Of a stretch of 64,000 nucleotides of DNA, positions 1-64,000 are shown piece after piece. The notes beneath the pieces were generated by a model that searched no databases, was not told the origin of the DNA, and saw only the letters and a list, made by a program, of their open reading frames with translations. Origin of the DNA: Alphaproteobacteria bacterium (GTDB lineage: Bacteria > Pseudomonadota > Alphaproteobacteria > Paracaedibacterales > CAITNM01); NCBI GenBank assembly GCA_947487955.1, contig CANKYV010000003.1, positions 15,165 to 79,164 of the forward strand, read 5' to 3'. Made by a program: the position numbers and the translations under genes. How positions within the stretch are numbered: the stretch's first letter is position 1; each line of letters opens with the position of its first letter.

Positions 1-400
1 ACTAGCAGAAATATTGAAAGAGACAGATCTCTCAGAAATAGAATTTGAAGCAAATGGTGTGAAAATTCGCGTTGCTAGGCAGGTAATACAAGCCTCTGTT
101 TCAACAAGCGTACCAGTAGCTGTAAACGTTGAAACTTCACAATCCCCAGCGCAAGCAACAGCACATCCTGGCACGGTTAAATCACCAATGGTAGGAACTG
201 TTTACTTATCTCCTGAACCAGGCGCTATGCCCTTTGTTAAAGTAGGCGATAGTATAAATGCAGGACAAAATCTATTAATTATTGAAGCCATGAAGGTTAT
301 GAATCCTATCAAGGCTCCTAAAGCCGGCATTGTAAAGAAAATCTTTGTTCGTGATGCTGAGCCCGTTGAATTTGACTCTCCTTTGTTAATTATTGAGTAA
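1..400 (+). CDS. accB: Acetyl-CoA carboxylase biotin carboxyl carrier protein (5'-partial, runs off window start)
   Basis: The frame stays open upstream of the TTG at 14 (LAEIL...). The C-terminal biotinyl domain has the EAMKVMN attachment motif. accC follows 3 nt later. Confidence 0.9.
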
Positions 401-402
401 CA

Positions 403-1749
403 ATGAAACTATTTGAAAAAGTTCTCATCGCAAATCGTGGAGAAATTGCATTACGCATTTTACGCGCTTGCAAAGAAATGGGCATTAAAACGGTTGCTAT
501 ACACTCAACAGCAGACGAAACTAGCAAACATGTACGTTTAGCTGACGAAAGTGTGTGTATTGGCCCCCCTTCCGCAAAAGACAGCTATTTAAAAATGTCT
601 GCAATCATAAGCGCTGCAGAAATCACCGGAGCTGACGCTATACACCCAGGTTTTGGCTTTTTATCTGAAAATGCTGCATTTGCCCAAATGGTTGAAGAAC
701 ATGGGATAACTTTTATCGGCCCTACTCCCCAACACATCACGATGATGGGTGACAAGATCACCGCCAAGAAAACCATGATAGAACTTGGAGTTCCTGTTGT
801 TCCAGGAACTGAAGGCGCTGTAACCGTTGATAATGCCGTTCAATGGGCAAACAAAATTGGTTACCCTGTTATTATTAAGGCAACATCAGGTGGTGGTGGC
901 AAAGGAATGAAAGTTGCCGTTTCTGATGATGAAGTAGTAAACGCAGTTCGCCTTGCTGGTGTTGAAGCTAATGCTAACTTTGGAAATGCTGAAGTCTATA
1001 TGGAGCGCTATTTGCGTAAACCTCGTCACATTGAAATACAAGTTGTTGGCGATACCCATGGAAATGTTGCAAACCTTGGAGAACGTGACTGTTCTATTCA
1101 GCGACGTCACCAGAAGGTATGGGAAGAAGCCCCATCACCTGCTTTGACGACGGCGCAACGCAATACGTTGGGTGAAATCGTAAATAAAGCTATTAAAAAA
1201 ATGGGCTATCGCGGCGTTGGAACCCTAGAGTTTCTTTTTGAAGATGGCCAATTTTTCTTCATGGAAATGAATACACGTATTCAAGTTGAGCATCCTGTCA
1301 CTGAAATGATAACTGGCATTGATTTGATCAAAGAACAAATCATGATTGCAGCTGGCCATCCATTATCATTTACTCAAAACGATATCAAAATTACAGGGCA
1401 CGCTATTGAATGCCGCATTAATGCGGAAGATCCACAAACATTTACGCCATCTCCTGGAAAAGTTACAGCGTATCACACACCAGGTGGATTTGGGGTACGA
1501 GTTGATAGCCATGTGTATCAAGGGTACGTTGTCCCTCCTTATTACGATAGTATGGTGGCAAAGCTTATTGTGCATGGAAAAAACCGCGAAGAAGCTATGC
1601 AAAAAATAAAACGAAGCTTAGATGAATACGTTGTTGATGGCATTAAAACGACAATTCCATTACATCGTATGCTCGTTGATGATCCTGATATGCGCAAAGG
1701 TGAGTATGATATTCACTGGTTAGAAAAACGCTTGAGTGAGAAAGTTTAA
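403..1749 (+). CDS. accC: Acetyl-CoA carboxylase biotin carboxylase subunit
   Basis: 448 aa. Typical N-terminus [26 protein letters not shown]-grasp GGGGKGM loop, and [14 protein letters not shown] motif. Confidence 0.95.
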
Positions 1750-1813
1750 TTTTTGCCAAAAGATATAAATCTTATAATATTTTAAGAATAGATGGTAAAT
1801 AACCTATGGAAAT

Positions 1814-2422
1814 TTATGAAAAAAATTTCTGCATTAATAAAAAGATAAGATGAAAAGATGTGGCAAAAAATATAAAAATGCCTATGCTCAAAACATAACC
1901 GATCGCCATAAAAACACCATCTTTTGCGATCATTCCTAGCGCAAAAAAAACTATCGCAACACCGCAGAAAAAATTTCCCAAAGGAATTGGCAGCGCAATA
2001 AGCACGCCGTGAATTAAGCACACCACCCCAAGGACTCTCTCTAACAATACAGAAGTTAATAACGCAAAACGTGGCTTGAGGACTTTTTCAATTTTAACCA
2101 GATAAGGATTAAAAATATTAAAAATCGACTCAAAATGCTTTGTAGATAACTTTTGACTCGCAACAAATTTTGGAAAAAAGGCTTTTTTTCGTCTTAATAT
2201 CATTTGCATACTTACAAAAATAAGGGCGATCCCCAAAAAAACAGAAATTCCAGGAATTGAAGCAAGCAAACAAGCATTAGGTATTGCCAATATAAGCAAC
2301 AATACCCCAAATGATCTTTCTTTTAGTTCTTCAATAAAATCATAAAAAGTAAAATGCTCGTTTTTTATGCTTTTTAAGAAAGAATTCAAGATTGTTGTTA
2401 TTTTATCTGCTCTAATACCCAT
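1814..2422 (-). CDS. ExoD-family exopolysaccharide synthesis membrane protein
   Basis: The motif pattern SFGVLLLILAIPNA...LPIPLGN...ALGMIAKDG is typical of the ExoD family. I chose the ATG at 2422 (MGIRADK...); the ORF-track start at 2548 adds an implausible AT-rich leader. Confidence 0.7.
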   Translation of the reverse strand: MGIRADKITTILNSFLKSIKNEHFTFYDFIEELKERSFGVLLLILAIPNACLLASIPGISVFLGIALIFVSMQMILRRKKAFFPKFVASQKLSTKHFESIFNIFNPYLVKIEKVLKPRFALLTSVLLERVLGVVCLIHGVLIALPIPLGNFFCGVAIVFFALGMIAKDGVFMAIGYVLSIGIFIFFATSFHLIFLLMQKFFS

Positions 2423-2665
2423 TATCGATAACAAAAAATACATTAAACAATTAAATTCTAAATAATAATCACTACAAATTAAAATATAATTAATATAGAT
2501 AAAAAATTTCAGTTCAATAGTGAAATAATTTTTATCAGAAATATCCAAAAATCAAATAACAATCTGATTCTGGAATACATTGGTTTTTTTCAATCTTCTC
2601 TAACTACTATTAGCTAATTGTTAATATCCTTGTTTCATACTGAAAAAAAACAATAGTTACAAAAA

Positions 2666-3520
2666 GTGAGATTTTGGGTTGGCGTAGGTATAGTCGTTTT
2701 CTGCATCTTATTAGGATATCTAATAGGTGGTGGACATCTTATTGTATTATTGCAGCCATCTGAAATTATTATCATTGTCGGAGTCGGTGCAGGCTCATTC
2801 ATTATTTCTAACTCAAGCAAAACGCTTGGTCGTCTAAGAGAAACTCTAAAAATTGCTAGAGAAGGCGCTTCATATACACAAGATGATTATCTTGAATCCT
2901 TATTACTGCAGTTTACGCTTTTCAAACTTGCGCGCAGTCAAGGTATGCTATCATTAGAGCCTCACGTTGATAATCCTCAAGAAAGCGTTATTTTTCAAAG
3001 CTTTCCTATCTTTATGCGGCACAAAGAAGCGCTTGATTTTTTGTGTGATTACTTACGAGTAATATCCATGGGTTGTGAAAGCCCATTTTTAATAGAAAGC
3101 TTATTTGATCAAGAAATTGAAACACTTGAAGAAGATAATAATCACATAATTTCAGCCATACAAAACCTAGCAGATGCAGCGCCTGCTCTTGGTATTGTTG
3201 CAGCTGTTTTAGGTGTGATTCACACAATGGGCTCTATAGATCAACCACCTGCAGCCCTTGGAAAATTAATTGCTGGCGCACTTGTAGGCACTTTCTTAGG
3301 TGTACTTATTGCATATGGTTTTTTAGGTCCTATTGCTTATTCACTAAGAGAAGCATACACAGCAAAACGCGGATTTTTAATGGTTATCCGCACAGGAATA
3401 TTGGCATATTTGGATGATCAAGCCCCCATCGTTGCAGTAGAATTCGCTAGAAAAAATATAGATCCATTATTAAGACCATCTTTTGATGAACTCGAAAAAG
3501 CAACAAGAGAATTGAAGTAA
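2666..3520 (+). CDS. motA: Flagellar motor stator protein MotA
   Basis: 284 aa, GTG start, four TM segments, MotA/TolQ/ExbB channel motif AAPALGIVAAVLGVIHTM. motB follows immediately. Confidence 0.9.
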   Translation: MRFWVGVGIVVFCILLGYLIGGGHLIVLLQPSEIIIIVGVGAGSFIISNSSKTLGRLRETLKIAREGASYTQDDYLESLLLQFTLFKLARSQGMLSLEPHVDNPQESVIFQSFPIFMRHKEALDFLCDYLRVISMGCESPFLIESLFDQEIETLEEDNNHIISAIQNLADAAPALGIVAAVLGVIHTMGSIDQPPAALGKLIAGALVGTFLGVLIAYGFLGPIAYSLREAYTAKRGFLMVIRTGILAYLDDQAPIVAVEFARKNIDPLLRPSFDELEKATRELK

Positions 3521-3523
3521 GTA

Positions 3524-4588
3524 ATGTCCAAATACCCTCCTGTAATCATCAAAAAATATAAGAAATCCCATCAAGCCGCACACGGTGGTGCCTGGAAGAT
3601 TGCATACGCTGATTTTATTACGTCAATGATGGCATTGTTTCTACTAATGTGGCTAATTAGCGTTACAACAGAAGAAACAAAAAGAGGTATCTCGGAGTAT
3701 TTTACAACAAGCATTATTAGCATGAAATCAGCCAATGCCGGCACTGGCATAATTAATGGAGATAACGCATCAACACAAAATGGCAGCAATGATCAAGAAG
3801 AACCAAAAACCGAAGAAAACAAAAAATACAATTCTTATAATTCAAATGTTTCAATACAAAACAACCAACACATTCAACAAATGTCAACAAACGTATCAAC
3901 TACACTTCAAGATGCTAATAAGCAGCAACAAGGTACTATTGCTAAAAATATTAATGCAGAATTTTTAAAAAAAACCGAAGAAAAAGAGCTCGAAGAAAAT
4001 GTTGAAGAAATAGCTAATGAAATCGCAGCGACCAAACAAGCTCAAGAAGAAATACGTCAAAGTATTGAGAATAGCATAAGAAATGCTTTTAATTCAGTGC
4101 AAGAAGTAGAAAAATTTAAGCACAACCTTATTATCGAGTTAACTGACGAAGGCATTAGAATTCAAATAGTTGATAGTTCTGAACACGAAATGTTTAAAAC
4201 TGGCAGTGCGATACCAGCAAAATTCACAGAAACAATTATCAGAACTTTAGGCGAAATTCTCACAACCTTACCAAATAAAATTGAAATTACAGGTCATACT
4301 GATTCTCTACCCTATCGTCATAAAAAATATAGTAATTGGGAATTATCCGCAGATAGAGCAAATTCTACCCGAAGAATTTTAGAAGAAAGTGGGGTAAAAA
4401 ATGATAGGTTTGAAGAAGTTAATGGTCGTGCCGACAAAGACCCTTTAAATAAAATAGACCCAAAAGCACCAGAAAATAGGCGTGTAAGCATCACTGTTTT
4501 GTATAATGATTCACAACAATCATTAGAAGCTATGGAGACAGAAGATCAAAAAAACAACAACAGCAATATGCCAAAAATAATTCTGTAA
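3524..4588 (+). CDS. motB: Flagellar motor stator protein MotB (OmpA-like C-terminal domain, extended N/Q/E-rich linker)
   Basis: N-terminal AHGGAWKIAYADFITSMMALFLLMW (MotB TM/plug region). C-terminal OmpA-like peptidoglycan-binding motif TGHTDSLPY...NWELSADRANSTRR...NRRVSI. Confidence 0.9.
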   Translation: MSKYPPVIIKKYKKSHQAAHGGAWKIAYADFITSMMALFLLMWLISVTTEETKRGISEYFTTSIISMKSANAGTGIINGDNASTQNGSNDQEEPKTEENKKYNSYNSNVSIQNNQHIQQMSTNVSTTLQDANKQQQGTIAKNINAEFLKKTEEKELEENVEEIANEIAATKQAQEEIRQSIENSIRNAFNSVQEVEKFKHNLIIELTDEGIRIQIVDSSEHEMFKTGSAIPAKFTETIIRTLGEILTTLPNKIEITGHTDSLPYRHKKYSNWELSADRANSTRRILEESGVKNDRFEEVNGRADKDPLNKIDPKAPENRRVSITVLYNDSQQSLEAMETEDQKNNNSNMPKIIL

Positions 4589-5337
4589 ATACCAAAAAAG
4601 CAAAAACTAAACCGACTTAAAAACCACAACAAAGTTTGAATTGTTAAAATACCAAGACCAGTTGTAATTCCAATCAAAATAAGCTGTGAAGCTGTAAAAA
4701 TCTCTTTAGGGTTAGGCGTATCAATCATCACTAAAGCAGACGCACCTAAAATAGTGGGAATTGCCATCAAAAACGAAAAACGAGTTGCCTCTACTCTATT
4801 TAACCCTAAGAATCTAGCAGCTGTCAGACACATTCCAGAACGACTTGCGCCCGGAATGAAAGCAAAACACTGCGCAATTCCAATAAACAAACCTCTTTTA
4901 TATGTAACAAACCGATCTTTCACAGGATTAGAATCAGCTATAATCAAAAACAATCCAAAAACAATGCTTGCAATCCCCATTACAAAGATGCTCTCAGAAG
5001 TAGAACCAAATATTTTCTTTATCAAAAAACCAACAATCAGTGCAGGAACAGATGAAAAAATTAAAATCCATGCCAAATTTCGGTATTGCTTACCAGGGTG
5101 TTTTTTCAACCGCTTGATATCATAAACCCAAATTCCAAAACACATCAAAAAAATATCTTTTAGAAAGTATATAAATAACGCTAATAAAGAACCAAAATGT
5201 AGCGCTACATGAGTTTCAAATCCACCCGTCTTTGTCCCAAAGAAATTTTCAAGCACAACAAGGTGTGCGCTTGAGCTTATGGGCAAAAATTCTGCTATGC
5301 CCTGAAATACACTTAAAAAAACTAGATCATTTGTCAT
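4546..5337 (-). CDS. uppP: Undecaprenyl-diphosphate phosphatase
   Basis: 263 aa polytopic protein with the BacA/UppP hallmarks GIAEFLPISSSAHL and PGASRSG. Its start overlaps the acnA stop (TGATG). Confidence 0.9.
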   Translation of the reverse strand: MTNDLVFLSVFQGIAEFLPISSSAHLVVLENFFGTKTGGFETHVALHFGSLLALFIYFLKDIFLMCFGIWVYDIKRLKKHPGKQYRNLAWILIFSSVPALIVGFLIKKIFGSTSESIFVMGIASIVFGLFLIIADSNPVKDRFVTYKRGLFIGIAQCFAFIPGASRSGMCLTAARFLGLNRVEATRFSFLMAIPTILGASALVMIDTPNPKEIFTASQLILIGITTGLGILTIQTLLWFLSRFSFCFFGIYRIIFGILLLLFF

Positions 5338-7949
5338 CAGGCTGCCAACATGTTCAGTACAAAAGGTAGAATGCCACCACTTAAAAAGTACTGTATTTCA
5401 TCCTCTGTATCAATCCTCACTAAAACCGGCACTTGCTGTTCAATAATACCTTTAAAAATTATTTGAACTACCATTTTTGGGTAGATACCATTTGTAAATC
5501 CTTGAATATGAATTTGCTCAGTTCCATCTAATTGTAAAGTTTTTCGCGTAGTACCAGGCATAAATTCCAATGGTAATACACCCATGCCAACTAGGTTAGA
5601 TCTATGAATACGCTCAAAACTCTCTGCAATTACTGCTTTTACTCCCAGTAGACGAGTACCTTTAGCAGCCCAATCTCTGGAAGAGCCAGTGCCATATTCT
5701 TTACCCGCTACAATCACAAGCGGAATATCTTTTTGTATATACGCTTGCGCCGCATCATATATACTCATTTGTTTATCTTGCTCAAATAATTTTGTGTATC
5801 CACCACTAACACCAAGGAGTATCTCATTTTGCAATCGAATGTTTGAAAATGTTCCTCGTACCATAACTTCATGATTACCACGCCTTGCACCATAGGAATT
5901 GAAATCTGAACAAGCAACCAAGTTTGTTTGCAAGTAAGCGCCAGCCGGACTATTTTCTTTAATGCTTCCAGCAGGAGAAATATGATCAGTTGTCACGCTA
6001 TCACCAAGCAACACAAGAATTCGCGCATTTTCTATATCTATTGCTTCATTTGCTTTCATTTCAAAATAAGGAGGGTGTTTTATGTAAGTACTATCAACAT
6101 CCCAAGCGTAGGTTCGTGATGATTCAGCACTCACCCTTTGCCATAGAGCATCCCCTTCAAATACGGTTTTATAACGCTTTGCAAAAATCTCCGGTGTCAC
6201 GACTTTTTTGACAAGATCTTGAATTTCTTGAGTACTTGGCCAAATGTCTTTTAAAAAGATATCCTGTCCCTCGCTTCCCTTACTAATAGGTTCTTCAGCA
6301 AGATTAATAGCTGTTGTTCCAGCTAGAGCAAAAGCCACTACCAATGGAGGAGAAGCTAGATAATTTGCTTTAACATGTGGATTAATTCGACCTTCAAAAT
6401 TTCTATTACCAGAAAGAACAGCTGAAACAGCTAAATTATGATCATCAATAGTACTAGTAATTGCTTCATCTAGAGGACCAGAATTACCGATACATGTTGT
6501 ACATCCATATCCAACAACATGGAAACCAATATTTTCAAGATCTTCCATTAAACCACTTTTTTCTAGGTATTCTGTCACCACTTGAGAACCTGGGGCTAAA
6601 CTAGTTTTAACCCAAGGTTTAGCTTTCAATCCTAATTGTCTAGCCTTTCTAGCAAGTAACCCTGCTCCAATCATCACTGCAGGATTTGATGTGTTTGTGC
6701 AGCTAGTAATTGCTGCAATAACAACATCGTGGTGATCCAATTGAAAGTCCTTTTCCTTTACGTCTACACCCTTTGATAAGCTTGTTAAGCCAAGTGCTGT
6801 ACCTTTTAAATCCTTTAAAAAAATTTTATCTTGAGGACGTTTTGGACCAGCTAAGCTTGGGTAGATAGTTGTTAAATCAAGATTAATGGTATCTTTAAAT
6901 CTAGGCTCCACTCCATCATTCCAAAGTCCTTGAGCTTTTGCATAGCTCTCGACTAACTCTATTTGCTCACTGCTCCGATTAGTAAGTTTTAAATAATTGA
7001 TCGTTTCTGAATCTATGGGAAAAAATCCACAAGTAGCACCATACTCAGGAGCCATGTTTGCAATAGTTGCACGATCCGCTAAAGATAACCATTTCAAGCC
7101 TGGACCATAAAATTCAACAAATTTTCCAACAACGCCTTTTGTTCGTAACAAATTTGTAATTGTTAAAACTAAATCAGTAGCAGTAATACCCTCACTTAAA
7201 ACACCATCTAAACGCATTCCCACTACTTCAGGAATAAGCATGGTTTGCGGTTGTCCAAGCATAGCCGCTTCTGCTTCAATGCCACCAACTCCCCATCCAA
7301 GCACTCCAAGACCATTAACCATAGTAGTGTGACTATCAGTACCGACGACAGTATCGGGATACGCTAGTAATTCTCCATCTTTTTCAGAACTCCACACTAC
7401 CCTTGCAAGATATTCCAAGTTTACTTGGTGGCAAATCCCAGTACCAGGAGGGACAACTCTGAAGTTTTTAAATGCTTTTTGCCCCCAATTTAAAAAACGA
7501 TAGCGCTCTATATTTCGCTGGTATTCCAATTGAACATTTTCAGAAAAAGCAGTTTTTGTACCAAATTTATCGACCATTATCGAGTGATCAATTACTAAAT
7601 CCACAGGTATTAATGGGTTGATCTTTTCAACATTACCCCCTTTTTTCACCATAGCGTCACGCATAGCTGCAAGATCTACAACAGCAGGTACACCAGTAAA
7701 ATCTTGCATAAGAACACGAGTAGGAAAAAAAGAAATCTCCGATAGAGGAGCGCCTGAATTCACAGAATTAACAATTGCTTCTAAGTCAGTACGAGTCACT
7801 CGCTTACCGTCAAAATGCCTCAACAGATTTTCCAAAAGAATTTTTAAAGAAAAAGGAAGCTGGCTAATATCACCCATAGTATCTATCGCATAGTAAGAAT
7901 AATTCTTATTACCAACACGCAGTGTTTTTTTAACAGATACTAACGACAT
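5337..7949 (-). CDS. acnA: Aconitate hydratase A
   Basis: 870 aa. Aconitase family motifs VGTDSHTTM, ITSCTNTSNP, CTTCIGNSG, and the C-terminal swivel domain GKEYGTGSSRDWAAKG. Confidence 0.95.
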   Translation of the reverse strand: MSLVSVKKTLRVGNKNYSYYAIDTMGDISQLPFSLKILLENLLRHFDGKRVTRTDLEAIVNSVNSGAPLSEISFFPTRVLMQDFTGVPAVVDLAAMRDAMVKKGGNVEKINPLIPVDLVIDHSIMVDKFGTKTAFSENVQLEYQRNIERYRFLNWGQKAFKNFRVVPPGTGICHQVNLEYLARVVWSSEKDGELLAYPDTVVGTDSHTTMVNGLGVLGWGVGGIEAEAAMLGQPQTMLIPEVVGMRLDGVLSEGITATDLVLTITNLLRTKGVVGKFVEFYGPGLKWLSLADRATIANMAPEYGATCGFFPIDSETINYLKLTNRSSEQIELVESYAKAQGLWNDGVEPRFKDTINLDLTTIYPSLAGPKRPQDKIFLKDLKGTALGLTSLSKGVDVKEKDFQLDHHDVVIAAITSCTNTSNPAVMIGAGLLARKARQLGLKAKPWVKTSLAPGSQVVTEYLEKSGLMEDLENIGFHVVGYGCTTCIGNSGPLDEAITSTIDDHNLAVSAVLSGNRNFEGRINPHVKANYLASPPLVVAFALAGTTAINLAEEPISKGSEGQDIFLKDIWPSTQEIQDLVKKVVTPEIFAKRYKTVFEGDALWQRVSAESSRTYAWDVDSTYIKHPPYFEMKANEAIDIENARILVLLGDSVTTDHISPAGSIKENSPAGAYLQTNLVACSDFNSYGARRGNHEVMVRGTFSNIRLQNEILLGVSGGYTKLFEQDKQMSIYDAAQAYIQKDIPLVIVAGKEYGTGSSRDWAAKGTRLLGVKAVIAESFERIHRSNLVGMGVLPLEFMPGTTRKTLQLDGTEQIHIQGFTNGIYPKMVVQIIFKGIIEQQVPVLVRIDTEDEIQYFLSGGILPFVLNMLAA

Positions 7950-8011
7950 AAAACTTAACCCTCTTTAGAATATGTATAGGCTAGCTTGGTGAGCTATCAT
8001 AAATCAAGAGG

Positions 8012-8311
8012 CTATATATTCATGGAGGTTAGTGTTTTTAAAACATTCGCAAGCGAAGAAATAACCTTTGTTTTAACTTCAAATTCTAGCATTAGCTCTT
8101 TGAGCAATGGCGCTATTTGTTCAATGTCACCAACTCCTGACACATAATTTGTCATCATTCCTTCAACTTCTTCAGATTTATTTAAAAATTCCTTCATGTC
8201 AGCTTTAAAAAAGTCTGCAAAACTTCCATTTGTTTCAGAAGCTTGAGGTAATTTTTGGGGAGATACAGCGCTTACTGATGAAAGCAATCCACTTTTAATA
8301 GCTTCAACCAT
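8012..8311 (-). CDS. fliE: Flagellar hook-basal body complex protein FliE (probable)
   Basis: 99 aa, about the FliE size. The layout (F..FF...L then a C-terminal amphipathic helix ending ...TSMNI) resembles FliE. It lies directly downstream of flgH in the rod/ring operon. The sequence is divergent. Confidence 0.55.
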   Translation of the reverse strand: MVEAIKSGLLSSVSAVSPQKLPQASETNGSFADFFKADMKEFLNKSEEVEGMMTNYVSGVGDIEQIAPLLKELMLEFEVKTKVISSLANVLKTLTSMNI

Positions 8312-8356
8312 AAATACATCAAGAATAAAATTTCTATTAGTAGTATGAACAAAACT

Positions 8357-9178
8357 TTAGAATGGTAAAAGCTTATTGAGATATTGTTGTCCCCATGGCG
8401 CTTGTTGCGCATCGCTAAGATCGCCTCTACCACCATAGCTAATACGAAGGTTAGCAATTTTTTGACTATTAATTTTATTACTCGAATTAATATCTTCTCG
8501 TCGAACTACTCCTTTAATTTCTATCTCACGAAGCTCATTAATAAGGCGAACTTCTTCACGCCCCTGAATTACTAGATTTCCATTAGGAAGGATTTGAATT
8601 ACTACAGCCGACATAGTAAATTGCATTTTATCTTTCACATCATAAGATGCAGTTGAACTATGGTCTGGGTTACTAGTCATTCCAACCCAGTTACCCGTAA
8701 GTCCAGAAGGAGTATTAGCATTAGTAACTGGATTACTGCCTGATAAGTCTCCATCTTGGCCCCTTTTTCCAGGAAGGGCACGAGATAAACGTTTTTGAAT
8801 TGGAAATGCATGACCAAGCACTTCACTAACTGAAGTGTTAAGAGTACTTTGTCGTTGAATACTAGGATTCATTTGTATGTTTTGTGAACGATTTATATCG
8901 ACTTCAACCGTTAATACATCACCAACTTTGCCTGCACGTTGGTCTTTAAAGAAAGCACGGGAGCCAGTTTGCCATAAAGAATTTGTAGGTTTTCCTGGAT
9001 CTGGCATAGGTGATGGCATTGGCATATCTACAGGTTCATACCCAGGAACATCTTTTGGATTTTTTATTTGTGTCATTTGTGGAGGCTCACCTATTGTTGA
9101 AAGATTGGTTGCCAAATTACAACCAGGCAATAACACAATAAGGAGCAACGAGGCTAAATATAACTTACGCAAAACCAT
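8357..9178 (-). CDS. flgH: Flagellar L-ring lipoprotein FlgH
   Basis: Lipobox LLPGC. The conserved SLWQTGSRAFFKDQRAGKVGDVLTVEV and ISYGGRG motifs are typical of FlgH. Confidence 0.9.
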   Translation of the reverse strand: MVLRKLYLASLLLIVLLPGCNLATNLSTIGEPPQMTQIKNPKDVPGYEPVDMPMPSPMPDPGKPTNSLWQTGSRAFFKDQRAGKVGDVLTVEVDINRSQNIQMNPSIQRQSTLNTSVSEVLGHAFPIQKRLSRALPGKRGQDGDLSGSNPVTNANTPSGLTGNWVGMTSNPDHSSTASYDVKDKMQFTMSAVVIQILPNGNLVIQGREEVRLINELREIEIKGVVRREDINSSNKINSQKIANLRISYGGRGDLSDAQQAPWGQQYLNKLLPF

Positions 9179-9953
9179 AAATAATTTCCGCTGTACTTGG
9201 ACCTACAACTTTTGCTGATATTTTTTTTATCATTTGTTTTGAATTATCTTGTTGCGTTTCAAATGTGCCTGTATCCCCATAAGCTAAATCCTGGGTTGCT
9301 CGTGCTTTAGCGCTTACTAACAAACATTGACTGCGATAAACGACATCAACCATCTCTCCTCTTTTAATAATTATTGGATTTTTTAATAAAGATCTCTCAA
9401 CTGGCAATCCAGGTTTTACGATTGTATGAGCTGATGTCTTGCCAACTAGATCATTGGCATCCATCACCACCATGGCATTGAGCTGATCAACCGGATAAGA
9501 TTGGTAGCCTACATCAGATACATTAATAATATCATCTGCACCTATAGGTCTAAGTAATATGGGAATATGCGCTAGCCATTCAATTTTTCCAGAAAAAATA
9601 ATTTGCTCACCAGATTTGAATCTTAAAGTCATTTCAAAATCTCGTTGCTGCGGAGAAATATTTAACTCACTAACTTCTGCGCTATCTAAGCTTGTAGATT
9701 CTGCAATAGTTTGATTTGACATTCTTTCAATGATTACATTGAAGTTCTTTGTATTAATTTTTTTCTCAATAATAGGCTGTGAAAAATTTGCAAGATCTAA
9801 CTTAGAAAATCTTCCCTTTGATAGAGCTTTCTCAGCACTCAGACAATTCATGTTTGAAAATGCTATTATAATTGCAGTACTAAAAAAAACTACAATACTT
9901 GAAAAATCTCTCTTTTCAGAAAAAAAACTAAAAAATTTACTCAAACTAATCAT
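9165..9953 (-). CDS. flgA: Flagellar basal-body P-ring formation chaperone FlgA
   Basis: N-terminal signal sequence. C-terminal SAF-like segment IVKPGLPVERSLLKNPIIIKRGEMVDVVY. Positioned between flgG and flgH, overlapping flgH by 14 nt. Confidence 0.8.
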   Translation of the reverse strand: MISLSKFFSFFSEKRDFSSIVVFFSTAIIIAFSNMNCLSAEKALSKGRFSKLDLANFSQPIIEKKINTKNFNVIIERMSNQTIAESTSLDSAEVSELNISPQQRDFEMTLRFKSGEQIIFSGKIEWLAHIPILLRPIGADDIINVSDVGYQSYPVDQLNAMVVMDANDLVGKTSAHTIVKPGLPVERSLLKNPIIIKRGEMVDVVYRSQCLLVSAKARATQDLAYGDTGTFETQQDNSKQMIKKISAKVVGPSTAEIIYGFA

Positions 9954-9967
9954 TTTACCCTCCCATG

Positions 9968-10771
9968 CTATTTCATAGCATTTACTGCATGCATCATTGC
10001 ATCGCCTGTTTTTACAGCTTTAGTGAGCATTTCATAAACTTTTTCAATTTTTATTAGATCAGTCATTTCTTCTACTGCATTTACGTTAGATCCTTCGCGA
10101 TAAGCTTGTTTTAAATATCCACGTTGGTTTGTACCTGGCGATCCTGTATCTGGACTTCCAGAAGCATTGGTTTCAACAAACAAACTGTCTCCCATTGCTA
10201 GCAATCCTGAAGGATTAGAAAAGGTTGAAAGTTGCAATTGACCAACATTTACTTCTTGTCCTGGACTTGTTTCTGCATACACTTCACCCATTTGATTAAT
10301 AGAAACTTTCAGAGTGTTTTGCGGAAGGGTAATGCCTGGCTGGATAGTGTAACCCGTTTTTGGCATAACTAATGTATTGTCTTTATCACGACTAAAGCTA
10401 CCAACTCTTGTATAAGCTTTAGTACCATCAGGTAGTGTCACTGAGAAAAAACCATCACCATCAATCATGACATCAAGGCTTCTCCCCGTTTGAATTGCCT
10501 CACCTTGAGAGAACACCCTATAAACAGCCGCAGCTTGCACACCAGTACCAATTTGCACACCTGTTGTATCGGTAGAACCAGATTGTGAGGTCGCAACTCC
10601 CACACTTCCATGATCAATGTACGGAAGGTCATACATCACCAAATATTGACGTTTAAATCCATCTACATTTTGAGAAGCAATATTTTGTGTTTTAATCGCT
10701 AAAAGAGCTTCTTGGCTTTGCAAGCCTGTACGCGCAATATTAAGTGAATCTTGAACTGAAACTGTTGCCAT
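9968..10771 (-). CDS. flgG: Flagellar basal-body distal rod protein FlgG
   Basis: 267 aa. N-terminal rod motif NIASQNVDGFKR. C-terminal SNVNAVEEMTDLIKIEKVYEMLTKAVKTGD, typical of the FlgG/FlgE family. Confidence 0.9.
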   Translation of the reverse strand: MATVSVQDSLNIARTGLQSQEALLAIKTQNIASQNVDGFKRQYLVMYDLPYIDHGSVGVATSQSGSTDTTGVQIGTGVQAAAVYRVFSQGEAIQTGRSLDVMIDGDGFFSVTLPDGTKAYTRVGSFSRDKDNTLVMPKTGYTIQPGITLPQNTLKVSINQMGEVYAETSPGQEVNVGQLQLSTFSNPSGLLAMGDSLFVETNASGSPDTGSPGTNQRGYLKQAYREGSNVNAVEEMTDLIKIEKVYEMLTKAVKTGDAMMHAVNAMK

Positions 10772-10780
10772 AATTTCCTA

Positions 10781-11539
10781 CTACACATTCTTAGGTGAAA
10801 CGTTGATTTCTTTTTTGCTCTTTTGATCTTGCTCTTGCATAACTTGTTGTGCGTACTCAAATTGTCGTAAAGTTTCCATCATAACAATGCTTTCGCTTAC
10901 ACCTGACACATTTGAATCTTCTAGTCCAAATTGCTTTATGTAATACGTATTTGATATTTCAGGTACTTGTTGAGTAGGATCCAATAGATTATTTCCTAAA
11001 CACTTTAATTGCTCTTGCTGATCATCAACCGAAAAAACACCAATTTTTCCGACAAGAACAGAATCAGCGTATACTCCCCCTTTCGAGTGAATAATTATCT
11101 GATTAGTTCCCGACGGAATAACAATATGTCCACCACCTTGATCCAGAACATAATTAGAACCACTAGCTGTGACGAGCTTACCATCACTATTAAGTGCAAA
11201 TTGCCCGTTTCGCGTTAAATATTTCCCCTTATCTGTTTCAACCATGAAGTATCCATTAACACTACTTAAAGATACATCCAAGGGATTCCCTGTTTGACGA
11301 TAAGAACCATTTGCTAAATTTCGTAATGCTTTATTAGCACATACATAATTAACAACTCGGTTGTCTTTACCTTTTTGTGTTGCATTAACAAGCTTAATCA
11401 TCTGACTTTTAAAGCCAGGCGTATTAGCATTTGCCAAGTTATTTGTTGAAATCGCCAAGCGCACCCACTGCGCTTCTTGAGAAGATAAAGCAACTGCATT
11501 TGGTTTTTGAACTGAATAATCAGGCTTGTTTATATGCAT
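10781..11539 (-). CDS. flgF: Flagellar basal-body rod protein FlgF
   Basis: 252 aa. N-terminal NNLANANTPGFK rod motif and C-terminal EDSNVSGVSESIVMMETLRQFE. Lies immediately upstream of flgG. Confidence 0.85.
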   Translation of the reverse strand: MHINKPDYSVQKPNAVALSSQEAQWVRLAISTNNLANANTPGFKSQMIKLVNATQKGKDNRVVNYVCANKALRNLANGSYRQTGNPLDVSLSSVNGYFMVETDKGKYLTRNGQFALNSDGKLVTASGSNYVLDQGGGHIVIPSGTNQIIIHSKGGVYADSVLVGKIGVFSVDDQQEQLKCLGNNLLDPTQQVPEISNTYYIKQFGLEDSNVSGVSESIVMMETLRQFEYAQQVMQEQDQKSKKEINVSPKNV

Positions 11540-11573
11540 TTTATTATTATTTTTATTGTTTTACATATGGTTA

Positions 11574-11589
11574 TGCAAAAAGCATGCCA
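11574..11589 (-). promoter_or_regulatory. Candidate sigma-54 (-24/-12) promoter for the flgF operon
   Basis: The minus strand reads TGGCATGCTTTTTGCA, against the consensus TGGCAC-N5-TTGCA, with exact GG-N10-GC spacing. The -12 element lies about 35 nt upstream of the flgF ATG (11539). rpoN is present in the same window. Confidence 0.6.
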
Positions 11590-11658
11590 ACAAATTACTT
11601 GAATAGAACACGTTAATTTCTTAAGGTGCGATAGTAGAATTATTAGTTAGCTAAATTG

Positions 11659-14331
11659 ATGCGACGTAAATTTTTTTATATACCTATTTTCCTAGCTGTT
11701 TTACTAGGAATCGTTCCTCTTTTTATTGATTTTTCAAAGTACGCAACTCCGTATCTTGCAGATGCACAAAAGGCAATCAGCAGAACGATAAAAACTGGAT
11801 CTATACGATTACAATTATTACCAACGCCTCGAATAAAAATTTATGACGTTTCCTTAGGCAATGCTCCTGGCACAAGCAAACCAGAAATGATTACCGTCAA
11901 AAATGTTGACGTAATTCTTAGTTTGTTTGACTTATTAAGAGGGAAAATTGTTATAAAAAGCATCAATTTAAATACCCCTGAAATCACTTTAGAAAAAAAC
12001 AAAGATGGTAGTGCAAATTGGGAATTACACTTCACTTCACCTGAAAGTGAATCAACAAAATCTACTTCACATTCTGCAAATCCAGCTGCAGCGGGAATTA
12101 TTGTTAATCATTTTGAAGCTAAAAACGCTACAATTACTTATATAGATCATAATGACGGCTCAACTAAAACTTTCTCTAATTTAATGATTGAGTGTGATAG
12201 TGAAAAACTGATGGGGCCATACAAAGTACAGATCCATGCGGATACAACCGAGAATAGCATAGATCTCGACCTATTAACTGGAGATTTTAGTACTGGAAAA
12301 ACATCTTTGATAGCTGGAGTTACTTTAAACCTTCAAGATCATAAAGTACGCGCTGAGCTAAAAGGATCGATTGATTTAACAAAAAAGCACTTATCCGGAA
12401 AGCTTGTTGCATCCTCAAGCGATTATCCTTTGATATTAGATTTACCTAATCACAAAATTGATTTACACAAAACAATTGATATACAAGCAGAAATTCACAC
12501 CACGCCTGAACATATTACCATAGCTGATTTACGTGCAGATCACCCTGCAGTTCAAATTATTGGCGTTGCACGCTATAATCTTTCAACACAATTATGCGAT
12601 ATAAACTTAAAATTTAAGCACCAAAAGGATCTTATAGATCTTCAATGTCTAACAAAGAATTTCAATGAATTTGAATATCATATTTCCAGCACACATTACC
12701 AAGAAATACTAAAATGGTTTACTAAAAGCTCCGCTATAAAAAAAGAAATCGACGTTAAAGGTATTTTTAAAATTGAAAAAGATTCACTAATATTTAAAAA
12801 AACTTCTGTACAACTAGGAGATGCCAGTGCTGAAGCAAATATTCAATTCAATACAATAACAAAAACAACAAACGCAACTGCTCAATTGCAAAATATTCAG
12901 CAGTGGGGACAATTACGGGAGCATAATCTGCCAATTTCAGGCCCCACAACCATTGCACTAAAACTTATCCCTACCAAAGAGCATTTAGAAATTTCCACAA
13001 AAATATCACTTGGCAAAGGTCATGTAGTTTTTGATGGCACTCTTGGAGCTAGTGAATTGCTTGCAAAAGGAAATTTGCGTCTAGAGCATATCTGTTTGGA
13101 TGATTATACGGTCAATCTTAAAAGTGACATCTTAGTTAAAAAAACAGAAATTGATCTAAACATGCAAAATATTGAATTAAAAAGCAAATCAGGACTTGAT
13201 TTATTTGCAGGTGGAAAGTTATTGATTGACTTGAGTAAAGAGAAACCGCACGTAGCCGGCTCTATTACAGCACAACCTATACAACTTACTGCCTATCAAA
13301 ATTCTTCTGTTCATGTATTACGAGCCTTATACACGTCAGAAACAACTGGGCTTCAACTTTTACGCATTGCGAATATAAATTCTCGGTGGCCATCAACTCC
13401 AATAGTTCTACCGCTGCAAGCATTTACTATGAATTTACATGTAAACGTACCCAAAATTACGTTAAATAGTTTTGTCTTAGAAGCCTTGCAATCAGATATT
13501 AGTCTAAAAGCAGGACAGTTAGATATTCCTTTTTCTGCACATATGTATGGAGGAAAGTTAAGCGGTTCTTTATTAGCCCAATCCACAAACAGCCAAAATA
13601 TTAGCTTATCAGCCAAATTCGATGATATCAGTTTAGAGAAAATTCAAGCTGTTTCTGCCCATTTTGCTCGTGGAAAAGCTTCTGGTTCAATTGACTTAAA
13701 AACCCAAGGTGTTTCTCAATATGACTGGGTAAGCAAGTTAAAAGGCCAAGCAAATTTTTCAGTTAAAGATGGTATTGTTAAGGGATTTAATCTACAAGCA
13801 ATCGTTGGCATTTTGAAAAAGCCAAGCAAGCTACTTGACTTAACCAATATTCAAAGCTGCTTTAGTGGAAAAGGTGAAACGGCGTTTTCTCAGGCAAGTA
13901 GTAAATTTAATATTGTCAATGGTATTGCTAGCACAAATGATTTAACTATTGATGCAATAGATGCACAATTAAAAGCTGAAGGACAGATTGATCTTTTAAA
14001 TTGGCAAATTCAATTCTCAGGTAGAGTATTGGCACCAACTTTAAAAGACACACCTCCTTTACAATTCATTATTAAAGGTCCTTTGGACCAACCAAGCTAC
14101 AGCTTAGACCTGAAGCAAATTCAGCAGCTTTTTTTGAAAAAAGGAGCAAGTGACATGGTTTCAAAAGCTCTTGGGAAATCAATTCCAGGAATTGACCAGT
14201 TAATTCCCGGTATGAATAAAAAATCTAAAGAATCAAGTTCACAAGTAAGTAATTCGAACACCAATCAGGAGGAAAAATCAGTTAAACCTGAAAAAATGGT
14301 ACAAGGACTATTAAAAGGTATTTTTGGATAG
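11659..14331 (+). CDS. AsmA-family outer-membrane biogenesis protein
   Basis: About 890 aa. Single N-terminal TM followed by ...TGSIRLQLLPTPRIKIYDVSLGN. C-terminal AsmA-like segment ANFSVKDGIVKGFNL. I chose the ATG at 11659, with a TTG at 11656 as an alternative. Confidence 0.75.
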   Translation: MRRKFFYIPIFLAVLLGIVPLFIDFSKYATPYLADAQKAISRTIKTGSIRLQLLPTPRIKIYDVSLGNAPGTSKPEMITVKNVDVILSLFDLLRGKIVIKSINLNTPEITLEKNKDGSANWELHFTSPESESTKSTSHSANPAAAGIIVNHFEAKNATITYIDHNDGSTKTFSNLMIECDSEKLMGPYKVQIHADTTENSIDLDLLTGDFSTGKTSLIAGVTLNLQDHKVRAELKGSIDLTKKHLSGKLVASSSDYPLILDLPNHKIDLHKTIDIQAEIHTTPEHITIADLRADHPAVQIIGVARYNLSTQLCDINLKFKHQKDLIDLQCLTKNFNEFEYHISSTHYQEILKWFTKSSAIKKEIDVKGIFKIEKDSLIFKKTSVQLGDASAEANIQFNTITKTTNATAQLQNIQQWGQLREHNLPISGPTTIALKLIPTKEHLEISTKISLGKGHVVFDGTLGASELLAKGNLRLEHICLDDYTVNLKSDILVKKTEIDLNMQNIELKSKSGLDLFAGGKLLIDLSKEKPHVAGSITAQPIQLTAYQNSSVHVLRALYTSETTGLQLLRIANINSRWPSTPIVLPLQAFTMNLHVNVPKITLNSFVLEALQSDISLKAGQLDIPFSAHMYGGKLSGSLLAQSTNSQNISLSAKFDDISLEKIQAVSAHFARGKASGSIDLKTQGVSQYDWVSKLKGQANFSVKDGIVKGFNLQAIVGILKKPSKLLDLTNIQSCFSGKGETAFSQASSKFNIVNGIASTNDLTIDAIDAQLKAEGQIDLLNWQIQFSGRVLAPTLKDTPPLQFIIKGPLDQPSYSLDLKQIQQLFLKKGASDMVSKALGKSIPGIDQLIPGMNKKSKESSSQVSNSNTNQEEKSVKPEKMVQGLLKGIFG

Positions 14332-14484
14332 GGTGTATTTCTGTTTTTTTCAACAATTTTAATAGTTTGGAACTAAAATAGTTAAGAAAAATTTGCTTTC
14401 TGTAAAAAATGATACGCTTTTTTATGTAAATTGATCTATAATGAAGAGTAGTTAAAATTTTTTCTAAATATTGAGGATATTACG

Positions 14485-14760
14485 ATGTCAAAAAAATTAC
14501 TTCTAGCACTAGGTGTTATCGGTTTAACATTTGTTGCATGTGAGAAAAAAGAAGATCACAAAGCTCAATCTGAACCAGCTAAAGAAGCTACAGCTGATGC
14601 TGCACATGCTCACGCGGCTCCAGCTGATGCTCACCCAGCAACAGAAGCACATGCTACTGATGCTCATGCGGCTCCAGCTGATGCTCATACAACTGAAGCA
14701 CATACTGATGCGCATCCAGCAACTGAAGCTGCTACAGCTCCAGCAACTGCTGCAAAATAA
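14485..14760 (+). CDS. Small lipoprotein with His/Ala-rich tandem repeats
   Basis: Signal peptide plus lipobox (LTFVAC), with a purine-rich stretch gaggat before the ATG. The mature part consists of degenerate HAAPADAH / TEAH repeats. This frame is preferred over two overlapping stop-free frames because it has the signal and lipobox. Confidence 0.65.
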   Translation: MSKKLLLALGVIGLTFVACEKKEDHKAQSEPAKEATADAAHAHAAPADAHPATEAHATDAHAAPADAHTTEAHTDAHPATEAATAPATAAK

Positions 14761-14994
14761 AATTAAAAAATTTAGCGCTCTCTTTACTTGTTCAAGCAAT
14801 TAGCTAATGAGAGCGTTTTTACTTCCTTTTTTTATTCAGATTAATTCACACATGTGTCATTGATCCATTTTTAAATTTTCAAACAAATAAATCCCATTTA
14901 ATGAATTAAAATTATTTATTTTTAAAATATTAATACTATATTAACCTTTTAAATATTATTTTATTACTAAGCCCTTTAAATATGAGTTATCTTC

Positions 14995-15759
14995 ATGCGT
15001 GGCTTAGCAATACTATTCATGGCTTTGACATTCGGTCAAAATCTTATAGCAAGTAATTTTCCTAATGAAATTTCAAGCTCTGAACCACCTAAAATGCGTT
15101 CAGGTTTCTCTCAATTACGCAGTAATCGTGATTTTCTCAATTCAATAGGTCGACGCTTAGCTATGGTCAGATTTTCAGAAACTCTGCGTGATGAATCTCC
15201 CGAAGCTAGAGCCAGAGTGATAAATCATATTCAAGAACATGTACCACCAGGATCAGACATCACGGCTGAAATTGCAGATGCCAGAGGAGAAAATGCTGAA
15301 GTTCTTTTTTCTGAAATGCAACATTTCATGGCTCAAGAAATTAGACCGAATATTATTCTAGCACTACGTAACGCCCCAGATGAATGCATTTTATCAGCGG
15401 GATTTACAGAAAACACACAAGATCCTTTAGTGCAAGCAGGCTTCTATATCAGATTCGGACAATCTCTACGCGCATTTGAGCTAAAAAATCTAGCAGCAAC
15501 GTCCTTTTTAAAAAGTGGTTTACTATACGCAACAGCTACTCGTACCAATGAAAACCGCATAGACTTATTATTATCTGCTGCTCAGTGTTATTATTGGGGG
15601 TATTGCAATGAACAAAGACCTTTAAGAAAAGAACATTTTAAAACCTTATATACTAGTTATTTTGACTATGCTCATCGCGATGCAGTTTTATCTAATGATA
15701 CAGAATTAATCACTAGAATTGAGAGAGAGAAAGCTAAAACATCCAACGCCAGAAGATAA
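14995..15759 (+). CDS. Hypothetical secreted protein (orphan)
   Basis: 254-aa ORF with a hydrophobic N-terminal signal-like segment (MRGLAILFMALTFGQNLIA). I recognise no family motif. Confidence 0.5.
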   Translation: MRGLAILFMALTFGQNLIASNFPNEISSSEPPKMRSGFSQLRSNRDFLNSIGRRLAMVRFSETLRDESPEARARVINHIQEHVPPGSDITAEIADARGENAEVLFSEMQHFMAQEIRPNIILALRNAPDECILSAGFTENTQDPLVQAGFYIRFGQSLRAFELKNLAATSFLKSGLLYATATRTNENRIDLLLSAAQCYYWGYCNEQRPLRKEHFKTLYTSYFDYAHRDAVLSNDTELITRIEREKAKTSNARR

Positions 15760-16396
15760 AATCAAGAAGATGCTTAGCTTCACTGTTTTTCAATAGCTCG
15801 ATAGCTTTTCTTTCTTTTTCTCTTCTTTGTTTAAAAAGACAAGCGTGCAAACGACCTTCGGTTATTTCCTTTCGAATATACTGATTTAAGCTAATTGTTT
15901 CGCTTTTTATAACATCTTGCACAAGCAAGCCTTGGCTACCATTTCCAAAATCTCTGTAATAATGATCAATCCCAGGCTTATAGCCCCATGCAGACTTATA
16001 TCCAGCACTATTGATGGTAAATATTGTAACAGACACATTTGAAAATACAGCATCAATTGCTGCATCTACAGACTGGTACTCTCCCCAAAATTCAATATGT
16101 AATCCCGAAGGTTCTATTCCTAACCTACCATTAGCTCTATACGTGGCTAATAAAGCCGCAAGCTTTGTTTTATAGGCCATGACTTCATAATATTGATGCA
16201 CTTCGGCTTCATAATGAACTTCAACTTTTTTACTTTGAATGCATTCCTTCTCATTATGATGAACAACATTTTTTGCACTCCTAACAATGTATAGTTCTTT
16301 TGGGATAGTATCATGCTGTTCAAGCGGCATTGTACCCTCTAAAAATAAACAGCTAATAGCAACGAAAAAAATCATTTTTATAAATTTAAAACTCAT
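15734..16396 (-). CDS. Hypothetical secreted protein (orphan)
   Basis: 220-aa ORF with an N-terminal signal-like segment (MIFFVAISCLFLEG). I recognise no family motif. Its 3' end overlaps the previous ORF by 26 nt. Confidence 0.5.
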   Translation of the reverse strand: MSFKFIKMIFFVAISCLFLEGTMPLEQHDTIPKELYIVRSAKNVVHHNEKECIQSKKVEVHYEAEVHQYYEVMAYKTKLAALLATYRANGRLGIEPSGLHIEFWGEYQSVDAAIDAVFSNVSVTIFTINSAGYKSAWGYKPGIDHYYRDFGNGSQGLLVQDVIKSETISLNQYIRKEITEGRLHACLFKQRREKERKAIELLKNSEAKHLLDFIFWRWMF

Positions 16397-16582
16397 TATT
16401 ATTCAAAAAATATATGATAATCAGAAAATACTAAAAAATATCTTTTCCAAAATCAATCAAATTGAGCAATTTTATACACTTTTGAAACCATCCATAAATA
16501 AATAACTCTATATATTTTACTTGTAATTTTCCTCAAAAATCCCCATATATATACCTTAAGAATAGGGGGTAATACTTTTATA

Positions 16583-17683
16583 ATGTCATCTTTTAGAATT
16601 ATTCTCACCGCTGGTTTTGCCATGTTCTCTATGTTCTTTGGTTCTGGAAATCTAGTATTTCCTCTGACAGTCGGTGTCAAAACTCAAAATATGTTTTTGT
16701 ACACCCTAATCGGATGGATTATTACTGCAGTGATTGTTCCGTTTATTGGAGTTATGGGATTTGTTCGTAGCGAAGGCAATCGTGAAAAATACTATTCAAA
16801 TCTAGGCAAATCAGGTGCTTTTGCTATTAATTTTTTGATATTTATGTTAGTTGGTCCATTTGGTGTTGTGCCAAGATGTATTCTTGTTTCTTTTGGAGGA
16901 TTCAATCTCATGAATCCAGAGCTACCACTATGGATTTTTTCAGGTATGTTTAGCCTTATATTGCTAGGGCTTTGCTGGGAACGCAATCGCTTGGTAGAAA
17001 TAATTGGTGTGTTTTTAACGCCATTTAAATTAGGTGGTATTGCTTTTTTAATTGTGGTTGGACTTTGGGTTGCGCCCCCTATGCAATTAGTTTCTATGAC
17101 CACTAAAGAATGTGTTGGATACGGGTTGGAAATTGGATACCAAACAATGGATCTAATGGGTGCTCCACTTATTGCAATCAGCGTCTACGAATTTTTGAAA
17201 AAGAAGTCCAAAACTGGCTCGAACCATAGAGAGCTTTTTAAAATGGGAGCTCTTTCTAGTATTCTTGGAGGGGGGATATTATGCGCTGTATACTATGGTT
17301 TTATGGCATTAGGCGCTCACTATGCATCTGATCTTGTAGGACTAGGGCAAGAACAATACTTAGCCGCAATTGCACAAAAAGCCCTAGGATCATATGCATT
17401 GCCAATTGTAAGTATAACATTAGCTGTATCATGCCTAGCGACTGCTACCTTACTTACAACTATGTGGACAGATTTTTTGTATAACGATATGTTAAAAAAA
17501 CAAATAAATCGCCATATGTGTTTGACTGCAAGTATAAGCATGGCTTTTGCGATGTCTTTGCTTGGTTTTAGTAAAATTATGAATTTCTTAACCAGCATTT
17601 TAGAATGGCTTTATCCATTAATGATTATTTATGCCGTATACAAACTTGTTGATAAAAAGTCCTCAAAAAAAATTCACGCTTGA
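16583..17683 (+). CDS. brnQ: Branched-chain amino acid transport carrier (LIVCS/BrnQ-like)
   Basis: The N-terminus [21 protein letters not shown] matches the BrnQ signature (FxLFFGAGNLIFPP). It is polytopic. At 366 aa it is shorter than the ~440-aa BrnQ I recall. Confidence 0.65.
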
Positions 17684-18785
17684 TGGCGTAAATTCAGGTG
17701 AGCGCATCGCTGTTGCAATGTCCGGTGGCGTTGACTCATCAGTTGCTGCTGCTCTGATGGTTGAAGCTGGATATGATGTAGTAGGCATTACGCTACAATT
17801 GTATGATCATGGGGCAATGATTAACAAAAAGGGTGCTTGCTGCGCAGGTCAAGACATTTATGACGCAAGAACTGTTGCTGATAGAATGGGTTTCCCTCAC
17901 TACGTATTAGATTATGAGAGCGTTTTTCGTGAAAAAGTTATTGATGATTTTGCTGATTCTTATTTACAAGGAGAAACTCCTCTTCCGTGTGTAAGATGCA
18001 ATCAACAAGTAAAATTTAAAGACCTTCTTCAAACTGCTCGTGATCTTGATGCTAAAGCACTAGTAACTGGACACTATGTACAACGGTTTGTTAACAAACG
18101 TGCAGAATTACATAGAGCCTTAGATCACAATCGGGATCAAAGCTATTTCTTGTTCACAACGAATCAAGACCAGCTTGAATATTTACGCTTTCCCCTAGGT
18201 GGGCTTCCAAAGTCTGAAACCAGAGAACACGCCGCACGATTTGGCTTAACAGTTGCCGAAAAACCAGATAGCCAAGATATTTGTTTCGTGCCTAATGGCT
18301 CTTACGCAAAGCTTGTAAGTAAATTAAGACCAGGAGCTTTAGATGCAGGTGATATTATACATATCAATGGGACTGTATTAGGACGTCATGATGGAATCAT
18401 CAATTACACAATTGGCCAGCGTAAAGGACTTGGCGTTTCAGCCCCTGAACCACTTTACGTCATTAGATTAAATCCTGAAAAACATCAGGTATGGGTAGGA
18501 CCGCATGAGGCGTTAGCAATTGAGAGGATATACTTGAAAGAAACGAATTGGCTAAGAAGCATTACAGATTTCAAAAATGGATTAAGATGCATGGTTAAAG
18601 TACGATCAACCCATTCACCTGTTGAAGCAATCGTTACTGCAACTGGCCCTATGTCAGCCATGGTTACTTTCTCAGCATCTGAATACGGAATAGCTTCGGG
18701 ACAAGCTTGTGTATTTTATGAAAACAATCAAGTATTAGGCGGAGGATGGATTACATCCCAGCATCTACAATCGGAGGAATCATGA
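17631..18785 (+). CDS. mnmA: tRNA 2-thiouridine(34) synthase MnmA
   Basis: PP-loop [11 protein letters not shown], a catalytic Cys region (PCVRCN) and the DQSYFL motif. The ATG at 17631 overlaps brnQ by 53 nt, so the true start is uncertain. Confidence 0.9.
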
Positions 18786-20143
18786 AATTATTTGGGACAG
18801 ACGGTATTCGTGGAGCTGTTAATGAACCACCAATGACAGCAGATACTACTTTAAAAGTTGCTATGGCTGCAGCTCAATATTTGCAAGAAAGCACACCTTT
18901 AACAACATCATCACAGCATAGACACACGGTCGTTATTGGTAAAGACACACGCCTTTCCGGTTACATGCTAGAATCTGCTTTAACTTCAGGATTTGTGAGC
19001 ATGGGGATAGATGTCATGTTGCTTGGCCCATTACCAACTCCAGCTGTTGCAATGTTAACTCGAACTCTACGCGCCCATTTAGGTGTAATGATTTCAGCAA
19101 GTCATAACCTTTTTCAAGATAATGGTATCAAATTCTTTGATGCACAAGGATTTAAACTGAGCTGTCAAAATGAGCATTATATTGAAGAACTAACAAGTAA
19201 AAATAATTTCTCTTTAGCCAATGCAAAAGATTTTGGAAAAGCCAGACGAGTAGACGATGCTTTAGGGCGCTACAATGAGTTTGTGAAATCAAGTTTTCCA
19301 AAAGGAATGCGCCTTGATGGATTAAAAATTGTCGTTGATTGTGCAAATGGTGCAGCTTACAAAGTTGCCCCCCAAGTATTATGGGAGCTAGGAGCTGATG
19401 TTATTGCTATTGGCAATACTCCAAACGGTATAAATATTAATCAAGATTGCGGCGCTACAAGTATTTCATCATTACAAAGCGCTGTACTAGAACATCAGGC
19501 ACATATAGGTATTGCTTTAGACGGAGATGCAGACCGACTTATCGCAGTCGATGAAAATGGAGAAGCACTTGATGGCGACCAAATCATGGCACTCATTGCC
19601 AAGCTTTGGTATGAACAAGGCCTTTTAAAAGGCAATGGTATTGTCGCTACTCATATGTCTAACCTAGGTTTAGAACGTTATCTTTCCAGCAAAGGATTGC
19701 AACTCTATCGTTCAAATATTGGTGATAAACACGTATTAGAAATGATGCAACTTAAAGGGTGCAATGTTGGTGGAGAGCAATCAGGTCATATCATTTTAAG
19801 CGACTACACCACAACGGGTGATGGATTACTAGCAGCATTACAAGTACTTGCCTTAATGGTAGCAACTAATATGCCAGCTAGTGCTATTGGTCACACCTTT
19901 GAGCCTGTCCCACAAATTCTAAAAAATATACGCACCAAGCAGGCAATTAACTTAAATGATGATCGTATTCGATTAGTCATTAATAATGCAAAAGATCGCC
20001 TCGATAACTGCGGTAAGCTGTTAGTAAGACAATCAGGCACCGAGCCCCTAATTCGCATAATGGCTCAAGGAGATGACGCAAACTTATTAAATGAAGTAAT
20101 CAATACAATAAGTGGAACAATTTTGGATATCGACGCTGCATAG
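18782..20143 (+). CDS. glmM: Phosphoglucosamine mutase
   Basis: [12 protein letters not shown]-terminus, phosphoserine loop [16 protein letters not shown], and metal site DGDADR. The ATG at 18782 overlaps the mnmA stop (ATGA); the ORF-track start at 18746 is an upstream extension. Confidence 0.95.
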
Positions 20144-20216
20144 CATATAATAGAAAAAATCAGAGAATATATAAAATCTGTACAATAAAAACAAACGACT
20201 TTCTTGCAAATTAACT

Positions 20217-20696
20217 TTATAAGTCTGCCTCGATGCCGTTGTTTTGTCCTGCATGCCAATTAATATGAACTGGAGCGTCATCTAAAAATATATACGCTGA
20301 TATCGCACATAAAATTAGCAAAAACAAACCAACAATAACCATACCGCTAGGAACAAAACGATTTGTTGGAAAGTGCTGCTCATCCCCTACAGATGTTAAT
20401 TGCACTGGAAGAAAAAAACTTTCATCTTTCAATTGTTCAATAATTTCATCATGGTCAAGCCCTAAATGTTGAGCGTATGTACGAATAAAACCAACTGTGT
20501 AAACACCACCTGGCAGTTGGTCAAATTGCTCTTCCTCAATGGCTTGTAAAAAAACCTTACGAATTTTTAGTTGCTCAGAAATAGCTTCAAGACTTTTTTT
20601 CTGATTCAGTCGTTGTGTTTTAAAAACAAGCCCCAATGTTTGAGGTAGTTCATTTGCCTCAACATTTTCTAGAACTTGCGCCGCTACGCCACTCAT
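20217..20696 (-). CDS. RodZ-like helix-turn-helix membrane protein
   Basis: HTH_25-type N-terminus (LEAISEQLKIRKVFLQAIEEEQFDQLPGGVYTVGFIRTYAQHLGLD) followed by one TM segment. At 159 aa it is short. Confidence 0.6.
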   Translation of the reverse strand: MSGVAAQVLENVEANELPQTLGLVFKTQRLNQKKSLEAISEQLKIRKVFLQAIEEEQFDQLPGGVYTVGFIRTYAQHLGLDHDEIIEQLKDESFFLPVQLTSVGDEQHFPTNRFVPSGMVIVGLFLLILCAISAYIFLDDAPVHINWHAGQNNGIEADL

Positions 20697-20824
20697 AACA
20701 CACCATTAAAAGACTTATTTTATTATTTAAGCATGTTTTTTATAAGCAGCCAATGTCATTCTAAATATTTATTCGACGTCAAGAGTTGACAAGAGTTTTC
20801 GGGGATAATACAAATAATAAGTAC

Positions 20825-20917
20825 GGAGAGATGGCCGAGCGGCTTAAGGCAACGGTTTGCTAAACCGTCATAGGGAGTCAATCCTTATCGAGGGTTCGAA
20901 TCCCTCTCTCTCCGCCA
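20825..20917 (+). tRNA. tRNA-Ser (anticodon GCU), CCA encoded
   Basis: I folded the cloverleaf by hand. Acceptor GGAGAGA/TCTCTCC, anticodon arm ACGGT-TTGCTAA-ACCGT (GCT anticodon), long class-II variable arm, T-arm GAGGG-TTCGAAT-CCCTC, discriminator G plus CCA. Confidence 0.95.
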
Positions 20918-20982
20918 TTATGAAAAAATACATTTACACAATATACTTTTAGGAAGTTGACCTGTTATAAATCAATACTGGC

Positions 20983-21010
20983 CTAAGGATAGCCTTAGAT
21001 TATTTTTTTG
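20983..21010. terminator. Candidate intrinsic terminator between tRNA-Ser and the end of the glycan locus
   Basis: CTAAGG-atag-CCTTAG hairpin (6 bp) followed by ATTATTTTTTT on the plus strand. It abuts the stop of the convergent methyltransferase gene. The stem is short. Confidence 0.4.
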
Positions 21011-21803
21011 TTGCGACGGAAACAATATATGGGGAAGTAAATTTATTTGTTGGCATTTTTATTCCAATTTTCTCTAAAGACCAAAATATTTTTGAAATTC
21101 CTGAAAGAATACGCCTAAAAACTGGGTTAAATGGATGAGATGAAAAAGAGCCTGAATGCACCATACTTAAATTTATAGACATCAAATAATCGCAGTTTTT
21201 TAAATTAAGAGAACTATTCTCATGAGCTTTGCGTAACATCTTACTTGTTAAAGGCACATGGATATCGTAAATACTTTTATCGATGCGTTTTTGAATATAT
21301 CCAATAATGCCAGAAATATTAGGAATAAGCGTAAAAAGCATGCCTCCAGGTTTCACAAACGCTGCACAGGCTTTAATGCAATCTGCTGTATCTTCAAAAT
21401 GCTCCACTACCCCAAATGAGACAACTAAATCAAATTTTTGAAGCAAATCAGAAGGAGGAGAAAAAAGATCTGCGCAATAAATTTCACCTGGTATTTTATA
21501 ATGATTTAAAAGCTTACGACTTTTTTCACATCCAATTTCCGAATAATCCAAGCCATAAACTGAAGCATCAAAATGCTGATAAAAATACATTGGCCACACA
21601 GAATTAGCGCAACCTATTTCAAGAACACTAAATTCTTTTTTATTTTTTAATAGAGCCTTTAAATACTGATGAAGCTGAAGATTAAAATAATTATCAAGAT
21701 TTTGGTCATTGCAATCAAAAAGCTTAGGAAAATTAGATTGAGACCAATTTTCATCCCAGTAATCTGCGCCTGCTTTATCTATTTGGGTCATTGTCTTACA
21801 CAA
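21000..21803 (-). CDS. Class I SAM-dependent methyltransferase
   Basis: 267 aa. Motif I-like VLEIGCANS, post-I DYS, and FDLVVSFGVVEHF...KPGG, typical of Methyltransf_11/23-type enzymes. It is the last gene of the co-directional locus. Confidence 0.8.
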   Translation of the reverse strand: MCKTMTQIDKAGADYWDENWSQSNFPKLFDCNDQNLDNYFNLQLHQYLKALLKNKKEFSVLEIGCANSVWPMYFYQHFDASVYGLDYSEIGCEKSRKLLNHYKIPGEIYCADLFSPPSDLLQKFDLVVSFGVVEHFEDTADCIKACAAFVKPGGMLFTLIPNISGIIGYIQKRIDKSIYDIHVPLTSKMLRKAHENSSLNLKNCDYLMSINLSMVHSGSFSSHPFNPVFRRILSGISKIFWSLEKIGIKMPTNKFTSPYIVSVATKK

Positions 21804-23089
21804 TCCTTTTGATATATTAAATAATATACTTTTTCATTATCAGTATTTTTTTCTAGTCCCTTTTTTAAGGATACAATATTCTTTTTTTGAAATTTCAATT
21901 TATCACTACTAAGGTAACTATTAAAAGCATCTACTACTGTTTTTAAATCTTTTGATGTAATAAGTGTTCCAATTTCAAATTGCTCTATATAAGAACGAAC
22001 TGCAGGCACATCTTCTGAAACAATAGGTATTTCTCCAGCGATATACTCAAATAGCTTATTTGGTAATGAGAAATACATACTTTTTGCATTAGTTTCACAT
22101 GTGAAAACACCTATATCAGCTCCTTGACAAAAAGATGGTATATCATGATGCGAAATAGGAGGAAGAAAAAAAACTCTATCAGTAACACCAATTTCAGCAC
22201 ATAAATTTTCCAATGTTGCTAAATACTCATTTTGAATAGTTCCCTGCACCACAAGAACAACTCTATCACATTGTGCTACGGCTTTTATAAGCTGATCGAT
22301 CCTTCTATAGGGCGCTAGTTGGCCAACATAATAAGCAATCAAAAAATTTGAATTAATACCTAATTTTTTTCGTAAATTATAAGGCTGAAACTTTTGAAAA
22401 ACAGGCATATTTTTCACGATATAAATCTTGCGATTGATTTTGTAACAATTCATCATTTCATTAGCGATAATATCATTTACACTAATAACAAAATCCGCAC
22501 GTTCTAATACGAATTTTTCCGCAATCGTAAATGCTTTAGTTTGAATCGATGATATTTTAGTCGTATCTAAAGCAGAGCATTCAGCTTTCCATTCATGCAA
22601 ATCTGCAATAACAATCTTGCCTGTGATTTTAGCTGCTATTAATCCCATTAAAGCTGTATTTACATCATGACAATGTAAATATCTTGCTCTTGAAAAAATC
22701 ATATAAGACAGCATACTTATATCAAACATGCATGGAAAATGATTAAAAACACCACTTAAACCAATTTTTTTAATACAAACACCAGAATCGAGTCCAGATT
22801 TTTCAAATTTTTCATCCTCTAAGCTATCTACTGGCTTAAGTAGCGTAACTTTTTTACCCAACCTGATAAGATCATTCACACATTTCTTAATGCGCCCATC
22901 AAAAGAGATTGCCACATGAGAAACCACAATGACTTCTTCTGACTTACGGTTTTTTGAGTTTTTTTTAGCAATCGGAATATAAAGAAATAATAATCCGAAC
23001 ATAAAAAAAATCGCACAAATAAAATGGTAAATTAGCTTAAATGGAAGCTTTAATATGCGCTTTATTTCAGCAATTTGAGAAGTGTTCAT
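21788..23089 (-). CDS. Glycosyltransferase (GT-B, GT4/GT1-like) with N-terminal TM anchor
   Basis: 433 aa. N-terminal TM. C-terminal GT-B motif SLPNKLFEYIAGEIPIV (the E-x7-E region). Confidence 0.75.
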   Translation of the reverse strand: MNTSQIAEIKRILKLPFKLIYHFICAIFFMFGLLFLYIPIAKKNSKNRKSEEVIVVSHVAISFDGRIKKCVNDLIRLGKKVTLLKPVDSLEDEKFEKSGLDSGVCIKKIGLSGVFNHFPCMFDISMLSYMIFSRARYLHCHDVNTALMGLIAAKITGKIVIADLHEWKAECSALDTTKISSIQTKAFTIAEKFVLERADFVISVNDIIANEMMNCYKINRKIYIVKNMPVFQKFQPYNLRKKLGINSNFLIAYYVGQLAPYRRIDQLIKAVAQCDRVVLVVQGTIQNEYLATLENLCAEIGVTDRVFFLPPISHHDIPSFCQGADIGVFTCETNAKSMYFSLPNKLFEYIAGEIPIVSEDVPAVRSYIEQFEIGTLITSKDLKTVVDAFNSYLSSDKLKFQKKNIVSLKKGLEKNTDNEKVYYLIYQKDCVRQ

Positions 23090-24773
23090 TTTTCAACCAT
23101 CTATTAAATATAAACTTTTTAAAGTCTGTATCTACAGGTATAGAATTTTCATTTTGAATTTTTTTCCACCAGTGCTGTTCTGGCGTGGCAAACCCTATCT
23201 TATCCTTCCTATTCAAAATTGAATCGAGATTAATATCTTTCATTGATTCTCTTAAAATCCATTTTGTTGTTGTATCTCTAAATTTTTTTCTTACCTGCAG
23301 TGAGATAATAAATTCTACCAAGCGATAGTCAAGAAAAGGCAAACGAGATTCTCTTGAAAAAGCCATGCTGTTGCGATCTTCATAACGCAGCAAGCTTTGT
23401 AAATTATTTGTAAAATGATAAAAACTCATTTCTGTTATGGTACGCACCGGATCTTCTTTAAAATCAATATTATGATTTTTAAGTTTCAACAAAAACTGAT
23501 AACAAGTCGGATGCCTTTGTTGTAAAGCTAGTAATACAGTATTTCTAACAGATTGCTTATTTTGCAGCATCTGCCATTTAAAAAAATTCATTAGATTAAT
23601 TAGTTGAAAACTTTTTAAGTAATCAAAGACGATACCATTCAGCATTCCTGGATATCCAAGGAGAGATTCGTCAGCTCCTTGTCCATCTAATAGCACAGTA
23701 ACATTATGTTGTTTTGCTTGTTCAAATGTTTTCCATTGAGCAAAAATACTTGTACCTAAAAATGGTAAATCTTGATGATATAAAACTTGATCAAGCTTTT
23801 CTATGAATTCTTCGACTGTTGGATAATTCTTATGTGAGTTAAGATTTTTTTTGCTAGCGAGTTCATCTATATAGGTAGATTCATCAACATCACAACCAGG
23901 AAATACAGAACTAAAAGTATAAATGTTTTGCCCTGTTTCTTGTATTTTGCGAAGCATAGAGACGATCGAAGTGCTATCAATACCTCCCGATAAGCACGCC
24001 CCTACAGGAACATCTGAGCGCAAACGTAATCGAATAGCATCCTCAAACAAAAATTTGAACTGCTCAATTGCATCTTGATCACTTATTTCCAATTCAGTTT
24101 CATAATCACGCAAATCATACCAGCGCGATATTGTGATTTCTTTATCAATTACTGCTTGTTCACCTGGTAGTATTTGAAAAACATTTTTATATAACGTTTC
24201 GCGTTCATGGTCACAAAAACCTAATTTTAAATAATGATCAGCAGCTTCTTCATTGATCTCACTAACCCAACCAAAGATATTTTTAAACTGCTTAATCTCA
24301 GAAGCAAAGGCAATTTTATCTCCTTGCTTGTAGTAATACAGTGGCTTAACACCAAAGCGATCACGAACTGCAAAGGCTATTTTTTCCTTATCATCCCAAA
24401 TAACAAAAGCAAACATTCCATTAAATTTATGGAGGCACTCTCTACCCCAATGAAGGTAACTTTTTAAAAGAACTTCAGTGTCAGTTTTTGTTTTAAATTG
24501 ATATCCAAGTTCTTCTAGTTCTTTTCGTATCTCCAAATAATTATAGATTTCACCATTGTAAGTAACCCAGAAGCGCTTATCCTCTGTGCTCATAGGTTGG
24601 TGCCCATCAGTGCTTAAATCAACAATAGCAAGACGCCGATGCGCCATGACAACGGGACCTTTTGGCGATGTGAATTCGTTCCACCCTCGCCCATCAGGCC
24701 CTCGATGTGCAACGCTATCAATCACGTTAGCTGAAAGGTCTTCAAAACCTATTGAGAAAAAAATTCCGCACAT
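23067..24773 (-). CDS. Asparagine synthase-type glutamine amidotransferase (AsnB-like), paralog 1
   Basis: MCGIFF N-terminal nucleophile Cys (start set at 24773 so that Cys is residue 2), HRGPDG, HRRLAIVDLS..GHQPM, and PP-loop ACLSGGIDSTS. Confidence 0.9.
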   Translation of the reverse strand: MCGIFFSIGFEDLSANVIDSVAHRGPDGRGWNEFTSPKGPVVMAHRRLAIVDLSTDGHQPMSTEDKRFWVTYNGEIYNYLEIRKELEELGYQFKTKTDTEVLLKSYLHWGRECLHKFNGMFAFVIWDDKEKIAFAVRDRFGVKPLYYYKQGDKIAFASEIKQFKNIFGWVSEINEEAADHYLKLGFCDHERETLYKNVFQILPGEQAVIDKEITISRWYDLRDYETELEISDQDAIEQFKFLFEDAIRLRLRSDVPVGACLSGGIDSTSIVSMLRKIQETGQNIYTFSSVFPGCDVDESTYIDELASKKNLNSHKNYPTVEEFIEKLDQVLYHQDLPFLGTSIFAQWKTFEQAKQHNVTVLLDGQGADESLLGYPGMLNGIVFDYLKSFQLINLMNFFKWQMLQNKQSVRNTVLLALQQRHPTCYQFLLKLKNHNIDFKEDPVRTITEMSFYHFTNNLQSLLRYEDRNSMAFSRESRLPFLDYRLVEFIISLQVRKKFRDTTTKWILRESMKDINLDSILNRKDKIGFATPEQHWWKKIQNENSIPVDTDFKKFIFNRWLKNEHFSNC

Positions 24774-25182
24774 TTTTATATCATTACAGATAGGGCAGCA
24801 TCGTACATGATTATCACCCACATAAGAAGTGCTATATAAACTAAAACTTCATTGAGTTTTTCATTGATTAAAACAGCCTCGATCTTTTCAATCATTCGAC
24901 TTGTCATTTGATGACATGACCCTTCATAAATATCTAAAAAATTTTTTGGCCTTGCAATTTCAAGCTCCTCTCAAATAAATATTTGACATATTTTTTATCA
25001 AAATGCTATCCCATGCAAGCAATAATTTCTTCAATCATGGTATCTTTCGGGCACAAGAAGACTGAAGCCCCCATAAAACCCAACTGAAGTACGCACAAAT
25101 CTTTCAAAAACTTTGTTCTTTGCTTTATTTCATGCAATAAGCCAATTAAGTTAGGGCTCCAAATACATTGAAATTACTTAGC

Positions 25183-26991
25183 TTATAAACCATCGGTAAT
25201 AATTTCACTTTCTAGACCAAAATTATTGATAGCATCATCTAATTGAACCTTTAATAACTTAGATATATTTATTGATTGATAATGTTCTTCAAATTTCTCA
25301 ACTCTAGATTTAGAAACATTTGATAAATCAAACAAGTTAAATTTTATTTTGAGAGCGCCATCTATTATAGATAAATTATACTCTTTTCTTTTTTTACTTG
25401 GTAAAGATAGAATTGAAACTACTTTAGAATCTTTATGAATAGCATTATAGTGTTTCTTTGATTTAGTTTCTTTATCTGAAAAGTAACTCTTAATAAAATC
25501 GTGTATGTCTTGCGTATCAATTGGATGTGTAGAATATCCTGCCTCCCCGCCAAATAGAATAAATGGAACACGAATTACTTCCTCATCAGCATGGTACCCG
25601 TACCAGACTTTTCCGTCTTCAAAAGTAGTTCCATGGTCTGCTGTAAAAACAACCAAGGTATCCTCTAAAATACCTTCTTTAGCCAAAACTTCTAAGAACC
25701 ACCGTAGCTTTTTAGCAAGAAACTCAATTCTTTCTTGGTATTTAGCTTTTACTTGTAAATGAACAGTATCATCATCCGAATAATGGTAGTCATTTTCAGC
25801 CCAATTAGCATAAGCACCTTCTACAGAGCTTAAGTCTTGCACTGTCTGTTCCGCAGTTCCAATGTGAAACAAGGTAAATGATCTAGGAGATTCCTTTCTT
25901 TGTGCTTTTATCTGCTCATATAAAAATGACCATTGAGATTGATCATCATACTTATCTTTTTGAAAAAAAGTTGTAAAAACTTGTTTTGCTCTTGAATCTG
26001 TTCTTGTATCCAAAGAATTTAAGAAAACGTGATAATCCATAATATTTGGTAAATAATTAGCGATTCTTTCATCAAGGAATATGCTTCTCAATCCTACATA
26101 ATTATTTATACCATTTGTCTCAGGGAATCCATTCCTGTGAAAAACAATGCATTTAAACGACACATTTTTTTGATTAAAGAAAAAAGGCAAATGATCGCAC
26201 GAATTCATATTATGAGGTCTTTTAGTAGAATCTAGATCGAGTTTGCCCGAGTACAGAACACCAAAAAAACCAGATGTATAAGGCTTATTTGTATATGCTT
26301 TCATATAAACAATCCCTTTTTTCGCAAGAGAATCTAGTGCCGTGCTTTTAGATTCAGGATTATAAAGGTTCGTCATATATGCAGGAAAACCATCTATTAC
26401 TATAAAAATCATGTGTTTTGGTTGTGAGTAATTTATTTTAACAGACTGCGATATAGGGAAAAATGACTCTGCGAACATCAATAAAACAACTAAAGGAAAA
26501 AGAACAAGAAATTTTCGCGATAAAGCAACAATTCTGTGTATGACTTGTAGATTTTTTCTTAAATTTAAAATAAAAAGAAAAAAAGATATTAGAAAAATAA
26601 ATAAAGCAAGATAGATTAATAAGTTATTTAAATTCAACCATTCTAACTTTATCCCAAATAATTTTAAGAATATTTGATAAAAAGCATTAGAGCTATATAT
26701 ATCTACCGAATATATTACTAAAAAGGATAAGAAAAGAGACAGGCATGTATTTGAGTAAACCCTAGCAGGAGAAGATTTAAAAAAGAAGCAAACCATGCTT
26801 AAAATTAAGCATAAGAATATTGATATAAATGTGGAAAAAAGCAGAACCAAAAGAGCTATATACTTTATATCTGAATTGAATAAAAGATTATCCTGAGCTG
26901 CATTGATTAAAATTAGAGCAACAAAAAAGGAACTCAAAAAAGCTGTAGATACAGAAGAGTAGTAAGATTTTAAGAAATTCATTTTTCGCAT
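25183..26991 (-). CDS. Sulfatase-like (alkaline-phosphatase superfamily) membrane transferase
   Basis: 602 aa. Several N-terminal TM segments, then MIFIVIDGFPA and VVFTADHGT motifs, as in the LtaS/EptA/OpgB-type phospho-substituent transferases. Confidence 0.7.
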   Translation of the reverse strand: MRKMNFLKSYYSSVSTAFLSSFFVALILINAAQDNLLFNSDIKYIALLVLLFSTFISIFLCLILSMVCFFFKSSPARVYSNTCLSLFLSFLVIYSVDIYSSNAFYQIFLKLFGIKLEWLNLNNLLIYLALFIFLISFFLFILNLRKNLQVIHRIVALSRKFLVLFPLVVLLMFAESFFPISQSVKINYSQPKHMIFIVIDGFPAYMTNLYNPESKSTALDSLAKKGIVYMKAYTNKPYTSGFFGVLYSGKLDLDSTKRPHNMNSCDHLPFFFNQKNVSFKCIVFHRNGFPETNGINNYVGLRSIFLDERIANYLPNIMDYHVFLNSLDTRTDSRAKQVFTTFFQKDKYDDQSQWSFLYEQIKAQRKESPRSFTLFHIGTAEQTVQDLSSVEGAYANWAENDYHYSDDDTVHLQVKAKYQERIEFLAKKLRWFLEVLAKEGILEDTLVVFTADHGTTFEDGKVWYGYHADEEVIRVPFILFGGEAGYSTHPIDTQDIHDFIKSYFSDKETKSKKHYNAIHKDSKVVSILSLPSKKRKEYNLSIIDGALKIKFNLFDLSNVSKSRVEKFEEHYQSINISKLLKVQLDDAINNFGLESEIITDGL

Positions 26992-28394
26992 AACATTAAT
27001 TTTCGAGTCTTTCTATCGGAATCAACAACTTCTATTCTCTTAAAGTGCTTGTTAATTTCATCAAAAACTTCTTGAAAGGTATAATAATGGTGCTTATTTC
27101 TACTGATCAAAGCGATGTTCTCATCGTCTGCAGAAACAAACTCAAAAATTAAGTATTTTGCAGAATAATTTGAGAGCATAGATGCTATTCTAGCGAAAGA
27201 CTGCTTGCTGGTTATATGAATATGGTGCATCACAGCTAAGAACAACACCATTTCACATTTTACTCTTTTGTCTAATCCTAGATATTCACATCCCATAAAG
27301 CCATGAGAAGACGTACTAAAAGCTATATCACTTACTATAGGTGTAATTCTTAGATTCTTTGATTTTGACATTGTATAAAGAGAATCAATACAAGCGCTAC
27401 TGCTATCAACGGATACAACTTTTGCACCACTACTCTCCGCTAGAAGAGAAAATTCGCCTGTATTACATCCTAAATCTAAAACAGTTTCTGGCTTTTTTAA
27501 ACTAAGATAACTTCCAACAGCTTCATACTTCAAATTACGTTGATGTGATTTGTCAATATTGTTGTAGTAGTCTTTCCAATTTACCCCTGATAAGCCAGCA
27601 ACTTTTATTGATTCTATTTTTTTATAAAGTCTCTCAAAAAATCCAATTCGTAATTGTTTAGAAATCTTTGTGTGCTGCCCTAAATGCTTTCTAGAAATTG
27701 TCTCCGCTATCTTTTCATTTTGCAGCATTAAAGACAGTACTTTGGTAAAGAATATGGATTGGTGTTTTATCTTACCCTTAAGTGATAAAAATCTATACAA
27801 AAAATCAAACCCAACCCCAAGAGGAGAATCTTTCAAAGCCATCCTTACCAAGTAATCATTACCATCTTCAGCCAGCAGAAGAGGAAAATAAAAATTGGAG
27901 TTAAATTGATCATTTGCGCGCCATAACCAAGCATCTCTCTCGTTCACTATAGAGGTAAAGTCAACTAACACCGGATTGCTGTTATTAAACAATATGTTAG
28001 TAGTAGATGCATCTTGCATATATAAATCTTCATTTAATAATTCCAAAGCAATTTCTAACGTGAGCAAAGCAGCATCTTTTAGCATCAACGGGGACCATTC
28101 ACCCGCATAAGTTTGGGGATAAATTTTATCATGTTTTAATAGCAAACAATTATTTGCAACATTAAAATCATTAGAAATTTTAGATCTTACAATTTTTCCT
28201 TTATCAATCAGGGAGTTAACAGTTAAATTGTTTAAAATTGACCTATATTGTTCCGCGACCTCCGGTTTAATAACCCGATAGAAATTATCTCCAGAAGAGA
28301 AAACAAACCCATTTGGATCAAGACTAGATAATGATGTTACTTGCACGTCTGCATTGATTAAATTATTAGTAACCTTTAATGTAGGCAAGCTCAT
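26979..28394 (-). CDS. Two-domain protein: unknown N-terminal domain plus C-terminal class I SAM methyltransferase
   Basis: 471 aa. The C-terminal half has VLDLGCNTGEFSLLAESSGAKVVSVDSS (motif I/II). The N-terminal ~250 aa (..YAGEWSPLMLKDAALLTLEIALELL..DASTTNILF..PVLVDFTS) is not assignable with confidence. Confidence 0.7.
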   Translation of the reverse strand: MSLPTLKVTNNLINADVQVTSLSSLDPNGFVFSSGDNFYRVIKPEVAEQYRSILNNLTVNSLIDKGKIVRSKISNDFNVANNCLLLKHDKIYPQTYAGEWSPLMLKDAALLTLEIALELLNEDLYMQDASTTNILFNNSNPVLVDFTSIVNERDAWLWRANDQFNSNFYFPLLLAEDGNDYLVRMALKDSPLGVGFDFLYRFLSLKGKIKHQSIFFTKVLSLMLQNEKIAETISRKHLGQHTKISKQLRIGFFERLYKKIESIKVAGLSGVNWKDYYNNIDKSHQRNLKYEAVGSYLSLKKPETVLDLGCNTGEFSLLAESSGAKVVSVDSSSACIDSLYTMSKSKNLRITPIVSDIAFSTSSHGFMGCEYLGLDKRVKCEMVLFLAVMHHIHITSKQSFARIASMLSNYSAKYLIFEFVSADDENIALISRNKHHYYTFQEVFDEINKHFKRIEVVDSDRKTRKLMLCEK

Positions 28395-28834
28395 CTTACA
28401 CTCTTTAAATAATTAAGACTTAAATCACATAAAGATTGTACCCTTTTATCCTTTTTTATAAAAAATACATCTGGTTCAATGTTAGTTATTTCAATTGGCG
28501 GGGAGAATTCTACAAGTTCTTCAGTATTACTTTTTTTGAGATATTGATTATTTTGATAAAAATATATTTTCCCCTCACATAGAACCAAAACTTTCGAATA
28601 ATGCGATTTTTTTAACTTTTCTAAAGAGAGAGAACCTATTTTTATCAAGACCCAGTTAGATCGACAAAAAAAACCTCTTAGCAAATTTAGTGGCCTAAAG
28701 ATATACAATGATACAAACCCCATAATCAATGCATAAAAAATTTGTGTGACCCCTCCTAATAGGCCAGGATCAATATAAGCAAAACATTCGCTAGATTCTA
28801 ATAAAAGAATTAATATAAAAAAAAATTTTTTCAT
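28391..28834 (-). CDS. Hypothetical small membrane protein
   Basis: I chose the start at MKKFFFILILLL (28834). It has a signal/TM segment, then a YIDPGLLGG motif and a second TM segment. I recognise no family. It overlaps the next gene by 4 nt (translationally coupled). Confidence 0.45.
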   Translation of the reverse strand: MKKFFFILILLLESSECFAYIDPGLLGGVTQIFYALIMGFVSLYIFRPLNLLRGFFCRSNWVLIKIGSLSLEKLKKSHYSKVLVLCEGKIYFYQNNQYLKKSNTEELVEFSPPIEITNIEPDVFFIKKDKRVQSLCDLSLNYLKSVR

Positions 28835-28946
28835 TCTAAGTTTTCTCTCTTTTCTTAAAGCCCATGAAACTCCATGAAGCAGCCCCTCTGTTTCTACAAC
28901 AGATCTATAAACATCTCGGGAAATCACAACCCTAATCGATAGCAGC

Positions 28947-30164
28947 CTAGCAAAAAACCGTCACCTTTTCATTATAATTTTTCTTTAGCCTATTCCTAAT
29001 ACCTAAAATAAAAAACTGATCAATAAAATAAATCACTAAAAGAAAGAAAAATTTAATTTTTACATATATTTTTCTATTTCCTTTATATTTAGCAATAATA
29101 TTTTTAAAATAACCCCTGAGTTCATCAACATTTTTTTCAAGATCTCCAAAATTCTCGACAAACTTTCTGCCTGCAGCTCTAATTTTTTCTAAATTTCCAA
29201 TATTTTCAATTATTTTTTCTCCAATTTCTGATGCTGTGCCAGATACTAATATCACATTATTTTCATCAAATATCTCTTTATAAACTTCTAGCTTAGGAAG
29301 CACATTTACACATCCCTGCGCCATTCCCTCTAATGCTGATTGAGGAATACCATCGGAAGTGGGAAGAGCGATCACGATATCAGTAGATTGGTATAAAGAA
29401 AGAAGTTCTACAGGGTATTGCACACTTGACAAAAAATGAATTTTTTCACACATACTGTTCTGAACAATTTTTTCTTCTAAAAATTTTTTATATCTTTCAT
29501 TAACAGCAAAACACACAATATTAAAGGTCGCATTTATACCTTTTTTATTAATGTAAGTTATTACATCAATTATCTTATCGACGTGATAAAAAGGATTCAA
29601 AGGACGCAAAGATAGAAAGGATAAATTTTTTCTTTTTTCGGTAGAAGTAGAATCTAAAAACCTTTTTTCTACACCAAAGATACAGGTTAAAACTTTTGAT
29701 GAATCATTACAAAGAACACAAATTCTTTCTTTTAGGTACGGGGACTTTGCAATTATAAGATCTGCATTTTTTAAAATCTCTATAACTAAAAGCTTCTGAT
29801 ACCACGGAATATAATGATGCTGTTCAAACAAAACATCTCCCCCCATAGCAATTATAACAATTGGCTTTCGAGATACTAAAGACGCTATCCAACCCAAATA
29901 ATTAGCAGCATAATGGATGTGAATTATGTCATAATCTTCTCTATAAAAGACTTTAATAGCGTTAATGACATTTTTAAAAAAATAATAAGGACGTTTCCAT
30001 GCAACAAACTGCTCCCACTTTTTAAAGGGGGAAATAACTTCTATTTCCGCATCTTGAACGAACTCTTCACTTAAAATTTTATTAGAAATGCCAGCTCTCA
30101 AGAATGCTTTTGCGCGCCCCAATATATGAGGACTTGTTGCTGTTCCTATAGTAAGGATTTTCAT
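28947..30164 (-). CDS. Glycosyltransferase family 4
   Basis: 405 aa. GT-B layout with the C-terminal motif SDGIPQSALEGMAQGCVNVLP (E-x7-E). Confidence 0.8.
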   Translation of the reverse strand: MKILTIGTATSPHILGRAKAFLRAGISNKILSEEFVQDAEIEVISPFKKWEQFVAWKRPYYFFKNVINAIKVFYREDYDIIHIHYAANYLGWIASLVSRKPIVIIAMGGDVLFEQHHYIPWYQKLLVIEILKNADLIIAKSPYLKERICVLCNDSSKVLTCIFGVEKRFLDSTSTEKRKNLSFLSLRPLNPFYHVDKIIDVITYINKKGINATFNIVCFAVNERYKKFLEEKIVQNSMCEKIHFLSSVQYPVELLSLYQSTDIVIALPTSDGIPQSALEGMAQGCVNVLPKLEVYKEIFDENNVILVSGTASEIGEKIIENIGNLEKIRAAGRKFVENFGDLEKNVDELRGYFKNIIAKYKGNRKIYVKIKFFFLLVIYFIDQFFILGIRNRLKKNYNEKVTVFC

Positions 30165-31696
30165 TATTTAACCGAGTACAATATATATGAAGCATTTTCT
30201 GATATCTTATTCAACGAGCTATAATTATAAGACCAATCACAATGAATTTTTATTTGATCATCCATATTTTTATCAACTAACACATGAGTTATAGAATAGC
30301 GAGTAAAAATTTCATCCCACTCATGCTTTAAAAAAGGCGGATCAGAAACAACTGTTTTCATATATTTTAGCGGGAATCTAACTCCTTGGTGAGAAAGCGC
30401 TTTACAACCTTTTCTTACAACAACAGCAGATCCAAGAGTATGTGGCACACAAAAAAAAGTATCATTTATTGAAAATGAGTGTTCATTTAAAATATCATCC
30501 AACAAATCTTTCTCTGGTATTTTAACATTCTTATTATAACGAATATAGATAATTATATTAAACAATGAATACAATAGGATCAGAGACATTATAATTGCTT
30601 GCTCTTCAGATTGCTGGAAAAACATTACAAACAGGAAAGGATTAAAAAATTTCAATAAATAATGAGGATATCTCTCACCTTCTCCGATAAAATTAAATTT
30701 TTTCGATGCTGTAATAGCATATAAAATCATGGGAATTATGAAAAATTTCAAATCAAGCGAACTATTATTTATGAATATTTCACAGAGAAATAAAAATAAG
30801 ACTTCTGGATTTTCCCAGAAAAATTTTATTGGTGGTCTGGAATAAAATAAATATAAAAACTGACCAAATGTTTTAACAGAAAGCATTTCACGAAAATCAG
30901 GATAGCCCTTACTAAGAATCACTTTTTTCATGAAAGTACCATTCTTATAAAACTTACAATAAGTCTTTAAAAAGTCAATCTGCTGCGCAATTCCTTTATT
31001 CAAATATTTACCATTTAATAAAGTTGCTACTATGTAAGAGGTTAATAGAAATCCTATCGGTACAAAGCTAATTGTAAAAATCGAGAGTAAGACTGATGAA
31101 AAAATAATCGCTTGTCGTGAAAATAGAGAAACAACCCAACATATAGAGCCAAAAAATATTATACAAAATGCAGAAAATGTATCTTGAAAAATAATAAAAA
31201 AATACAAAGATAAGTAATAGAAACTAGAAGATAAGCCCGCTAAAAACCTTTCAGATAGCATAATATTTAATATTTTATCTCCTTTTAAAATATATTGATG
31301 TGGCTGCAAAAATAAGAATAGAGTAAAAATAATAGTTTTTTCAAAAGCATTTCCTGAATAATATTTACTAAAAATATAAAATATATAACAGCAGAGAAAT
31401 CCATGAATAAACAAGCTAATAAGTAAATTAGGAAGAAATTGTTTTTTCTTTATTGTTTTTAAGTTAAAAAATGAGCATAACCAATGAAAAAATTTGGGAT
31501 ATGTGTCCAAACCATCTCTCATAATTAATTTAGGTATCCCTTCATATTTACTATTTTCTTTGAATTCTTGGACCATTAAAAAATGCCAAGATGTATCTCC
31601 TATAAAAGCCCTGCTGAACCATTTTTTATGTAAAAATGCAAGTATTATGTAAAAAAAGAAAGAGCATGCTATACCAAGCAAGAACGCTTTATACAT
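30164..31696 (-). CDS. Polytopic integral membrane protein of unknown function (candidate glycan polymerase, ligase or GT-C)
   Basis: 510 aa with more than 10 hydrophobic segments and F/I/L/Y-rich composition. Embedded in the glycan locus. I recognise no diagnostic motif. Confidence 0.5.
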   Translation of the reverse strand: MYKAFLLGIACSFFFYIILAFLHKKWFSRAFIGDTSWHFLMVQEFKENSKYEGIPKLIMRDGLDTYPKFFHWLCSFFNLKTIKKKQFLPNLLISLFIHGFLCCYIFYIFSKYYSGNAFEKTIIFTLFLFLQPHQYILKGDKILNIMLSERFLAGLSSSFYYLSLYFFIIFQDTFSAFCIIFFGSICWVVSLFSRQAIIFSSVLLSIFTISFVPIGFLLTSYIVATLLNGKYLNKGIAQQIDFLKTYCKFYKNGTFMKKVILSKGYPDFREMLSVKTFGQFLYLFYSRPPIKFFWENPEVLFLFLCEIFINNSSLDLKFFIIPMILYAITASKKFNFIGEGERYPHYLLKFFNPFLFVMFFQQSEEQAIIMSLILLYSLFNIIIYIRYNKNVKIPEKDLLDDILNEHSFSINDTFFCVPHTLGSAVVVRKGCKALSHQGVRFPLKYMKTVVSDPPFLKHEWDEIFTRYSITHVLVDKNMDDQIKIHCDWSYNYSSLNKISENASYILYSVK

Positions 31697-32453
31697 TTTT
31701 TACGCCTATAACTTCATAAATACCCACGTCGCCCAAGTATTCTTTTTGAAAAAATACGTCTTTATTGTTTGGATTGCCTAATAATCCTTCACCATCCCAT
31801 TTAATATCTTGCAAACCTAATTTTTCTGCCTCCTTAACTAATTGCTCAGGCTCTATAATAAGGTCACAAGGAAATGAAACATCAAGACCATTGTTATAAT
31901 TGTATGTGTTCTTCCAAGAATTGGCTGCAAGTAATTGTGGGTTATAATCGTCTGTTTTGTTATGCGCTGTATACCATAAATGTTTGTACCACCCAAAACC
32001 ATTAGCATTCACATATAATGCACCTCCTGGTTTTAAAACCCTTATTAATTCTGCTAACGATTTTTTCCAAGGAGTCAAAAATATAACCCCATATGAAAAA
32101 ACCGCATCAAAAAAATTATCCTCGAAGGGAAGCCTATCAATAAATCCATGCTGAACATTGATATTTGAAATGTTTTCTTTTAAAGATAATTCTTTTAAAA
32201 AAGTCACCCTCTCTTGACTTGCATCACATGAATAAACTTCATCATTAAGCTGAGACATAGCAATTGACCACTGCCCAAAACCACAACCGGCATCTAAAAT
32301 TTTTTCTTTATTTACAAACCCATATTGTTTTATACGATTTACGTAGGGAGAAACGCCTTTGTTAAATATTCTCTTTAAAAAATCTTTATCATTTTGCGAT
32401 AAATTAAGATCTTTTATGAATTTTTCTTCACTTACCAAAATTGATACACTCAC
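31689..32453 (-). CDS. Class I SAM-dependent methyltransferase
   Basis: 254 aa. Motif I ILDAGCGFGQWS, and FDAVFSYGVIFL...LKPGG. Confidence 0.85.
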   Translation of the reverse strand: MSVSILVSEEKFIKDLNLSQNDKDFLKRIFNKGVSPYVNRIKQYGFVNKEKILDAGCGFGQWSIAMSQLNDEVYSCDASQERVTFLKELSLKENISNINVQHGFIDRLPFEDNFFDAVFSYGVIFLTPWKKSLAELIRVLKPGGALYVNANGFGWYKHLWYTAHNKTDDYNPQLLAANSWKNTYNYNNGLDVSFPCDLIIEPEQLVKEAEKLGLQDIKWDGEGLLGNPNNKDVFFQKEYLGDVGIYEVIGVKNV

Positions 32454-33141
32454 TTAAAACCCCTACGTTTAAATTTTCTTTACAAGCAATTAGACTGTTC
32501 AACATGACAAGAGCACCAGAAAAATTAGCACGTCTTTTTGTTAAATCTATATCCATTGTTTTGGCCTCTAAAACATCTGCTTTCGCAGCATTATTATAAA
32601 AAATATGAACTGGATGAAAATTTAGAATAATAGGACCTGAAATTTTTTCCAAAAGACTATTCATATGCCATATCGGTTTTTTAACAGCAAATTCCAGATC
32701 ATCTTCCCAATTAAAAATTATTTTATAGATTGATCTTCCTTCATACTCAAATCGATACGGCCTTACATTATCAGCATAAGGTAAATAGGTAGACGCATCG
32801 TATTGAATGCTGGAACATTTTTTCATTATTTCAATAAAATAATTAGAGGTATTATATAAACCATGAGTTCTGACTCCAATAGGGCTAGGAATCCAATCCT
32901 TAAAATAGTTTATAACCACCTCAAAATTTTTTCCATGAGTTGAATTTTCTAAAAAATTTGGATGAATACCAACTTCAAATAATTCTTTTTTATCTATTAT
33001 TTTTTGAACTGCTTCTGAATAATGCGTTACAAAAAAAGTTGCTTTAATTTTATTTTCGATTAGCATATCTATTAAAAAATTTATTTGCTGCTCATTAGCC
33101 CAATCAAGATCAAATGTTGGATATACGTTTCTTTTAGACAA
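32428..33141 (-). CDS. Polysaccharide deacetylase-like protein (WbmS-type, tentative)
   Basis: 237 aa. The N-terminus TFDLDW...KATFFVTH...GIHPNF resembles the NodB-like/WbmS deacetylase pattern. Assignment is from memory of the family only. Confidence 0.4.
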   Translation of the reverse strand: MSKRNVYPTFDLDWANEQQINFLIDMLIENKIKATFFVTHYSEAVQKIIDKKELFEVGIHPNFLENSTHGKNFEVVINYFKDWIPSPIGVRTHGLYNTSNYFIEIMKKCSSIQYDASTYLPYADNVRPYRFEYEGRSIYKIIFNWEDDLEFAVKKPIWHMNSLLEKISGPIILNFHPVHIFYNNAAKADVLEAKTMDIDLTKRRANFSGALVMLNSLIACKENLNVGVLSECINFGK

Positions 33142-34048
33142 AATGCAGCCTTTTATGATTAGATTTCATCAATAATTCTTTTTCTTCGACGTCTTGAAGC
33201 AAAATAGCTCTTTTTGCACAAGATATATATATTTTGTTTTCGATAATCATGATTTGCCCTGGAATGCCGTGTATCTCTATATCAGCAATTGAAGCATCCC
33301 AAATTATAATTCTTTTTTCTTCTAGAAAACTATATGCTCCTGCATAGGGTTTTGAAGAAGCTTTAATTAAACGCAAAATTACTTCAGCATCATCCTTCCA
33401 ATTAATGTGGCTATCTTCAGGGCTTCTTTGCCCACAATAAGACAACAATCCTTCCTGCTCATATTTACGTATTGCACCATCCTGAATTTTTAGCAGTGAT
33501 CGTTGCAGCATTTGTAAAATAGCATCTTCACTTTTTTTAACTAAAGTCCCTATAACATCGCCTTTTTCAATAGAAAACGACATCTGATCATATAATAAGC
33601 CGTCATCAATACCGTCAGACAATTCGAAAAAACTCACTCCTGCTTCTTGATGGCCTAACAAAAGCGCCCAATTCAAAGGTGCCCCGCCTCGAAGTTTAGG
33701 CAACAAAGACGCATGAAAACCGCTACATCCTATTGGAAATATATCACGTAGTTTTTTTGGCATCATATGATACCACCCTACTACTATTGCAAAACTTTCT
33801 TCCGTTTGAAAATTTTTTAAAGCATCAATGGCTGAATCAGCACTTACGTAATTTATAACTGGAATATTTTTCTCTGATGCCCAATGATCTAAATCAACAA
33901 AACGCGCATTGTGAACACCTTCTGGTTTGTAACTAATCTTGAATGTTTGTGGAACAGTAACAACTGCTGCTATTTGATAAGAATTAGTATACAGAAATTC
34001 TGCAACTGATAAGGTTAAATCAGTAGATCCAAATAGTACAATATTCAC
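33134..34048 (-). CDS. Formyltransferase (Fmt/ArnA-N-like sugar N-formyltransferase)
   Basis: 304 aa. Catalytic motif HASLLPKLRGGAPLNWALL plus the C-terminal Fmt-like domain. Located in a sugar-modification context. Confidence 0.85.
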   Translation of the reverse strand: MNIVLFGSTDLTLSVAEFLYTNSYQIAAVVTVPQTFKISYKPEGVHNARFVDLDHWASEKNIPVINYVSADSAIDALKNFQTEESFAIVVGWYHMMPKKLRDIFPIGCSGFHASLLPKLRGGAPLNWALLLGHQEAGVSFFELSDGIDDGLLYDQMSFSIEKGDVIGTLVKKSEDAILQMLQRSLLKIQDGAIRKYEQEGLLSYCGQRSPEDSHINWKDDAEVILRLIKASSKPYAGAYSFLEEKRIIIWDASIADIEIHGIPGQIMIIENKIYISCAKRAILLQDVEEKELLMKSNHKRLHFV

Positions 34049-34051
34049 AAA

Positions 34052-35893
34052 TTAAGACCTTACCATACGTTTGAAAAACTGAATCATATACAACAACGAC
34101 CACACAGCCAGCCGGTTATTTTTTAAACCCGATGTATGTTCATCAAAAATCTTTTTCGCAACACTAAAATCAAAAATTTTAGGAATATTTGAAAATTCTT
34201 TTCTTACAAATTCAATACTTTCTCCCCTGAACCATGAAGCATCAGGAGATGAAAATCCTTGTTTTTTATTCTCAGTCACTTGCTTGTCTAAGTACTTGGA
34301 AAGCGTTTTACGTAAGATAGTTTTTCCCTCTTTGTATGCTTGCTTTTTACTAAATAGATCATTCTCATCAGCATTACTTATGCTATTTGCAATCTTCATA
34401 CTTACAGGAACTTTCATTGAAAAATCAACCAAATCATTATCTAGGAAGGGCACGCGTGTTTCTAAGCCGTGAGCCATACTAAGCTTATCTTCCACAACTA
34501 GCAAACCATGCAAAAATGTTTTTGCCTCTAGATATAAACTGTAATTGATGCATTCATCTGGTGTTAATGTATCTTTTTTAATATTTTTAAATACATCTGC
34601 AAAAACATCGCGCGTCCAAACGTGCTGAACCTCATCCCATATAGGGGCTAATAAATCTTTTAGTAAGCTATTTGGAATAAGCCGTTGCCATTTCAAATAG
34701 TATTGATCAATAAAATGATCAAAACTAATAGACGAATCTGTGTAAAAATACCGCCATGGATAACCTCCAAAAAATTCATCTCCGCCTGCGCCAGAAAGAA
34801 CAACTTTACCAAATTTACTTGCAAGTTTTGCTGCATAATAATTGGGATAACTTTGACCAACACGCGGTTCTTCAAGATGCCAAACATATTTATCCATACA
34901 ACGTTCCATATCGCCCGCTTTCAGCACCATTTCGTAATGTTCTGTTTTAGCAAGGTAGGAAATATGTTCAGCTTTGGCGCGTTCATCGAAAGATAATTCT
35001 AGTCCACTTGCTGAACTTAAATCAAAGCCAATGGTGAACGTTTTCATATGCGGCACGAATTGACCAGCAATCATTGAAATTGCACCTGAATCAATACCTC
35101 CACTCAAGTAGGCGTTGATATGCACATCGCTTACAAGTTGTCGTTGAACAGCCTGTTTAAAAAGACGATCCGTTTCTTCGATTGCTTCGCGTTCTGATAT
35201 TTTGAGAGAACCACAGAAGTTAAAATTCCAGTATTGAGTTTTCTCAATTTTTCCATTTGCTTTTGCATAGGCATAATTGCCAGGCATAAGCATTTTTACA
35301 TCTTGAAAAAGAGTTTTATCTGTAAAGAAATTTTGAAAAGTTAAGTACTCAACTAATCCTTCCTTATCAAGCGTCGATTGGTATAAGTTAGATGCCATAA
35401 TTGCTTTAATTTCAGAAGAAAAAATTAAATGCTGGTCTGTTAAACAGTAGTATAATGGCTTAATTCCATAACGATCGCGCGCTAAAAATAATTGCTTTTC
35501 TTTTTTATCCCAAATAGCAAAAGCAAACATTCCATTGAATTTTTTGACACATTCATGCTGCCATTCAGCAAATGCATTTAAGACAACTTCTGTATCAGTA
35601 TTTGAGTGAAATTGATAACCAAGCGATTCAAGCTGAACGCGTACTTCTTTAAAATTATAAACTTCACCGTTATATGTAATCGTGAAACGACCGTCTCTTG
35701 TTTGCATAGGCTGATGCCCTGCTGGACTTAAATCAATAATAGCAAGACGCCTATGCCCCAAACCAACAAAGCCATCGACATATTGCCCCTCTCCATCCGG
35801 CCCTCTATGAGCAATAATATCCGTCATAGCCTTAATTTGACTATGGGCAACAGGCTGCTTATTAAAATTAAAAATCCCTGCTATTCCGCACAT
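34052..35893 (-). CDS. Asparagine synthase-type glutamine amidotransferase (AsnB-like), paralog 2
   Basis: 613 aa. MCGIAGIF N-terminus, HRGPDG, HRRLAIIDLSPAGHQPM, and PP-loop AYLSGGIDSGA. Confidence 0.9.
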   Translation of the reverse strand: MCGIAGIFNFNKQPVAHSQIKAMTDIIAHRGPDGEGQYVDGFVGLGHRRLAIIDLSPAGHQPMQTRDGRFTITYNGEVYNFKEVRVQLESLGYQFHSNTDTEVVLNAFAEWQHECVKKFNGMFAFAIWDKKEKQLFLARDRYGIKPLYYCLTDQHLIFSSEIKAIMASNLYQSTLDKEGLVEYLTFQNFFTDKTLFQDVKMLMPGNYAYAKANGKIEKTQYWNFNFCGSLKISEREAIEETDRLFKQAVQRQLVSDVHINAYLSGGIDSGAISMIAGQFVPHMKTFTIGFDLSSASGLELSFDERAKAEHISYLAKTEHYEMVLKAGDMERCMDKYVWHLEEPRVGQSYPNYYAAKLASKFGKVVLSGAGGDEFFGGYPWRYFYTDSSISFDHFIDQYYLKWQRLIPNSLLKDLLAPIWDEVQHVWTRDVFADVFKNIKKDTLTPDECINYSLYLEAKTFLHGLLVVEDKLSMAHGLETRVPFLDNDLVDFSMKVPVSMKIANSISNADENDLFSKKQAYKEGKTILRKTLSKYLDKQVTENKKQGFSSPDASWFRGESIEFVRKEFSNIPKIFDFSVAKKIFDEHTSGLKNNRLAVWSLLYMIQFFKRMVRS

Positions 35894-35895
35894 AA

Positions 35896-37059
35896 CTAAA
35901 TAGATTTCAATCCTTCTATCACATAATCAAAATCTTCCTTGGTCATTTTATTGTGAAGTGGAATTGCCATCGTATTTTGATCGCAAGCTTTAGCACCTGG
36001 AAAATCATCAGCCTTAATTCCATATTTATCTTTATAAAAGGTCAGCATATGCACCGCATGCGTTCCTGGACGTGTTGCGATGCCTTTTTGCTGCAAAACA
36101 TCCATCATGTCATTACGTGGCATTGGTGCTATTTTTGGATCAACATAACAAACATAAGCCTGCCATGCATGCTGAGTAATATCCTTTAAAACTGCTTGAG
36201 GTTTTAACCACTCAATAGATTTTAATTGCTCAGTATAATACTCTGCCCAAGTTTGGCGCTCTTTAATAAACGATTGTAGTTTGCCAAGTTGCACTAACCC
36301 TACTGCAGCCTGCAAATCTGTCATACGATAATTAAAACCAAGCATTTTAAAATCAGGTAATAAATAAGGCTTTGCACTATTATGGCGAACTTCTTCTGAA
36401 ATTTCAGCACCGTGATTACGCATAATTTCAGCTAAACGGTTAAGATCTTTATCATTTGCTGTAACCATTCCACCTTCACCTGTTGTAATAGACTTTCGAG
36501 GATGGAAAGAAAAAGCAGCCATATCTCCAAGTGAACCAGCAAATCTACCCTTATAAGAAGCACCTGCAGCGCATGCAGCATCTTCTAGAATTTTCACATG
36601 TGAAGGAATCACAGCACGGATAGCATCAATATCGGCACACAAACCAAATAAATGAACAGGAATAATAGCTTTCGTGCGTTCTGTGATTTTTGATGCGATA
36701 TCTTCAACTTTGATATTAAACGTTGTGATATCAACATCGCAAAAAACAGGAGTAGCACCGCAATACAAAACAACATTTGCCGTTGCCACCCAAGTAAACG
36801 CAGGTACAATTACTTCATCACCAGGCCCAACGCCCATTGCTGCCAAAGCAAGGTGAAGAGCTGTTGTACACGAAGTTACGGCCAGTGCATGATTGACATT
36901 ATGCAGCTTCGAAAATTCTTTTTCAAAAGCAGAAACTTTTGGCCCTTGAGTTAGCCAACCGCTTAATAAAGGCTCCCTTATTGCTTGCCATTCTTCATCA
37001 GAAAGCGCTGGAACTGCAATGGGAATTTTTCTAATTTTTTCAGCTCCTTGTGTCATCAC
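35896..37059 (-). CDS. DegT/DnrJ/EryC1/StrS-family sugar aminotransferase
   Basis: 387 aa. PLP-lysine region AAFSFHPRKSITTGEGG and the family N-terminal pattern LSGWLTQGPKV..FE.EF. Confidence 0.9.
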   Translation of the reverse strand: MMTQGAEKIRKIPIAVPALSDEEWQAIREPLLSGWLTQGPKVSAFEKEFSKLHNVNHALAVTSCTTALHLALAAMGVGPGDEVIVPAFTWVATANVVLYCGATPVFCDVDITTFNIKVEDIASKITERTKAIIPVHLFGLCADIDAIRAVIPSHVKILEDAACAAGASYKGRFAGSLGDMAAFSFHPRKSITTGEGGMVTANDKDLNRLAEIMRNHGAEISEEVRHNSAKPYLLPDFKMLGFNYRMTDLQAAVGLVQLGKLQSFIKERQTWAEYYTEQLKSIEWLKPQAVLKDITQHAWQAYVCYVDPKIAPMPRNDMMDVLQQKGIATRPGTHAVHMLTFYKDKYGIKADDFPGAKACDQNTMAIPLHNKMTKEDFDYVIEGLKSI

Positions 37060-38045
37060 GCTACTTTCTTTCTGCGCATTTCAACTTGCTCAATATGCGT
37101 TTTTCGCCATTCAATAAGTTTTTTCAAACCGTTTTCTAGCGAAACTGTTGATTTAAAACCAATTTGCTCAGCCGCTTTTTTAGGGCAACCTATACGATTT
37201 TTTACAAATGTTAATCCAGCAGGCTCATATTGAACAGAGAGATTGGAATTCGTAACTTTTAAAATCAGTTCTGCTAACTCTTTAATGGATGTTCGAATAC
37301 CTGTACCAACATTATAAAATTCATCCGTCGTATCAGCTTTCATAGCACATACGTTTGCTTTTGCGCAGTCTCCTACGTAAACAAAATCATAAGCTTGGGA
37401 TCCATCTCCATAAAGTGTTGGAGCAATACCTTTATCAAGATTATCTAACATTTTCATAATAACCGCGATATACGCACCACGATAATCCTGACGAGGACCA
37501 TAAACATTCATATACCGAAGCCCAACAAAAGGAAGATTATAGCGATGATAATAAGCACGCGCCATCGCCTCACCAGCAATCTTTGTTGCACCATAAAAAT
37601 TGGTATTGTTAAAGGGATGATCTTCATCCATTGGCTCACAAATAGCATCTCCATAAACTGACGCGGAAGAAGAATAGACAAGACGCTTCACACCTTGCGC
37701 AACACAAGCCTCTAGAATATTAAAAGTACCCTCTACATTTACACTAAAAGCTGATCGAGGAAATTCATGACACTGCAAAAGCCAAAGCGCCGCAAAATGA
37801 AAAACCCCATCAGCGCCTTTAAAAGCTTCGTTCAAAATGTCTGTTTGACAAATATCTCCACCTATTTCAAAAACACGCACACGTGGATCTTTAAGCGCGT
37901 TCTCTATGTTACCGTAAGTGCCACGAACAAAATTATCGTAAATGATTAGCTCTTTAATATCTTCCTTTAAAAGCTCATCAACTGTATGAGAACCTATGAG
38001 CCCTGCACCACCCACTACAACTAATTTTTTACCTTTTAAGTCCAT
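37056..38045 (-). CDS. NAD-dependent nucleotide-sugar epimerase/dehydratase (extended SDR)
   Basis: 329 aa. GGAGLIGSH Rossmann motif and catalytic YGATK (YxxxK). Confidence 0.85.
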   Translation of the reverse strand: MDLKGKKLVVVGGAGLIGSHTVDELLKEDIKELIIYDNFVRGTYGNIENALKDPRVRVFEIGGDICQTDILNEAFKGADGVFHFAALWLLQCHEFPRSAFSVNVEGTFNILEACVAQGVKRLVYSSSASVYGDAICEPMDEDHPFNNTNFYGATKIAGEAMARAYYHRYNLPFVGLRYMNVYGPRQDYRGAYIAVIMKMLDNLDKGIAPTLYGDGSQAYDFVYVGDCAKANVCAMKADTTDEFYNVGTGIRTSIKELAELILKVTNSNLSVQYEPAGLTFVKNRIGCPKKAAEQIGFKSTVSLENGLKKLIEWRKTHIEQVEMRRKKVA

Positions 38046-39156
38046 TTTTCACCGCGCTTACTATTTGGTTAATTTCTGCATTTTTCACATATCCACTCAT
38101 CGGCAAACTTAGCACTTCATTTGCCAGCTCTTCACACACAGGAAGAACGCTTTGAGTAGCAGTTGGATAATGTTTATAGGCTGTTTGCAAATGAAGTGGC
38201 TTTACATAATACACCATGGTTGGAACACCAGCTTCTTTAAGAGCCGTTATGAGCTTATTTCTATCAATATGCTGAGGCAGTCGTATCGTATATTGCGCCC
38301 AAGCAGATGTTACATCTTTCATGACAAAAGGTACCTGCACTATATCTTTCAGCGCTTCACTATATGCATCTGCTGTTTTTTGGCGAGCACTTAATTCATC
38401 AGGAAATATTTTTAATTTTTCTATCAAAATAGCTGCTTGAATTGTATCTAAACGACCATTCATTCCAATACGCACATTGTCGTATTTATCAGATCCTTGC
38501 CCATGCACTCTTAATGATTTAATGATTGATGCCAGTTCATCATCATTAGTGAAAATAGCACCACCATCACCATAACATCCCAGAGGCTTAGCTGGGAAAA
38601 AGCTAGTTGTAGCTAAGTCTCCAATATTTCCAATTTTTCGATCTTTATAAGATGCACCAAAGCTTTGTGCGCCATCTGCCATAACCCACAAATTATGCTC
38701 ATCAGCAATCTCTTGAAGAGCATCATAATCTGCCGGCTGACCAAATAAATCGACTGGAATAATTCCAACAGGATTAAGCCCTAATTTTTTCCCTGTTTGA
38801 ATCCCTTGCCGTAAACTTTTTAGGTCAAGGTTATACGTGTCTTCTAAAGAATCAATAAAAATTGGTGTTGCCCCCATCCATGCAACCACTTCAGCAGTTG
38901 CCGCAAATGTAAACGATGGAACAAAAATCGCATCACCAGGCTTTATATTTTTTGCCATCAATCCTAAACCCAATGCATCAGTTCCATTAGCACAAGAAAT
39001 CGCATGCTTAACACCACAAAATTCAGCTAATTGTTTTTCAAGTTCATAAACTTCTGGCCCCATAATATACGTTCCATGGTCTAAAACGCGCTTAATAGCC
39101 GCGTCAATTTCTGGACGAATACGTTCTTGTTGAGCTTTAAGATCAATAAATTGCAC
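38029..39156 (-). CDS. UDP-2-acetamido-2-deoxy-3-oxo-glucuronate aminotransferase-like (WbpE/WlbC-like DegT aminotransferase)
   Basis: 375 aa. It lines up end-to-end with WbpE as I recall it (FIDLK.Q...I...ID..I.RVL.HG.YI.GPEV.ELE..LA.F.G.K..ISCANGTDAL; TSFFP.KPLGCYGDGGAIFTNDDELA; RLDT.QAAIL). It sits next to the WlbA-WlbB fusion. Confidence 0.8.
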   Translation of the reverse strand: MQFIDLKAQQERIRPEIDAAIKRVLDHGTYIMGPEVYELEKQLAEFCGVKHAISCANGTDALGLGLMAKNIKPGDAIFVPSFTFAATAEVVAWMGATPIFIDSLEDTYNLDLKSLRQGIQTGKKLGLNPVGIIPVDLFGQPADYDALQEIADEHNLWVMADGAQSFGASYKDRKIGNIGDLATTSFFPAKPLGCYGDGGAIFTNDDELASIIKSLRVHGQGSDKYDNVRIGMNGRLDTIQAAILIEKLKIFPDELSARQKTADAYSEALKDIVQVPFVMKDVTSAWAQYTIRLPQHIDRNKLITALKEAGVPTMVYYVKPLHLQTAYKHYPTATQSVLPVCEELANEVLSLPMSGYVKNAEINQIVSAVKNGLKR

Positions 39157-39171
39157 GATTTTACCTTAATG

Positions 39172-40743
39172 TTAAGCTGTCTTTATAGTATTGTTTTCTT
39201 TAATTTCAATCAGGTTTTCTTCTACAATTTTGTATAAGCGCCCTTCTCTTGGGCAAACCAAATCTTCCCCAAGTTTCTCGCCGGCATGACTAACCCAACC
39301 AATTTGCTTTGCTGGATTACCAACCATTACCGCATGAGGTTTTACATTTTTTGTAACCACAGCACCTGCACCAATTAAACTATATGCACCCAAACGATTA
39401 CCACACACAATGGTAGCGTTTGCACCAATAGTTACTCCGCGCTCTACGTGAGTTTTACGAAACTCATCCTTACGCTCTATCTCTGCCCTAGGATTATGCA
39501 CATTAGTAAAGACGCAAGAAGGACCACAGAAAACACCGTCTTCTAAAACAACTCCTTTGTAAAGACTCACATTATTTTGAACCTTGCAACGATCACCTAT
39601 TACAACATCAGGACCAATCATTACATTTTGCCCAATTACGCAATCCTCGCCTATTTTTGTTCCTTTAATAATATGCGAAAAATGCCAAATTTTTGTACCC
39701 TGACCAATTTCACACCCAGCATCAACAATTGCTGTTTCATGAGTAAAATAGAGCGCAACTTCATTATTTAAAGTAACCGTAGTAGATGAATGCAATGATT
39801 GCTGAGCTGCCTCTAAAACTTGCAATACTTGTAATCCCTCAAAACCATCAGTACGTGGTTTTTTATTATTTTTAATACTGTCAATAAAGTGCTGACACTC
39901 AAGTTTCAATGGCTCAGCAACCTCCAATGGCACATGAACAACATCAGCTTTTTCTGGCTGAGGCAACCCATCCACCCAAGTAACTTGATGAGGATAAAGC
40001 TTTAATTTCTCTCCCCAAGGCAATCCATCGTCAAAAACAGCCATACCTCGATCACCAACAACAACCAGCTTCTGCTCTTTGTATGGGTGCAACCAAGAAA
40101 CAAAAATGTGTGCTTGAATTCCATTTTTGAACGACATGTGTGTAGTCGTCACATCATGAATACGAGGATTAAGATGACAGGCACCTGTTGCGTAAACTTT
40201 TTCTGGTAAATCACTTGCTAAGCTTAAAATCATGGAAATGTCATGCGGAGCAAAACTCCATAGAATATTCTCTTCATTACGAAATTTACCCAGATTTAAA
40301 CGGTTAGAGTAAATATACTGAAGACGCCCAAGATTACCTTTAGATATAAGCTGCTTTAGCTCTAAAAAGGCAGGATGATACTGCAGCAAATGCCCCACCA
40401 TAAGCTTACGATCTGCTTGTGTGGATAATTCGCACAATTTTCGTGCTTCTTCAACCTTTAAAGATAAGGGCTTTTCTACAAATACATGTTTGCCTGCCTT
40501 AAGCACTTTTTGCGTTAGGTCAAAATGCTGCGCTGCAGGCGCTGCAATCACAACGCCATCAACGTCACTTTGCAACACTTGTTCTAGGGTTAGAGCTGGA
40601 ATACCATAAGTTTGGGAGGCAACATTGGCTAACTCTGAGTTAGCATCGCACACTGAATGCAGAGCACCAATCTCGGAAAAATTACGAACTAAGTTTTTGC
40701 CCCAATATCCGCAACCTACAACAGATATTTTTATATTATGCAT
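39172..40743 (-). CDS. Bifunctional Gfo/Idh/MocA oxidoreductase (WlbA-like) fused to a left-handed beta-helix N-acetyltransferase (WlbB/WbpD-like)
   Basis: 523 aa. The N-terminal ~330 aa carry VVGCGYWGKNLVRNF...VFVEKPL (Gfo/Idh/MocA). The C-terminal ~190 aa carry hexapeptide repeats and ...VFCGPSCVFTNVHNPRAEIERKDEFRKT.V..G..IGANATIVCG, closely resembling WlbB. Confidence 0.85.
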   Translation of the reverse strand: MHNIKISVVGCGYWGKNLVRNFSEIGALHSVCDANSELANVASQTYGIPALTLEQVLQSDVDGVVIAAPAAQHFDLTQKVLKAGKHVFVEKPLSLKVEEARKLCELSTQADRKLMVGHLLQYHPAFLELKQLISKGNLGRLQYIYSNRLNLGKFRNEENILWSFAPHDISMILSLASDLPEKVYATGACHLNPRIHDVTTTHMSFKNGIQAHIFVSWLHPYKEQKLVVVGDRGMAVFDDGLPWGEKLKLYPHQVTWVDGLPQPEKADVVHVPLEVAEPLKLECQHFIDSIKNNKKPRTDGFEGLQVLQVLEAAQQSLHSSTTVTLNNEVALYFTHETAIVDAGCEIGQGTKIWHFSHIIKGTKIGEDCVIGQNVMIGPDVVIGDRCKVQNNVSLYKGVVLEDGVFCGPSCVFTNVHNPRAEIERKDEFRKTHVERGVTIGANATIVCGNRLGAYSLIGAGAVVTKNVKPHAVMVGNPAKQIGWVSHAGEKLGEDLVCPREGRLYKIVEENLIEIKENNTIKTA

Positions 40744-40749
40744 GATTTT

Positions 40750-42519
40750 TTACCTTATTTTTTGAAGATTTTCGTAACTAGCAATTTGATTGACTTGCCC
40801 CTGCTTCATCATCACAATTCGATCACATTCTTTGAGCGTCGTTAACCTGTGCGCAATCATAATTACCGTACGATTTTTACTAACAGCCTGAATTGTTTTC
40901 ATTAATCGCGCTTCCGTTTCATTATCAAGAGCAGAGGTTGCCTCATCAAAAATAAGAACCTCGGGATTACGGTATAACGCACGCGCAATTGCAATGCGCT
41001 GACGTTCACCCCCTGACAGCCTAATGCCCCGCTCTCCAACTATTGTTTTTGAACCTTGAGGCAAATTATTAATAAACTTACGCAGCTGAGCCGCATCTAT
41101 AGCTGCGTTTAATTTAATTTTATCGATTTCTTTTTCACCAAAAGCAATATTAGCTTCAATTGCATCATCTATTAAATACACACTTTGCGGAACGTACCCA
41201 ATCTTTTGATGCCATTGATAAGAACTCACTGTAAATTTATTATCGATCAGAACTTGGCCGTGATAGGGCTTTAAAAGCCCCAAAATAATATCAACCAATG
41301 TCGATTTACCTGATCCCGTTTCACCAATAATCCCTATGCATTCTCCTTTTTTAATATCCAAGAAAATATTTTGAAGAGCATCTTTTTCAGTATTGAGATA
41401 TCTAAAGGAAACATTTGTTAAATTGATTAATTCATCAAATTTAAAATTAGGCACATCTTCATAGGTTTTTTTTACAGCTATTGAAGTATACTCATTGCAA
41501 ACTCGATCTACAGAAGAAATACTGCTTTTTAAAATATTCAACTGATTTATTATACGATTTAGTCCAGGCATCAACCGAAATCCAGCATAAAGATATCCGC
41601 CCAATATACCAATCATTTGCACTGGGCTCTCGTGATCAAAGCATAAAATAGCAATAGCCAAGACAAAAATGCCCACAAACAGTGTTTCAATAACCAATCT
41701 TGGCAACACATTTGTAGCCGTTTGTAGAGCTTGCACACGAGACTTTTTATGAGAATAATGCCGATACGCATCAATAAAAGCCTCACGCTTCCCAAGCAAT
41801 ACTATCTCTTTAAAGCCGTGAAAAAACTGCAACAAATTTTGACTGCAAAAAAGTGATGCCTCTTGCAAACGTTGCCCCCATTTGTAAAACTGCGGTAACA
41901 AACCTTTTACCATCGTAAATCCAAAAGTAGCGCCAATAGCAAAAATCATAAAAGCTAATGATGGATTCATAAAAATAATCATTCCGATTAAACACAAAAA
42001 TATTGTGCTTTCAGACAAAATTATGGCAATAGACATCATACCACCAGAAAACATCAATTCTGAATCTCCACCTACAACAGCTAAGCCAAGTGATGAATTT
42101 CTTGTGAGGTAAAATGCATAATCGGCCTCAGCATACCTATATAACAACTTATTCTTAAAATGATAACTCATTTTTTGGATAGAAAAATTTTGATAAAAAG
42201 CTTCTGCAGCTGCCACAAGATTTTTGACTAAATACACACCACCCACAGCAATGGCGATATAAAAAACAACACGTCCTGGAGATAAATTTCCTTCTAAACC
42301 AACCATACTTAAGTACTTTATTCCAAATTCAGGCTGATTAAGAACTTGCGCAAAAATCACAACCAGAGAAGCAGTAATAATCTCAAAAAATGATGAGAAC
42401 AGAGCAAAGCCAACGATTCCTAACCACTTAACTTTCTCTTCTTTAGTAAGCAAAAATCTTAGTTTTTGAATTGCTGATAATATAGATGGTGCAGATGACA
42501 CTTTTTTCGTATTTTCCAT
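40750..42519 (-). CDS. Fused permease/ATPase ABC exporter (type I, MsbA/PglK-like)
   Basis: N-terminal six-helix TMD. Walker A GETGSGKST, signature LSGGERQRIAIARAL, Walker B LIFDEATSALD. I chose the start at MENTKK (42519), with 42549 as an alternative. Confidence 0.9.
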   Translation of the reverse strand: MENTKKVSSAPSILSAIQKLRFLLTKEEKVKWLGIVGFALFSSFFEIITASLVVIFAQVLNQPEFGIKYLSMVGLEGNLSPGRVVFYIAIAVGGVYLVKNLVAAAEAFYQNFSIQKMSYHFKNKLLYRYAEADYAFYLTRNSSLGLAVVGGDSELMFSGGMMSIAIILSESTIFLCLIGMIIFMNPSLAFMIFAIGATFGFTMVKGLLPQFYKWGQRLQEASLFCSQNLLQFFHGFKEIVLLGKREAFIDAYRHYSHKKSRVQALQTATNVLPRLVIETLFVGIFVLAIAILCFDHESPVQMIGILGGYLYAGFRLMPGLNRIINQLNILKSSISSVDRVCNEYTSIAVKKTYEDVPNFKFDELINLTNVSFRYLNTEKDALQNIFLDIKKGECIGIIGETGSGKSTLVDIILGLLKPYHGQVLIDNKFTVSSYQWHQKIGYVPQSVYLIDDAIEANIAFGEKEIDKIKLNAAIDAAQLRKFINNLPQGSKTIVGERGIRLSGGERQRIAIARALYRNPEVLIFDEATSALDNETEARLMKTIQAVSKNRTVIMIAHRLTTLKECDRIVMMKQGQVNQIASYENLQKIR

Positions 42520-42603
42520 AGCTACCGCAGTCCGGGTGAAAAGCACCAAACTGCAAAAATTTAAGTTATATTTTTAAAGCAAAATCGCCTTAAAAAATTA
42601 TCG

Positions 42604-43107
42604 TTATGCTGCTTCCACAGCATAAATGGGAAGAATTGTTTTCATCTCTCTTCCCATAAAACTTAGCAATAAATGAACGCGGCTTTTATCATCAAGGGCA
42701 TCAAATCTTGCTTCCTGATCTTTAAAAGCCCCCTCGCAAATGCGAACTTTGTTCCCTTTTGTAAAAGCCACCAAGCTTGCCATCAGAACAACCTCGCTGC
42801 TAACTTCTTGCCCCATCAATTCATCGATCACTCTACATGGAACTTGCGCTGGTTTCAAATCATTACTCATCAATAAATGAGACACCCCACGCGCACCATT
42901 AATACTACGCCATTGAGCAGATTTCATGTCCATACCAACAAATATATAACGCGGAAAGAGAGGCGCTAAAATTTCATCAACTTTACGTGCATGTCGACGC
43001 ATTTTTTTAAATCTTGGCGCATAAACTTCATACCCCATATCCAGCAAGTTTTTTTTAGCAACAAGCTCTTTTAAAGGTTGAGTATAAGCAACACACCATG
43101 TTATCAC
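42604..43107 (-). CDS. NusG-family paralog (RfaH/specialised-NusG-like transcription antiterminator)
   Basis: NGN-domain pattern W.VAYTQP..E..A...L...G.EVY.P......R...K..E...PLFPRYIFV plus a C-terminal KOW-like FTKGNKVRICEGAF. The GTG at 43107 forms a GTGA overlap with the upstream gene's stop; the ORF-track start is 43158. Confidence 0.75.
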   Translation of the reverse strand: MITWCVAYTQPLKELVAKKNLLDMGYEVYAPRFKKMRRHARKVDEILAPLFPRYIFVGMDMKSAQWRSINGARGVSHLLMSNDLKPAQVPCRVIDELMGQEVSSEVVLMASLVAFTKGNKVRICEGAFKDQEARFDALDDKSRVHLLLSFMGREMKTILPIYAVEAA

Positions 43108-43682
43108 GGTTTCACCTTCGAAATATGTAACAGTTCTAATGTCAATAATCGCTGACACTCAATTTTACTCTTAATAGCATCATATGTTTCTTGTGGATTT
43201 ATAATATCTGTAACAAAAACAGCGTCATACTTTTTAAAATCCGCACTGATATCCACAACTTCCACAATGACGCCTGTTCCATGCGCAACAAGCCTTGCAA
43301 TGTCTGCTAAATCTCCACTACCAACAAGCGCTACCACTAACCATTTATGAGATTTGCATACTTCAAAAATTTCTTCACACTGTGTACGGGCATCCCTAAA
43401 AAAAGTCATCGAACGCGCTAGATAATTGGTCACCATAAGACTTTTTTCTGAAAATCCTTTTGGCGTTAAAAAATATGTAATACGACGCGGTGAAAGCTGA
43501 GAGGCTCGAATCCAACCCTTTGTAACACAACTCTTCAGATATTGATTCATTAAACCTAAAGCAATACCAAGTTCACCAGCTAAACCTCGCTGAGTAAAAG
43601 ATGGATTGCGCTCGATCTCACTTAAGAGATGCACCATGACCTTTTGCTCCGCATGCTCACGAGTATCTTGAAAAGTAGCCAT
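43104..43682 (-). CDS. Winged-helix (MarR/EPS-associated type) transcriptional regulator with an extra C-terminal Rossmann-like domain
   Basis: The N-terminal ~100 aa carry ...NPSFTQRGLAGELGIALGLMNQYLKSCVTKGWI....YFLTPKGF..K (wHTH). The C-terminal part carries VVALVGSGDLADIARL..., a G-x-G-containing beta-alpha-beta-like segment. It is the first gene of the locus. Confidence 0.65.
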   Translation of the reverse strand: MATFQDTREHAEQKVMVHLLSEIERNPSFTQRGLAGELGIALGLMNQYLKSCVTKGWIRASQLSPRRITYFLTPKGFSEKSLMVTNYLARSMTFFRDARTQCEEIFEVCKSHKWLVVALVGSGDLADIARLVAHGTGVIVEVVDISADFKKYDAVFVTDIINPQETYDAIKSKIECQRLLTLELLHISKVKP

Positions 43683-43835
43683 TAATTTGTAATTCTAGAG
43701 TTGGTTATGTTCATGAACAGAACGTACATTACTCTTAAAAAAGAGTCAAATATTAATAACATATAATCAAAACTTGAAAAATGCACATTACCTTGCTATA
43801 TGTTACGGTAAGATGGTATTAGTCTGATTAGGTCT

Positions 43836-44624
43836 ATGTCACAAGAAACTCAAAATTTCGTTCATGCACGCCAAACACGCCGTAAGGAGCTGTTTAATGG
43901 CCGCACGAAGATATTGTTTGATGGTCCTGAACCAGGAACATTGGTTTTATATTTTAAAGACAGCCTTGATCAAAAAGGAGATTTGCAAGCTTCAACCGCT
44001 CATGGTGCGCTGAATAATCGTTTTTCTGAACTGCTAATGCAGCGCTTAAATCAAATTGGCGTTGAAACACATTTGATCAAACGTTTAAATATGCGTGAAC
44101 AACTTGTTCGATTAGCGGATCCTATGCCATTTCGTTTTCGCGTTCACAATATTGCGATTGATTCTTTAGCAACTTTGTTCAATCTAGAACCTGGCACAGT
44201 ACTTAGCGAACCCATTATTGAATTGTACCTAAAAAATGATAAAGGTGAACAAACAGTTATAGCCCCACAACATGCTTATGCTCTTGGTTGGGCGCAAGAA
44301 GAAGAACTTGAAGTCTTATTTAGTGCTATTCGCCGTATTAATGATTTTCTGCTCGGGCAATTTTTAGCTTTAAATCTTCGCTTAGCAAATTATTGCCTAG
44401 AATTTGGCCGCATCTTTACTCAAGATTTTTTTGAATCCACTAAACTTATTTTAATAGATGCATTTGGACTAGATTCCTCATCAATTTTAGACACTCAATC
44501 GGGTGAACGCTTAGATTCCGGCGCAAGTTTTGGCACAAATTGGACTGGCTGCAAAGAAGTTGCACGCCGCTTTGGGTTACTTGAGTATTTAAATACTGAA
44601 GCTACAACTCAAGAGGCAGCTTAA
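43836..44624 (+). CDS. SAICAR synthetase (PurC)-like protein, strongly diverged in catalytic motifs
   Basis: It is collinear with alphaproteobacterial PurC (GRTKILFDGPEPGTLVLYFKD; LNNR; IKRLNMREQL). The segments I recall as substrate-binding are replaced: DDATAFN becomes DSLDQKG, ADEISPDSCRLWD becomes IDAFGLDSSSILD, and DKDRFRRD is absent. Confidence 0.6.
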   Translation: MSQETQNFVHARQTRRKELFNGRTKILFDGPEPGTLVLYFKDSLDQKGDLQASTAHGALNNRFSELLMQRLNQIGVETHLIKRLNMREQLVRLADPMPFRFRVHNIAIDSLATLFNLEPGTVLSEPIIELYLKNDKGEQTVIAPQHAYALGWAQEEELEVLFSAIRRINDFLLGQFLALNLRLANYCLEFGRIFTQDFFESTKLILIDAFGLDSSSILDTQSGERLDSGASFGTNWTGCKEVARRFGLLEYLNTEATTQEAA

Positions 44625-44627
44625 ATT

Positions 44628-44849
44628 ATGCCTATCCTTTTATCAGATTTAGAGCATCGTTTAAAAACAGCGTTCCCTAATGGAAACGTCATCATAACTG
44701 ATTTAGCCGGTGACAATGATCATTACCTAGCAGATATTACTTGTGCAAGCTTTAAAGGCTTAAACCGAATACAACAACATCAAAAGGTTTACGCAGCACT
44801 TAAAGAATGTAATATTCATGCTTTATCTATAAAAACAAATCATAATTGA
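44628..44849 (+). CDS. bolA: BolA-family protein
   Basis: 73 aa. BolA pattern DLAGDNDHY...SF.G...I.QH..VY.AL.....IHALSIKT. grxD follows. Confidence 0.85.
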   Translation: MPILLSDLEHRLKTAFPNGNVIITDLAGDNDHYLADITCASFKGLNRIQQHQKVYAALKECNIHALSIKTNHN

Positions 44850-44859
44850 GAGGAATGTC

Positions 44860-45189
44860 ATGAGCGATGCACACCAACAAATTGATGAATTAGTTAAAGG
44901 GAACGACATTGTCATATTTATGAAAGGCACTACTACTATGCCTATGTGCGGATTCTCAGCAACCGTTATACAAATCCTTAATCAACTTAAGGTTCCCTTT
45001 AAAGACATCAATGTACTTATCGATCCAACTCTTCGCCAAGGCGTTAAGGATTACACCAACTGGCCTACAATTCCTCAATTATATGTCAAAGGCGAATTTA
45101 TTGGCGGGTGCGATATAGTAAAAGAAATGTTTCAAAACGGTGAGTTACAAACGCTTTTAAAACAAAAACAACTTTTAAACGATGAATGA
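44860..45189 (+). CDS. grxD: Monothiol glutaredoxin (Grx4 family)
   Basis: 109 aa. CGFS active site, then WPTIPQLYVKGEFIGGCDI. Confidence 0.95.
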   Translation: MSDAHQQIDELVKGNDIVIFMKGTTTMPMCGFSATVIQILNQLKVPFKDINVLIDPTLRQGVKDYTNWPTIPQLYVKGEFIGGCDIVKEMFQNGELQTLLKQKQLLNDE

Positions 45190-45851
45190 AAAATCCAGCT
45201 GGCCGAGTTATCTTAAAATCAAAAAAGAAGCGAACTCAATCATCGCGTAACTGGCTTTTACGTCAACTTAATGATCCTTTTGTTGCAAAGGCTAAGCAGG
45301 CAGGGTACCGCTCAAGAGCCGCTTTCAAACTTGTTGAAATTGACCAAAAGTATAAAATTTTCAAATCTGGCCAAACAGTTATTGATCTTGGCGCAGCCCC
45401 TGGTGGATGGACTCAGGTTATTGCTGAAAAAATCTCAAGTAAAGGTAAGGTTATCGCTCTTGATTTGCAAGATATTGAACCTTTTAGCAATCCTAATACT
45501 TTCATTATCAAAGGAGACTTTGAAGATGAATCTGCACAACAACAATTATTGCAACATGTAGATTTGGCAAATGTCATCGTTTCAGACATGGCTGCTGCCG
45601 CGTGCGGCATTCCTTCCGTTGATCACATTCGCATTCTCAATCTTTTAGAATCTGCTTTAAATTTTTCCCTTAGCCATTTAGCAAAGAATGGATCATTTGT
45701 TGCTAAGGTTTTACGGGGAGGCACAGAAGGAGAACTATTAAAAAAACTAAAAATTCACTTCACTAAAGTTGTACATTTTAAACCTAATTCAAGTCGACAA
45801 GATTCTGCTGAAATGTACGTTGTTGCTATAGGATTTAAAGGAAATCATTAA
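45186..45851 (+). CDS. rlmE: 23S rRNA (uridine2552-2'-O)-methyltransferase RlmE (FtsJ)
   Basis: SSRNWLLRQLNDPFV..A...GYRSRAA.KL.EID, and the SAM motif DLGAAPGGWTQV. ATGA overlap with the grxD stop. Confidence 0.9.
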   Translation: MKNPAGRVILKSKKKRTQSSRNWLLRQLNDPFVAKAKQAGYRSRAAFKLVEIDQKYKIFKSGQTVIDLGAAPGGWTQVIAEKISSKGKVIALDLQDIEPFSNPNTFIIKGDFEDESAQQQLLQHVDLANVIVSDMAAAACGIPSVDHIRILNLLESALNFSLSHLAKNGSFVAKVLRGGTEGELLKKLKIHFTKVVHFKPNSSRQDSAEMYVVAIGFKGNH

Positions 45852-45908
45852 TAGAAAATTAATAATTCCCATTATAGACTCAAGGTATCAAATTCATCAG
45901 AGCTTCAT

Positions 45909-46754
45909 ATGAAAAAGTTTTTTTTACTAGGTATCTTTTTTCAAGCAATATCTTTAACTTGTAGCATTTTTTCAATGGAACAGGAGGAATTGTCTAATCA
46001 AAGTAATGCTTCAGTACATGGTGTTACGTTAAGTAAAAATCCCGAGAATCCCAATGAAATCTGGATCAGATTAAGCCCAGAGATGCCTACATTAATAAAT
46101 CCATTATTTGCAAGAATAAATTCTAAATTTGGTGTTTTTGTAACAGAAACATTTAGAGAGCACTTATTTTTTGTCCCCGAGGTATTCACCACGCAAGAAT
46201 CACAAGATTGGTATGTGGAAACCTTAATAAATCTAACTAGAGCATACGGATTTGATAGATTAGTAAATTCTGAGCTTATGCCAAAACTTAATATGAATAC
46301 TTTACCAACCATTATTTTTAATCCTTTTATCACAATTTTAAATGAAATTTATACCTGCGAATCACGTGTTAATGAAGTAGAGAGATTATTTTTATTCTGT
46401 GACGCCTTTATGAAAGGTTCAGAAATTGAGACTAAATTAACTAGCATAACAAGCTCTGAGGAAGGTGATAATACAGCGATTAGTGCTTTTTGTGAAGAAA
46501 AAGCACGAGAAAAAAATAGAATTGGTTCATTAAAAAATCTTATGATTGTAACTGATATTGGCTTTAAATATTTGGGCTATAGTAATCCCGCAGAAGCTCA
46601 AATGAACACTCACTTTGCAGTTCTCAAAACAAAAATAAAAGAGAGCGTAACAAGAATTACGTCTTTACTTAATGAATTGAGCAATCGAAAAACCATAGAA
46701 CAGCGCAATCAATACTTTACAAGTTTGTCTGAAGATATAGAGGAAGCGGCATAA
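45909..46754 (+). CDS. Hypothetical secreted protein (orphan)
   Basis: 281-aa ORF with a signal-like N-terminus (MKKFFLLGIFFQAISLTCSIFS). I recognise no family motif. Confidence 0.5.
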   Translation: MKKFFLLGIFFQAISLTCSIFSMEQEELSNQSNASVHGVTLSKNPENPNEIWIRLSPEMPTLINPLFARINSKFGVFVTETFREHLFFVPEVFTTQESQDWYVETLINLTRAYGFDRLVNSELMPKLNMNTLPTIIFNPFITILNEIYTCESRVNEVERLFLFCDAFMKGSEIETKLTSITSSEEGDNTAISAFCEEKAREKNRIGSLKNLMIVTDIGFKYLGYSNPAEAQMNTHFAVLKTKIKESVTRITSLLNELSNRKTIEQRNQYFTSLSEDIEEAA

Positions 46755-46871
46755 ACTGATGATAACCAACCATTATTGACCTTAACAGCCTTCATGACTT
46801 TATTGCATTAGCACACAATAGGCTTTATTGTGATGAAATAAAAAATACAATACCATATTAGAAATTTTGTT

Positions 46872-47979
46872 ATGAAGGCTGAAAATCTCCACAAAGTCAA
46901 TCAGATCGAACAAGCATTAACCTTGCTGAGGAGGCATCTTTGACTGGGACGCAGCTCAAAAACACTTACAAACATTAGATCAACAAGCTGAATCCTCCAC
47001 GCTTTGGGATAATCCTACTGCCGCTCAAAAAATACTAAAAGAACGAGATACGTTGAAAACAGCTTTAAAAAGAGTCGTTGATTTAAAGCAAGATCTTGAT
47101 GATACCGTAACTCTAATTGAGCTGGCAGAGGCAGAGCAGGATCAAGCTACAGAAGCAGAAGCAGAAAAAGAATTAGATATTTTGTGCGCAAAGGCACTTA
47201 AGCTTCAATTAGAAAGCCTGCTTTCTGGTGAAGCTGATACTTGCAATGCTTTCATTGAAATTAATGCAGGTGCTGGCGGAACTGAAGCCCAGGATTGGGC
47301 AGAAATACTAGCACGTATGTACACACGATGGGCTGACAGCAAAGGATACAAGCTTGAAATTTTAGATGAAAGCCCCGGAGAAGAAGCAGGCCTGAAATCA
47401 ATCACCATAAAAGTTGATGGGTTTAGATCATACGGATGGCTAAAAACTGAAAGCGGCGTGCATCGTTTAGTGCGCATTTCTCCTTTTGATTCAAACGCTC
47501 GTCGTCATACCAGTTTCGCTTCTGTTTGGGTATATCCTGAAGTTGATGAAAATATTGATATTCAAATTGAAGAAAAAGATTTAAGAATTGATACATACCG
47601 TGCCTCTGGCGCAGGTGGACAGCATGTTAATAAAACCGAAAGCGCCATTCGTATTACCCACCTTCCAACTAATATTGCGGTGCAGTGCCAAAGTGATCGC
47701 TCACAACACCGTAACCGAGCACAAGCCTACACTATGTTGCGCGCCAGACTTTATGAACTTGAACTACGTGAACGAGAAGCAAAAGCAAATGCTAACAGCA
47801 GCTCAAAAACTGACATCGGCTGGGGACACCAAATTCGCTCATACGTCCTGCAACCATACCAAATGGTAAAAGACACAAGAACCGGTGTAGAACGCGGCAA
47901 TGCCCAAGGCGTGCTTGATGGTGATATTGATGTGTTCTTAGAAGCAAGCCTTGCTCAACGCATTGGCGAGAGCGACTAA
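46872..47979 (+). CDS. prfB: Peptide chain release factor 2, expressed through a programmed +1 frameshift (46872..46940 joined to 46942..47979)
   Basis: Frame 0 reads MKAENLHKVNQIEQALTLLRRHL, then an in-frame TGA at 46941. The +1 frame continues DWDAAQKHLQTLDQQ... into the ORF-track ORF (47053..47979), which carries SPF and GGQ (RASGAGGQHVNKTES). Confidence 0.95.
46928..46944 (+). promoter_or_regulatory. prfB +1 frameshift cassette (internal SD-like GAGGAGG, CTT slippery codon, TGA C)
   Basis: The sequence is GAGGAGG CAT CTT TGA C. This matches the canonical RF2 autoregulatory site, which has an SD-like element 3 nt before CUU UGA C. Confidence 0.9.
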
Positions 47980-48043
47980 CCTAATTAATAAAATATTAAG
48001 TGTTAATAACATAGAATAAAAAATAATTTTTAATTATTTTTTA

Positions 48044-49045
48044 ATGTATCAATATTTAGTATTTCTATTTCTTTCATTTCCTCAATTGTGGGCAGATGTT
48101 TTTCCTCTTGTGTCATTTGCAGGGAAAAGGTATACAATTCCGTTCGCTCGCCATATATCTCATGATCACGATGATAAATATTACGAAATATATTTTAAAA
48201 GCCTTGTAAAAAAATACAAACGAGACAGAATCAGTGATATGCCAGAGGTCATGCATGATCCTTTTAGTGTCCCTTATTCTACAATTAGCTGGCAAATGGA
48301 AGGTTTAGGAGCTTTTGTACCAGAATACGAACAAGGATCAGAGAAAATAAGAGTATATATAGCAAAAAAAAGACGATATGAAACTCATCCTCAAGCAGTA
48401 ATGGATCCTTTAGATTTTTCAACAATTACTAATGAATCTCATACTGAAAGACAACTCCTCAAAAAATTCTTAGATGACAAGCCTACAGGTATTTGTGGAA
48501 CTATTCTCATATTTACCGACAGCACCCCCTGCCAAGCACCTCATGCTGATAATAATCTTCTTTCTTGCACAGATTTTTATACTTTTTTAGCTGAAAGATT
48601 TCCAAACGTATCCTTCAAAATTTTTTTTAGATCCATGCGCATCGAAGAAAGTATCAAAAAAAGTGAGTATAAAAAGCTACTAGATTTCATTAGGATATAT
48701 TGTGAAGAAGCGTCAAGAGCTGGAATTGCAGATAATTATTTTCGATTAGCTATTATCAAAAAAAATGAACTAGGGGCAAAACTTTCAGAAGCGAGTGAGC
48801 ATTTGGAAGCAAGTGAGCATTTGGAAGCAATAGATGCAAAAGAAATAGTGTTAGAATATAAAGCTCAGCCAAAGAACCCACAAAATAACCGGTGGGAAAA
48901 AATTACTAATAACAGTTTTCCCATAACGATTATTAGACAAGTTAACTCTTGGCTTACCACGTTAAATTTTGAAACAAAAAACAAGCTATTTAATCATGTT
49001 TTCTCTTGGGACAAAGTAACGTATTGCCTCCTTGACAATGATTAA
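48044..49045 (+). CDS. Secreted hypothetical protein with an AID/APOBEC-like zinc-deaminase signature (candidate nucleic-acid deaminase effector)
   Basis: Signal-like N-terminus MYQYLVFLFLSFPQLWA. The central segment is SHTERQLLKKFL-(x17)-ILIFTDSTPCQAPHADNNLLSCTDFYTFLAERFPNVSFKIFF. This gives HxE, then 26 residues, then PC, then a Cys, then an FL...PNV.F.IF helix/strand pattern like AID/APOBEC. The confidence value refers to the functional call; the ORF itself is solid. Confidence 0.45.
   Translation: MYQYLVFLFLSFPQLWADVFPLVSFAGKRYTIPFARHISHDHDDKYYEIYFKSLVKKYKRDRISDMPEVMHDPFSVPYSTISWQMEGLGAFVPEYEQGSEKIRVYIAKKRRYETHPQAVMDPLDFSTITNESHTERQLLKKFLDDKPTGICGTILIFTDSTPCQAPHADNNLLSCTDFYTFLAERFPNVSFKIFFRSMRIEESIKKSEYKKLLDFIRIYCEEASRAGIADNYFRLAIIKKNELGAKLSEASEHLEASEHLEAIDAKEIVLEYKAQPKNPQNNRWEKITNNSFPITIIRQVNSWLTTLNFETKNKLFNHVFSWDKVTYCLLDND
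48788..48829 (+). repeat. 18-bp in-frame tandem repeat (2.3 copies; encodes EASEHL EASEHL EA)
   Basis: GAAGCGAGTGAGCATTTG / GAAGCAAGTGAGCATTTG / GAAGCA, read directly from the sequence. There is one synonymous difference between the copies. Confidence 0.9.
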
Positions 49046-49581
49046 ACTGTAATCTTTTTTACACTCTTATAGTTTTTGCCAGTTATGCTTGAATCAACTG
49101 GATTACTAGAAAGGTTTAATTCATCTAGTGCAGCACCTATAAAAGGAATGTTACTTAGCGCCTTCTCAAACAATTGGACATCTCTTCCTAAGTTATTCCC
49201 GCTTAAATTAATTTTTAAAACTGTATAAGGATGTATAAATCCTAATAAGCTCATTAATTTATCATCAGTAATTTGGCAATTAGTGATACTTAGCTCTGAA
49301 ACAGCAAAACCATACAAGAATGCAAAATCTTCAGTTTCCGAAAAAGCACAAGCATCAATTGATAAGCTTCTTAATTCTTCCTTATTAAATTCAAAGACGT
49401 CCCATTTTTCCCAAAAAGCGCAATCAATCTCTAGATTTTTCAGTTTAACGGATTTTAACGACGTCCCAACTGGCAACAACAGGGCATTCCAAGCATTCCC
49501 ACCATCAACATCTAAATCCATTCCATGAAGACCAAAAAACGTCGCGCAAAAAAAGATAAAAATGCGGACTTTTTTTGTCAT
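49042..49581 (-). CDS. Secreted leucine-rich repeat protein (ribonuclease-inhibitor-type LRRs)
   Basis: 179 aa. Signal-like N-terminus MTKKVRIFIFFCATFFGLHG. Repeats include LKNLEIDCAF, LRSLSIDACAF, VSELSITNCQITDDKLMSLL, LKINLSGNNLG and LDELNLSSNPV. Confidence 0.7.
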   Translation of the reverse strand: MTKKVRIFIFFCATFFGLHGMDLDVDGGNAWNALLLPVGTSLKSVKLKNLEIDCAFWEKWDVFEFNKEELRSLSIDACAFSETEDFAFLYGFAVSELSITNCQITDDKLMSLLGFIHPYTVLKINLSGNNLGRDVQLFEKALSNIPFIGAALDELNLSSNPVDSSITGKNYKSVKKITV

Positions 49582-49670
49582 ATTAATAAGATGAAAAATT
49601 TAACTACCAAAAGATAACATAAAATTATTAATTTTCAAAAGCTTCTTTAAATAAATTCTATAAAAAACTT

Positions 49671-50078
49671 CTAGCTTATCGGTGGATTTTTAGAGTTTCT
49701 AAACTCATTCTGCTGATTTGCTAAAACTTCTTTCAGCAGAACTTTCAATTCCTGGATTTCACGCTCAGCTTTTAGGTTAATATGATAATCTTTCTCAGCT
49801 TGAATTCTATCTTTTGCCTCTTGACGATTTTGACTCATCATAATAATTGGCGCCTGTAATGCTGCAATACATGAAAGAACTAAATTTAAAAATATGTAAG
49901 GATAAGGATCAAATGGTTGGCGAAAAATCACCCAAGAATTAAGAACAATCCATATAATAAGCATCATCTTAAAAAGAATAATAAATGTCCAACTCCCACC
50001 AAATTTGGCAACTTTATCAGCCCATCTTTCTCCCATAGTATTTTGTTGAGAACTATCTTTTGGAAAATTCTTTTTCAT
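49671..50078 (-). CDS. DUF1003-family membrane protein
   Basis: 135 aa. ADKVAKFGGSWTFI, then two TM segments with FDPYPYIFLNLVLS..AALQAPIIMMSQNRQ and a C-terminal coiled segment, which is the DUF1003 pattern. Confidence 0.75.
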   Translation of the reverse strand: MKKNFPKDSSQQNTMGERWADKVAKFGGSWTFIILFKMMLIIWIVLNSWVIFRQPFDPYPYIFLNLVLSCIAALQAPIIMMSQNRQEAKDRIQAEKDYHINLKAEREIQELKVLLKEVLANQQNEFRNSKNPPIS

Positions 50079-50101
50079 TTCAACTCCTATCAGTGCTAAT
50101 T

Positions 50102-53059
50102 TTATTCAGTTTCAGTCACATACCTTAACCAAAGTCGTGATATTTTTTCCAACAAACTATTTTGTCGACTGCGATTTTGCAAATCTTCAAATGGCATAGA
50201 TTGCATCAGTAATTCCTGATTTTTACAACAAAACTGTGGACCATCTCCATTTACAATCATGCATTGCCCACATATGCCTTGCATCATGCATTGCATAGGA
50301 ACGTTAACATTGGTAATTGTTTTAAGATTATTATTTAGCGACTTTTCTAACAAAAGAAGCTCTTTAGAAATAGCCTCCTGCATAGATGTTGATCCCATCA
50401 CAAAAAGCCAATCAACAGTTTGCAAAATATTTTCATCTTTTAAACAATACAACCCATCTATAGCATTTCCATGATTTTCATCAGCTTTAGCCTCTGCGTA
50501 ATACCACAATATTTTATCTGAAGCTAATTCAATTTCCTCAACATGTGTTCTATCAGTACTTGATCGGTATCCAGCTATCCAGTAAACCTTATTACCTTTT
50601 TCTTTTAATGCTTTCCCCATATGGATAAGGGCCAGATTAAAATGTCCACCCCCTATCAATAAAACATTTTGATTGCTAGGCAATTCAGTTGGCGTACCCG
50701 TGGGTCCCATTAAAGCTACAGTTTCTCCAGGTCGCAAAAATTGCGCTAGCATCGAAGAGCTTCCTATTTCCACAATCACAAAGGTAATGATTCCGCTTAC
50801 TTTATCAACTTTAACAGGTGTAAGCGCTAAAGCTTCCATGGCCAAGCGAGTGTCGTTCACAATAGGGGCAAGGGATTCAAAATTTTGAAGACGATAAAAT
50901 TGACCTGGTTGAAATGTTGCAGCAGCAAGAGGTGCTTTAACGTCGATTTGGATAAGATTTTTCGCAAGACGCGTTACGGTTAAGACCTCAGCTTTTAGCA
51001 AGTCATTCCACTCAACTTTAGGCAAAGGTGAGTTAGCTTTTAGGCTTTCACTAATATTTTGATAACCGTACTTTGCACTAGCAATTGCTTTTACCACACT
51101 TCCTGCATAACTAGGATGCGCGTCTCCAAAACTCAGGTGATTTTGATTTAATGGCTCGTGATGCGTTCCAACTGCCATAATAATACAACGCGCTGAAATA
51201 AATTCTTCTTTGTCATTACGTATTACCCACAAACCTTTTGCATACCCCGTGTCATCTTTTTCAATACGCAAAGGCACTAAGTTATGCTCAAAAATAATAC
51301 CTTCTTCTAGCGCTTTTTCAACTTCTTCATGATTTAAAGAATAGCTTGGCGCATTAGTGATATCAGAGCGGTAAATAATTCGAACTTCTGTCTCTTCACA
51401 AGTTAATAACTGTTCTGCGACAAGATGGTCCTGAACAGTCCACCACTTTTTAATCTCTTCTTCTCCATAAATTTCTAGCAACTTGTTATAACGATGCTTA
51501 AATTTTTTTACTTGCTCTTTGTAATAAGCCTTAGCTTCAGTTGCAGTATCAATTGCCGTTAGACCTCCACCAATTACCAAAATAGGACCCAAAATTTGTA
51601 AATTAGCTAAGGAATCTTTTTTTGCAGCACCCGTTAACTGCAATCCCATCAAAAAATCACTAGCTAAACGTACTCCAGGCGTTGATATTCCAGGTATATC
51701 TAATAACTTTGGCGCTCCTGCTCCTGTACATAAGGTAACAGCATCAATACCTAGTTGTTTATAATTACCTTCATGAATTTGTCCCCCAAAGCGGGTCGAG
51801 CCAAAAAATTGAATATTGTTTCTACGCTCAAGTAACAACCGTATTATTTTTAAATAATTTTTATTCCAACGAACCGTAATGCCATATTCCGCTACACCAC
51901 CAAAGCCACTAAGAATGCGCTCATCCAAATTCTCATAAAGCATGCTCACATCTTTAATTAATTTTTTTTCTAAAAGCTCAGCTGATAATGGCTCAAGCTT
52001 GGCGCCATCAATACCCACTACCATATGCCCATCTCGACTCAGATAATGCGCCAAACTAAATCCAGCTGGACCCAACCCCACAACAAGGACTTGGTAACCA
52101 GTCTCAGGCATAGGTAAAGGTTGGGTAAGATTCAACGGATTCCAACGAGTCAACAAACTATAAATTTCAAACCCATAAGGCAAGCTCAGAACTGAATTTA
52201 AAATATTAGTTTCAGCTCCAGGTGTATTTACAGGACTTTGCTTTTGAAAAATGCACGACTTCATACAGTCATTACAAATGCGATGTCCTGTTGCTGCAAC
52301 CATAGGATTATCAATCATAATTACAGCAAGTGCAGCGATGTTCATTTCCTTGCGCTTTAAAACATGCATCTGCGAAATTTTTTGATCTAGTGGACAACCA
52401 GCTTTTTTAGGGCTCTGAGCAATTCCTGTGCGGCAACTATCTTTGCCTTGATTGTGGCACAAAATACAGTAATGCGTTTCACCTACTGATTGCTCGTTTG
52501 AAAAACCAGTATCAGTTAAAGAAAAACCGTCTCGCTCTCTGTGATTAGTCGTCACATATGAATGATCAACTTGTTTTATATTTCGTAGCAAAAAATTAGA
52601 ATTAATTTTTTCAGGCAAACAAAAAAGTGAATCAAATTTATGTTTTTGCTGCCCTTGGGACGTAAACACGGCCCATGCAGCATATTTCGCCAAATCATCC
52701 AAATGCGATGATTGCTGCTCAAGAGCACCGAGCGCAACTTTAGCAAATGTCAGCGCATTCGTAAAAGTATATAAATGTTGCCAATCATCTTGTGGAGTAC
52801 AAAATTCTTTCAATGCATAACGTTGTACAAATTGTCGTTTTGCAAAGGCTATAAGACTGTATTCAGAAGCATTTAGATAAAGCTCAGACAAAGTCTCGTT
52901 CAAGCTGAATTCTTCACATAAAAATTCTTCTAAATACTCTGCTGTCTCAATGAGTTCAAAACTAAAATCAGGATCTTTTGTTTTTACAAACTGTAAAAAA
53001 CATTCATGTAGTTTGCTTAACCCTTGAAGGGAATATAATGTATCGTAATCTAATTTCAT
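50102..53059 (-). CDS. Multidomain oxidoreductase: unknown N-terminal domain, GltD-like Fe-S/FAD/NAD(P) module and PyrK/NfnA-like FAD-[2Fe-2S] module
   Basis: Cys clusters CILCHNQGKDSC..GCP and GHRICNDCMKSC. Dinucleotide motifs VLVVGLGPAGFSLA and ILVIGGGLTAID. The C-terminal ferredoxin-reductase-like part ends in CMMQGICGQCM. I prefer the start at MKLDYD (53059) because a hairpin occupies 53060-53088; 53092 is the alternative. Confidence 0.75.
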   Translation of the reverse strand: MKLDYDTLYSLQGLSKLHECFLQFVKTKDPDFSFELIETAEYLEEFLCEEFSLNETLSELYLNASEYSLIAFAKRQFVQRYALKEFCTPQDDWQHLYTFTNALTFAKVALGALEQQSSHLDDLAKYAAWAVFTSQGQQKHKFDSLFCLPEKINSNFLLRNIKQVDHSYVTTNHRERDGFSLTDTGFSNEQSVGETHYCILCHNQGKDSCRTGIAQSPKKAGCPLDQKISQMHVLKRKEMNIAALAVIMIDNPMVAATGHRICNDCMKSCIFQKQSPVNTPGAETNILNSVLSLPYGFEIYSLLTRWNPLNLTQPLPMPETGYQVLVVGLGPAGFSLAHYLSRDGHMVVGIDGAKLEPLSAELLEKKLIKDVSMLYENLDERILSGFGGVAEYGITVRWNKNYLKIIRLLLERRNNIQFFGSTRFGGQIHEGNYKQLGIDAVTLCTGAGAPKLLDIPGISTPGVRLASDFLMGLQLTGAAKKDSLANLQILGPILVIGGGLTAIDTATEAKAYYKEQVKKFKHRYNKLLEIYGEEEIKKWWTVQDHLVAEQLLTCEETEVRIIYRSDITNAPSYSLNHEEVEKALEEGIIFEHNLVPLRIEKDDTGYAKGLWVIRNDKEEFISARCIIMAVGTHHEPLNQNHLSFGDAHPSYAGSVVKAIASAKYGYQNISESLKANSPLPKVEWNDLLKAEVLTVTRLAKNLIQIDVKAPLAAATFQPGQFYRLQNFESLAPIVNDTRLAMEALALTPVKVDKVSGIITFVIVEIGSSSMLAQFLRPGETVALMGPTGTPTELPSNQNVLLIGGGHFNLALIHMGKALKEKGNKVYWIAGYRSSTDRTHVEEIELASDKILWYYAEAKADENHGNAIDGLYCLKDENILQTVDWLFVMGSTSMQEAISKELLLLEKSLNNNLKTITNVNVPMQCMMQGICGQCMIVNGDGPQFCCKNQELLMQSMPFEDLQNRSRQNSLLEKISRLWLRYVTETE

Positions 53060-53088
53060 AAAAATAAGGGGCGCTCTTTCAGCACCCC
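53060..53088 (-). terminator. Candidate rho-independent terminator downstream of tlc
   Basis: The minus strand reads GGGGTGCT-GAAAG-AGCGCCCC (8 bp, one G-U pair) followed by TTATTTTTAT. It begins 37 nt after the tlc stop. Confidence 0.55.
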
Positions 53089-53124
53089 TCATACTAGCTT
53101 AATCGTAGCTTTTTAACAGCTAGA

Positions 53125-54651
53125 TTATACTTCACCTAGTTTTTGCTTCTGCGCAGCTGCTTTCACCTTTACTGAAAGTGCTTTTACAGCATATAGCCAA
53201 GCTACTGCAATGATTGCAAACACAGCAAAAGCAATCGGAGCAATCGACACAACATCTTTAGTTGCAAAAGCAATCAGCAACATGTTTTGCACGAATGCAC
53301 CACCAGCTTTACCAGCACGACCACCAATTACATCAACTGCAGCCTTACCTTTTGTTTTTAGCTCATCATCCAACGGAATGTATGCCATTTCCTTTGTTGG
53401 ATCAAACAAAATATATTTAATTGCTTTTGATACAACAACGATGCCAAGTCCAATGAACATAGCAGCAGCAATAGCATGCGTGTTAAACATTTGCAAAATT
53501 GGTTCCATTAGACCTTCTGCAAGAATTAAGCAGAAGAAAGCTCCTCCAGCTACCAAAATTACTAATGGAGTAACCATCGCAGCTTTCGCCCAACTTACTT
53601 TTCTTAAAATATTTGAACCTATTGTTAAACCAAATAGAATAGTAAAAATACCAGTTGCTGTAGACAAAATACCCATATAGTAGTTAAAGAGTCCTTTATC
53701 GCCAGAGCAGAATAAACCTAACTGATTCTTCCACTGTACTTCAACTAAGTTAATAGTAACTCCATAAGCCATAATCAAAAGAGCGATTAATCCAAGCTCA
53801 GGTGAGTGAATAATAAGCTTGAAGCTTTCAGCAAGACCTGGTTTTTCTTTTTTCTTCTTCACAACCACTTCTGCAGGATCAAAGTAAAGCTTATCGGTCA
53901 GAACTTCTTTATGCATCCAACGATACATATACATAGCAATTAGTCCCATTGCTACTACTGTAGACATAAGAAGGTATAGCGTTACTTGCCAAGGGTCTGT
54001 TCCCTCTGGAACCATATGCTTAATATGTTCCGAACAAAACATAACTGTAGGACCAGACACAACAAGAGCTGCGTTACCAATAACTGCAAAAAGTCCATAA
54101 AAACGCTTTGATTCGCGCATACGCACAACATGGTTTGCAAACTGCCAAAACATCAAGGCAATCATTGCGCTTCCCCAAATTTCAGAAAGCACATAGAACA
54201 ACGAAAATGCCCAGTATGCGTATAAATCAATAAACCCACTTAAAGCAGGATATGCAGCATGTAATGCTTGTACTGATTCAACTGAGGGATGAAGTAAGTG
54301 AAGATTAGGGTAAATGATAAAACCAAACACTCCAAAAAACACAACGAAGGGTGTAACAACCGCATAGAATACATTTTCACGTGTCATAATATTTGTTAGC
54401 TTTGCATACAAAACAACAAACAATATTGCTGCTGGTGTAACACAATATAACTTCAAAAATGTAATGGCTCCTGCACCTGCTGAATTCACCACAAGAGAAT
54501 CCTTCGTATCACGAAGCACCGTGTAGTTAAATAACAGGCAGAACATGATAACACCAAGCGGTATAAATTTCTTTAATTCATGTGAATGTATTGGCCAAAG
54601 CCGAGCACGTAGGCCCGTAAACTCTGGTGTCGATTTATCTGATTTACTCAT
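53125..54651 (-). CDS. tlc: ATP/ADP translocase (NTT-family nucleotide transporter)
   Basis: 508 aa, about 12 TM segments. The N-terminus LRARLWPIHSHELKKFIPLGVIMFCLLFNYTVLRDTKDSLVV and the later FWQFANHV and AAVDVIGGRAGKAGGA segments are characteristic of rickettsial/chlamydial Tlc/Npt1. Confidence 0.9.
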   Translation of the reverse strand: MSKSDKSTPEFTGLRARLWPIHSHELKKFIPLGVIMFCLLFNYTVLRDTKDSLVVNSAGAGAITFLKLYCVTPAAILFVVLYAKLTNIMTRENVFYAVVTPFVVFFGVFGFIIYPNLHLLHPSVESVQALHAAYPALSGFIDLYAYWAFSLFYVLSEIWGSAMIALMFWQFANHVVRMRESKRFYGLFAVIGNAALVVSGPTVMFCSEHIKHMVPEGTDPWQVTLYLLMSTVVAMGLIAMYMYRWMHKEVLTDKLYFDPAEVVVKKKKEKPGLAESFKLIIHSPELGLIALLIMAYGVTINLVEVQWKNQLGLFCSGDKGLFNYYMGILSTATGIFTILFGLTIGSNILRKVSWAKAAMVTPLVILVAGGAFFCLILAEGLMEPILQMFNTHAIAAAMFIGLGIVVVSKAIKYILFDPTKEMAYIPLDDELKTKGKAAVDVIGGRAGKAGGAFVQNMLLIAFATKDVVSIAPIAFAVFAIIAVAWLYAVKALSVKVKAAAQKQKLGEV

Positions 54652-54909
54652 TTCCTCTTTACCTTAAAGTTGTTAAAAATGGCAATAACCCCGAGAAGTT
54701 CAAGCATCCAGGGAAATACCGCCTCCATTTTGAATAAAAAAACACTCAAAATAGTTTTTTAGTTTACGTTAAAGAATACTAAATATTCTTATTACAGTCA
54801 ATATTTAGCTTGTTTTTTTAAAGTATACAGTTATAGAGATAAACGTAATTAATTTTCTTTGCACATAACTGCTAGGAATCACTTAGCTTCATAGTATATG
54901 CTTATTTTC

Positions 54910-55155
54910 ATGATAAAAAAGCTTATATACAAAAGTCACTATCGCGGCACAAAAGAAGGAGATTTTATTTTATCTTCTTTTGCAAAAAGTAGCCTTGCAA
55001 ACTGTTCTAAGGATGAAATCAGAATGTACTCAGAACTACTTGAATATAAAGATACTGAAATTCATGAATGGGTCTTATTCCCTCAAAATTCCCCAGCTCT
55101 CTTAAAACCAATTATTTTAAAGATCGCTACTTTTCATGGTTTTACGAAGTTTTAA
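54910..55155 (+). CDS. sdhE: FAD assembly factor SdhE (SDHAF2/DUF339 family)
   Basis: About 81 aa. The pattern L.YKSHYRGTKEGDFILSSFA...L...S.DE...Y..LL...D.EI..W matches RGxxE(L)D...F SdhE-type proteins. The start is either 54898 or 54910. Confidence 0.7.
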   Translation: MIKKLIYKSHYRGTKEGDFILSSFAKSSLANCSKDEIRMYSELLEYKDTEIHEWVLFPQNSPALLKPIILKIATFHGFTKF

Positions 55156-55169
55156 CAAAAGGAGCTAGC

Positions 55170-55709
55170 ATGAAATATAAAGCAAAAATAATTTTATGGG
55201 ACAACGATGGCACTATAACAGCATCAAAAAATCCTAATGATAGAACTTCTAGAGCAAAAATAATTTTACCTGGTATTAAAGAGGAAATGAGTAATGCACA
55301 ATTTAATTTTGTAATCTCAGGCTTTAAGTCACAAGAAAGTGAATCGCAAAATTTTGACCCAGAAGAAATAACAACTAAATTTATTGACTTGATGAGTAAA
55401 CTTCCAATTAACGCAGTCGCCTTTTCTCCTATTATTGGAGGCACAGCTTGTTACCTGATTATTAAGAAAAATCATCAAATTATTATCAAAAAGGCTCATG
55501 AAAACCCCAATTATCATCAGTATATTGGTAAATTTAAGAAGCCTGATATTGGTATGTTCGTTGTAATGAAAGATGCTGCTTTAGAAGAATTTGGACAAAT
55601 TATAGAAAAGCAAAACACAATTATGATTGGTGATACATGGCATGATGAAGTAGCTGCCAAAACTTTTGGAATACCATTTATAAATGCTGAAATAATTCAT
55701 TCCAAATAA
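55170..55709 (+). CDS. HAD-superfamily phosphatase (subfamily IIIA, GmhB/histidinol-phosphatase-like)
   Basis: I chose the ATG at 55170, preceded by AAAAGGAG. HAD motifs DNDGTI (I), KPDIGMF (III) and IGDTWHDEVAA (IV). Confidence 0.7.
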   Translation: MKYKAKIILWDNDGTITASKNPNDRTSRAKIILPGIKEEMSNAQFNFVISGFKSQESESQNFDPEEITTKFIDLMSKLPINAVAFSPIIGGTACYLIIKKNHQIIIKKAHENPNYHQYIGKFKKPDIGMFVVMKDAALEEFGQIIEKQNTIMIGDTWHDEVAAKTFGIPFINAEIIHSK

Positions 55710-55801
55710 GATATAAGAATTATTTTTGTTCACAAGAGAAGAACTTCTAAGTTATTCGTTTTTTGTGATAAGGTATAAATAAAACTAGCATTTAATTTAT
55801 T

Positions 55802-56419
55802 GTGATCGCCAAATTAACAGGTACTCTAGATCGTATTTATGAAGACGCCGTGCTTATTGATGTAAAAGGTGTAGCATACCGAGTCCTGGTTTCAAAAAGA
55901 ACGCTACATGAATTGCCTGAGCTAAATTCTCCTTTAGTTCTTTGGACTGAAACCGTTCTACGCAACGAACAACCACATTTATGTGGATTCCTTGAAGAAC
56001 GAGAAGTTGATTGGTTTCGCATACTCACACAAGTTCAAGGCGTTGGCGCTAAAGTTGCTCTTGCAATTTTATCAATTTTATCAGCATCAGAAATTAGTGA
56101 TGCTATTATTAACCAAAAGAGCAACATACTATCTAAAGCTGATGGCGTAGGCCCAAAGCTTGCAAGTCGTATTGTATTAGAGCTCAAAGGAAAAAAAGAT
56201 CTTCCAATTGTTTTTGGCATATCCACAAAAGATGTAAATGCTAATATTTTTCCATCAAGAGAAGTTGATGATGCAATTTCTGCTTTAATGAATTTAGGAT
56301 ATAACAAATACGATGCTGAAAATGCTGTTTCAAAAGCCAGTCAAAAAATAGATTCACCTATAACACTTGAAACACTAGTCAGGTTATCTTTGCAAGAATT
56401 CCAGGCGCGTTATGGTTGA
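55802..56419 (+). CDS. ruvA: Holliday junction branch migration complex subunit RuvA
   Basis: GTG start. [10 protein letters not shown]-terminus, HhH motifs ([30 protein letters not shown]) and a C-terminal domain III. ruvB follows. Confidence 0.9.
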
Positions 56420-57404
56420 ACGCTTAGTCAATGCAGAATTATCATTTGAAGACGATTGGGAAGCAACCATTCGCCCAACAATTCTTAATGATTTTATTGG
56501 CCAGCAAGCATTACGCGAAAACTTAGTTGTATACATTAATGCAGCAAAAAAACGCGAAGAAGCACTTGATCATGTGCTTTTACACGGCCCTCCAGGCCTT
56601 GGAAAAACAACACTTGCGCAAATTATTGCTCGAGAAATGGGCGTCGGATTCAAAACTACATCTGGCCCAGTGATTGCAAAAGCTGGTGATTTAGCTGCAA
56701 TTCTCACCAATCTACAATCTAACGATGTCTTGTTTATTGATGAAATTCATCGGCTCAGCCCAGCCATTGAAGAAGTACTTTATACGGCAATTGAAGATTT
56801 TAAGCTTGATGTTATGATTGGCGAAGGTCCCGCAGCACGCTCGATACGTTTAGATTTACCAAAATTCACTCTTATAGGTGCCACCACACGTTCTGGCTTA
56901 CTTACACAACCATTAAGAGAACGCTTTGGTATACCCCTACGTTTACAATTCTACAGTCATCCAGAACTTGCAGAAATCATTCTCAGAGCAGCTAAAATTT
57001 TAGACGTTAGCATTGACTCTGATGCAGCACTAGAAATCTCGTCGAGGTGCCGAGGCACCCCAAGAATAGCAGGCCGTCTATTAAGAAGAATTCGTGACTT
57101 TGCTATGATTTATACAAACAACCACATAGATGTAAAAACGGCAAATCAAACCCTAACACGACTAGAAGTTGATAATAAAGGTCTTGATCAACAAGATTTG
57201 CAATATTTACAAGCAATGGCAAAACATTACAATGGCGGTCCTGTTGGCGTTGAAACACTAGCAGCATATCTTGCTGAACAGACAGATACCATCGAAGAAG
57301 TTGTAGAGCCATACTTGATTCAACTTGGTTTAATACAGCGTACAAGCCGAGGGAGAGTTCTCACATCTACTGGGTATAAACACCTTGGGCTATCATGTCC
57401 ATAA
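56412..57404 (+). CDS. ruvB: Holliday junction DNA helicase RuvB
   Basis: RP..L.DFIGQ, Walker [10 protein letters not shown], Walker [10 protein letters not shown], and sensor GTPRIA.RLLRR.RDFA. Confidence 0.95.
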
Positions 57405-59152
57405 AATCTGCTGCTTTATTTCAAGAACCACAAATCACCATAGAAGGCACAAGTTTAAATTTTGGCATTGCTCAGGGATATGCGTATATGTACGATCCGC
57501 AATATACTGAGGATGCACAGCTTCCTGTTAACCAAAAAATACAAATTTTCCTTCAAGCAATAAATAAAGCAGCAACATTATGCAGTAATAACCTCACTAT
57601 TAGATCTACTGATAGTCAAGAGCTAATACTAGTACAAAAAGCTTTATTACAAGACTCTGCATGGCAACAAAGGGTTATTGATAAAATTGAAAATAAATTA
57701 AGTATTACCCATGCTCTTGATAAAGTTTTGGAAGACTTAGATATAGCTTTGGGAATCGATAATTTTTGGCATGCACGCTCTCAAGAAATTCGGGGTATTT
57801 CTCAACTTGTTCGTCAATGCTTAGAGAAAAAAGAAATCAATTTTGATAAAGACAAACCAATTATTTTATGTGCAAAAACTATTTCTCCAGTTGAAATGAT
57901 GCTATTTGAGCAAGCAAAATTAGCTGCAATGATCGTTCAAGACAATAGTTTTTTATCTCATGGAATGATTATTGCCAGATCCAGAGGAATTCCTGTTGTG
58001 GGCGGCGCTGTTGACCTAAAAGAATTTATCAACCACGATGATGAATTATTAGTTGATGGTGATTTAGGGCGAGTCTATGTACGCCCTCATAGCATTACTA
58101 TTGCAAATTATGACATCTCTAAAAAAGTATCTCTCAGCAAATCTTCTGAAAATACAAAAAATAAAATTGTTATCTCCAGAGATGGTACTCCTGTTCATTT
58201 ATCAATTAATGCTAATTTAAATGAAGATTTAGCATCCTTGGATCATTCAGCTATCGAAGGTATCGGATTATACAGAACTGAAATTCCATTCATGACAAGT
58301 GAACGTTGGCCAGATGTAGAAACACAAATCAGACTGTACTTAAATGTTTTAAATAAAGCTAAAGAAAAATTTGTAGTCTTTCGTACGCTCGACGTCGGTG
58401 GAGACAAAACTTTTCAATCTCTCCATAAAAGTTTTAATAATACCAAAAAAGGATGGAAGCACTCAAGATTTACACTACAACGACCATCACTTATTCGCCT
58501 TCAGCTACGCGCAATGATTAGGGCCCGTGTAACCTGTGATTATCCAGACTTACCGCTGCACATCATGTTTCCCATGGTCAGTGAAGCGCAAGAAATGAGT
58601 TTTTTGAGAACGCTAATCCAAAAAGAATTAGATCGTGAAAAGAATTTAGGGAATAAAATACCTCAAACTGTTCGAATTGGCGCAATGGTAGAAGTGCCCT
58701 CGGTTGTCTTTCAGCTTAATCAGTTTCTAGATTTAGTTGATTTTATCTCCATTGGTAGTAACGACCTATTTCATTTTTTCTATGCTATTGATCGTACTGA
58801 CGCAGTAATGAGCAAACGCTACGATTTATTATCTAAAGCATTTATGCAAATGTTAAAAACCATCATAGATAAAGCTAAAGCTAAAAATGTCAATGTTAGC
58901 TTATGTGGTGAAATGGCAAGTAGACCGCTTGAAGCTATGGCTCTTTTAGGAATAGGTCTACGCTATTTTTCGGTCAACCCTAGCTCTATTGAAACTATTG
59001 AAAATATGGTTCAAAGCCTTGATATTTGGTCAGTTCAAGAATGTATGAATGACTGTCTCAGCGATAATCCTTTTGCTTATAAAGCCGCGCATTTAAGTAT
59101 CAGGGAGCGTGTGTTGGAACTGGCACAGATTCAGCAGACTCAGCTTTCTTAA
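57395..59152 (+). CDS. ptsP: Phosphoenolpyruvate-protein phosphotransferase (Enzyme I; PtsP/PtsI-like, no GAF domain)
   Basis: 585 aa. Phospho-His region [15 protein letters not shown], plus [40 protein letters not shown] and CGEMASRP. Confidence 0.8.
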
Positions 59153-60422
59153 CATTGCGCTTATCTTCCTTACGTTCTTCATGAGTAATAACTATTCGTG
59201 CAGTCGACATAAGCTTGTTGAGCAAACGAACTGCTTGTCTTGAAAACTCTTTTTGCTCCAAACCTTCTTTCACCTCTGCTTTAGTAGGCAATGGATCTTT
59301 TTCAGGATTTTCAACAGCACAAACCCTGTATAAGCTTACAGCTTGTTCTTCTTGGATTGGGCCAATAATTTGATTTACTGCTACTTGATCTAAAATAACT
59401 TGCAAAGGCTCAGGAAAACTTGACATTGGTTGTTTTTCTACAATTGCCGTTTGTCCATTTGCATCATTTCCCACTTGCTGAAATTCTTTACAGCTCTTCG
59501 CCTTTTTTAAGTGAGTCACAATTGTCTCTAAAATCATTACATTCTCTTCACTCATATCTTCTGGAAGTTGAATAACCACCTTGGCAACAGACATTTTTCG
59601 ACTCCGAAATGCCCCCTGTCCTGCTAATTTCTTATCAATAAGCTTAATAATTTTATAGGCATTTTGAGACTCAATGGGTCTTGTAACACCACCCACAGGG
59701 GCATTTTGAATAATTCTAGCAACTTCTTCATCCATTTGACGTACAGTTTTCCAGCCCACATAACCACTTTGAGCGCCAAATTGCTGAGCAATTAAACGAA
59801 AATTTGTCATTGGCTGACTTACTTGCACATACAAACGATCGGCATCTTGTTTACTTTTTGCACGATTTTTATCATCTATAGGCAAAACTATCTCGATTAA
59901 TTCATATTGATCAGTCTCAAGAATACGTTTTACTTTATCAAATTCTTTCTCAACATCACTGTCACTCACTCGGACATGACTACCAAATAAAGCACGAATA
60001 AATCGGGCCCACGAAAGTTGTGCCCGCATCCTATTTCTAAGGGTTTCAATCTTCACTCCCATAGCATTAAAGCGCTCTTTCAATTGCTCTATTGCCATAC
60101 CATTATCTTGAGCAAGATTTTCTAGAGACTTATCCACTTCTTTTTCTGTAATCTTAATTTCTGCTTCTTTAGCCGAAGACTCTTGCAATTTCTCAACAAT
60201 CAGATTCTGCAAAACCTGATAACGCATGTCATCTCTTGACTCTTTAGTATTTGGCATATTAAGAGTTGCGATTGCAAAATCTAATCGCATTTCAAGTTCG
60301 CGCTCAGTAATAGCATGCTGATTTACAACAGCCGCAATTAATGCCTGCTCCGATTTCATACTTGCGCACACGCAAGAGGGAGTTAAGTTTAAAAACAATA
60401 TTAAAATGATAAATGCAAACAT
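59100..60422 (-). CDS. surA: SurA-like periplasmic chaperone/PPIase
   Basis: Signal peptide. SurA N-terminal domain pattern (LIAAVVNQHAITERELEMRL...). Located next to lptF-lptG, as is usual for envelope-biogenesis loci. The parvulin region is divergent. Confidence 0.6.
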   Translation of the reverse strand: MFAFIILILFLNLTPSCVCASMKSEQALIAAVVNQHAITERELEMRLDFAIATLNMPNTKESRDDMRYQVLQNLIVEKLQESSAKEAEIKITEKEVDKSLENLAQDNGMAIEQLKERFNAMGVKIETLRNRMRAQLSWARFIRALFGSHVRVSDSDVEKEFDKVKRILETDQYELIEIVLPIDDKNRAKSKQDADRLYVQVSQPMTNFRLIAQQFGAQSGYVGWKTVRQMDEEVARIIQNAPVGGVTRPIESQNAYKIIKLIDKKLAGQGAFRSRKMSVAKVVIQLPEDMSEENVMILETIVTHLKKAKSCKEFQQVGNDANGQTAIVEKQPMSSFPEPLQVILDQVAVNQIIGPIQEEQAVSLYRVCAVENPEKDPLPTKAEVKEGLEQKEFSRQAVRLLNKLMSTARIVITHEERKEDKRNVKKAESAESVPVPTHAP

Positions 60423-60460
60423 GCCTAGAAAAAGCCAAAAATTAATTGTACATATAGAAT

Positions 60461-61594
60461 ATGTTTATCACGTCGTCATATATTTTAAAACGTCTTTGCA
60501 CATCAATCGGTGTTTTATCTGCAATTTTGGTTGTATTGCTCTGGTTGACGCAGTCATTGCGCTTTATTGAAGTTATTGTGCATCACAACGTCTCTTTACA
60601 AAGCTATTTTTCATTAATTATATATTTATTACCAGACATGTTTGTAAAGGTCGCGCCTATATGCACTCTAATTGGCGCATTAATAGCTTTTGGGAAAATG
60701 ACTCTCGATAATGAATTGCAAGTTATGCAAGCGCTTGGAAAAAGCCCATGGCAAATCCTTCACTCTGGATTAGCCTTAGCAAGCATCCTTACTCTCTCCC
60801 TACTTTTTTTAAATATTTTCACGATCCCAAGCGCTTATCGAGCTTTTCGTGCGCAAGAATTTCAACTACGAAACCAATTTTCTTCATCAATAGTAAGAGA
60901 GGGATCATTTAATGTTATAAAAAGCTTAACCATTTTTGTTGAAAAACGTCGATCTGCAAAAGAATTTGAGGGTGTTTTCATCTATGACACAGGAGAACAT
61001 GCAAATAAAAAGCAAAAGAAACCGTATACCATATTTGCAAAAGACGGCACTTTAAAAATGATTGGTAATAAACACGTTTTAATCTTGCATAATGGCATTA
61101 GACAAGAGAAAGACAATAAAAACATTATTCAATCATTCGAATTTGATGAGCTCATGTATAATTTTGATGAATTTACAAGTATCACAAATTCAAGAAGCTT
61201 AAAACCTTATGAAAAAGATATTCGAGAACTTTTTCAAATTACTAACGAAAATGCTGAAAATATTAAATTACAAAAACGCATGGCTGCAGAAGGTCACCAG
61301 CGCATTCTACTTCCCTTTTTATGCTTAATTAATATGTCAATGGTTGCTCTTGTTATGGTTGTTAATCGCCCATCTAGGCGCTTACGTCGTAAAAGAATGA
61401 TATCCCTTATTCTGGCAGGAATTTTATTCCAATGGTTAATATTGAATCTATTGCAACTACAAACACGCTTTCAGTTCTCAGTTGCACTTGCATATATATT
61501 TGTAATTGCTTTTCTAGCATTAACTTTGATCACACTGCGTCATGGAAAATTTCATCATTCTTTACAAAGGATTTTTGAACAATGTGGTATTTGA
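60461..61594 (+). CDS. lptF: LPS export ABC transporter permease LptF
   Basis: 377 aa, YjgP/YjgQ-family topology. N-terminus YILKRL....G.......LWLTQSLRFIE. Paired with lptG. Confidence 0.85.
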   Translation: MFITSSYILKRLCTSIGVLSAILVVLLWLTQSLRFIEVIVHHNVSLQSYFSLIIYLLPDMFVKVAPICTLIGALIAFGKMTLDNELQVMQALGKSPWQILHSGLALASILTLSLLFLNIFTIPSAYRAFRAQEFQLRNQFSSSIVREGSFNVIKSLTIFVEKRRSAKEFEGVFIYDTGEHANKKQKKPYTIFAKDGTLKMIGNKHVLILHNGIRQEKDNKNIIQSFEFDELMYNFDEFTSITNSRSLKPYEKDIRELFQITNENAENIKLQKRMAAEGHQRILLPFLCLINMSMVALVMVVNRPSRRLRRKRMISLILAGILFQWLILNLLQLQTRFQFSVALAYIFVIAFLALTLITLRHGKFHHSLQRIFEQCGI

Positions 61595-62673
61595 TTTCAA
61601 CCTTGAATAGATATGTCAGCCGAACATTTTTATTCTGGTTTTTTCTCGTTTTTTTCACGGTAGCTCTAATTATTAGTTTTTTTGAAGTAGTTGATCTTAC
61701 AAAACGCACAATGCAGCATGACGTGCCCTTTTCAATTCTTTTTCAAATAGCATTTTTAAAATTACCTAAAATTTTAGACAGCCTTTTACCATCAATTACT
61801 TTTTTTGCGGCTCTTGGATGCTTTCTGCGGTTAGCACAATCACAAAATTTTGTTGTAATCTCAAGCTTTGGAGTATCTCGGTTACAATTTCTAAGTGGTA
61901 TATCAATCGTTGTTGTAGTTTTAGGGGTCTTAAATATAGTAGTTCTTGATCCTATCAGAGCAGTGCTCTTTGGACGAGTGGTTGTTTTAGAAGAAAAAAT
62001 CTTTCAAAAAAAACCTTATAGCGTTTCATTTACAGACACAGGTCTGTGGCTTAAAGAAAACTTACCAAGCTCCCAAAATATCATTCATGCTAGACACTTT
62101 AATGTAACTCAAAAACAATTTAGAAATCTTATTATCTTTGAATTTAGTAAAAATGGAGAATTTTTACGTAGAGTTGATGCTGAAGTTGCTGAGTTAATTA
62201 CCGCGCATTGGCACATGCACAACGTAAATATAATTTCTAACCATCGACAAGAAAACCTTCAAATACACACAGAACCTACGACTATAACTATGGAACAAAT
62301 TCAACAATCAACCGCCCCACCCGAAACAATTTCATTCTTCCAAACACCAGCTTTTATAAAAATGCTTGAAGATGCCGGACTAAATGCCAGCGCATACAGT
62401 ATGTTATGGCATCAACAAATTGCAAAAATTGGAATGATGATTGGCTTAATATTTTTGGCAGCAAGCTTCTGCTTAGTATCTACCAGAAATAAGTCTTTTA
62501 GTATAATTTTTGGTATTAGTATCAGTTTCTCATTTTTAATGCATTTTTTTGAACAGATTGTTCATGCATTCGGTATTGCTCACAGAATTCCTATAATTGC
62601 AGCAGCCTGGATTCCTCCAATTGTAACTTTTATTAGCGCTTATTGGTTAACTATCTTATTAGATGACCGTTAA
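61582..62673 (+). CDS. lptG: LPS export ABC transporter permease LptG
   Basis: 363 aa, YjgP/YjgQ family (LNRYVSRTFLFWFF...). Overlaps lptF by 13 nt. Confidence 0.85.
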   Translation: MWYLISTLNRYVSRTFLFWFFLVFFTVALIISFFEVVDLTKRTMQHDVPFSILFQIAFLKLPKILDSLLPSITFFAALGCFLRLAQSQNFVVISSFGVSRLQFLSGISIVVVVLGVLNIVVLDPIRAVLFGRVVVLEEKIFQKKPYSVSFTDTGLWLKENLPSSQNIIHARHFNVTQKQFRNLIIFEFSKNGEFLRRVDAEVAELITAHWHMHNVNIISNHRQENLQIHTEPTTITMEQIQQSTAPPETISFFQTPAFIKMLEDAGLNASAYSMLWHQQIAKIGMMIGLIFLAASFCLVSTRNKSFSIIFGISISFSFLMHFFEQIVHAFGIAHRIPIIAAAWIPPIVTFISAYWLTILLDDR

Positions 62674-62675
62674 TT

Positions 62676-64000
62676 TTAAGCTTTCTTCAACCCCAATGTG
62701 TAACAATTTCGCCTTTCTTGAGAAGACGGAATTTTTAAAATTTTACGGTACTTAGATATCGTCCTTCTTGCCACTAACATTCCTTTTTCACTCAATTTTC
62801 TAACTAGTTGTTCATCAGACAATGGAGAGGTTTGTGATTCTTTATTCACTAATTCCATAATTGCATTTTGAACAGATTTTGCAGAAACATCTTCCTGCCC
62901 TTCAGAAATTGAGGTTATCGATTGACTAAAGAAAAATTTTAATTCAAAAGTTCCTCGGGGGGTACTCACATATTTTGCTGTTGTAATACGGCTGACTGTA
63001 CTCTCATGCATACCAAGCTGGTCGGCAATTGCCTTTAAAGTTAAGGATTTTAAACCAAGCATTCCTTTCGAAAAGAATTCCTGCTGATGTTGCGCAATTG
63101 CAGTGCCTACTCGCTTTAAAGTAATCAACCGCTGGTTAAGTGCCTGCATTAACCAATTTGCATGAGCAAATTTTGCCTGTAAGAACTGCTTTTCATCAGG
63201 TTTCGTTAGCTTACAACGTAGTTCATGATAGTACGAACTATTCAGAAGCACTTGAGGTAATGAGCTCAGGTTTAGTTCAAAAACAAATTGATTATCTGCG
63301 TTTTTTTGAATAAACCCATCTGGAACTACATTATCATGATCTATATTTGTTAGAAATCCAGAAGAAGGACGAGGATTTAATTGCCGTAACACCGATAAAC
63401 ATCGCTGTAACTCATCAATACTTAATTTACATTTCCTAGCTAGCATATTAGGGCTATCCTGTAATAATCCTCCAAGATTTTGGAGCACAAGATCCATTTC
63501 AGGAGTTAGAGCATTTTTTTCTTTTAATTGCACTCTTAAGCATTCTTCAATATTTCTTGAAAAAATCCCTACCGGATCAAACGTCTGCATAACTGTGATC
63601 ATTTTTTCAACAAGCTCAAGCTTAGCCCCAAACTGTTCTACAATTTCATGTATATCAGTATCAAGGTACCCATAAGAATTTAAACAATTAATAAGAATAA
63701 GCCCTGTTAGATATTCCTCACGATTATTAGCTACAAGTGATAATTGTAACTGTAAGTAATCCTGCAGAGTCTGTTCGCAGCGAAGTCGAGGGTTTTGAGC
63801 ATTACCCCCCTCTTGCATAGGATCACGCTTTTCAAACTGCAGGCTTTCATTTGAACTTCCATCATCATCAGAAGAAAATTCTTGTGAATCTTCTTGAGGT
63901 TCAGCAAAAGATTGCTCACTAGTCTCCACTGCTAATAATGGATTCTCTGAAGCTTGCTCATTTACATAAGCACTAAGCTCAGTCACCGATAATTGCAACA
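62676..64000 (-). CDS. rpoN: RNA polymerase sigma-54 factor (5'-partial, N-terminus beyond window end)
   Basis: RpoN box ARRTISKYRKILKIPSS, HTH LGMHESTVSRITT.KY, and an acidic region II. The reading frame is open to the window edge, and the region I glutamine-rich start is missing. Confidence 0.9.
   Translation of the reverse strand, partial: LQLSVTELSAYVNEQASENPLLAVETSEQSFAEPQEDSQEFSSDDDGSSNESLQFEKRDPMQEGGNAQNPRLRCEQTLQDYLQLQLSLVANNREEYLTGLILINCLNSYGYLDTDIHEIVEQFGAKLELVEKMITVMQTFDPVGIFSRNIEECLRVQLKEKNALTPEMDLVLQNLGGLLQDSPNMLARKCKLSIDELQRCLSVLRQLNPRPSSGFLTNIDHDNVVPDGFIQKNADNQFVFELNLSSLPQVLLNSSYYHELRCKLTKPDEKQFLQAKFAHANWLMQALNQRLITLKRVGTAIAQHQQEFFSKGMLGLKSLTLKAIADQLGMHESTVSRITTAKYVSTPRGTFELKFFFSQSITSISEGQEDVSAKSVQNAIMELVNKESQTSPLSDEQLVRKLSEKGMLVARRTISKYRKILKIPSSQERRNCYTLGLKKA

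Follow-up and report, generated by a model that had tools for sequence, protein, structure and literature searches.

A 19-gene predicted operon for glycan synthesis and export in a Paracaedibacter-like alphaproteobacterium

The region from position 43682 down to 21000 of the window (the 64-kb stretch of DNA analyzed here) is an intact predicted operon of 19 genes for glycan synthesis and export, apparently from an uncultured, intracellular Holosporales or Paracaedibacter-like alphaproteobacterium resembling symbionts of amoebae. We consider it reasonably probable that this one long predicted operon directs the production of a lipid-linked surface glycan, either O-antigen-like or capsule-like, that is rich in amino sugars and heavily decorated. 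As judged from its homologues, the gene set is a mosaic of a conserved head and a variable tail, resembling serotype-variable O-antigen loci.

Layout and control of the locus

All 19 open reading frames (178–613 aa) are intact and run head to tail on the minus strand, and 15 of the 18 junctions overlap by 1–26 nt or leave gaps of at most 19 nt, bearing out the tightly packed, single-strand locus of a preliminary description. The three exceptions are the junctions between the wHTH regulator and the NusG paralog, between the NusG paralog and the ABC exporter, and between the sulfatase-like gene and the second AsnB gene. Plus-strand frames within the region do not exceed 103 aa and lie wholly inside minus-strand genes, and terminator-like sites occur at chance level (12 vs. 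11.2 expected). The GC content of the tail (0.29–0.32) is lower than that of the rest of the locus. Domain calls were repeated with Pfam, NCBIfam, and PDB sequence searches, which reproduced every enzyme class listed earlier; the neighboring tRNA-Ser and the tlc gene were confirmed as well (table 1). The window also carries genes for flagellar parts, RpoN, PTS EI, and LptFG.

Table 1. Features of the locus and its surroundings (positions in the 64-kb window)
Feature	Position	Strand	Evidence
Gene 1, winged-helix regulator, MarR/EPS-associated type, 192 aa	43104..43682	-	HTH_24 28.5 bits
Gene 2, NusG paralog, RfaH-like	42604..43158	-	Pfam NusG NGN domain 61.3 bits
ops-like element between NusG paralog and first downstream gene	42516..42547	-	
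Gene 3, fused TMD-NBD ABC exporter, PglK/Wzk-like candidate flippase	40750..42519	-	NCBIfam PglK
Gene 4, sugar 3-dehydrogenase (GFO/IDH/MocA) and WlbB-type N-acetyltransferase fusion	39172..40743	-	
Gene 5, WbpE-type 3-aminotransferase	38029..39156	-	DegT 367.6 bits; PDB WbpE 360 bits
Gene 6, extended SDR, 4-epimerase or C4-oxidase type	37056..38045	-	PDB 6dnt 158 bits
Gene 7, second DegT aminotransferase, 4-aminotransferase-like	35896..37059	-	PDB search
Gene 8, AsnB-type glutamine amidotransferase 1	34052..35893	-	Asn_synthase 270 bits; GATase_7
Gene 9, sugar N-formyltransferase	33134..34048	-	Formyl_trans_N; Formyl_trans_C
Gene 10, WbmS-like deacetylase-fold protein	32428..33141	-	PF22537 156.3 bits
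Gene 11, SAM methyltransferase, conserved GT-C gene partner	31689..32453	-	Methyltransf_11 68 bits
Gene 12, 510-aa GT-C-fold membrane glycosyltransferase (modeled)	30164..31696	-	AF2; Foldseek
Gene 13, GT4 glycosyltransferase	28947..30164	-	Glycos_transf_1; Glyco_trans_4_2
Gene 14, small protein, two TM-like segments, start uncertain	28391..28927	-	no family match
Gene 15, N-terminal domain without assignment, C-terminal SAM methyltransferase	26979..28394	-	Methyltransf_23, residues 284–427
Gene 16, membrane-anchored alkaline-phosphatase/sulfatase-superfamily protein	25183..26991	-	Sulfatase 46.3 bits, residues 193–481
UDP-GlcNAc 2-epimerase relic (wbpI/wlbD-like), in 409-nt gap	24836..24970	-	tblastx
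Gene 17, AsnB-type amidotransferase 2, corrected start ATG 24773	23067..24773	-	Asn_synthase 219.5 bits
Gene 18, second GT4 glycosyltransferase	21788..23089	-	Glycos_transf_1 77 bits
Gene 19, SAM methyltransferase	21000..21803	-	Methyltransf_23; Methyltransf_11
tRNA-Ser(GCT), 3' boundary of locus	20825..20917	+	ARAGORN; Rfam tRNA 59.4 bits
TLC	53125..54651		565.9 bits

The operon would open with its own regulators, a MarR-type protein and an RfaH-like NusG paralog. Gene 1 scored 62.1 bits against the MarR_EPS family TIGR04176, under its cutoff of 88, and is 70–73% identical in loci L004 (Odyssella), L005 (Holospora), and L006. The best NCBIfam match of gene 2 is RfaH (106.7 bits, cutoff 144.5); UpxY scores 69.9 and NusG 58.9. 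The two listed frames overlap by 55 nt; an in-frame GTG at 43107 is likely the true start of gene 2. It cuts the overlap to 4 nt (GTGA) and yields a protein of 167 aa, in keeping with the lengths of its homologues (157–171 aa). The gap to the ABC gene is 54 nt, or 84 nt with the start at ATG 42519 where the gene caller places it, and between the two genes is the ops-like element GGTGCTTTTCACCCGGACTGCGGTAGCTATGG. Its core, GCGGTAGC, stands at the same position 3' of the NusG paralog in six loci spanning AT-rich to GC-rich base composition, namely this locus, L006, L012, the Odyssella locus, the Holospora locus with one T>C change, and the high-GC MAG locus L018, where it reads CTGCGGTAGCGTG. 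The core is identical to that of the E. coli ops element, GGCGGTAGCGTG. Conservation of this site in six loci supports RfaH-type antitermination, in which the NusG paralog would probably join RNA polymerase just 3' of its own gene and keep the polymerase transcribing across the other 17 genes. The pairing of a NusG paralog with a short conserved leader element bearing the ops core recalls RfaH, and a paralog gene opening the glycan locus that it presumably controls recalls UpxY of Bacteroides. Gene 2 nevertheless scores below the RfaH equivalog cutoff, and the putative ops-like site differs from both systems in lying 3' of the paralog's own gene.

Sugar cassette and export

Genes 4–10 make up a sugar cassette whose gene order is shared across phyla, as in L018 and four other loci. 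The fusion gene that heads it has homologues in more than 120 clusters at 74–91% identity. Its C-terminal domain matches WlbB (3mqg) at 205.5 bits, and its N-terminal domain is closest to archaeal UDP-GlcNAc 3-dehydrogenase in NCBIfam (167.6 bits) and to 7bvj in the PDB (85 bits). Structures of WbpB/WlbA have been solved and were not among the 60 best PDB matches of this domain. By family-level homology, genes 4 and 5 would make a 2,3-diacetamido sugar from UDP-GlcNAc, or from UDP-GlcNAcA supplied by a dehydrogenase whose gene lies elsewhere. The 2,3-diacetamido enzyme set of the preliminary description stands at the level of family homology; its uronic-acid level is not borne out by this locus, the dehydrogenase domain being closest to UDP-GlcNAc 3-dehydrogenases and the window having no 6-dehydrogenase. 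In many other loci the fusion gene has a 6-dehydrogenase gene as its neighbor, and tblastn with an E. coli Ugd sequence picked up such genes in 19 other loci and none in the 64-kb window.

Downstream, the SDR protein also matches WbgU/WbpP (~130 bits) and WbmF (2pzj, 107 bits), and the second aminotransferase matches perosamine synthase (259 bits) and ArnB (254 bits). Gene 8 is 82% identical in L006 and 47–68% identical in L012, L018, and L009. The top PDB match of gene 9 is the ArnA formyltransferase domain (99.9 bits), and gene 10, which overlaps it, matches Bordetella WbmS (3hft) at 74.8 bits. Genes 6–10 would introduce an amino group at C4, turn a carboxyl into an amide or an acetamido group into an amidine, add an N-formyl group, and deacylate or re-acylate the sugar.

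Gene 3 is PglK-like along its full length and a candidate flippase for lipid-linked glycans. In NCBIfam it scores highest against PglK (328 bits over residues 27–583), far under the equivalog cutoff of 1000, followed by MsbA at 262.8 bits, and it aligns over its full length with PglK in the PDB (5c73, 286 bits). The 19 proteins matched no model for Wzx, Wzy_C, Wzz, ABC2_membrane/Wzt_C, WecA/Bac_transf, UDPG_MGDP_dh, or Epimerase_2, in agreement with the earlier view of a lone MsbA/PglK-type half-transporter as the sole recognizable exporter. Export of this kind is known from H. pylori (Wzk) and C. jejuni (PglK). There, too, one fused ABC half-transporter of the PglK family takes the place of Wzx and flips an Und-PP-linked glycan, and the cluster has no Wzy or Wzz (PMC2841628). 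By analogy, gene 3 would flip a lipid-linked glycan whose assembly would start with an initiating transferase encoded elsewhere. These systems differ from the present locus in their sugars, in the distance of gene 3 from the PglK cutoff, and in its partner GT-C, which is not STT3/PglB by sequence; no WaaL was seen here. In the Odyssella locus there is no ABC gene, and a Wzx is encoded further down instead. Searches of the window and of 10 kb further left gave no 6-dehydrogenase, initiating phosphoglycosyltransferase, or WaaL; wbpI was represented by a relic, so that the reported lack of a 2-epimerase holds for an intact gene only.

A GT-C-fold protein and the variable tail

Gene 12, previously described simply as polytopic, has no Pfam match even at E=10 and no NCBIfam family match; 171 clusters (at 50% identity) match it. 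Its AF2 model (pLDDT 93.8) finds STT3, PglB, AglB, DPY19, AftA, and ArnT as top Foldseek matches, with TM-scores of 0.44–0.59 at 9–13% identity. On this model gene 12 is a GT-C-fold glycosyltransferase of a family without a Pfam model, so the locus holds a candidate periplasmic transferase, which probably carries out the periplasmic step that the preliminary description missed. It has in common with GT-C_A enzymes (PglB/STT3, ArnT, AftA, DPY19) a multi-helix membrane fold, a C-terminal soluble domain, and an invariant acidic residue in the first loop after TM1 (D34), the other invariant residues of its family being R150, Q195, G338, R342, and Y343. It differs in lying outside every Pfam and NCBIfam family, in the low TM-scores, and in a soluble domain much smaller than that of PglB. 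Family members examined are always in glycan clusters beside a glycosyltransferase, and gene 11 is 63–65% identical in L002 and L003, there immediately 5' of the GT-C gene. The putative donor is polyprenyl-linked; the locus has no GtrB/ArnC-type GT2, which counts against the overall reading. We tentatively suggest that the enzyme attaches a sugar either to the glycan after export or to lipid A-core; a role in en bloc glycan transfer is rather doubtful, and one in repeat-unit polymerization more doubtful still.

The two GT4 enzymes, by analogy, would build the glycan on undecaprenyl (di)phosphate. Both appear membrane-anchored, gene 13 through a conserved C-terminal TM-like segment (366–390) also found in its L003 homologue and gene 18 through an N-terminal one (12–41). 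Gene 14 had no family match in profile searches; its relatives are 80–88 aa long, and it is 37% identical to that of L003 over the TM part. In gene 15 the motif QDAxxxNIxF...PVxxDxTS is kept in L003, and a kinase-like reading is unconfirmed. Gene 16 has five to six N-terminal TM-like segments, matches true sulfatases weakly, and shows no CxPxR motif in its sequence; it may add a phospho-substituent, and the methyltransferases may cap or decorate the product. The gap between gene 16 and the second AsnB gene is 361 nt, or 409 nt when the latter starts at ATG 24773, from which it begins M-C-G-I-F, the start of Ntn-amidotransferases. An AsnB gene is likewise 3' of a sulfatase-like gene on contig P0003. 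The 409-nt gap could host an internal promoter and contains the 2-epimerase relic, which has stops in all frames, a sole Pfam match to Epimerase_2 (E=0.013), and 39–51% tblastx identity to the intact Epimerase_2 genes of five loci, where they come after the fusion gene.

Head genes 1–5 are 64–82% identical in Ca. Odyssella and Holospora and up to 92% identical across relatives, excepting the apparently frameshifted Holospora NusG paralog (55%) and the missing Odyssella ABC gene. In L006 the locus is replaced from gene 9 on, between flanking genes that are 83–93% identical. The tail (genes 10–17) is exchanged in a close relative and present in unrelated metagenome contigs, and may provide serotype-like diversity. 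Because the head is kept in Holospora obtusa and Ca. Odyssella thessalonicensis, it is less remarkable than had been suggested that an ATP importer retains so large a locus.

Characterized loci and alternative readings

In chemistry the closest characterized system is Bordetella wbm; in export, it is the Wzk pathway of H. pylori or the Pgl pathway of C. jejuni. No collinearity was found with any characterized cluster that could be compared, Bordetella wbm by gene content only; the claim that the locus matches no known cluster goes too far for gene content, which is close to wbm, although the export system differs. Bordetella wbm also encodes AsnB-type amidotransferases and formyltransferases, and we know of no GT-C of the gene 12 family in it. 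With wbm and wlb the locus shares WlbA/B/C-type synthesis of a 2,3-diacetamido sugar, SDR enzymes such as WbmF, and a WbmS-family protein. The wbm O-antigen is a 2,3-diacetamido uronic acid polymer, and its locus, which includes WbmS, has a variable region with a predicted role in capping-sugar modification, swapped through horizontal transfer (PMC2279256, PMC3849452), a further likeness to the present locus. Bordetella, however, exports its O-antigen through the separate-subunit ABC transporter WbmL/M/N, whereas here the exporter is fused and PglK-type, WlbA and WlbB are fused, and an RfaH-like gene and an ops-like site are part of the locus itself. The P. aeruginosa WbpA/B/E/D/I pathway to UDP-ManNAc3NAcA is similar in its WbpE-like aminotransferase, WbpD/WlbB-like acetyltransferase, and WbpB-class dehydrogenase domain; it differs in that wbpA is absent from our window, wbpI is a relic, and UDP-GlcNAc 3-dehydrogenases are nearer matches of the dehydrogenase domain than are the solved structures of WbpB/WlbA.

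It is unlikely that the locus mainly modifies LPS without forming a polymer, with genes 6–14 making one modified 4-amino sugar, loading it on undecaprenyl phosphate, deformylating and flipping it, and the GT-C attaching it to lipid A/core like ArnT. The ArnB and ArnA matches of genes 7 and 9 point this way, as do the deacetylase fold of gene 10 (the enzyme class of ArnD), the membrane-anchored glycosyltransferase and small TM protein encoded 3' of the GT-C gene, and the structural class of gene 12, which holds ArnT and whose donors are in most cases lipid-P-monosaccharides (PMC10920833, Table 1). The transferase adjacent to the GT-C is, however, a GT4 (a soluble GT2 in L009) rather than an ArnC/GtrB-type GT2, and the SDR protein is far nearer to 4-epimerases than to ArnA (158 vs. 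47.5 bits). Related loci that retain WbmS encode FemAB, ATP-grasp, or hexapeptide enzymes in place of the formyltransferase, a pattern more in line with exchange of the N-acyl group on a nucleotide sugar than with a formyl group that is only transient. Two GT4 enzymes, two AsnB proteins, and WlbABC-type genes suggest an oligo- or polysaccharide. Less likely again is general protein glycosylation, the exporter flipping a lipid-linked oligosaccharide that the GT-C transfers to periplasmic or surface proteins, despite the PglK match, the lack of a nearby WaaL, and the 17 of 23 top Foldseek matches of gene 12 that are oligosaccharyltransferase catalytic subunits (query-normalized TM-scores 0.46–0.59). 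Gene 12 has no Pfam STT3 match or WWDYG-type motif, its soluble domain is only ~110 aa, a family member in L009 sits with Wzm/Wzt and a Wzy_C-like protein, and Foldseek E-values (5e-5 for oligosaccharyltransferases, 1e-2 for ArnT/AftA) do not decisively separate the options.

It is very improbable that the locus is in decay and has lost part of its function in a host-dependent bacterium. The epimerase relic, the Holospora frameshift, and the missing 6-dehydrogenase, initiating transferase, and ligase would fit such decay; against it, all 19 frames are intact and align over 93–100% of their length where full-length homologues exist, overlapping starts and stops are preserved, and the 64–92% identity of the head across genera argues for purifying selection.

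Operon structure and relatives

The locus is intact and reads as an operon, probably under RfaH/ops control, that makes a decorated surface glycan of amino sugars. Nineteen minus-strand ORFs of 178–613 aa run head to tail from 43682 to 21000, and the plus-strand ORFs inside the locus are all of 103 aa or less and nested within minus-strand genes. At 15 of the 18 junctions the genes overlap by 1–26 nt or leave a gap of at most 19 nt, and terminator-like sites within the locus are at chance level. With 19 intact ORFs and tight junctions, the single-strand glycan locus of the preliminary description is borne out, and its domain calls were all reproduced by Pfam, NCBIfam, and PDB sequence searches; the observation stands and the interpretation placed on it was right in part.

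The wHTH regulator (gene 1) and NusG paralog (gene 2) overlap by 55 nt, or by 4 nt (GTGA) if GTG 43107 is the start of the paralog, which then has 167 aa, its homologues having 157–171 aa. The 54- to 84-nt spacer between the paralog and the ABC exporter gene (gene 3) holds a conserved ops-like element, and a 409-nt gap (24774–25182) precedes the second AsnB gene (AsnB2, gene 17) when its start is placed at the canonical M-C-G-I-F codon, ATG 24773. Mechanically called ORF starts lie too far out in AsnB2 (24821 vs. 24773), the NusG paralog (43158 vs. 43107), the ABC exporter (42549 vs. 42519), and the small transmembrane protein (28927); homologues and the N-terminal Cys rule favor later starts in these four genes.

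The window belongs to a metagenome contig of 116,755 bp (ENA ERZ27280204, k141_1558230). A tRNA-Ser gene and a TLC transporter gene lie in the flanks, which also encode flagellar basal-body and stator proteins, aconitase, UppP, AsmA, LptF/G, RpoN, and PTS EI. The flanking ExoD, UppP, and PGM/PMM-family mutase genes are relevant to glycan-carrier and precursor supply and lie outside the operon. A 996-aa protein adjoining tlc has a Pyr_redox_2 domain as its sole Pfam match, and five flank ORFs (179–333 aa) have no Pfam match.

Coordinates of features in the window and of ops-like elements in the comparison loci
Feature	Sequence	Coordinates	Strand	Remark
ExoD	window	1814-2548	-	flank
UppP (BacA)	window	4546-5337	-	flank
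ORFs without Pfam match (five)	window	regions 14995-16396, 45909-46754, 48044-49581		flank
PGM/PMM-family mutase, possibly GlmM	window	18746-20143	+	flank
tRNA-Ser(GCT)	window	20825-20917		
Epimerase_2-like fragment	window	24836-24970	-	
ops-like element after NusG paralog	window	42516-42547	-	
wHTH regulator (gene 1)	window	43104-43682	-	
996-aa protein	window	50102-53092	-	adjoins tlc
TLC transporter	window	53125-54651		565.9 bits
ops-like element	Ca. Odyssella thessalonicensis (L004)	5693-5740		
ops-like element	Holospora obtusa (L005)	7449-7480		
NusG paralog (apparently frameshifted) and inserted gene pair	Holospora obtusa (L005)	6883-7890		
ops-like element	close relative (L006)	5660-5700		
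ops-like element	marine single-cell genome (L012)	3543-3557		
ops-like element	alphaproteobacterial MAG (L018)	9878-9912		

The dehydrogenase–acetyltransferase fusion protein encoded by gene 4 has more than 120 clusters at 74–91% identity, including Paracaedibacteraceae MAGs, and is 82% identical to its counterparts in both Candidatus Odyssella thessalonicensis and Holospora obtusa F1. Proteins at least 90% identical to the TLC transporter carry Alphaproteobacteria MAG labels, and these two sets of relatives point to a Holosporales/Paracaedibacter-like host. Genes 1–5, the head of the locus, are common to Odyssella and Holospora at 64–82% identity (55% for the frameshifted Holospora NusG paralog), except that Odyssella has no ABC gene. 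A close relative (L006) with the same purC-BolA-Grx-FtsJ-RF flank (83–93% identity) keeps genes 1–8 at 70–92% and then has a different tail.

Genes 10–15 recur in two unrelated metagenome contigs, at 49–65% identity for genes 11–13 and 26–37% for genes 10, 14, and 15, and the gene table of contig P0003 has this order too, continued there by the sulfatase-like gene and then an AsnB gene. The GC content is 0.36–0.39 in the head (34000–44000) versus 0.29–0.32 in the tail (26000–34000), which would fit a separate origin of the tail module. Such a conserved head joined to an exchangeable tail is classically seen in serotype-variable O-antigen and capsule loci, Bordetella wbm being a documented case (PMC3849452). 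No published description of a Holosporales glycan locus was found in the literature. Holospora-like and Paracaedibacter-like symbionts of amoebae and ciliates do not grow in isolation, and surface glycans probably govern their recognition by the host. The common head brings together a regulator, an RfaH-like factor with its ops-like site, a flippase, and diNAc-sugar enzymes, and the interchangeable tail provides a genetic handle on serotype-like diversity.

Sugar cassette and the uronic-acid question

Gene 4 fuses a GFO-family dehydrogenase to a WlbB-type acetyltransferase (WlbB 3mqg, 205 bits) and is followed by a WbpE-type aminotransferase (gene 5; PDB, 360 bits), an extended SDR closest to UDP-GlcNAc 4-epimerases (gene 6), and a second DegT aminotransferase closest to perosamine synthase and ArnB (gene 7). 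Gene 9 encodes a formyltransferase closest to the ArnA formyltransferase domain and gene 10 a WbmS-family protein (PF22537, 156 bits; PDB 3hft), the remaining set comprising two AsnB amidotransferases, two GT4 glycosyltransferases, methyltransferases, and a membrane-anchored sulfatase-superfamily protein. The order fusion, DegT1, SDR, DegT2, AsnB, formyltransferase, WbmS-like (genes 4–10) recurs in L018 and, for the most part, in L064 (Chlorobiaceae), L075 (SAR86), L052, and L013, which argues that genes 4–10 constitute one nucleotide-sugar pathway, widespread in bacteria. The product would carry 2,3-diacetamido, 4-amino or formamido, and amide or amidino groups. The predicted glycan would thus be like the Bordetella O-antigen and cap, and the locus has its predicted chemistry in common with Bordetella wbm, of which WbmS (74.8 bits) and WbmF (107 bits) were compared through the PDB.

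The fusion of GFO and hexapeptide domains is itself widespread. A scan of genome contigs with the fusion protein gave at least 80 loci (L012–L091) at 46–65% identity, with no Holosporales genomes among the matches listed, and the architecture occurs in Desulfobacterota, Nitrospirota, Planctomycetota, Acidobacteriota, Chloroflexota, CPR bacteria, and one archaeal MAG. A role in nonulosonic-acid synthesis or flagellin glycosylation was rejected, matches to PseC, LegB, and LegC being below cutoff and a NeuB/PseI-type synthase absent.

Three steps of the UDP-ManNAc3NAcA pathway are present, namely the 3-dehydrogenase (GFO domain), the 3-aminotransferase, and the 3-N-acetyltransferase. The UDP-GlcNAc 6-dehydrogenase (WbpA), already reported as not recognizable, has no UDPG_MGDP_dh match among the window proteins scanned, and tblastn with a Ugd query likewise found none in the window and none in the Holosporales-type loci. 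With the same query, 19 fusion-bearing loci proved to have a nucleotide-sugar 6-dehydrogenase gene, which in about half of these loci, L064 and L075 among them, lies immediately upstream of the fusion gene; this supports a uronic-acid substrate for the fusion family in general. For this genome there are two options, a dehydrogenase that may be encoded elsewhere or a pathway that may act on UDP-GlcNAc; the latter would fit the best matches of the dehydrogenase domain, which are 7bvj (GnnA) and an archaeal UDP-GlcNAc 3-dehydrogenase model.

The 2-epimerase of the pathway, WbpI (UDP-GlcNAc3NAcA 2-epimerase), was also said to be unrecognizable, which holds for an intact gene, the Epimerase_2 model having no match among the 19 proteins, but not for a relic of ∼45 aa. 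This fragment lies in the 409-nt gap between the sulfatase-like gene and AsnB2, is 39–51% identical to intact Epimerase_2 genes situated 3′ of the fusion gene in five other loci, and has Epimerase_2 as its sole Pfam match (E = 0.013), with stops in all frames around it. The Odyssella locus has an intact Epimerase_2 gene. Together, relic and intact counterpart indicate that a UDP-GlcNAc 2-epimerase gene has decayed in this locus and that the cassette sugar is probably gluco-configured.

Export and a GT-C family of membrane transferases

Gene 3 encodes a fused TMD-NBD type IV ABC exporter (ABC_membrane and ABC_tran in Pfam), whose best NCBIfam model is PglK (NF050066, 328 bits, residues 27–583; equivalog cutoff of 1000 not reached) and whose best single-half PDB match is PglK 5c73 (286 bits, query 27–587 vs. 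chain 2–561). The MsbA and HepA models come behind PglK at 262.8 bits, and a housekeeping MsbA was rejected since the cutoff is 602. The Odyssella locus has the same head with no ABC gene and with a Polysacc_synt (Wzx) protein; the window has no Polysacc_synt. Among the 19 proteins there was no match to Wzx, Wzy_C, Wzz, ABC2_membrane/Wzt, WecA, or Bac_transf models, in agreement with the preliminary description, and a further 10 kb to the left of the window held no wecA, waaL, or wbpA. Gene 3 is a candidate flippase of PglK/Wzk type in place of Wzx, for which there is precedent (PMC2841628), and the export logic of the locus is that of Wzk/Pgl systems.

The 510-aa product of gene 12, previously described as a polytopic protein, has no Pfam or NCBIfam match even at E = 10. 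An exhaustive HMMER search gave 171 clusters at 50% identity (104 with E up to 1e-10); none of 60 aligned members had a meaningful Pfam match, and a Pfam scan of members of 546–900 aa found no fused domains. An AlphaFold (AF2) model from the family alignment (pLDDT 93.8, pTM 0.93) has the GT-C fold, in which ∼390 aa form a helical membrane domain and ∼110 aa an alpha/beta domain. At significant scores, Foldseek against the PDB matched GT-C enzymes alone, namely STT3, PglB, AglB, DPY19, AftA, and ArnT (probability 0.99–1.00, E 5e-5 to 8e-2, TM-scores 0.44–0.59). D34, 12 residues past TM1 in the loop that follows it, is invariant in 60 sequences and, with the side of the membrane assigned by fold match, would lie in the first extracytoplasmic loop. 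R150, Q195, G338, R342, and Y343 are also invariant, and E339 is kept in at least 90% of sequences. The analysis reveals a membrane glycosyltransferase family unnamed in databases, whose mutable invariant residues and recurring adjoining sugar cassette make it testable in a heterologous host.

Family members are always in glycan clusters and always adjoin a glycosyltransferase, and most are beside SDR-DegT-AsnB or WbmS-type amino-sugar genes. The export system beside them differs between loci: the window and L012 have a PglK-like ABC exporter, L008 and L010 have Wzx, and L009 combines Wzm/Wzt with a Wzy_C-like protein. With the GT-C fold, this suggests that the 510-aa protein is a periplasmic transferase that works after export, whichever flipping route is used. 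Its structural neighbors belong to the GT-C_A class, in which donors are lipid-P-monosaccharides, oligosaccharyltransferases excepted, and known Wzy and WaaL enzymes belong to other clans (PMC10920833). WaaL, of which a structure exists in the PDB (PMC10920833), was absent among the 50 Foldseek matches listed. STT3 and PglB carry a WWDYG-type motif in a large periplasmic domain, whereas the 510-aa protein has a soluble domain of ∼110 aa, no WWD motif, and no Pfam match to the STT3/PglB (GT66) signature at E up to 10, so that by sequence it is not an STT3-family oligosaccharyltransferase.

The role that we consider most likely is sugar addition from a polyprenyl-P donor, en bloc transfer ranking second and polymerization third. 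We think it rather unlikely that the family constitutes a new class of periplasmic transferases for 2,3-diacetamido/4-amino (triamino-uronamide-type) sugars that, here with a PglK-like flippase, replaces WaaL/Wzy as an oligosaccharyltransferase-like en bloc transferase or ligase; if true, this would be a third, Pgl-like way of attaching surface glycans, used by Holosporales and by bacteria scattered elsewhere. The locus combines a previously unannotated GT-C enzyme with predicted wbm-like chemistry, Wzk/Pgl-like export, and a head common to Holosporales.

In the GT4 adjoining the GT-C gene, the C-terminal membrane anchor is conserved. Gene 16 encodes a protein in which a sulfatase-superfamily domain is combined with five to six TM-like segments; a true sulfatase was rejected on weak matches and no CxPxR motif seen, and the protein is tentatively a candidate periplasmic phospho-substituent transferase. 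The 471-aa product of gene 15 combines a confirmed methyltransferase domain with an N-terminal domain without assigned family. A conserved D-x4-N...D motif in the latter leads us to guess at a kinase, which would make the protein a WbdD-like capping enzyme; hhalign against one APH-family kinase protein gave nothing, and a single-sequence AF2 model had a pLDDT of 34.6.

RfaH-like factor and ops-like element

Gene 2 encodes an NGN domain of the NusG family (PF02357, 61.3 bits, residues 21–114), and its best NusG-family model is RfaH (TIGR01955, 106.7 bits, under the equivalog cutoff of 144.5). The E. coli RfaH recruitment site ops is GGCGGTAGCGTG. Directly 3′ of the paralog's stop codon, the window carries the ops-like element GGTGCTTTTCACCCGGACTGCGGTAGCTATGG. 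Between the paralog and the gene that follows it, the core GCGGTAGC, which is that of E. coli ops, is present in the window, L006, Odyssella, L012, and L018, and reads GCGGCAGC in Holospora, a single T>C change. In L018, a GC-rich alphaproteobacterial MAG, the element reads CACCCGGACTGCGGTAGCGTG, and the stretch TGCGGTAGCGTG matches 11 of the 12 positions of E. coli ops. The element occupies the equivalent place in the AT-rich marine single-cell genome L012, and in Odyssella, there being no ABC gene, it precedes the fusion gene.

The 7-mer core is not rare by itself (∼2.5 chance occurrences estimated in 128 kb, two observed), and a search for the E. coli ops consensus with up to two mismatches gave 16 matches versus 15.6 expected, which is chance level; the window element, read directly from the leader sequence, departs from the consensus in three places. 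The case for function is made from the kept position and flanking sequence across loci of very different base composition. This conserved element at a fixed position suggests that genes 3–19 are probably an ops-controlled operon with RfaH-type antitermination.

Gene 1 encodes a MarR/EPS-type winged-helix regulator, in whose C-terminal ∼85 aa (residues ∼110–190) a G-S-G-D-L-A stretch recalls a Rossmann/Rex-like dinucleotide-binding motif, which would suggest a candidate ligand-sensing regulator. The Holospora NusG paralog looks frameshifted, being called at 124 aa with its C-terminal part in another frame to ∼7387, and in that locus the ops-like site and the ABC gene are separated by an inserted nucleotidyltransferase/NTase_sub_bind gene pair.

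Follow-up and report, generated by a model that had tools for sequence, protein, structure and literature searches.

SAICAR synthetase (PurC, EC 6.3.2.6; PF01259, TIGR00081), with structures from E. coli (2GQR and 2GQS) and Ehrlichia chaffeensis (3KRE), is the closest described relative of the protein considered here. The two are alike in length and predicted fold, and the N-terminal nucleotide-binding half as well as K13, K123, E179 and D191 (E. coli numbering) are conserved; however, the PurC-like protein is without the ligands for the CAIR phosphate and ribose, for aspartate and for the MgB and MgC ions, falls below the TIGR00081 cutoff and does not lie beside pur genes. It also resembles pseudoenzymes, such as pseudokinases, in that it has lost substrate and metal ligands yet is under strong purifying selection and spread over a large clade. 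It did not, however, arise by duplication next to a copy that stayed active: it is what remains in endosymbionts of a pathway otherwise deleted. A third point of comparison is the [2Fe-2S] module of BolA and a monothiol glutaredoxin (Grx4/GrxD), whose genes are adjacent to the PurC-like gene, on the same strand and coupled to it stop to start, the glutaredoxin being a CGFS Grx4 above the equivalog cutoff; here the PurC-like link is one of gene order. To our knowledge, the BolA–Grx4 module has no described third subunit that derives from PurC. Literature searches retrieved no paper joining SAICAR synthetase with the term 'pseudoenzyme', and nothing relevant on purC in Holosporales or on a link between purL, BolA and glutaredoxin.

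The genes lie in a window of 64 kb, the whole stretch of DNA that was analysed, and the features discussed below are:

43683..43835, plus strand: intergenic region of 153 nt 5' of the PurC-like gene, presumed operon promoter region.
43836..44624, plus strand: gene for a PurC-derived putative pseudoenzyme, 262 aa.
44611..44630, plus strand: putative translational-coupling junction between the PurC-like gene and bolA.
44628..44849, plus strand: bolA, 73 aa (Pfam PF01722, 39.9 bits against a cutoff of 25.7).
44860..45189, plus strand: Grx4/GrxD-type monothiol glutaredoxin, 109 aa, with the CGFS motif in its translation (TIGR00365, 151.2 bits against a cutoff of 117.1).
45186..45851, plus strand: rlmE/ftsJ, 23S rRNA methyltransferase (Pfam FtsJ, 183.3 bits).
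53125..54651, minus strand: tlc (PF03219, Pfam).

The 262-residue frame matches the Pfam SAICAR_synt family with E = 3.5e-29 (102.7 bits; cutoff 20), and its matches in the PDB range from 1e-31 to 1e-22, the best solved structure being the Ehrlichia PurC 3kre (E = 1.6e-31). Together with the alignment, these matches confirm the collinearity with SAICAR synthetase that was proposed from the letters alone, and the strings listed there as conserved (GRTKILFDGPEPGTLVLYFKD, LNNR and IKRLNMREQL) are all found in the protein. The curated PurC model TIGR00081 gives a different picture: the protein scores 65.1 bits and other members of what we call the eroded clade 60–109 bits, all below the cutoff of 189.9, whereas the canonical controls P0058 and P0060 reach 232 and 225 bits. 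An AF2 model (pLDDT 83.4, pTM 0.80) aligned by Foldseek to PurC crystal structures with TM of about 0.78–0.87 (TMq 0.77–0.79; E = 1e-20 to 1e-22), and the protein is thus predicted to keep the SAICAR-synthetase fold, its N-terminal nucleotide-binding half being the best-conserved part. Public databases label it as PurC.

We then compared the substrate, metal and ATP sites with those of canonical alphaproteobacterial PurC. In the alignment, FKDDATAFN has become FKDSLDQKG, VVVRN has become RFRVHN and ADEISPDSCRLWD has become IDAFGLDSSSILD, as had been noted at first reading. The DKDRFRRD segment described there as missing is indeed gone as a motif, but it is substituted and not simply deleted, LDKDRFRRD reading LDSGASFGT. 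Residues were mapped in E. coli numbering using the ligand lists of PMC3261824 and PMC9376930. In E. coli PurC, R94, S100 and R199 bind the 5'-phosphate of CAIR and D175 binds its ribose (Ginder et al., as given in PMC3261824); in the window protein R94 is replaced by H104, R199 by S216 and D175 by N185, and S100 is present as S110. Throughout its subgroup the CAIR positions hold H, S/G/A/C and N. Aspartate is bound by human T40, K191, K228 and R232, equivalent to E. coli S33, K177, K211 and R215, and MgB and MgC by human E97 and D137, equivalent to E90 and D129 (PMC9376930). Here S/T33 is replaced by D45, K177 by C187 and K211 by S228, R215 is without a counterpart, and the two metal ligands read R100 (E90) and Q139 (D129). 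The mapping therefore upholds the catalytic erosion claimed in the first-pass annotation.

The ATP/MgA-site residues K13, K123, E179 and D191 are kept as K25, K133, E189 and D208, and K13, E179, D191 and D196 are near-invariant across all eroded subgroups. As a class, the ATP-site columns are conserved no better than average in the eroded clade (entropy test), so that we dropped the strong form of the idea that the ATP site has been specifically preserved; judging from the residues kept, binding of ATP is possible. The substrate-site columns vary far more in the eroded clade, with an entropy of 2.19, than do other columns of equal conservation in canonical PurC, with 1.16 (P < 1e-4). D175 and R199 are retained in all 80 canonical metagenomic PurC loci; E90 and R94 vary also in a few PurCs still within pur operons, and single replacements are for that reason weaker evidence than the combined loss. 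We infer that the PurC-like protein no longer makes SAICAR.

More than 20 intact orthologues with the same replacements, at 60–89% identity, are found in Finniella/Odyssella-type genomes. The tree was built by neighbour joining only. It gathers 42 eroded PurC-like proteins in a single clade, recovered in 100 of 100 bootstraps, a figure that long-branch attraction could be inflating. A further set of about 60 clusters, out of the top 150 at 50% identity, looks eroded; some eroded clusters are nearest to canonical PurCs and may have eroded on their own. On the best reading, the PurC-like clade is old, large and of single origin. A subgroup of 293-aa proteins was placed by FtsH, weakly, at 74–75% identity to Paracaedibacteraceae against 70–73% to Rhodospirillales. 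Scanning metagenomes with an eroded-clade profile returned 80 loci, every one of them an ordinary-looking PurC at 37–43% identity; the patterns used, NMREQL and NNRxSELxM, are common to canonical PurC too, and these loci served as the canonical control set.

The position of the gene is constant. The PurC-like gene is followed directly by bolA and grx in 21 of the 21 eroded-clade loci with readable downstream sequence, which cover four subgroups, and the flanks of this triad are unrelated between subgroups; at the possibly independent eroded cluster P0306, the contig stops 53 nt past the gene. In the window, the PurC-like stop codon (TAA, 44622–44624) is separated by 3 nt from the bolA start (ATG, 44628–44630), exactly as first described, with grxD next; the two frames are in the same reading frame, and a purine-rich, Shine-Dalgarno-like AAGAGG (44611–44616) lies within the last codons of the PurC-like gene (Q-E-A-A). 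The corresponding junctions of orthologues are TAAATG, the overlapping TAATG or TAA plus 3 nt, and in the 293-aa subgroup the two genes overlap by 20 nt. From its sequence, the junction reads as translational coupling of the PurC-like gene to bolA–grx4. The start of rlmE and the end of grx share 4 nt. The rlmE gene follows grx at loci L001–L006 and L010–L020 and does not at L007, L031, L032 and the P0023 locus; since the linkage is limited to the Finniella-type subgroup, rlmE is probably a co-transcribed passenger of the operon. The upstream intergenic region is common to the PurC-like gene and a divergently transcribed HTH gene. A consensus scan of 43000–47200 for promoters and terminators gave no more sites than shuffled sequence, that is, than expected by chance, and no promoter was therefore assigned.

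The order purC-purS-purQ-purL-bolA-grxD, which the first-pass annotation had given for many free-living alphaproteobacteria, is found in relatives and in metagenomes: it is contiguous in eight Pelagibacteraceae loci, occurs as a cluster at locus L033 and is present in 8 of the 25 metagenomic PurC loci that were long enough. The canonical PurC grouping beside the eroded clade has the same contiguous purC–purS–purQ–purL–bolA–grx arrangement, and bolA is tightly packed behind purL in the canonical operons. With intact clusters in relatives, and purS, purQ and purL absent between the PurC-like gene and bolA, the proposed collapse of the operon is well borne out. No pur gene besides the PurC-like gene adjoins it or lies elsewhere within the 64-kb window, and tlc is present there, as the first-pass annotation had pointed out. 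With tlc present and purSQL deleted, and in view of the literature, a genome-wide loss of purine synthesis is plausible.

The comparison of dN/dS with orthologues that had been proposed as a check was made by NG86 and gives a clear signal of purifying selection, with an overall value of about 0.05 (range 0.047–0.07; median 0.059). The unsaturated pairs L013–L016 and L019–L020 gave 0.047 and 0.052 for the PurC-like gene, values comparable to those of grx4 and rlmE; in the same pairs the values were 0.036–0.082 for grx, 0.019–0.096 for rlmE and 0.10–0.31 for bolA. Of the 262 positions, 92 do not vary within the Finniella-type subgroup, and the replacements D45, R100, H104, N185 and S228 are among them. 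No frameshift or premature stop was found in the PurC-like gene at any locus examined, and the gene is kept in every lineage sampled. The broken frame, the omega approaching 1 and the patchy retention of a relic or pseudogene are thus not seen; instead, catalytic or substrate residues are lost while the gene is under purifying selection and has long been retained, the combination that marks a pseudoenzyme, the protein being presumably inactive.

These data bear on several explanations. The first-pass annotation had left a choice between a recent relic and a repurposed pseudoenzyme, and the data retain the second. A pseudogene in the making, whose stop codon is still to come, would explain the lost catalytic residues and the missing partner genes purS, purQ and purL, but dN/dS of about 0.05 (even for unsaturated pairs), replacements fixed across a clade of 60–89% identity, and the position kept before bolA–grx refute it, as do the frames intact at every locus and an erosion shared by 42 monophyletic clusters and by the other eroded-looking clusters; we regard it as highly improbable. 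Just as hard to credit is a working SAICAR synthetase with an unusual residue set. The public annotation says PurC, and a few operon-linked PurCs do tolerate changes of E90 or R94; yet R94, D175, R199, K177, K211, R215, E90 and D129 have been lost jointly, two of them (D175 and R199) being universal among the canonical loci, the protein scores 65 bits against the TIGR00081 cutoff of 189.9, and no other pur genes neighbour it or stand elsewhere in the window. It is also very unlikely, if somewhat less so, that the frame is only a leader cistron, retained for expression of bolA–grx from the old purC promoter and for ribosome termination at the purC stop, its protein being functionless. The stop and start codons that touch, overlap or stand 3 nt apart across lineages agree with such a role, and so do the purine run in the last codons and the equally tight packing of bolA behind purL in canonical operons. 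A spacer, however, would not hold dN/dS near 0.05, on a par with grx4 and rlmE, or keep 92 of 262 residues invariant, and a confidently predicted PurC fold persists across lineages of only about 40% identity.

A more serious contender, though still an unlikely one, is a new enzyme that still binds ATP-Mg via K25, E189 and D208 and phosphorylates or ligates another, phosphate-free substrate in a remodelled pocket (within the Finniella-type subgroup D45, R100, R102, H104, N185 and S228). The near-invariance of K13, E179, D191 and D196 in all eroded subgroups, the fixed replacements in the former pocket inside the Finniella-type subgroup and the better conservation of the nucleotide-binding half all speak for it. 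Across the four subgroups, however, H94 is all that the former pocket has in common, so that a single chemistry for the entire clade is unlikely: R, Q, S, I, T, Y, L or F stands at position 90, and S, H, Q, L, N or G at position 199. Both MgB/C ligands are absent as well, and K11 and A12 of the P-loop are variable.

We consider it reasonably probable, ahead of these alternatives, that the gene represents a lineage of PurC-derived, non-catalytic pseudoenzymes made and acting together with BolA–Grx4. The protein appears to have taken a new job, since it is tightly conserved, has lost its substrate-binding residues and is always encoded directly upstream of bolA–grx. The gene descends from the purC that headed the ancestral alphaproteobacterial purC-purS-purQ-purL-bolA-grxD cluster; an ancestor of the endosymbionts of Paracaedibacteraceae type (Holosporales) lost purS, purQ and purL, so that purC came to adjoin bolA-grxD. 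The protein, which is predicted to keep the PurC fold, gave up the side chains that hold CAIR and aspartate and those for two of the three Mg ions. Strong purifying selection has since preserved the gene intact in many lineages that diverged deeply. Its product would act without catalysis, as a protein of PurC fold that possibly still binds nucleotides; it would be co-produced with BolA and Grx4 and work with or on this [2Fe-2S]-trafficking and regulatory pair. Judged solely by gene order and coupling, which could have been inherited from the old operon, the protein probably works with the BolA–Grx4 module.

Such a role may continue a second role of PurC in the ancestral operon. We offer only tentatively, and as rather improbable, the broader idea that PurC has a second, non-catalytic role with BolA–Grx4 across Alphaproteobacteria, and that this role alone survives in nucleotide-importing Holosporales-type endosymbionts, where a PurC-fold subunit or nucleotide sensor would couple adenylate status to Fe–S/iron homeostasis; if real, this second role would explain the attachment of bolA–grxD to the purCSQL operon.

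On the best reading, then, the locus encodes an old PurC-derived pseudoenzyme, previously undescribed, that databases list as ordinary PurC. Dozens of related clusters are apparently labelled as functional PurC in public databases too, and because of such annotation, metabolic reconstructions of Holosporales-type symbionts may credit these bacteria with a purine-synthesis step that is almost certainly absent. The family is a clear-cut natural example of how the remnant of a pathway became a long-lived pseudoenzyme, its origin by excision of purSQL being visible in the gene order, and it makes testable both why bolA–grxD rides on a purine operon in Alphaproteobacteria and whether a PurC-fold protein interacts with the BolA–Grx4 module.

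The window belongs to a metagenomic contig of 116,755 bp. In it, the PurC-like gene is followed on the same strand by three further genes; the spacings are, in order, 3 nt, 10 nt and an overlap of 4 nt:

43836..44624, plus strand, PurC-like ORF of 262 aa (Pfam SAICAR_synt, 102.7 bits, E = 3.5e-29)
44628..44849, plus strand, bolA (Pfam BolA)
44860..45189, plus strand, glutaredoxin of 109 aa with a CGFS motif (Pfam Glutaredoxin; NCBIfam Grx4 equivalog, 151 bits, cutoff 117)
45186..45851, plus strand, rlmE/ftsJ (Pfam FtsJ)

The closest solved structures to the PurC-like protein are bacterial PurCs (3kre, 1.6e-31; 2gqr, 2.1e-22), and it reaches only 65.1 bits against the NCBIfam PurC equivalog TIGR00081 (cutoff 189.9). 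An AlphaFold2 model (mean pLDDT 83.4, pTM 0.80) matches PurC crystal structures with a query-normalised TM of 0.77–0.79 (E = 1e-20 to 1e-22), and the PurC fold is predicted to be intact.

In the E. coli ADP–CAIR complex, E179 contacts ADP, R94, S100, R199 and D175 contact CAIR, and K11, K13 and R215 make further contacts (PMC3261824). In human PAICS, ATP is bound by the loop G16–K19 with K131 and N43, MgB and MgC by E97 and D137, and aspartate by T40, K191, K228 and R232, with R215 and the stretch D212–W214 also given for the SAICAR site (PMC9376930). Human residues received E. coli numbers through a pairwise alignment, for which a human sequence agreeing with 24 of 24 residues named in PMC9376930 was used, and E. 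coli residues were mapped onto the window protein with MAFFT.

Ligand residues of E. coli PurC and their counterparts in the window protein
ATP / MgA: K13, K25, retained
ATP: K123, K133, retained
ATP / MgA: E179, E189, retained
MgA: D191, D208, retained
Listed in SAICAR site: D196, D213, retained
MgB/C: E90, R100
MgB/C: D129, Q139
CAIR phosphate: R94, H104
CAIR phosphate: R199, S216
CAIR ribose: D175, N185
Aspartate: S/T33, D45
Aspartate: K177, C187
Aspartate: K211, S228
Aspartate / CAIR: R215, no counterpart

The protein is thus a PurC homologue that has lost its substrate ligands, and the conserved strings and replacements quoted in the first-pass annotation were all seen in our alignment (A1). 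Because positions 90 and 94 also vary in a few canonical PurCs still beside purS/purQ (n = 80 metagenomic sequences), the case for erosion is the combined loss, above all of D175, R199, K211 and R215; none of the 80 has lost K13, D175, E179, D191 or R199.

A homologue search of 5.8 billion proteins retrieved a tight Finniella-type group (P0001–P0020, 60–89% identity), the next matches being at 48% or below. Within it 92 of the 262 positions are invariant, including the replacement residues D45, R100, H104, N185 and S228. A genome-collection scan found carriers in Candidatus Finniella inopinata, Finniella sp., Candidatus Odyssella sp. and alphaproteobacterial MAGs, placed in the Paracaedibacteraceae (Holosporales). 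The PurC-like frame is unbroken in all 17 extracted loci. Values of dN/dS were calculated by the Nei–Gojobori method, with medians over usable pairs; since dS is saturated in most pairs, the two unsaturated ones (L013–L016 and L019–L020) weigh most.

dN/dS in the Finniella-type loci (median; L013–L016; L019–L020)
PurC-like: 0.059; 0.047 (17 synonymous, 3 non-synonymous differences); 0.052 (42 and 9)
grx4: 0.065; 0.082; 0.036
rlmE: 0.043; 0.096; 0.019
bolA: 0.148; 0.312; 0.102

Purifying selection on the PurC-like protein is strong, and the constraint matches that on its housekeeping neighbours.

Erosion is also old and the family large. Three further eroded subgroups were found (P0021, P0023, P0025 and P0028; P0024, P0026, P0027, P0029–P0036 and P0038–P0041, mostly of 288–304 aa; and P0044 with P0049, the latter annotated as Paracaedibacteraceae bacterium). 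Position 94 is H in nearly all eroded proteins (weighted frequency 0.96), and with rare exceptions they have lost D175, R199, K211 and R215. Rooting an NJ tree on E. coli places all 42 eroded sequences in a single long-stemmed clade (100/100 bootstraps), nested among alphaproteobacterial PurCs. A profile of this clade gave 3192 matches at E ≤ 0.001 among 1.84 billion 50%-identity representatives; when sequences with at least four of R94, D175, R199, K211 and R215 replaced are classed as eroded, the best 150 of these matches comprise 60 eroded, 42 canonical and 48 fragments or intermediates. Some eroded representatives are nearest to canonical PurCs, so further independent erosions are possible. 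The TIGR00081 score tells the two classes apart (canonical 225–232 bits, eroded 60–109), the sister sequences P0093 and P0037 scoring 177 and 165, below the cutoff. These two adjoin the eroded clade in the tree, are still in pur operons and carry changes at K211/R215 and D129; both may evolve fast, or may represent an early phase of the same drift.

The proposed collapse of a purine operon onto bolA-grxD was borne out by tblastn searches with the window BolA and Grx4 and with Roseospira PurS, PurQ and PurL. A contiguous purC-purS-purQ-purL-bolA-grx order occurs in eight Pelagibacteraceae loci and at the locus of the canonical PurC P0093, with purB ~1.4 kb upstream in the latter; at the P0037 locus, bolA–grx is divergent from purC-purS-purQ. 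Of the canonical metagenomic loci, 25 extend 3.9 kb or more downstream; eight of these have the compact arrangement and none has bolA directly after purC. Roseospira and Brevundimonas do not have bolA–grx after purL, so the arrangement is common, not universal. Relative to it, purS, purQ and purL have been deleted from every eroded locus, with none found by tblastn within ±10 kb, and no other pur gene was found among the ORFs Pfam-scanned across the 64-kb window.

What remains is an invariable PurC-like–bolA–grx order, present in all 21 eroded loci with readable downstream sequence, in flanks that differ wholly from subgroup to subgroup: an O-antigen cluster with HTH gene and NusG paralogue upstream in the window, an MFS transporter and DNA polymerase III alpha (P0018), an RND pump and alaS (P0049), Type VI secretion genes and prmC (P0023), a mur/fts cluster (P0035), and FtsH and tldD (P0031). 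The purC-like/bolA junction reads TAA-ATT-ATG in the window and TAAATG or overlapping TAATG in relatives; in the 293-aa subgroup the two genes overlap by 20 nt. The last PurC-like codons hold an SD-like stretch rich in purines (AAGAGG or AGGAAG). Such junctions appear built for translational coupling. The disordered C-terminal tail of the Finniella-type proteins ends in a conserved Q-E-A-A (44610..44624 in the window; also L003, L006 and L010–L020), probably because the same nucleotides form the SD-like element for bolA; conservation may act on the RNA, on the peptide (an ssrA-like -AA end) or on both.

Weighted entropy over the whole eroded clade is 2.19 in the former CAIR, aspartate and MgB/C columns and 1.16 in other columns that canonical PurC conserves to an equal degree (P < 1e-4). 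Constraint on the CAIR, aspartate and MgB/C columns has been lost, so the clade-wide function makes no use of the old substrate pocket. The ATP/MgA columns (mean entropy 1.11) do not differ from background; even so, K13, E179 and D191 are near-invariant, and nucleotide binding is possible. The remodelled pocket is fixed within the Finniella-type subgroup, so a lineage-specific ligand is possible there.

We infer that the window protein does not synthesise SAICAR and would be a non-catalytic, possibly nucleotide-binding PurC-fold protein acting together with BolA–Grx4. A new enzyme using ATP is the chief competitor, although an unlikely one; a role purely as leader cistron for expressing bolA–grx is distinctly improbable. 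We give very little credence to a PurC still active as SAICAR synthetase, and equally little to a relic, given dN/dS as low as in housekeeping neighbours and intact frames. The first-pass annotation had left open a recent relic or a repurposed pseudoenzyme; the relic was rejected on the 17 unbroken frames and the values of 0.047 and 0.052 in the unsaturated pairs, and ligand loss under purifying selection favours the pseudoenzyme. A review notes that E. coli PurC binds ppGpp (unvalidated) and is central in a two-hybrid network of purine enzymes (PMC10912719), observations we take as leads only.

Holosporales and Paracaedibacteraceae symbionts are described as needing host nucleotides (PMC11909080), and such lineages outside Anaplasmataceae as unable to make nucleotides de novo (PMC4198247). 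The tlc transporters of Rickettsiales correlate inversely with nucleotide biosynthesis, and some Holosporales keep purine genes (PMC10847448). The window has a tlc gene 8.5 kb downstream of the PurC-like region, in a trio conserved in the P0003 loci:

49671..50078, DUF1003 protein
50102..53092, minus strand, 996-aa protein with Pyr_redox_2 as sole domain, adjoining tlc
53125..54651, minus strand, tlc nucleotide translocase (PF03219)

Between rlmE and prfB, a 281-aa ORF (45909..46754) with a hydrophobic N-terminus has no Pfam match and is missing from the P0003 loci; with 48044..49045, 49042..49581 and 55068..55709, it makes four such ORFs (179–333 aa). The release factor 2 gene prfB (46872..47979, plus strand) has a programmed +1 frameshift of the classic kind: ORF0 begins with the ATG at 46872, an SD-like AGGAGG (46929–46934) precedes CAT CTT TGA C (CTT 46938–46940, TGA 46941–46943), and the main frame runs from 46942 to 47979, so the ORF list has only a 308-aa TTG-start ORF. 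Two overlapping genes head a ~20-kb minus-strand polysaccharide/O-antigen cluster reaching about 21000:

42604..43158, minus strand, NusG paralogue
43104..43682, minus strand, HTH_24/MarR-like gene

The cluster holds an ABC exporter, a GFO/hexapeptide enzyme, DegT aminotransferases, an epimerase, AsnB-like enzymes, a formyltransferase and glycosyltransferases; its head resembles RfaH/UpxY-type operon-specific antitermination, and the HTH, NusG and ABC trio is also found in locus L032. Flagellar genes are also encoded in the window: motA/motB and, for the basal body, flgH, flgA, flgG and flgF (2666..4588 and 8357..11539). Their presence fits reports of such genes in Paracaedibacteraceae/Odyssella-type symbionts.

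In the literature searched, we found no description of a PurC-derived pseudoenzyme and no discussion of a pur–bolA–grx link, and public records label the eroded proteins plain 'phosphoribosylaminoimidazolesuccinocarboxamide synthase'. The family would be a pseudoenzyme of an already known enzyme family; recognising it puts right the annotation of PurC-labelled proteins, documents the recycling of a pathway remnant and opens the puzzling pur–bolA–grxD linkage to experiment.

Follow-up and report, generated by a model that had tools for sequence, protein, structure and literature searches.

A probable Sec-exported AID/APOBEC-like cytosine deaminase family encoded beside a leucine-rich-repeat gene in a Holosporales bacterium

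Iyer et al. 2011 named only two bacterial sources of AID/APOBEC-like domains, a Wolbachia endosymbiont (B3gp45) and Pseudomonas brassicacearum (PSEBR_m1207), and their conclusions call the Wolbachia version phage-encoded (PMC3239186). Deaminase toxins of endosymbionts have been proposed to act on host nucleic acids (PMC3239186), and eukaryotic AID/APOBEC enzymes have been argued to descend from bacterial, probably endosymbiont, toxin deaminases (PMC3239186, PMC5889660). Krishnan et al. 2018 drew the bacteria-to-eukaryote transfer routes as alternative scenarios only (PMC5889660). An interrupted zinc motif is on record in APOBEC4 (CxxxxxC), in nematode, cnidarian and algal AADs, and in Tad1 (PMC3239186). 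Here we describe a bacterial protein family that resembles these enzymes in motif and in predicted fold, and whose genes are mostly found next to a gene for a leucine-rich-repeat (LRR) protein.

The window, the whole stretch of DNA that was analysed, is 64,000 nucleotides long. The open reading frame at 48044-49045 on the plus strand encodes 333 aa and contains the central block quoted in a preliminary description of the sequence; the reading frame, its homologs, the AlphaFold2 (AF2) model and Foldseek all point to an exported protein of an AID/APOBEC-like deaminase family. The protein starts with MYQYLVFLFLSFPQLWA, a predicted Sec-type signal peptide (aa 1-17, 48044-48094, plus strand) with cleavage before D18-V-F. 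The hydrophobic Sec-type N-terminus, which had been noted before from this one protein, recurs across the family in a conserved cleavage-site context: by a strict test, 37/53 members have a hydrophobic N-terminus followed by [G/A]-DV[F/V], cleavage falling at the hyphen, and most of the others are close variants (A-EV, A-SV) or N-terminally truncated fragments. D18 is D in 41/53 members and V19 is V in 46/53. Judged from sequence, such a signal predicts export to the periplasm only, and a secreted effector stays a candidate reading. No secretion system is linked to the deaminase gene.

An exhaustive HMMER scan of 1.84 billion representatives found 55 relatives at E<1e-3. The family comprises at least 55 clusters at 50% identity and its members are highly divergent, only 20-45% identical. 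None of the sources in which members occur gives the family a name, and it has no Pfam model of its own. Members are stand-alone proteins of 210-592 aa with a signal peptide alone upstream of the domain; Pfam finds no repeat or trafficking domains in them, and the domain does not end a long RHS, filamentous or PAAR-type protein, as it would in a polymorphic toxin.

The deaminase signature that had been proposed, HxE followed after 26 residues by PC and then by a distal Cys, is present and is kept across the family. H133-T-E135 (48440-48448, plus strand; codons cat act gaa), where helix 2 begins, provides the predicted zinc-ligand His and catalytic Glu; P162-C163 (48527-48532, plus strand), closing strand 3, the second predicted ligand; and C175 (48566-48568, plus strand), as the first residue of helix 3, the third. 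In the window protein, E135 and P162 are 26 intervening residues apart, and C163 is separated from C175 by the 11-residue loop QAPHADNNLLS (48533-48565, plus strand). In the 53-sequence family alignment from which our conservation counts are taken, H133, E135, Q137 and C163 are invariant and conservation is 90% or higher at T134, R136, L138, G152, T158, P162, C175 and Y179 (T134, R136, L138 and C175 in 52/53 each, P162 in 49/53), and HTERQL is the family motif around H133 and E135. Conservation, alignment of H133/E135 and P162-C163 with the AID motifs HVE and SPC, and the position of C175 in the AF2 model make H133, C163 and C175 the predicted zinc ligands. The spacing PC-x(10-12)-C occurs in most members and is a family trait, and two loop positions are conserved, N170 in 47/53 and D169 in 33/53. 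A third loop residue, H167, had been put forward as an alternative zinc ligand, an idea that we rejected with His at that column in just 4/53 members.

A looser form of the motif, the regular expression H.E.{23,30}PC.{2,12}C, was run over 2612 ORFs (100 aa or longer) taken from the window and from 83 fetched loci. It matched 2 unrelated ORFs besides true TadA-type deaminases and the family, a chance rate of about 1 per 1000 ORFs. As a sequence pattern this expression is weak by itself, and conservation in the family raises the motif well above chance.

Profile searches, which had been suggested as a check, matched deaminases for some of the relatives and not for the protein itself, which matched 0 Pfam families even at E<=10 and no NCBIfam or PDB sequence. 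PDB-sequence searches with family profiles of 3, 53 and 17 sequences found no deaminase. The 53 members gave Pfam matches to NAD1 (10), APOBEC_N (8), SNAD4 (7), Toxin-deaminase (4) and XOO_2897-deam (3). Only two relatives, and not the window protein, reach the gathering score of a curated AAD profile. Against the APOBEC_N cut-off of 25, P0009 scores 27.7 bits and P0020 scores 25.3 bits over matches that run from HxE to strand 4, and their ties to the window protein have E = 4.5e-12 and 1.1e-8, respectively. NAD1 was considered as the "novel AID/APOBEC-like" nematode clade of 2011 with a Cys insert, and this was rejected because NAD1 is a vertebrate clade. Weak matches to BURPS668_1122-type toxin deaminases (22.1 bits) also occur, and the BURPS668_1122 group likewise has a Q two positions beyond its catalytic Glu (PMC3239186), so that any placement within the superfamily is tentative.

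Direct alignment of the family core by hhalign with a profile of AID from 22 species gave a score of 27.5 (P = 0.0012), and 20 column-shuffled controls gave 8.9-15.6. Over all such comparisons P was 0.0012-0.0047 at a probability of 7-19%, which lends support but is below usual HHpred confidence. The alignment pairs H133/E135 with HVE, P162-C163 with SPC, FPNVSFKIFF with PNLSLRIF, and, across a 9-residue gap, C175 with the second Cys of the AID PCxxC motif. The likeness to the helix 3/strand 4 segment of AID, which had been proposed before, is reproduced in exactly the same register (P ~0.001).

With the 53-sequence alignment, AF2 gave a model with pLDDT 86.7 and pTM 0.84; the single-sequence run reached pLDDT 32.6, and only the alignment gave a usable model. 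Its predicted element order, a1-b1-b2-a2(HxE)-b3-a3(C175)-b4-a4-b5 followed by C-terminal helices, is that of the CDA fold, a three-layer alpha/beta fold (a1-b1-b2-a2-b3-a3-b4-(a4)-b5). By DSSP, the deaminase core (aa ~80-240, 48281-48763, plus strand, of which the hhalign match to AID covers aa 103-197) consists of b1 83-93, b2 103-110, a2 134-143, b3 152-158, a3 175-185, b4 189-195, a4 206-225 and b5 233-239. H133-T-E135 opens predicted helix 134-143, and blocks 130-240 have pLDDT 91-98. A 10-residue connection (196-205) leads from b4 to helix 206-225 (pLDDT 95-98), which in the model lies between b4 and b5 and would put the family in the helix-4 division, marked by a parallel b5 in place of a b4-b5 hairpin, the strand direction in the model being taken from connectivity.

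Strand 5 is followed by a variable, lower-confidence insert (aa ~240-265, 48761-48838, plus strand; pLDDT 57-60 for aa 241-260) that corresponds to alignment gaps in most members. In the window gene, the insert contains an 18-bp tandem repeat at 48788-48830 that encodes EASEHL copies (TRF: period 18, 2.4 copies, 96% matches). The family-specific C-terminal part of the domain (48839-49042, plus strand; pLDDT 93-98) has a hairpin (266-286), helices 293-304 and 309-320 and a terminal strand (325-329), so two helices do follow strand 5, but beyond the insert and the hairpin. The last ~130 residues had been described as free of motifs. They instead fold with the domain and carry family-typical residues, W284, N301, L304, F316, N317, Y327, H328 and I330 being the commonest at their columns (28-40/53; F316 in 40/53, N317 in 31/53).

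Structural comparison, which had been suggested as a check, supports a deaminase topology. The 11 best Foldseek matches to this model in the PDB are all APOBEC1, APOBEC3H, AID, APOBEC3C or APOBEC3A (prob 0.96-1.00), led by APOBEC1 6x91 (E 2.7e-3, prob 1.00) and including AID 5w0r and 5w1c, though the statistics are weak, with E from 2.7e-3 to 2e-2, TM-scores of 0.2-0.4 and 11-18% identity. Of the outcomes named beforehand as counting against a deaminase, neither of the two open to computation was observed: structure prediction and profiles did not fail to give a deaminase fold, and the H, E, PC and distal Cys positions do not vary among homologs.

Like vertebrate AID, APOBEC1 and APOBEC3 (PF08210), the family has HxE in helix 2, PC ending strand 3 and a Cys opening helix 3, and in its model, as in them, helix 4 separates strands 4 and 5 and further helices follow strand 5. 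In contrast to the vertebrate enzymes, the family is bacterial, carries a signal peptide, and has HTERQL in place of H[AV]E. The vertebrate zinc cysteines are separated by 2 residues, and the canonical PCxxC range is 2-4, whereas 10-12 residues separate those of most family members. The SWS-PC tryptophan of strand 3, with SxS before PC, is likewise missing: the window protein reads F-T-D-S-T-P-C and the family consensus is I-Y-T-x-x-x-P-C, although a W appears in individual members such as P0009 (TEWAPC). The model would add an N-terminal strand meander and the hairpin ahead of the last helices.

Compared by description, the Wolbachia B3gp45 and PSEBR_m1207 domains are like the family in being bacterial, AID/APOBEC-like and of the helix-4 division, and bacterial AID/APOBEC-like toxins also share with it the occurrence in endosymbionts and a proposed action against nucleic acids of the host, no classical immunity gene being present (PMC3239186). 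Their delivery is different: they are described with SpvB and RHS-repeat modules, whereas the family has a stand-alone Sec-signal protein and an LRR partner. The combination of signal peptide and AID/APOBEC-like domain is also found in SNAD1-4 of vertebrates and sponges and in dictyosteliid AADs, and these secreted eukaryotic AADs, like the family, are remodelled beyond strand 5, diverge rapidly and carry inserts specific to single clades (PMC5889660). They have ER signal peptides and disulfide-rich extensions, the latter lacking in the family, and no LRR partner has been described for them. With 7 members matched, SNAD4 ranks in the top three of the family's Pfam matches by frequency, but its scores are all below threshold (17-23 bits against 27; best 22.9 bits, E 9.7e-5), and with the genes in bacterial contexts we do not place the family within metazoan SNAD1-4.

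For the separated zinc cysteines, APOBEC4 and the nematode, cnidarian and algal AADs offer a precedent by description, although the nematode AAD insert is a zinc-chelating domain and that of the family is a short loop, poor in Cys and His, with a D-N pair. The toxins of the BURPS668_1122, SCP1.201/DddA and DYW-like SsdA types are, as the family would be, exported bacterial nucleic-acid deaminases with a small binding protein encoded alongside, and four family members match the Toxin-deaminase Pfam weakly. These toxins belong to the C-terminal-hairpin division and have no helix between b4 and b5, where the family model has helix 206-225. Their immunity proteins are cytoplasmic and are not LRR proteins.

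The LRR partner in the window is encoded at 49042-49581 on the minus strand and is a predicted exported protein of 179 aa (Pfam LRR_1, 22.3 bits; partner HMM). It is convergent with the deaminase gene, and the stop codons of the two overlap in TTAA (49042-49045). With a partner HMM, an LRR ORF was found adjoining the deaminase gene in 7/9 genomic contexts and no LRR gene was detected in the other two. There are three arrangements, with the LRR gene convergent, upstream or downstream, and in two loci (L085 and L088) it lies downstream on the same strand after a gap of 25-38 bp. The closest relative that lacks the deaminase gene (L006) also lacks the LRR gene, prfB there directly abutting the DUF1003 gene; deaminase and LRR genes are gained or lost together. 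This conserved linkage of the deaminase gene with an exported LRR gene of ribonuclease inhibitor (RI) type is newly recognised here.

The best PDB matches of the partner profile are ribonuclease inhibitors (RI chains at E = 1.7e-13 to 2.9e-9, among them 1dfj, 1z7x and 1a4y at E = 1.7e-13 to 4.5e-11, 1dfj being the best), and because such a match sums many weak alignments of one repeat to many, it indicates the repeat class and not orthology. The repeats are indeed of RI type, 28-29 residues with the pattern LxxLxLxxCxLxxxxxxxL. The partner holds only about 3-4 of them, and Pfam LRR_1 and LRR_6 match it weakly. By analogy, RNase A and its inhibitor may be the nearest parallel, an exported nucleic-acid enzyme paired with an RI-type LRR protein, although RI is cytosolic and the LRR partner is itself predicted to be exported. 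All seven partners have signal-peptide-like N-termini. An exported partner is unexpected for an immunity protein against a nucleic-acid toxin.

A gene for a TLC ATP/ADP translocase lies in the window, 4 kb from the deaminase gene, and the nearest genomes are those of Ca. Finniella and Ca. Odyssella, of the order Holosporales. Both observations support the earlier guess of an intracellular bacterium, and the bacterium is Paracaedibacteraceae-like (Holosporales), of the protist-symbiont type.

Taking these results together, we think that the protein is probably a Sec-exported, zinc-dependent cytosine deaminase of nucleic acids, from a bacterial clade, not named before, within the helix-4 (AID/APOBEC-like) division and working with an LRR module. 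The 17-residue signal peptide would carry the protein across the inner membrane and be cut off before D18-V-F. H133, C163 and C175 would hold a zinc ion that activates water and E135 would shuttle the proton as in AID/APOBEC, converting cytosine in a polynucleotide, probably single-stranded, to uracil. Two loops, the 10-12-residue one with the D-N pair and that between b4 and a4, are the probable lining of the substrate groove. The LRR protein would most likely bind the deaminase, as a stoichiometric inhibitor, a chaperone or a targeting subunit. If the enzyme is released beyond the periplasm, its most likely targets, given a Paracaedibacteraceae-like protist symbiont, would be host-cell nucleic acids or those of competing agents inside the host.

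The LRR gene can also be read in another way, in which the two genes are an inter-bacterial toxin-immunity pair, the exported deaminase killing competitors and an Imm-LRR-type protein intercepting the toxin in the periplasm of kin cells. Bacterial deaminase clades mostly consist of toxins from polymorphic-toxin systems, many with a signal peptide only and labelled "T2SS" (PMC3239186), and Imm-LRR is a recognised immunity class (PMC3482391). High divergence, with 55 clusters at 50% identity, and the order of deaminase then LRR gene in L085 and L088, the usual one for toxin and immunity genes, are also as such a pair would have them. The domain stands alone, however: no trafficking, RHS or filamentous region precedes it at the N-terminus, and there is no cassette array. 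Gene order varies, and in two of the nine contexts the HMM picks up no partner. Immunity to nucleic-acid toxins is normally cytoplasmic, yet seven of seven partners have signal-peptide-like N-termini, and classical polymorphic toxins with immunity genes are reportedly usually absent from endosymbionts (PMC3239186). We consider this explanation unlikely, if worth keeping in mind.

The substrate could instead be small, the protein being a periplasmic or surface deaminase of free bases, nucleosides, nucleotides or another small amine that serves nutrient scavenging. The Sec signal predicts the periplasm only, the bacterium is predicted to import nucleotides via TLC, and the fold includes many small-molecule enzymes (PMC3239186). 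Against this, the matches are all to polynucleotide deaminases (APOBEC_N, NAD1, SNAD4 and toxins) and none to CDA, dCMP or guanine deaminases; fast divergence, large variable inserts and absence from the closest relative would be unexpected of a metabolic enzyme, and genes of metabolism do not typically come linked to one for a protein-binding LRR partner. We regard a scavenging enzyme as very improbable. That the protein is inactive, a structural or binding protein or pseudo-enzyme with a chance or relic motif, we would dismiss as scarcely credible. In its favour, the loose motif does arise by chance in ~1/1000 ORFs, the Cys spacing is non-canonical and the window protein has no direct database matches. 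Against it, H, E and the first Cys never vary and 52/53 members keep the second Cys, across proteins only 20-45% identical, as one would expect of a functional active site; the topology of the confident model is that of a deaminase; and the independent Pfam, hhalign and Foldseek signals lead to the same superfamily.

If the preferred reading of an exported nucleic-acid deaminase with an LRR module is true, the deaminase would be a candidate effector for the Holosporales, about whose dealings with their hosts little is understood. There is demand for compact deaminases of new loop architecture for use as base editors, so the family is a possible source of tools, and the cognate LRR binder could act as a natural inhibitor of such an editor. 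To the bacterial AID/APOBEC-like sources the family adds at least 55 clusters, occurrence in relatives of protist symbionts and a signal peptide like that of the secreted eukaryotic versions, and with these the question of origin becomes testable by phylogeny and structure. A far-reaching and rather doubtful extension is that the family is the bacterial lineage closest to the stock of the secreted eukaryotic AADs, and that the ancestors of SNAD, of the dictyosteliid AADs and ultimately of AID/APOBEC were effectors exported by Sec from protist endosymbionts such as Holosporales, each forming a binary module with a ribonuclease-inhibitor-like LRR protein by which the enzyme is masked or targeted. 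If so, the proposed bacteria-to-eukaryote transfer would have a concrete donor group, and the pair would be a new enzyme and inhibitor, an APOBEC-like editor with a natural protein off-switch.

Several smaller observations concern the searches and the surroundings of the gene. A word-indexed homolog search found 2 relatives and a search with the family profile 4; a pattern scan of genome contigs with a 3-sequence alignment had no match, and scans with a 10-sequence subset gave 2 metagenome loci and no viral contigs carrying the family. PADLOC gave no defence-system match, and scans for promoters and terminators around the deaminase-family gene were uninformative. We rejected a recent foreign island, as the GC content of the gene (33.7%) falls inside the range of its neighbours (31.8-43.7%). 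One locus (L007) has a frameshifted deaminase copy, which we do not accept as pseudogenisation: the neighbouring DUF1003 gene is split too and the contig has ~8x coverage, so an assembly error is at least as likely. The 333-aa protein of the window is present in identical form on ENA contig k141_1558230.

The ORF at 48044..49045 (+) encodes a 333-aa protein whose N-terminus is MYQYLVFLFLSFPQLWA and whose central block, read directly from the sequence, is SHTERQLLKKFLDDKPTGICGTILIFTDSTPCQAPHADNNLLSCTDFYTFLAERFPNVSFKIFF, both as in the preliminary description. On the same strand, H133-T-E135 (nt 48440-48448) would supply a zinc-ligand His and the catalytic Glu, and further zinc ligands are predicted at P162-C163 (nt 48527-48532) and C175 (nt 48566-48568). 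The bare motif is not rare: when 2612 ORFs (each at least 100 aa long) drawn from the window and 83 other loci were searched for the pattern H.E.{23,30}PC.{2,12}C, 2 unrelated ones fitted it, so by itself it is insufficient for a deaminase interpretation. The window protein gave no relevant match in Pfam or NCBIfam (E<=10), nor with phmmer against all PDB sequences.

A word-indexed protein search yielded just P0001 and P0002 (445-449 aa), relatives that share 53-55% identity with the window protein across the N-terminal third. Scanning 1.84 billion representatives exhaustively with HMMER recovered 55 proteins at E<1e-3, of which 10 are at E<1e-10. The members we looked up, all from MAGs and metagenomes, are unnamed or annotated 'hypothetical protein'; a scan of viral contigs found no relatives there, and PADLOC gave no match. 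Common to the family are a signal-peptide-like N-terminus ending [G/A]|DV[F/V], the motifs WQMxGxAxFxP, VYVAKKR and HTERQL, a zinc/strand-4 motif GxLxIYTxxxPC-x(10-12)-CxxYYxLAxxFPNVxFHIYF, and a C-terminal pattern W...N..L...FN....Y[H].I. The H, E, PC and distal Cys singled out in the preliminary description hold up in a 53-sequence family alignment (A3, numbered by the window protein), where H133, E135, Q137 and C163 are invariant and conservation reaches at least 90% at T134, R136, L138, G152, T158, P162, C175 and Y179. H167, which it had offered as an alternative zinc ligand, is His in only 4/53 and is therefore no ligand candidate. The loop between the cysteines is marked by N170 (47/53) and D169 (33/53). 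From E to PC there are 24-34 residues in short members, and 43-83 where an insert separates helix 2 from strand 3.

Single-sequence AlphaFold2 gave an unusable model of the window protein (pLDDT 32.6), while AlphaFold2 with A3 reached pLDDT 86.7 and pTM 0.84. The model runs a1 (aa 44-63), b1 (83-93), b2 (103-110), a2 (134-143, beginning at HTE), b3 (152-158), a3 (175-185, beginning at C175), b4 (189-195), a4 (206-225) and b5 (233-239), followed by a lower-confidence insert (~240-265), a hairpin (266-286), C-terminal helices (293-304 and 309-320) and a terminal strand (325-329). The predicted topology corresponds to the deaminase fold in its helix-4 form, and the added helices at the C-terminus are those expected of an AID/APOBEC-type domain. 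Foldseek against the PDB placed APOBEC1, APOBEC3H, AID, APOBEC3C and APOBEC3A on top (prob 0.96-1.00), but these matches are weak, with E-values of only 2.7e-3 to 2e-2 and TM-scores of 0.2-0.4. An 18-bp tandem repeat at 48788-48830 (2.4 copies, 96% matches), encoding copies of EASEHL, sits in the variable insert after strand 5.

When Pfam was scanned with all 53 members, there were matches to NAD1 (10/53, best E 2.3e-5), APOBEC_N (8/53, 3.1e-6), SNAD4 (7/53, 9.7e-5), Toxin-deaminase (4/53, 1.7e-4) and XOO_2897-deam (3/53, 3.3e-3), plus one each to APOBEC1, APOBEC3 and APOBEC4 and two to APOBEC2. Pfam support fails for the window protein itself and holds for its homologs P0009 (27.7 bits) and P0020 (25.3 bits), which exceed the APOBEC_N gathering score of 25 in matches running from HxE to strand 4. 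In hhalign against a 22-species AID alignment (human AID query 100% identical to a Homininae entry), A3 gave P = 0.0047, a 17-sequence short-loop subset P = 0.0037, and the trimmed family core P = 0.0012 with a score of 27.5, versus 14.3 for reversed AID and 8.9-15.6 for twenty column-shuffled AID alignments. The register was constant over all runs: H133/E135 fall on HVE, P162-C163 on SPC, and C175 on the second Cys of the AID PCxxC across a 9-residue gap. FPNVSFKIFF likewise falls on PNLSLRIF of the aligned AID sequence, which agrees with the earlier likening of C-x5-FL-x4-PNVSFKIFF to AID helix3/strand4. Four independent lines (structure prediction, Foldseek, Pfam matches of members and hhalign) agree in pointing to a probable deaminase.

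The Cys pair, previously described as atypical, proves to be a trait across the family, with PC-x(10-12)-C in most of A3. The canonical PCxxC spacing is formally absent, but two conserved cysteines do flank the point where helix 3 begins. The zinc motif of APOBEC4 is CxxxxxC, and inserts between the two cysteines occur in AID/APOBEC-like deaminases (AADs) of nematodes, cnidarians and algae and in Tad1, so an interrupted motif has precedent within the clade (PMC3239186). The protein is predicted to work like an AID/APOBEC enzyme, and the family is nearest to that clade, although the window protein matches no curated AAD model and lacks the SWS-PC signature. The bacterial AAD-like domains described in 2011 came from a Wolbachia endosymbiont and from Pseudomonas brassicacearum, and modules of SpvB and RHS-repeat type for delivery are listed with them (PMC3239186); judged by that description, the present family differs in being a stand-alone signal-peptide protein with PC-x(10-12)-C and a conserved leucine-rich-repeat (LRR) partner. 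It has a signal peptide in common with the secreted eukaryotic SNAD and dictyosteliid AADs (PMC5889660). We found no published description of the family within the literature collection searched.

The Sec-type N-terminus noted earlier recurs: under strict scoring, 37/53 members begin with a hydrophobic stretch that leads into [GASC][DEA]V[FVLIY], most of the remainder are near variants or fragments, and D18 (41/53) and V19 (46/53) are conserved. These N-termini are compatible with a cleaved Sec signal, and thus with predicted export as far as the periplasm. The guess of an intracellular bacterium is also strengthened. A TLC ATP/ADP translocase, a marker of energy parasitism, is encoded at 53125..54651 (-) (E 1e-169), and a genome scan with the 996-aa flavoprotein neighbour identified Ca. 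Finniella (75% identity), a 'Proteobacteria' MAG (L006, 77%) and Ca. Odyssella (L007, 76%) as nearest. Finniella and Odyssella, both Holosporales of the family Ca. Paracaedibacteraceae, live as symbionts inside the cells of amoebae and amoeboflagellates. The flavoprotein (Pyr_redox_2, 50102-53092 (-)) adjoins the TLC gene and has full-length relatives at ~40% identity across Proteobacteria, Acidobacteriota and Planctomycetota.

Beyond what the preliminary description had found, the deaminase gene has a partner: a convergent LRR gene at 49042..49581 (-), encoding 179 aa with its own signal-peptide-like N-terminus. The two stop codons overlap in the palindrome TTAA (49042-49045), leaving zero intergenic space. 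No terminator-like hairpin was found at the junction in 47800-49800, and promoter and terminator scans around the deaminase gene were uninformative. GC of the two genes (33.7%) is inside the local range. An HMM built from five partner sequences matched the ORF immediately beside the deaminase gene in 7/9 contexts (the window, L001, L007, L084, L085, L088 and L089). Local BLAST aligns the deaminases of these contexts to the window protein at only ~27-55% identity. The LRR gene is convergent in the window, L084 and L089, and in L085 and L088 it follows the deaminase gene in the same direction, 25-38 bp downstream. By eye, an LRR-like ORF lies upstream in L090, and L087 has no LRR partner.

The P0002 locus keeps the window order, purC-bolA-grxD-rlmE-ORF-prfB-[target]-<small ORF-<DUF1003-<996-aa flavoprotein-<TLC, where the target is the deaminase gene. 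Synteny is also kept in L006, but there prfB directly abuts DUF1003 and both target and small ORF are absent, so the pair behaves as one insertion/deletion unit. Conserved linkage and this joint absence argue that the two proteins work together. In L007, the Ca. Odyssella MAG, frameshifts split both the deaminase homolog and DUF1003 beside it (13004-13427 and 14157-15324); given that DUF1003 is split too and contig coverage is ~8x, these may be assembly errors and not pseudogenes. The best PDB matches of the partner profile are ribonuclease inhibitors, 1dfj (E 1.7e-13), 1z7x and 1a4y, and as several weak matches of one repeat they assign the repeat type, not orthology.

We consider it reasonably probable that the protein is a Sec-exported zinc deaminase in which H133, C163 and C175 would bind the metal and E135 would shuttle protons, acting on cytosine in polynucleotides as a complex with the co-exported LRR protein, against nucleic acids of the host or co-residents. 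Imm-LRR is a recognised immunity class in polymorphic toxin systems (PMC3482391). The arrangement in L085 and L088 speaks for a rival reading, a toxin aimed at other bacteria with Imm-LRR immunity in the periplasm, but this is unlikely given that the protein is a stand-alone domain, that its partner is exported and that the bacterium is an endosymbiont type. A periplasmic deaminase of small molecules is highly improbable, since every similarity points to polynucleotide deaminases and the family diverges too rapidly for such a role. Least credible is a pseudo-enzyme or chance motif, given the invariant catalytic residues.

Other features of these loci were noted. L087 (8001-10744; Ca. Finniella MAG CAYUNR01, contig 7) has a second, non-syntenic member, P0014 (445 aa), beside hemC; the ORF after it (341 aa) faintly matches the Pfam family AvrB_AvrC (type III effector), so members can occupy other, possibly effector-rich, loci. 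In metagenome Ga0256405, contigs L089 and L090 bear two different members, each with an LRR-type neighbour, a hint that a community, or even one genome, may carry several copies. No Pfam or NCBIfam family matches the 281-aa ORF at 45909-46754, whose N-terminus is signal-peptide-like; it keeps its position in relatives, including L006 without the pair, and so belongs to the core synteny and not to the module. prfB (release factor 2, 46873-47979) has the classical programmed +1 frameshift: the short frame from ATG 46873 leads to CTT TGA C at 46938-46944, with AGGAGG ahead of it, and a mechanical ORF list therefore begins RF2 only at TTG 47053. A long same-strand block at ~21000-36000 (-), where GC falls to the window's minimum (29-32% around 26-34 kb), includes two genes of the asparagine-synthase family (23067-24821, 34052-35893) and one of the sulfatase family (25183-26991), and may be a cluster for surface polysaccharide or lipid modification. 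The sole Rfam match in the window is a tRNA at 20825-20914 (+) (59.4 bits), whose 90-nt length suggests a long variable arm.
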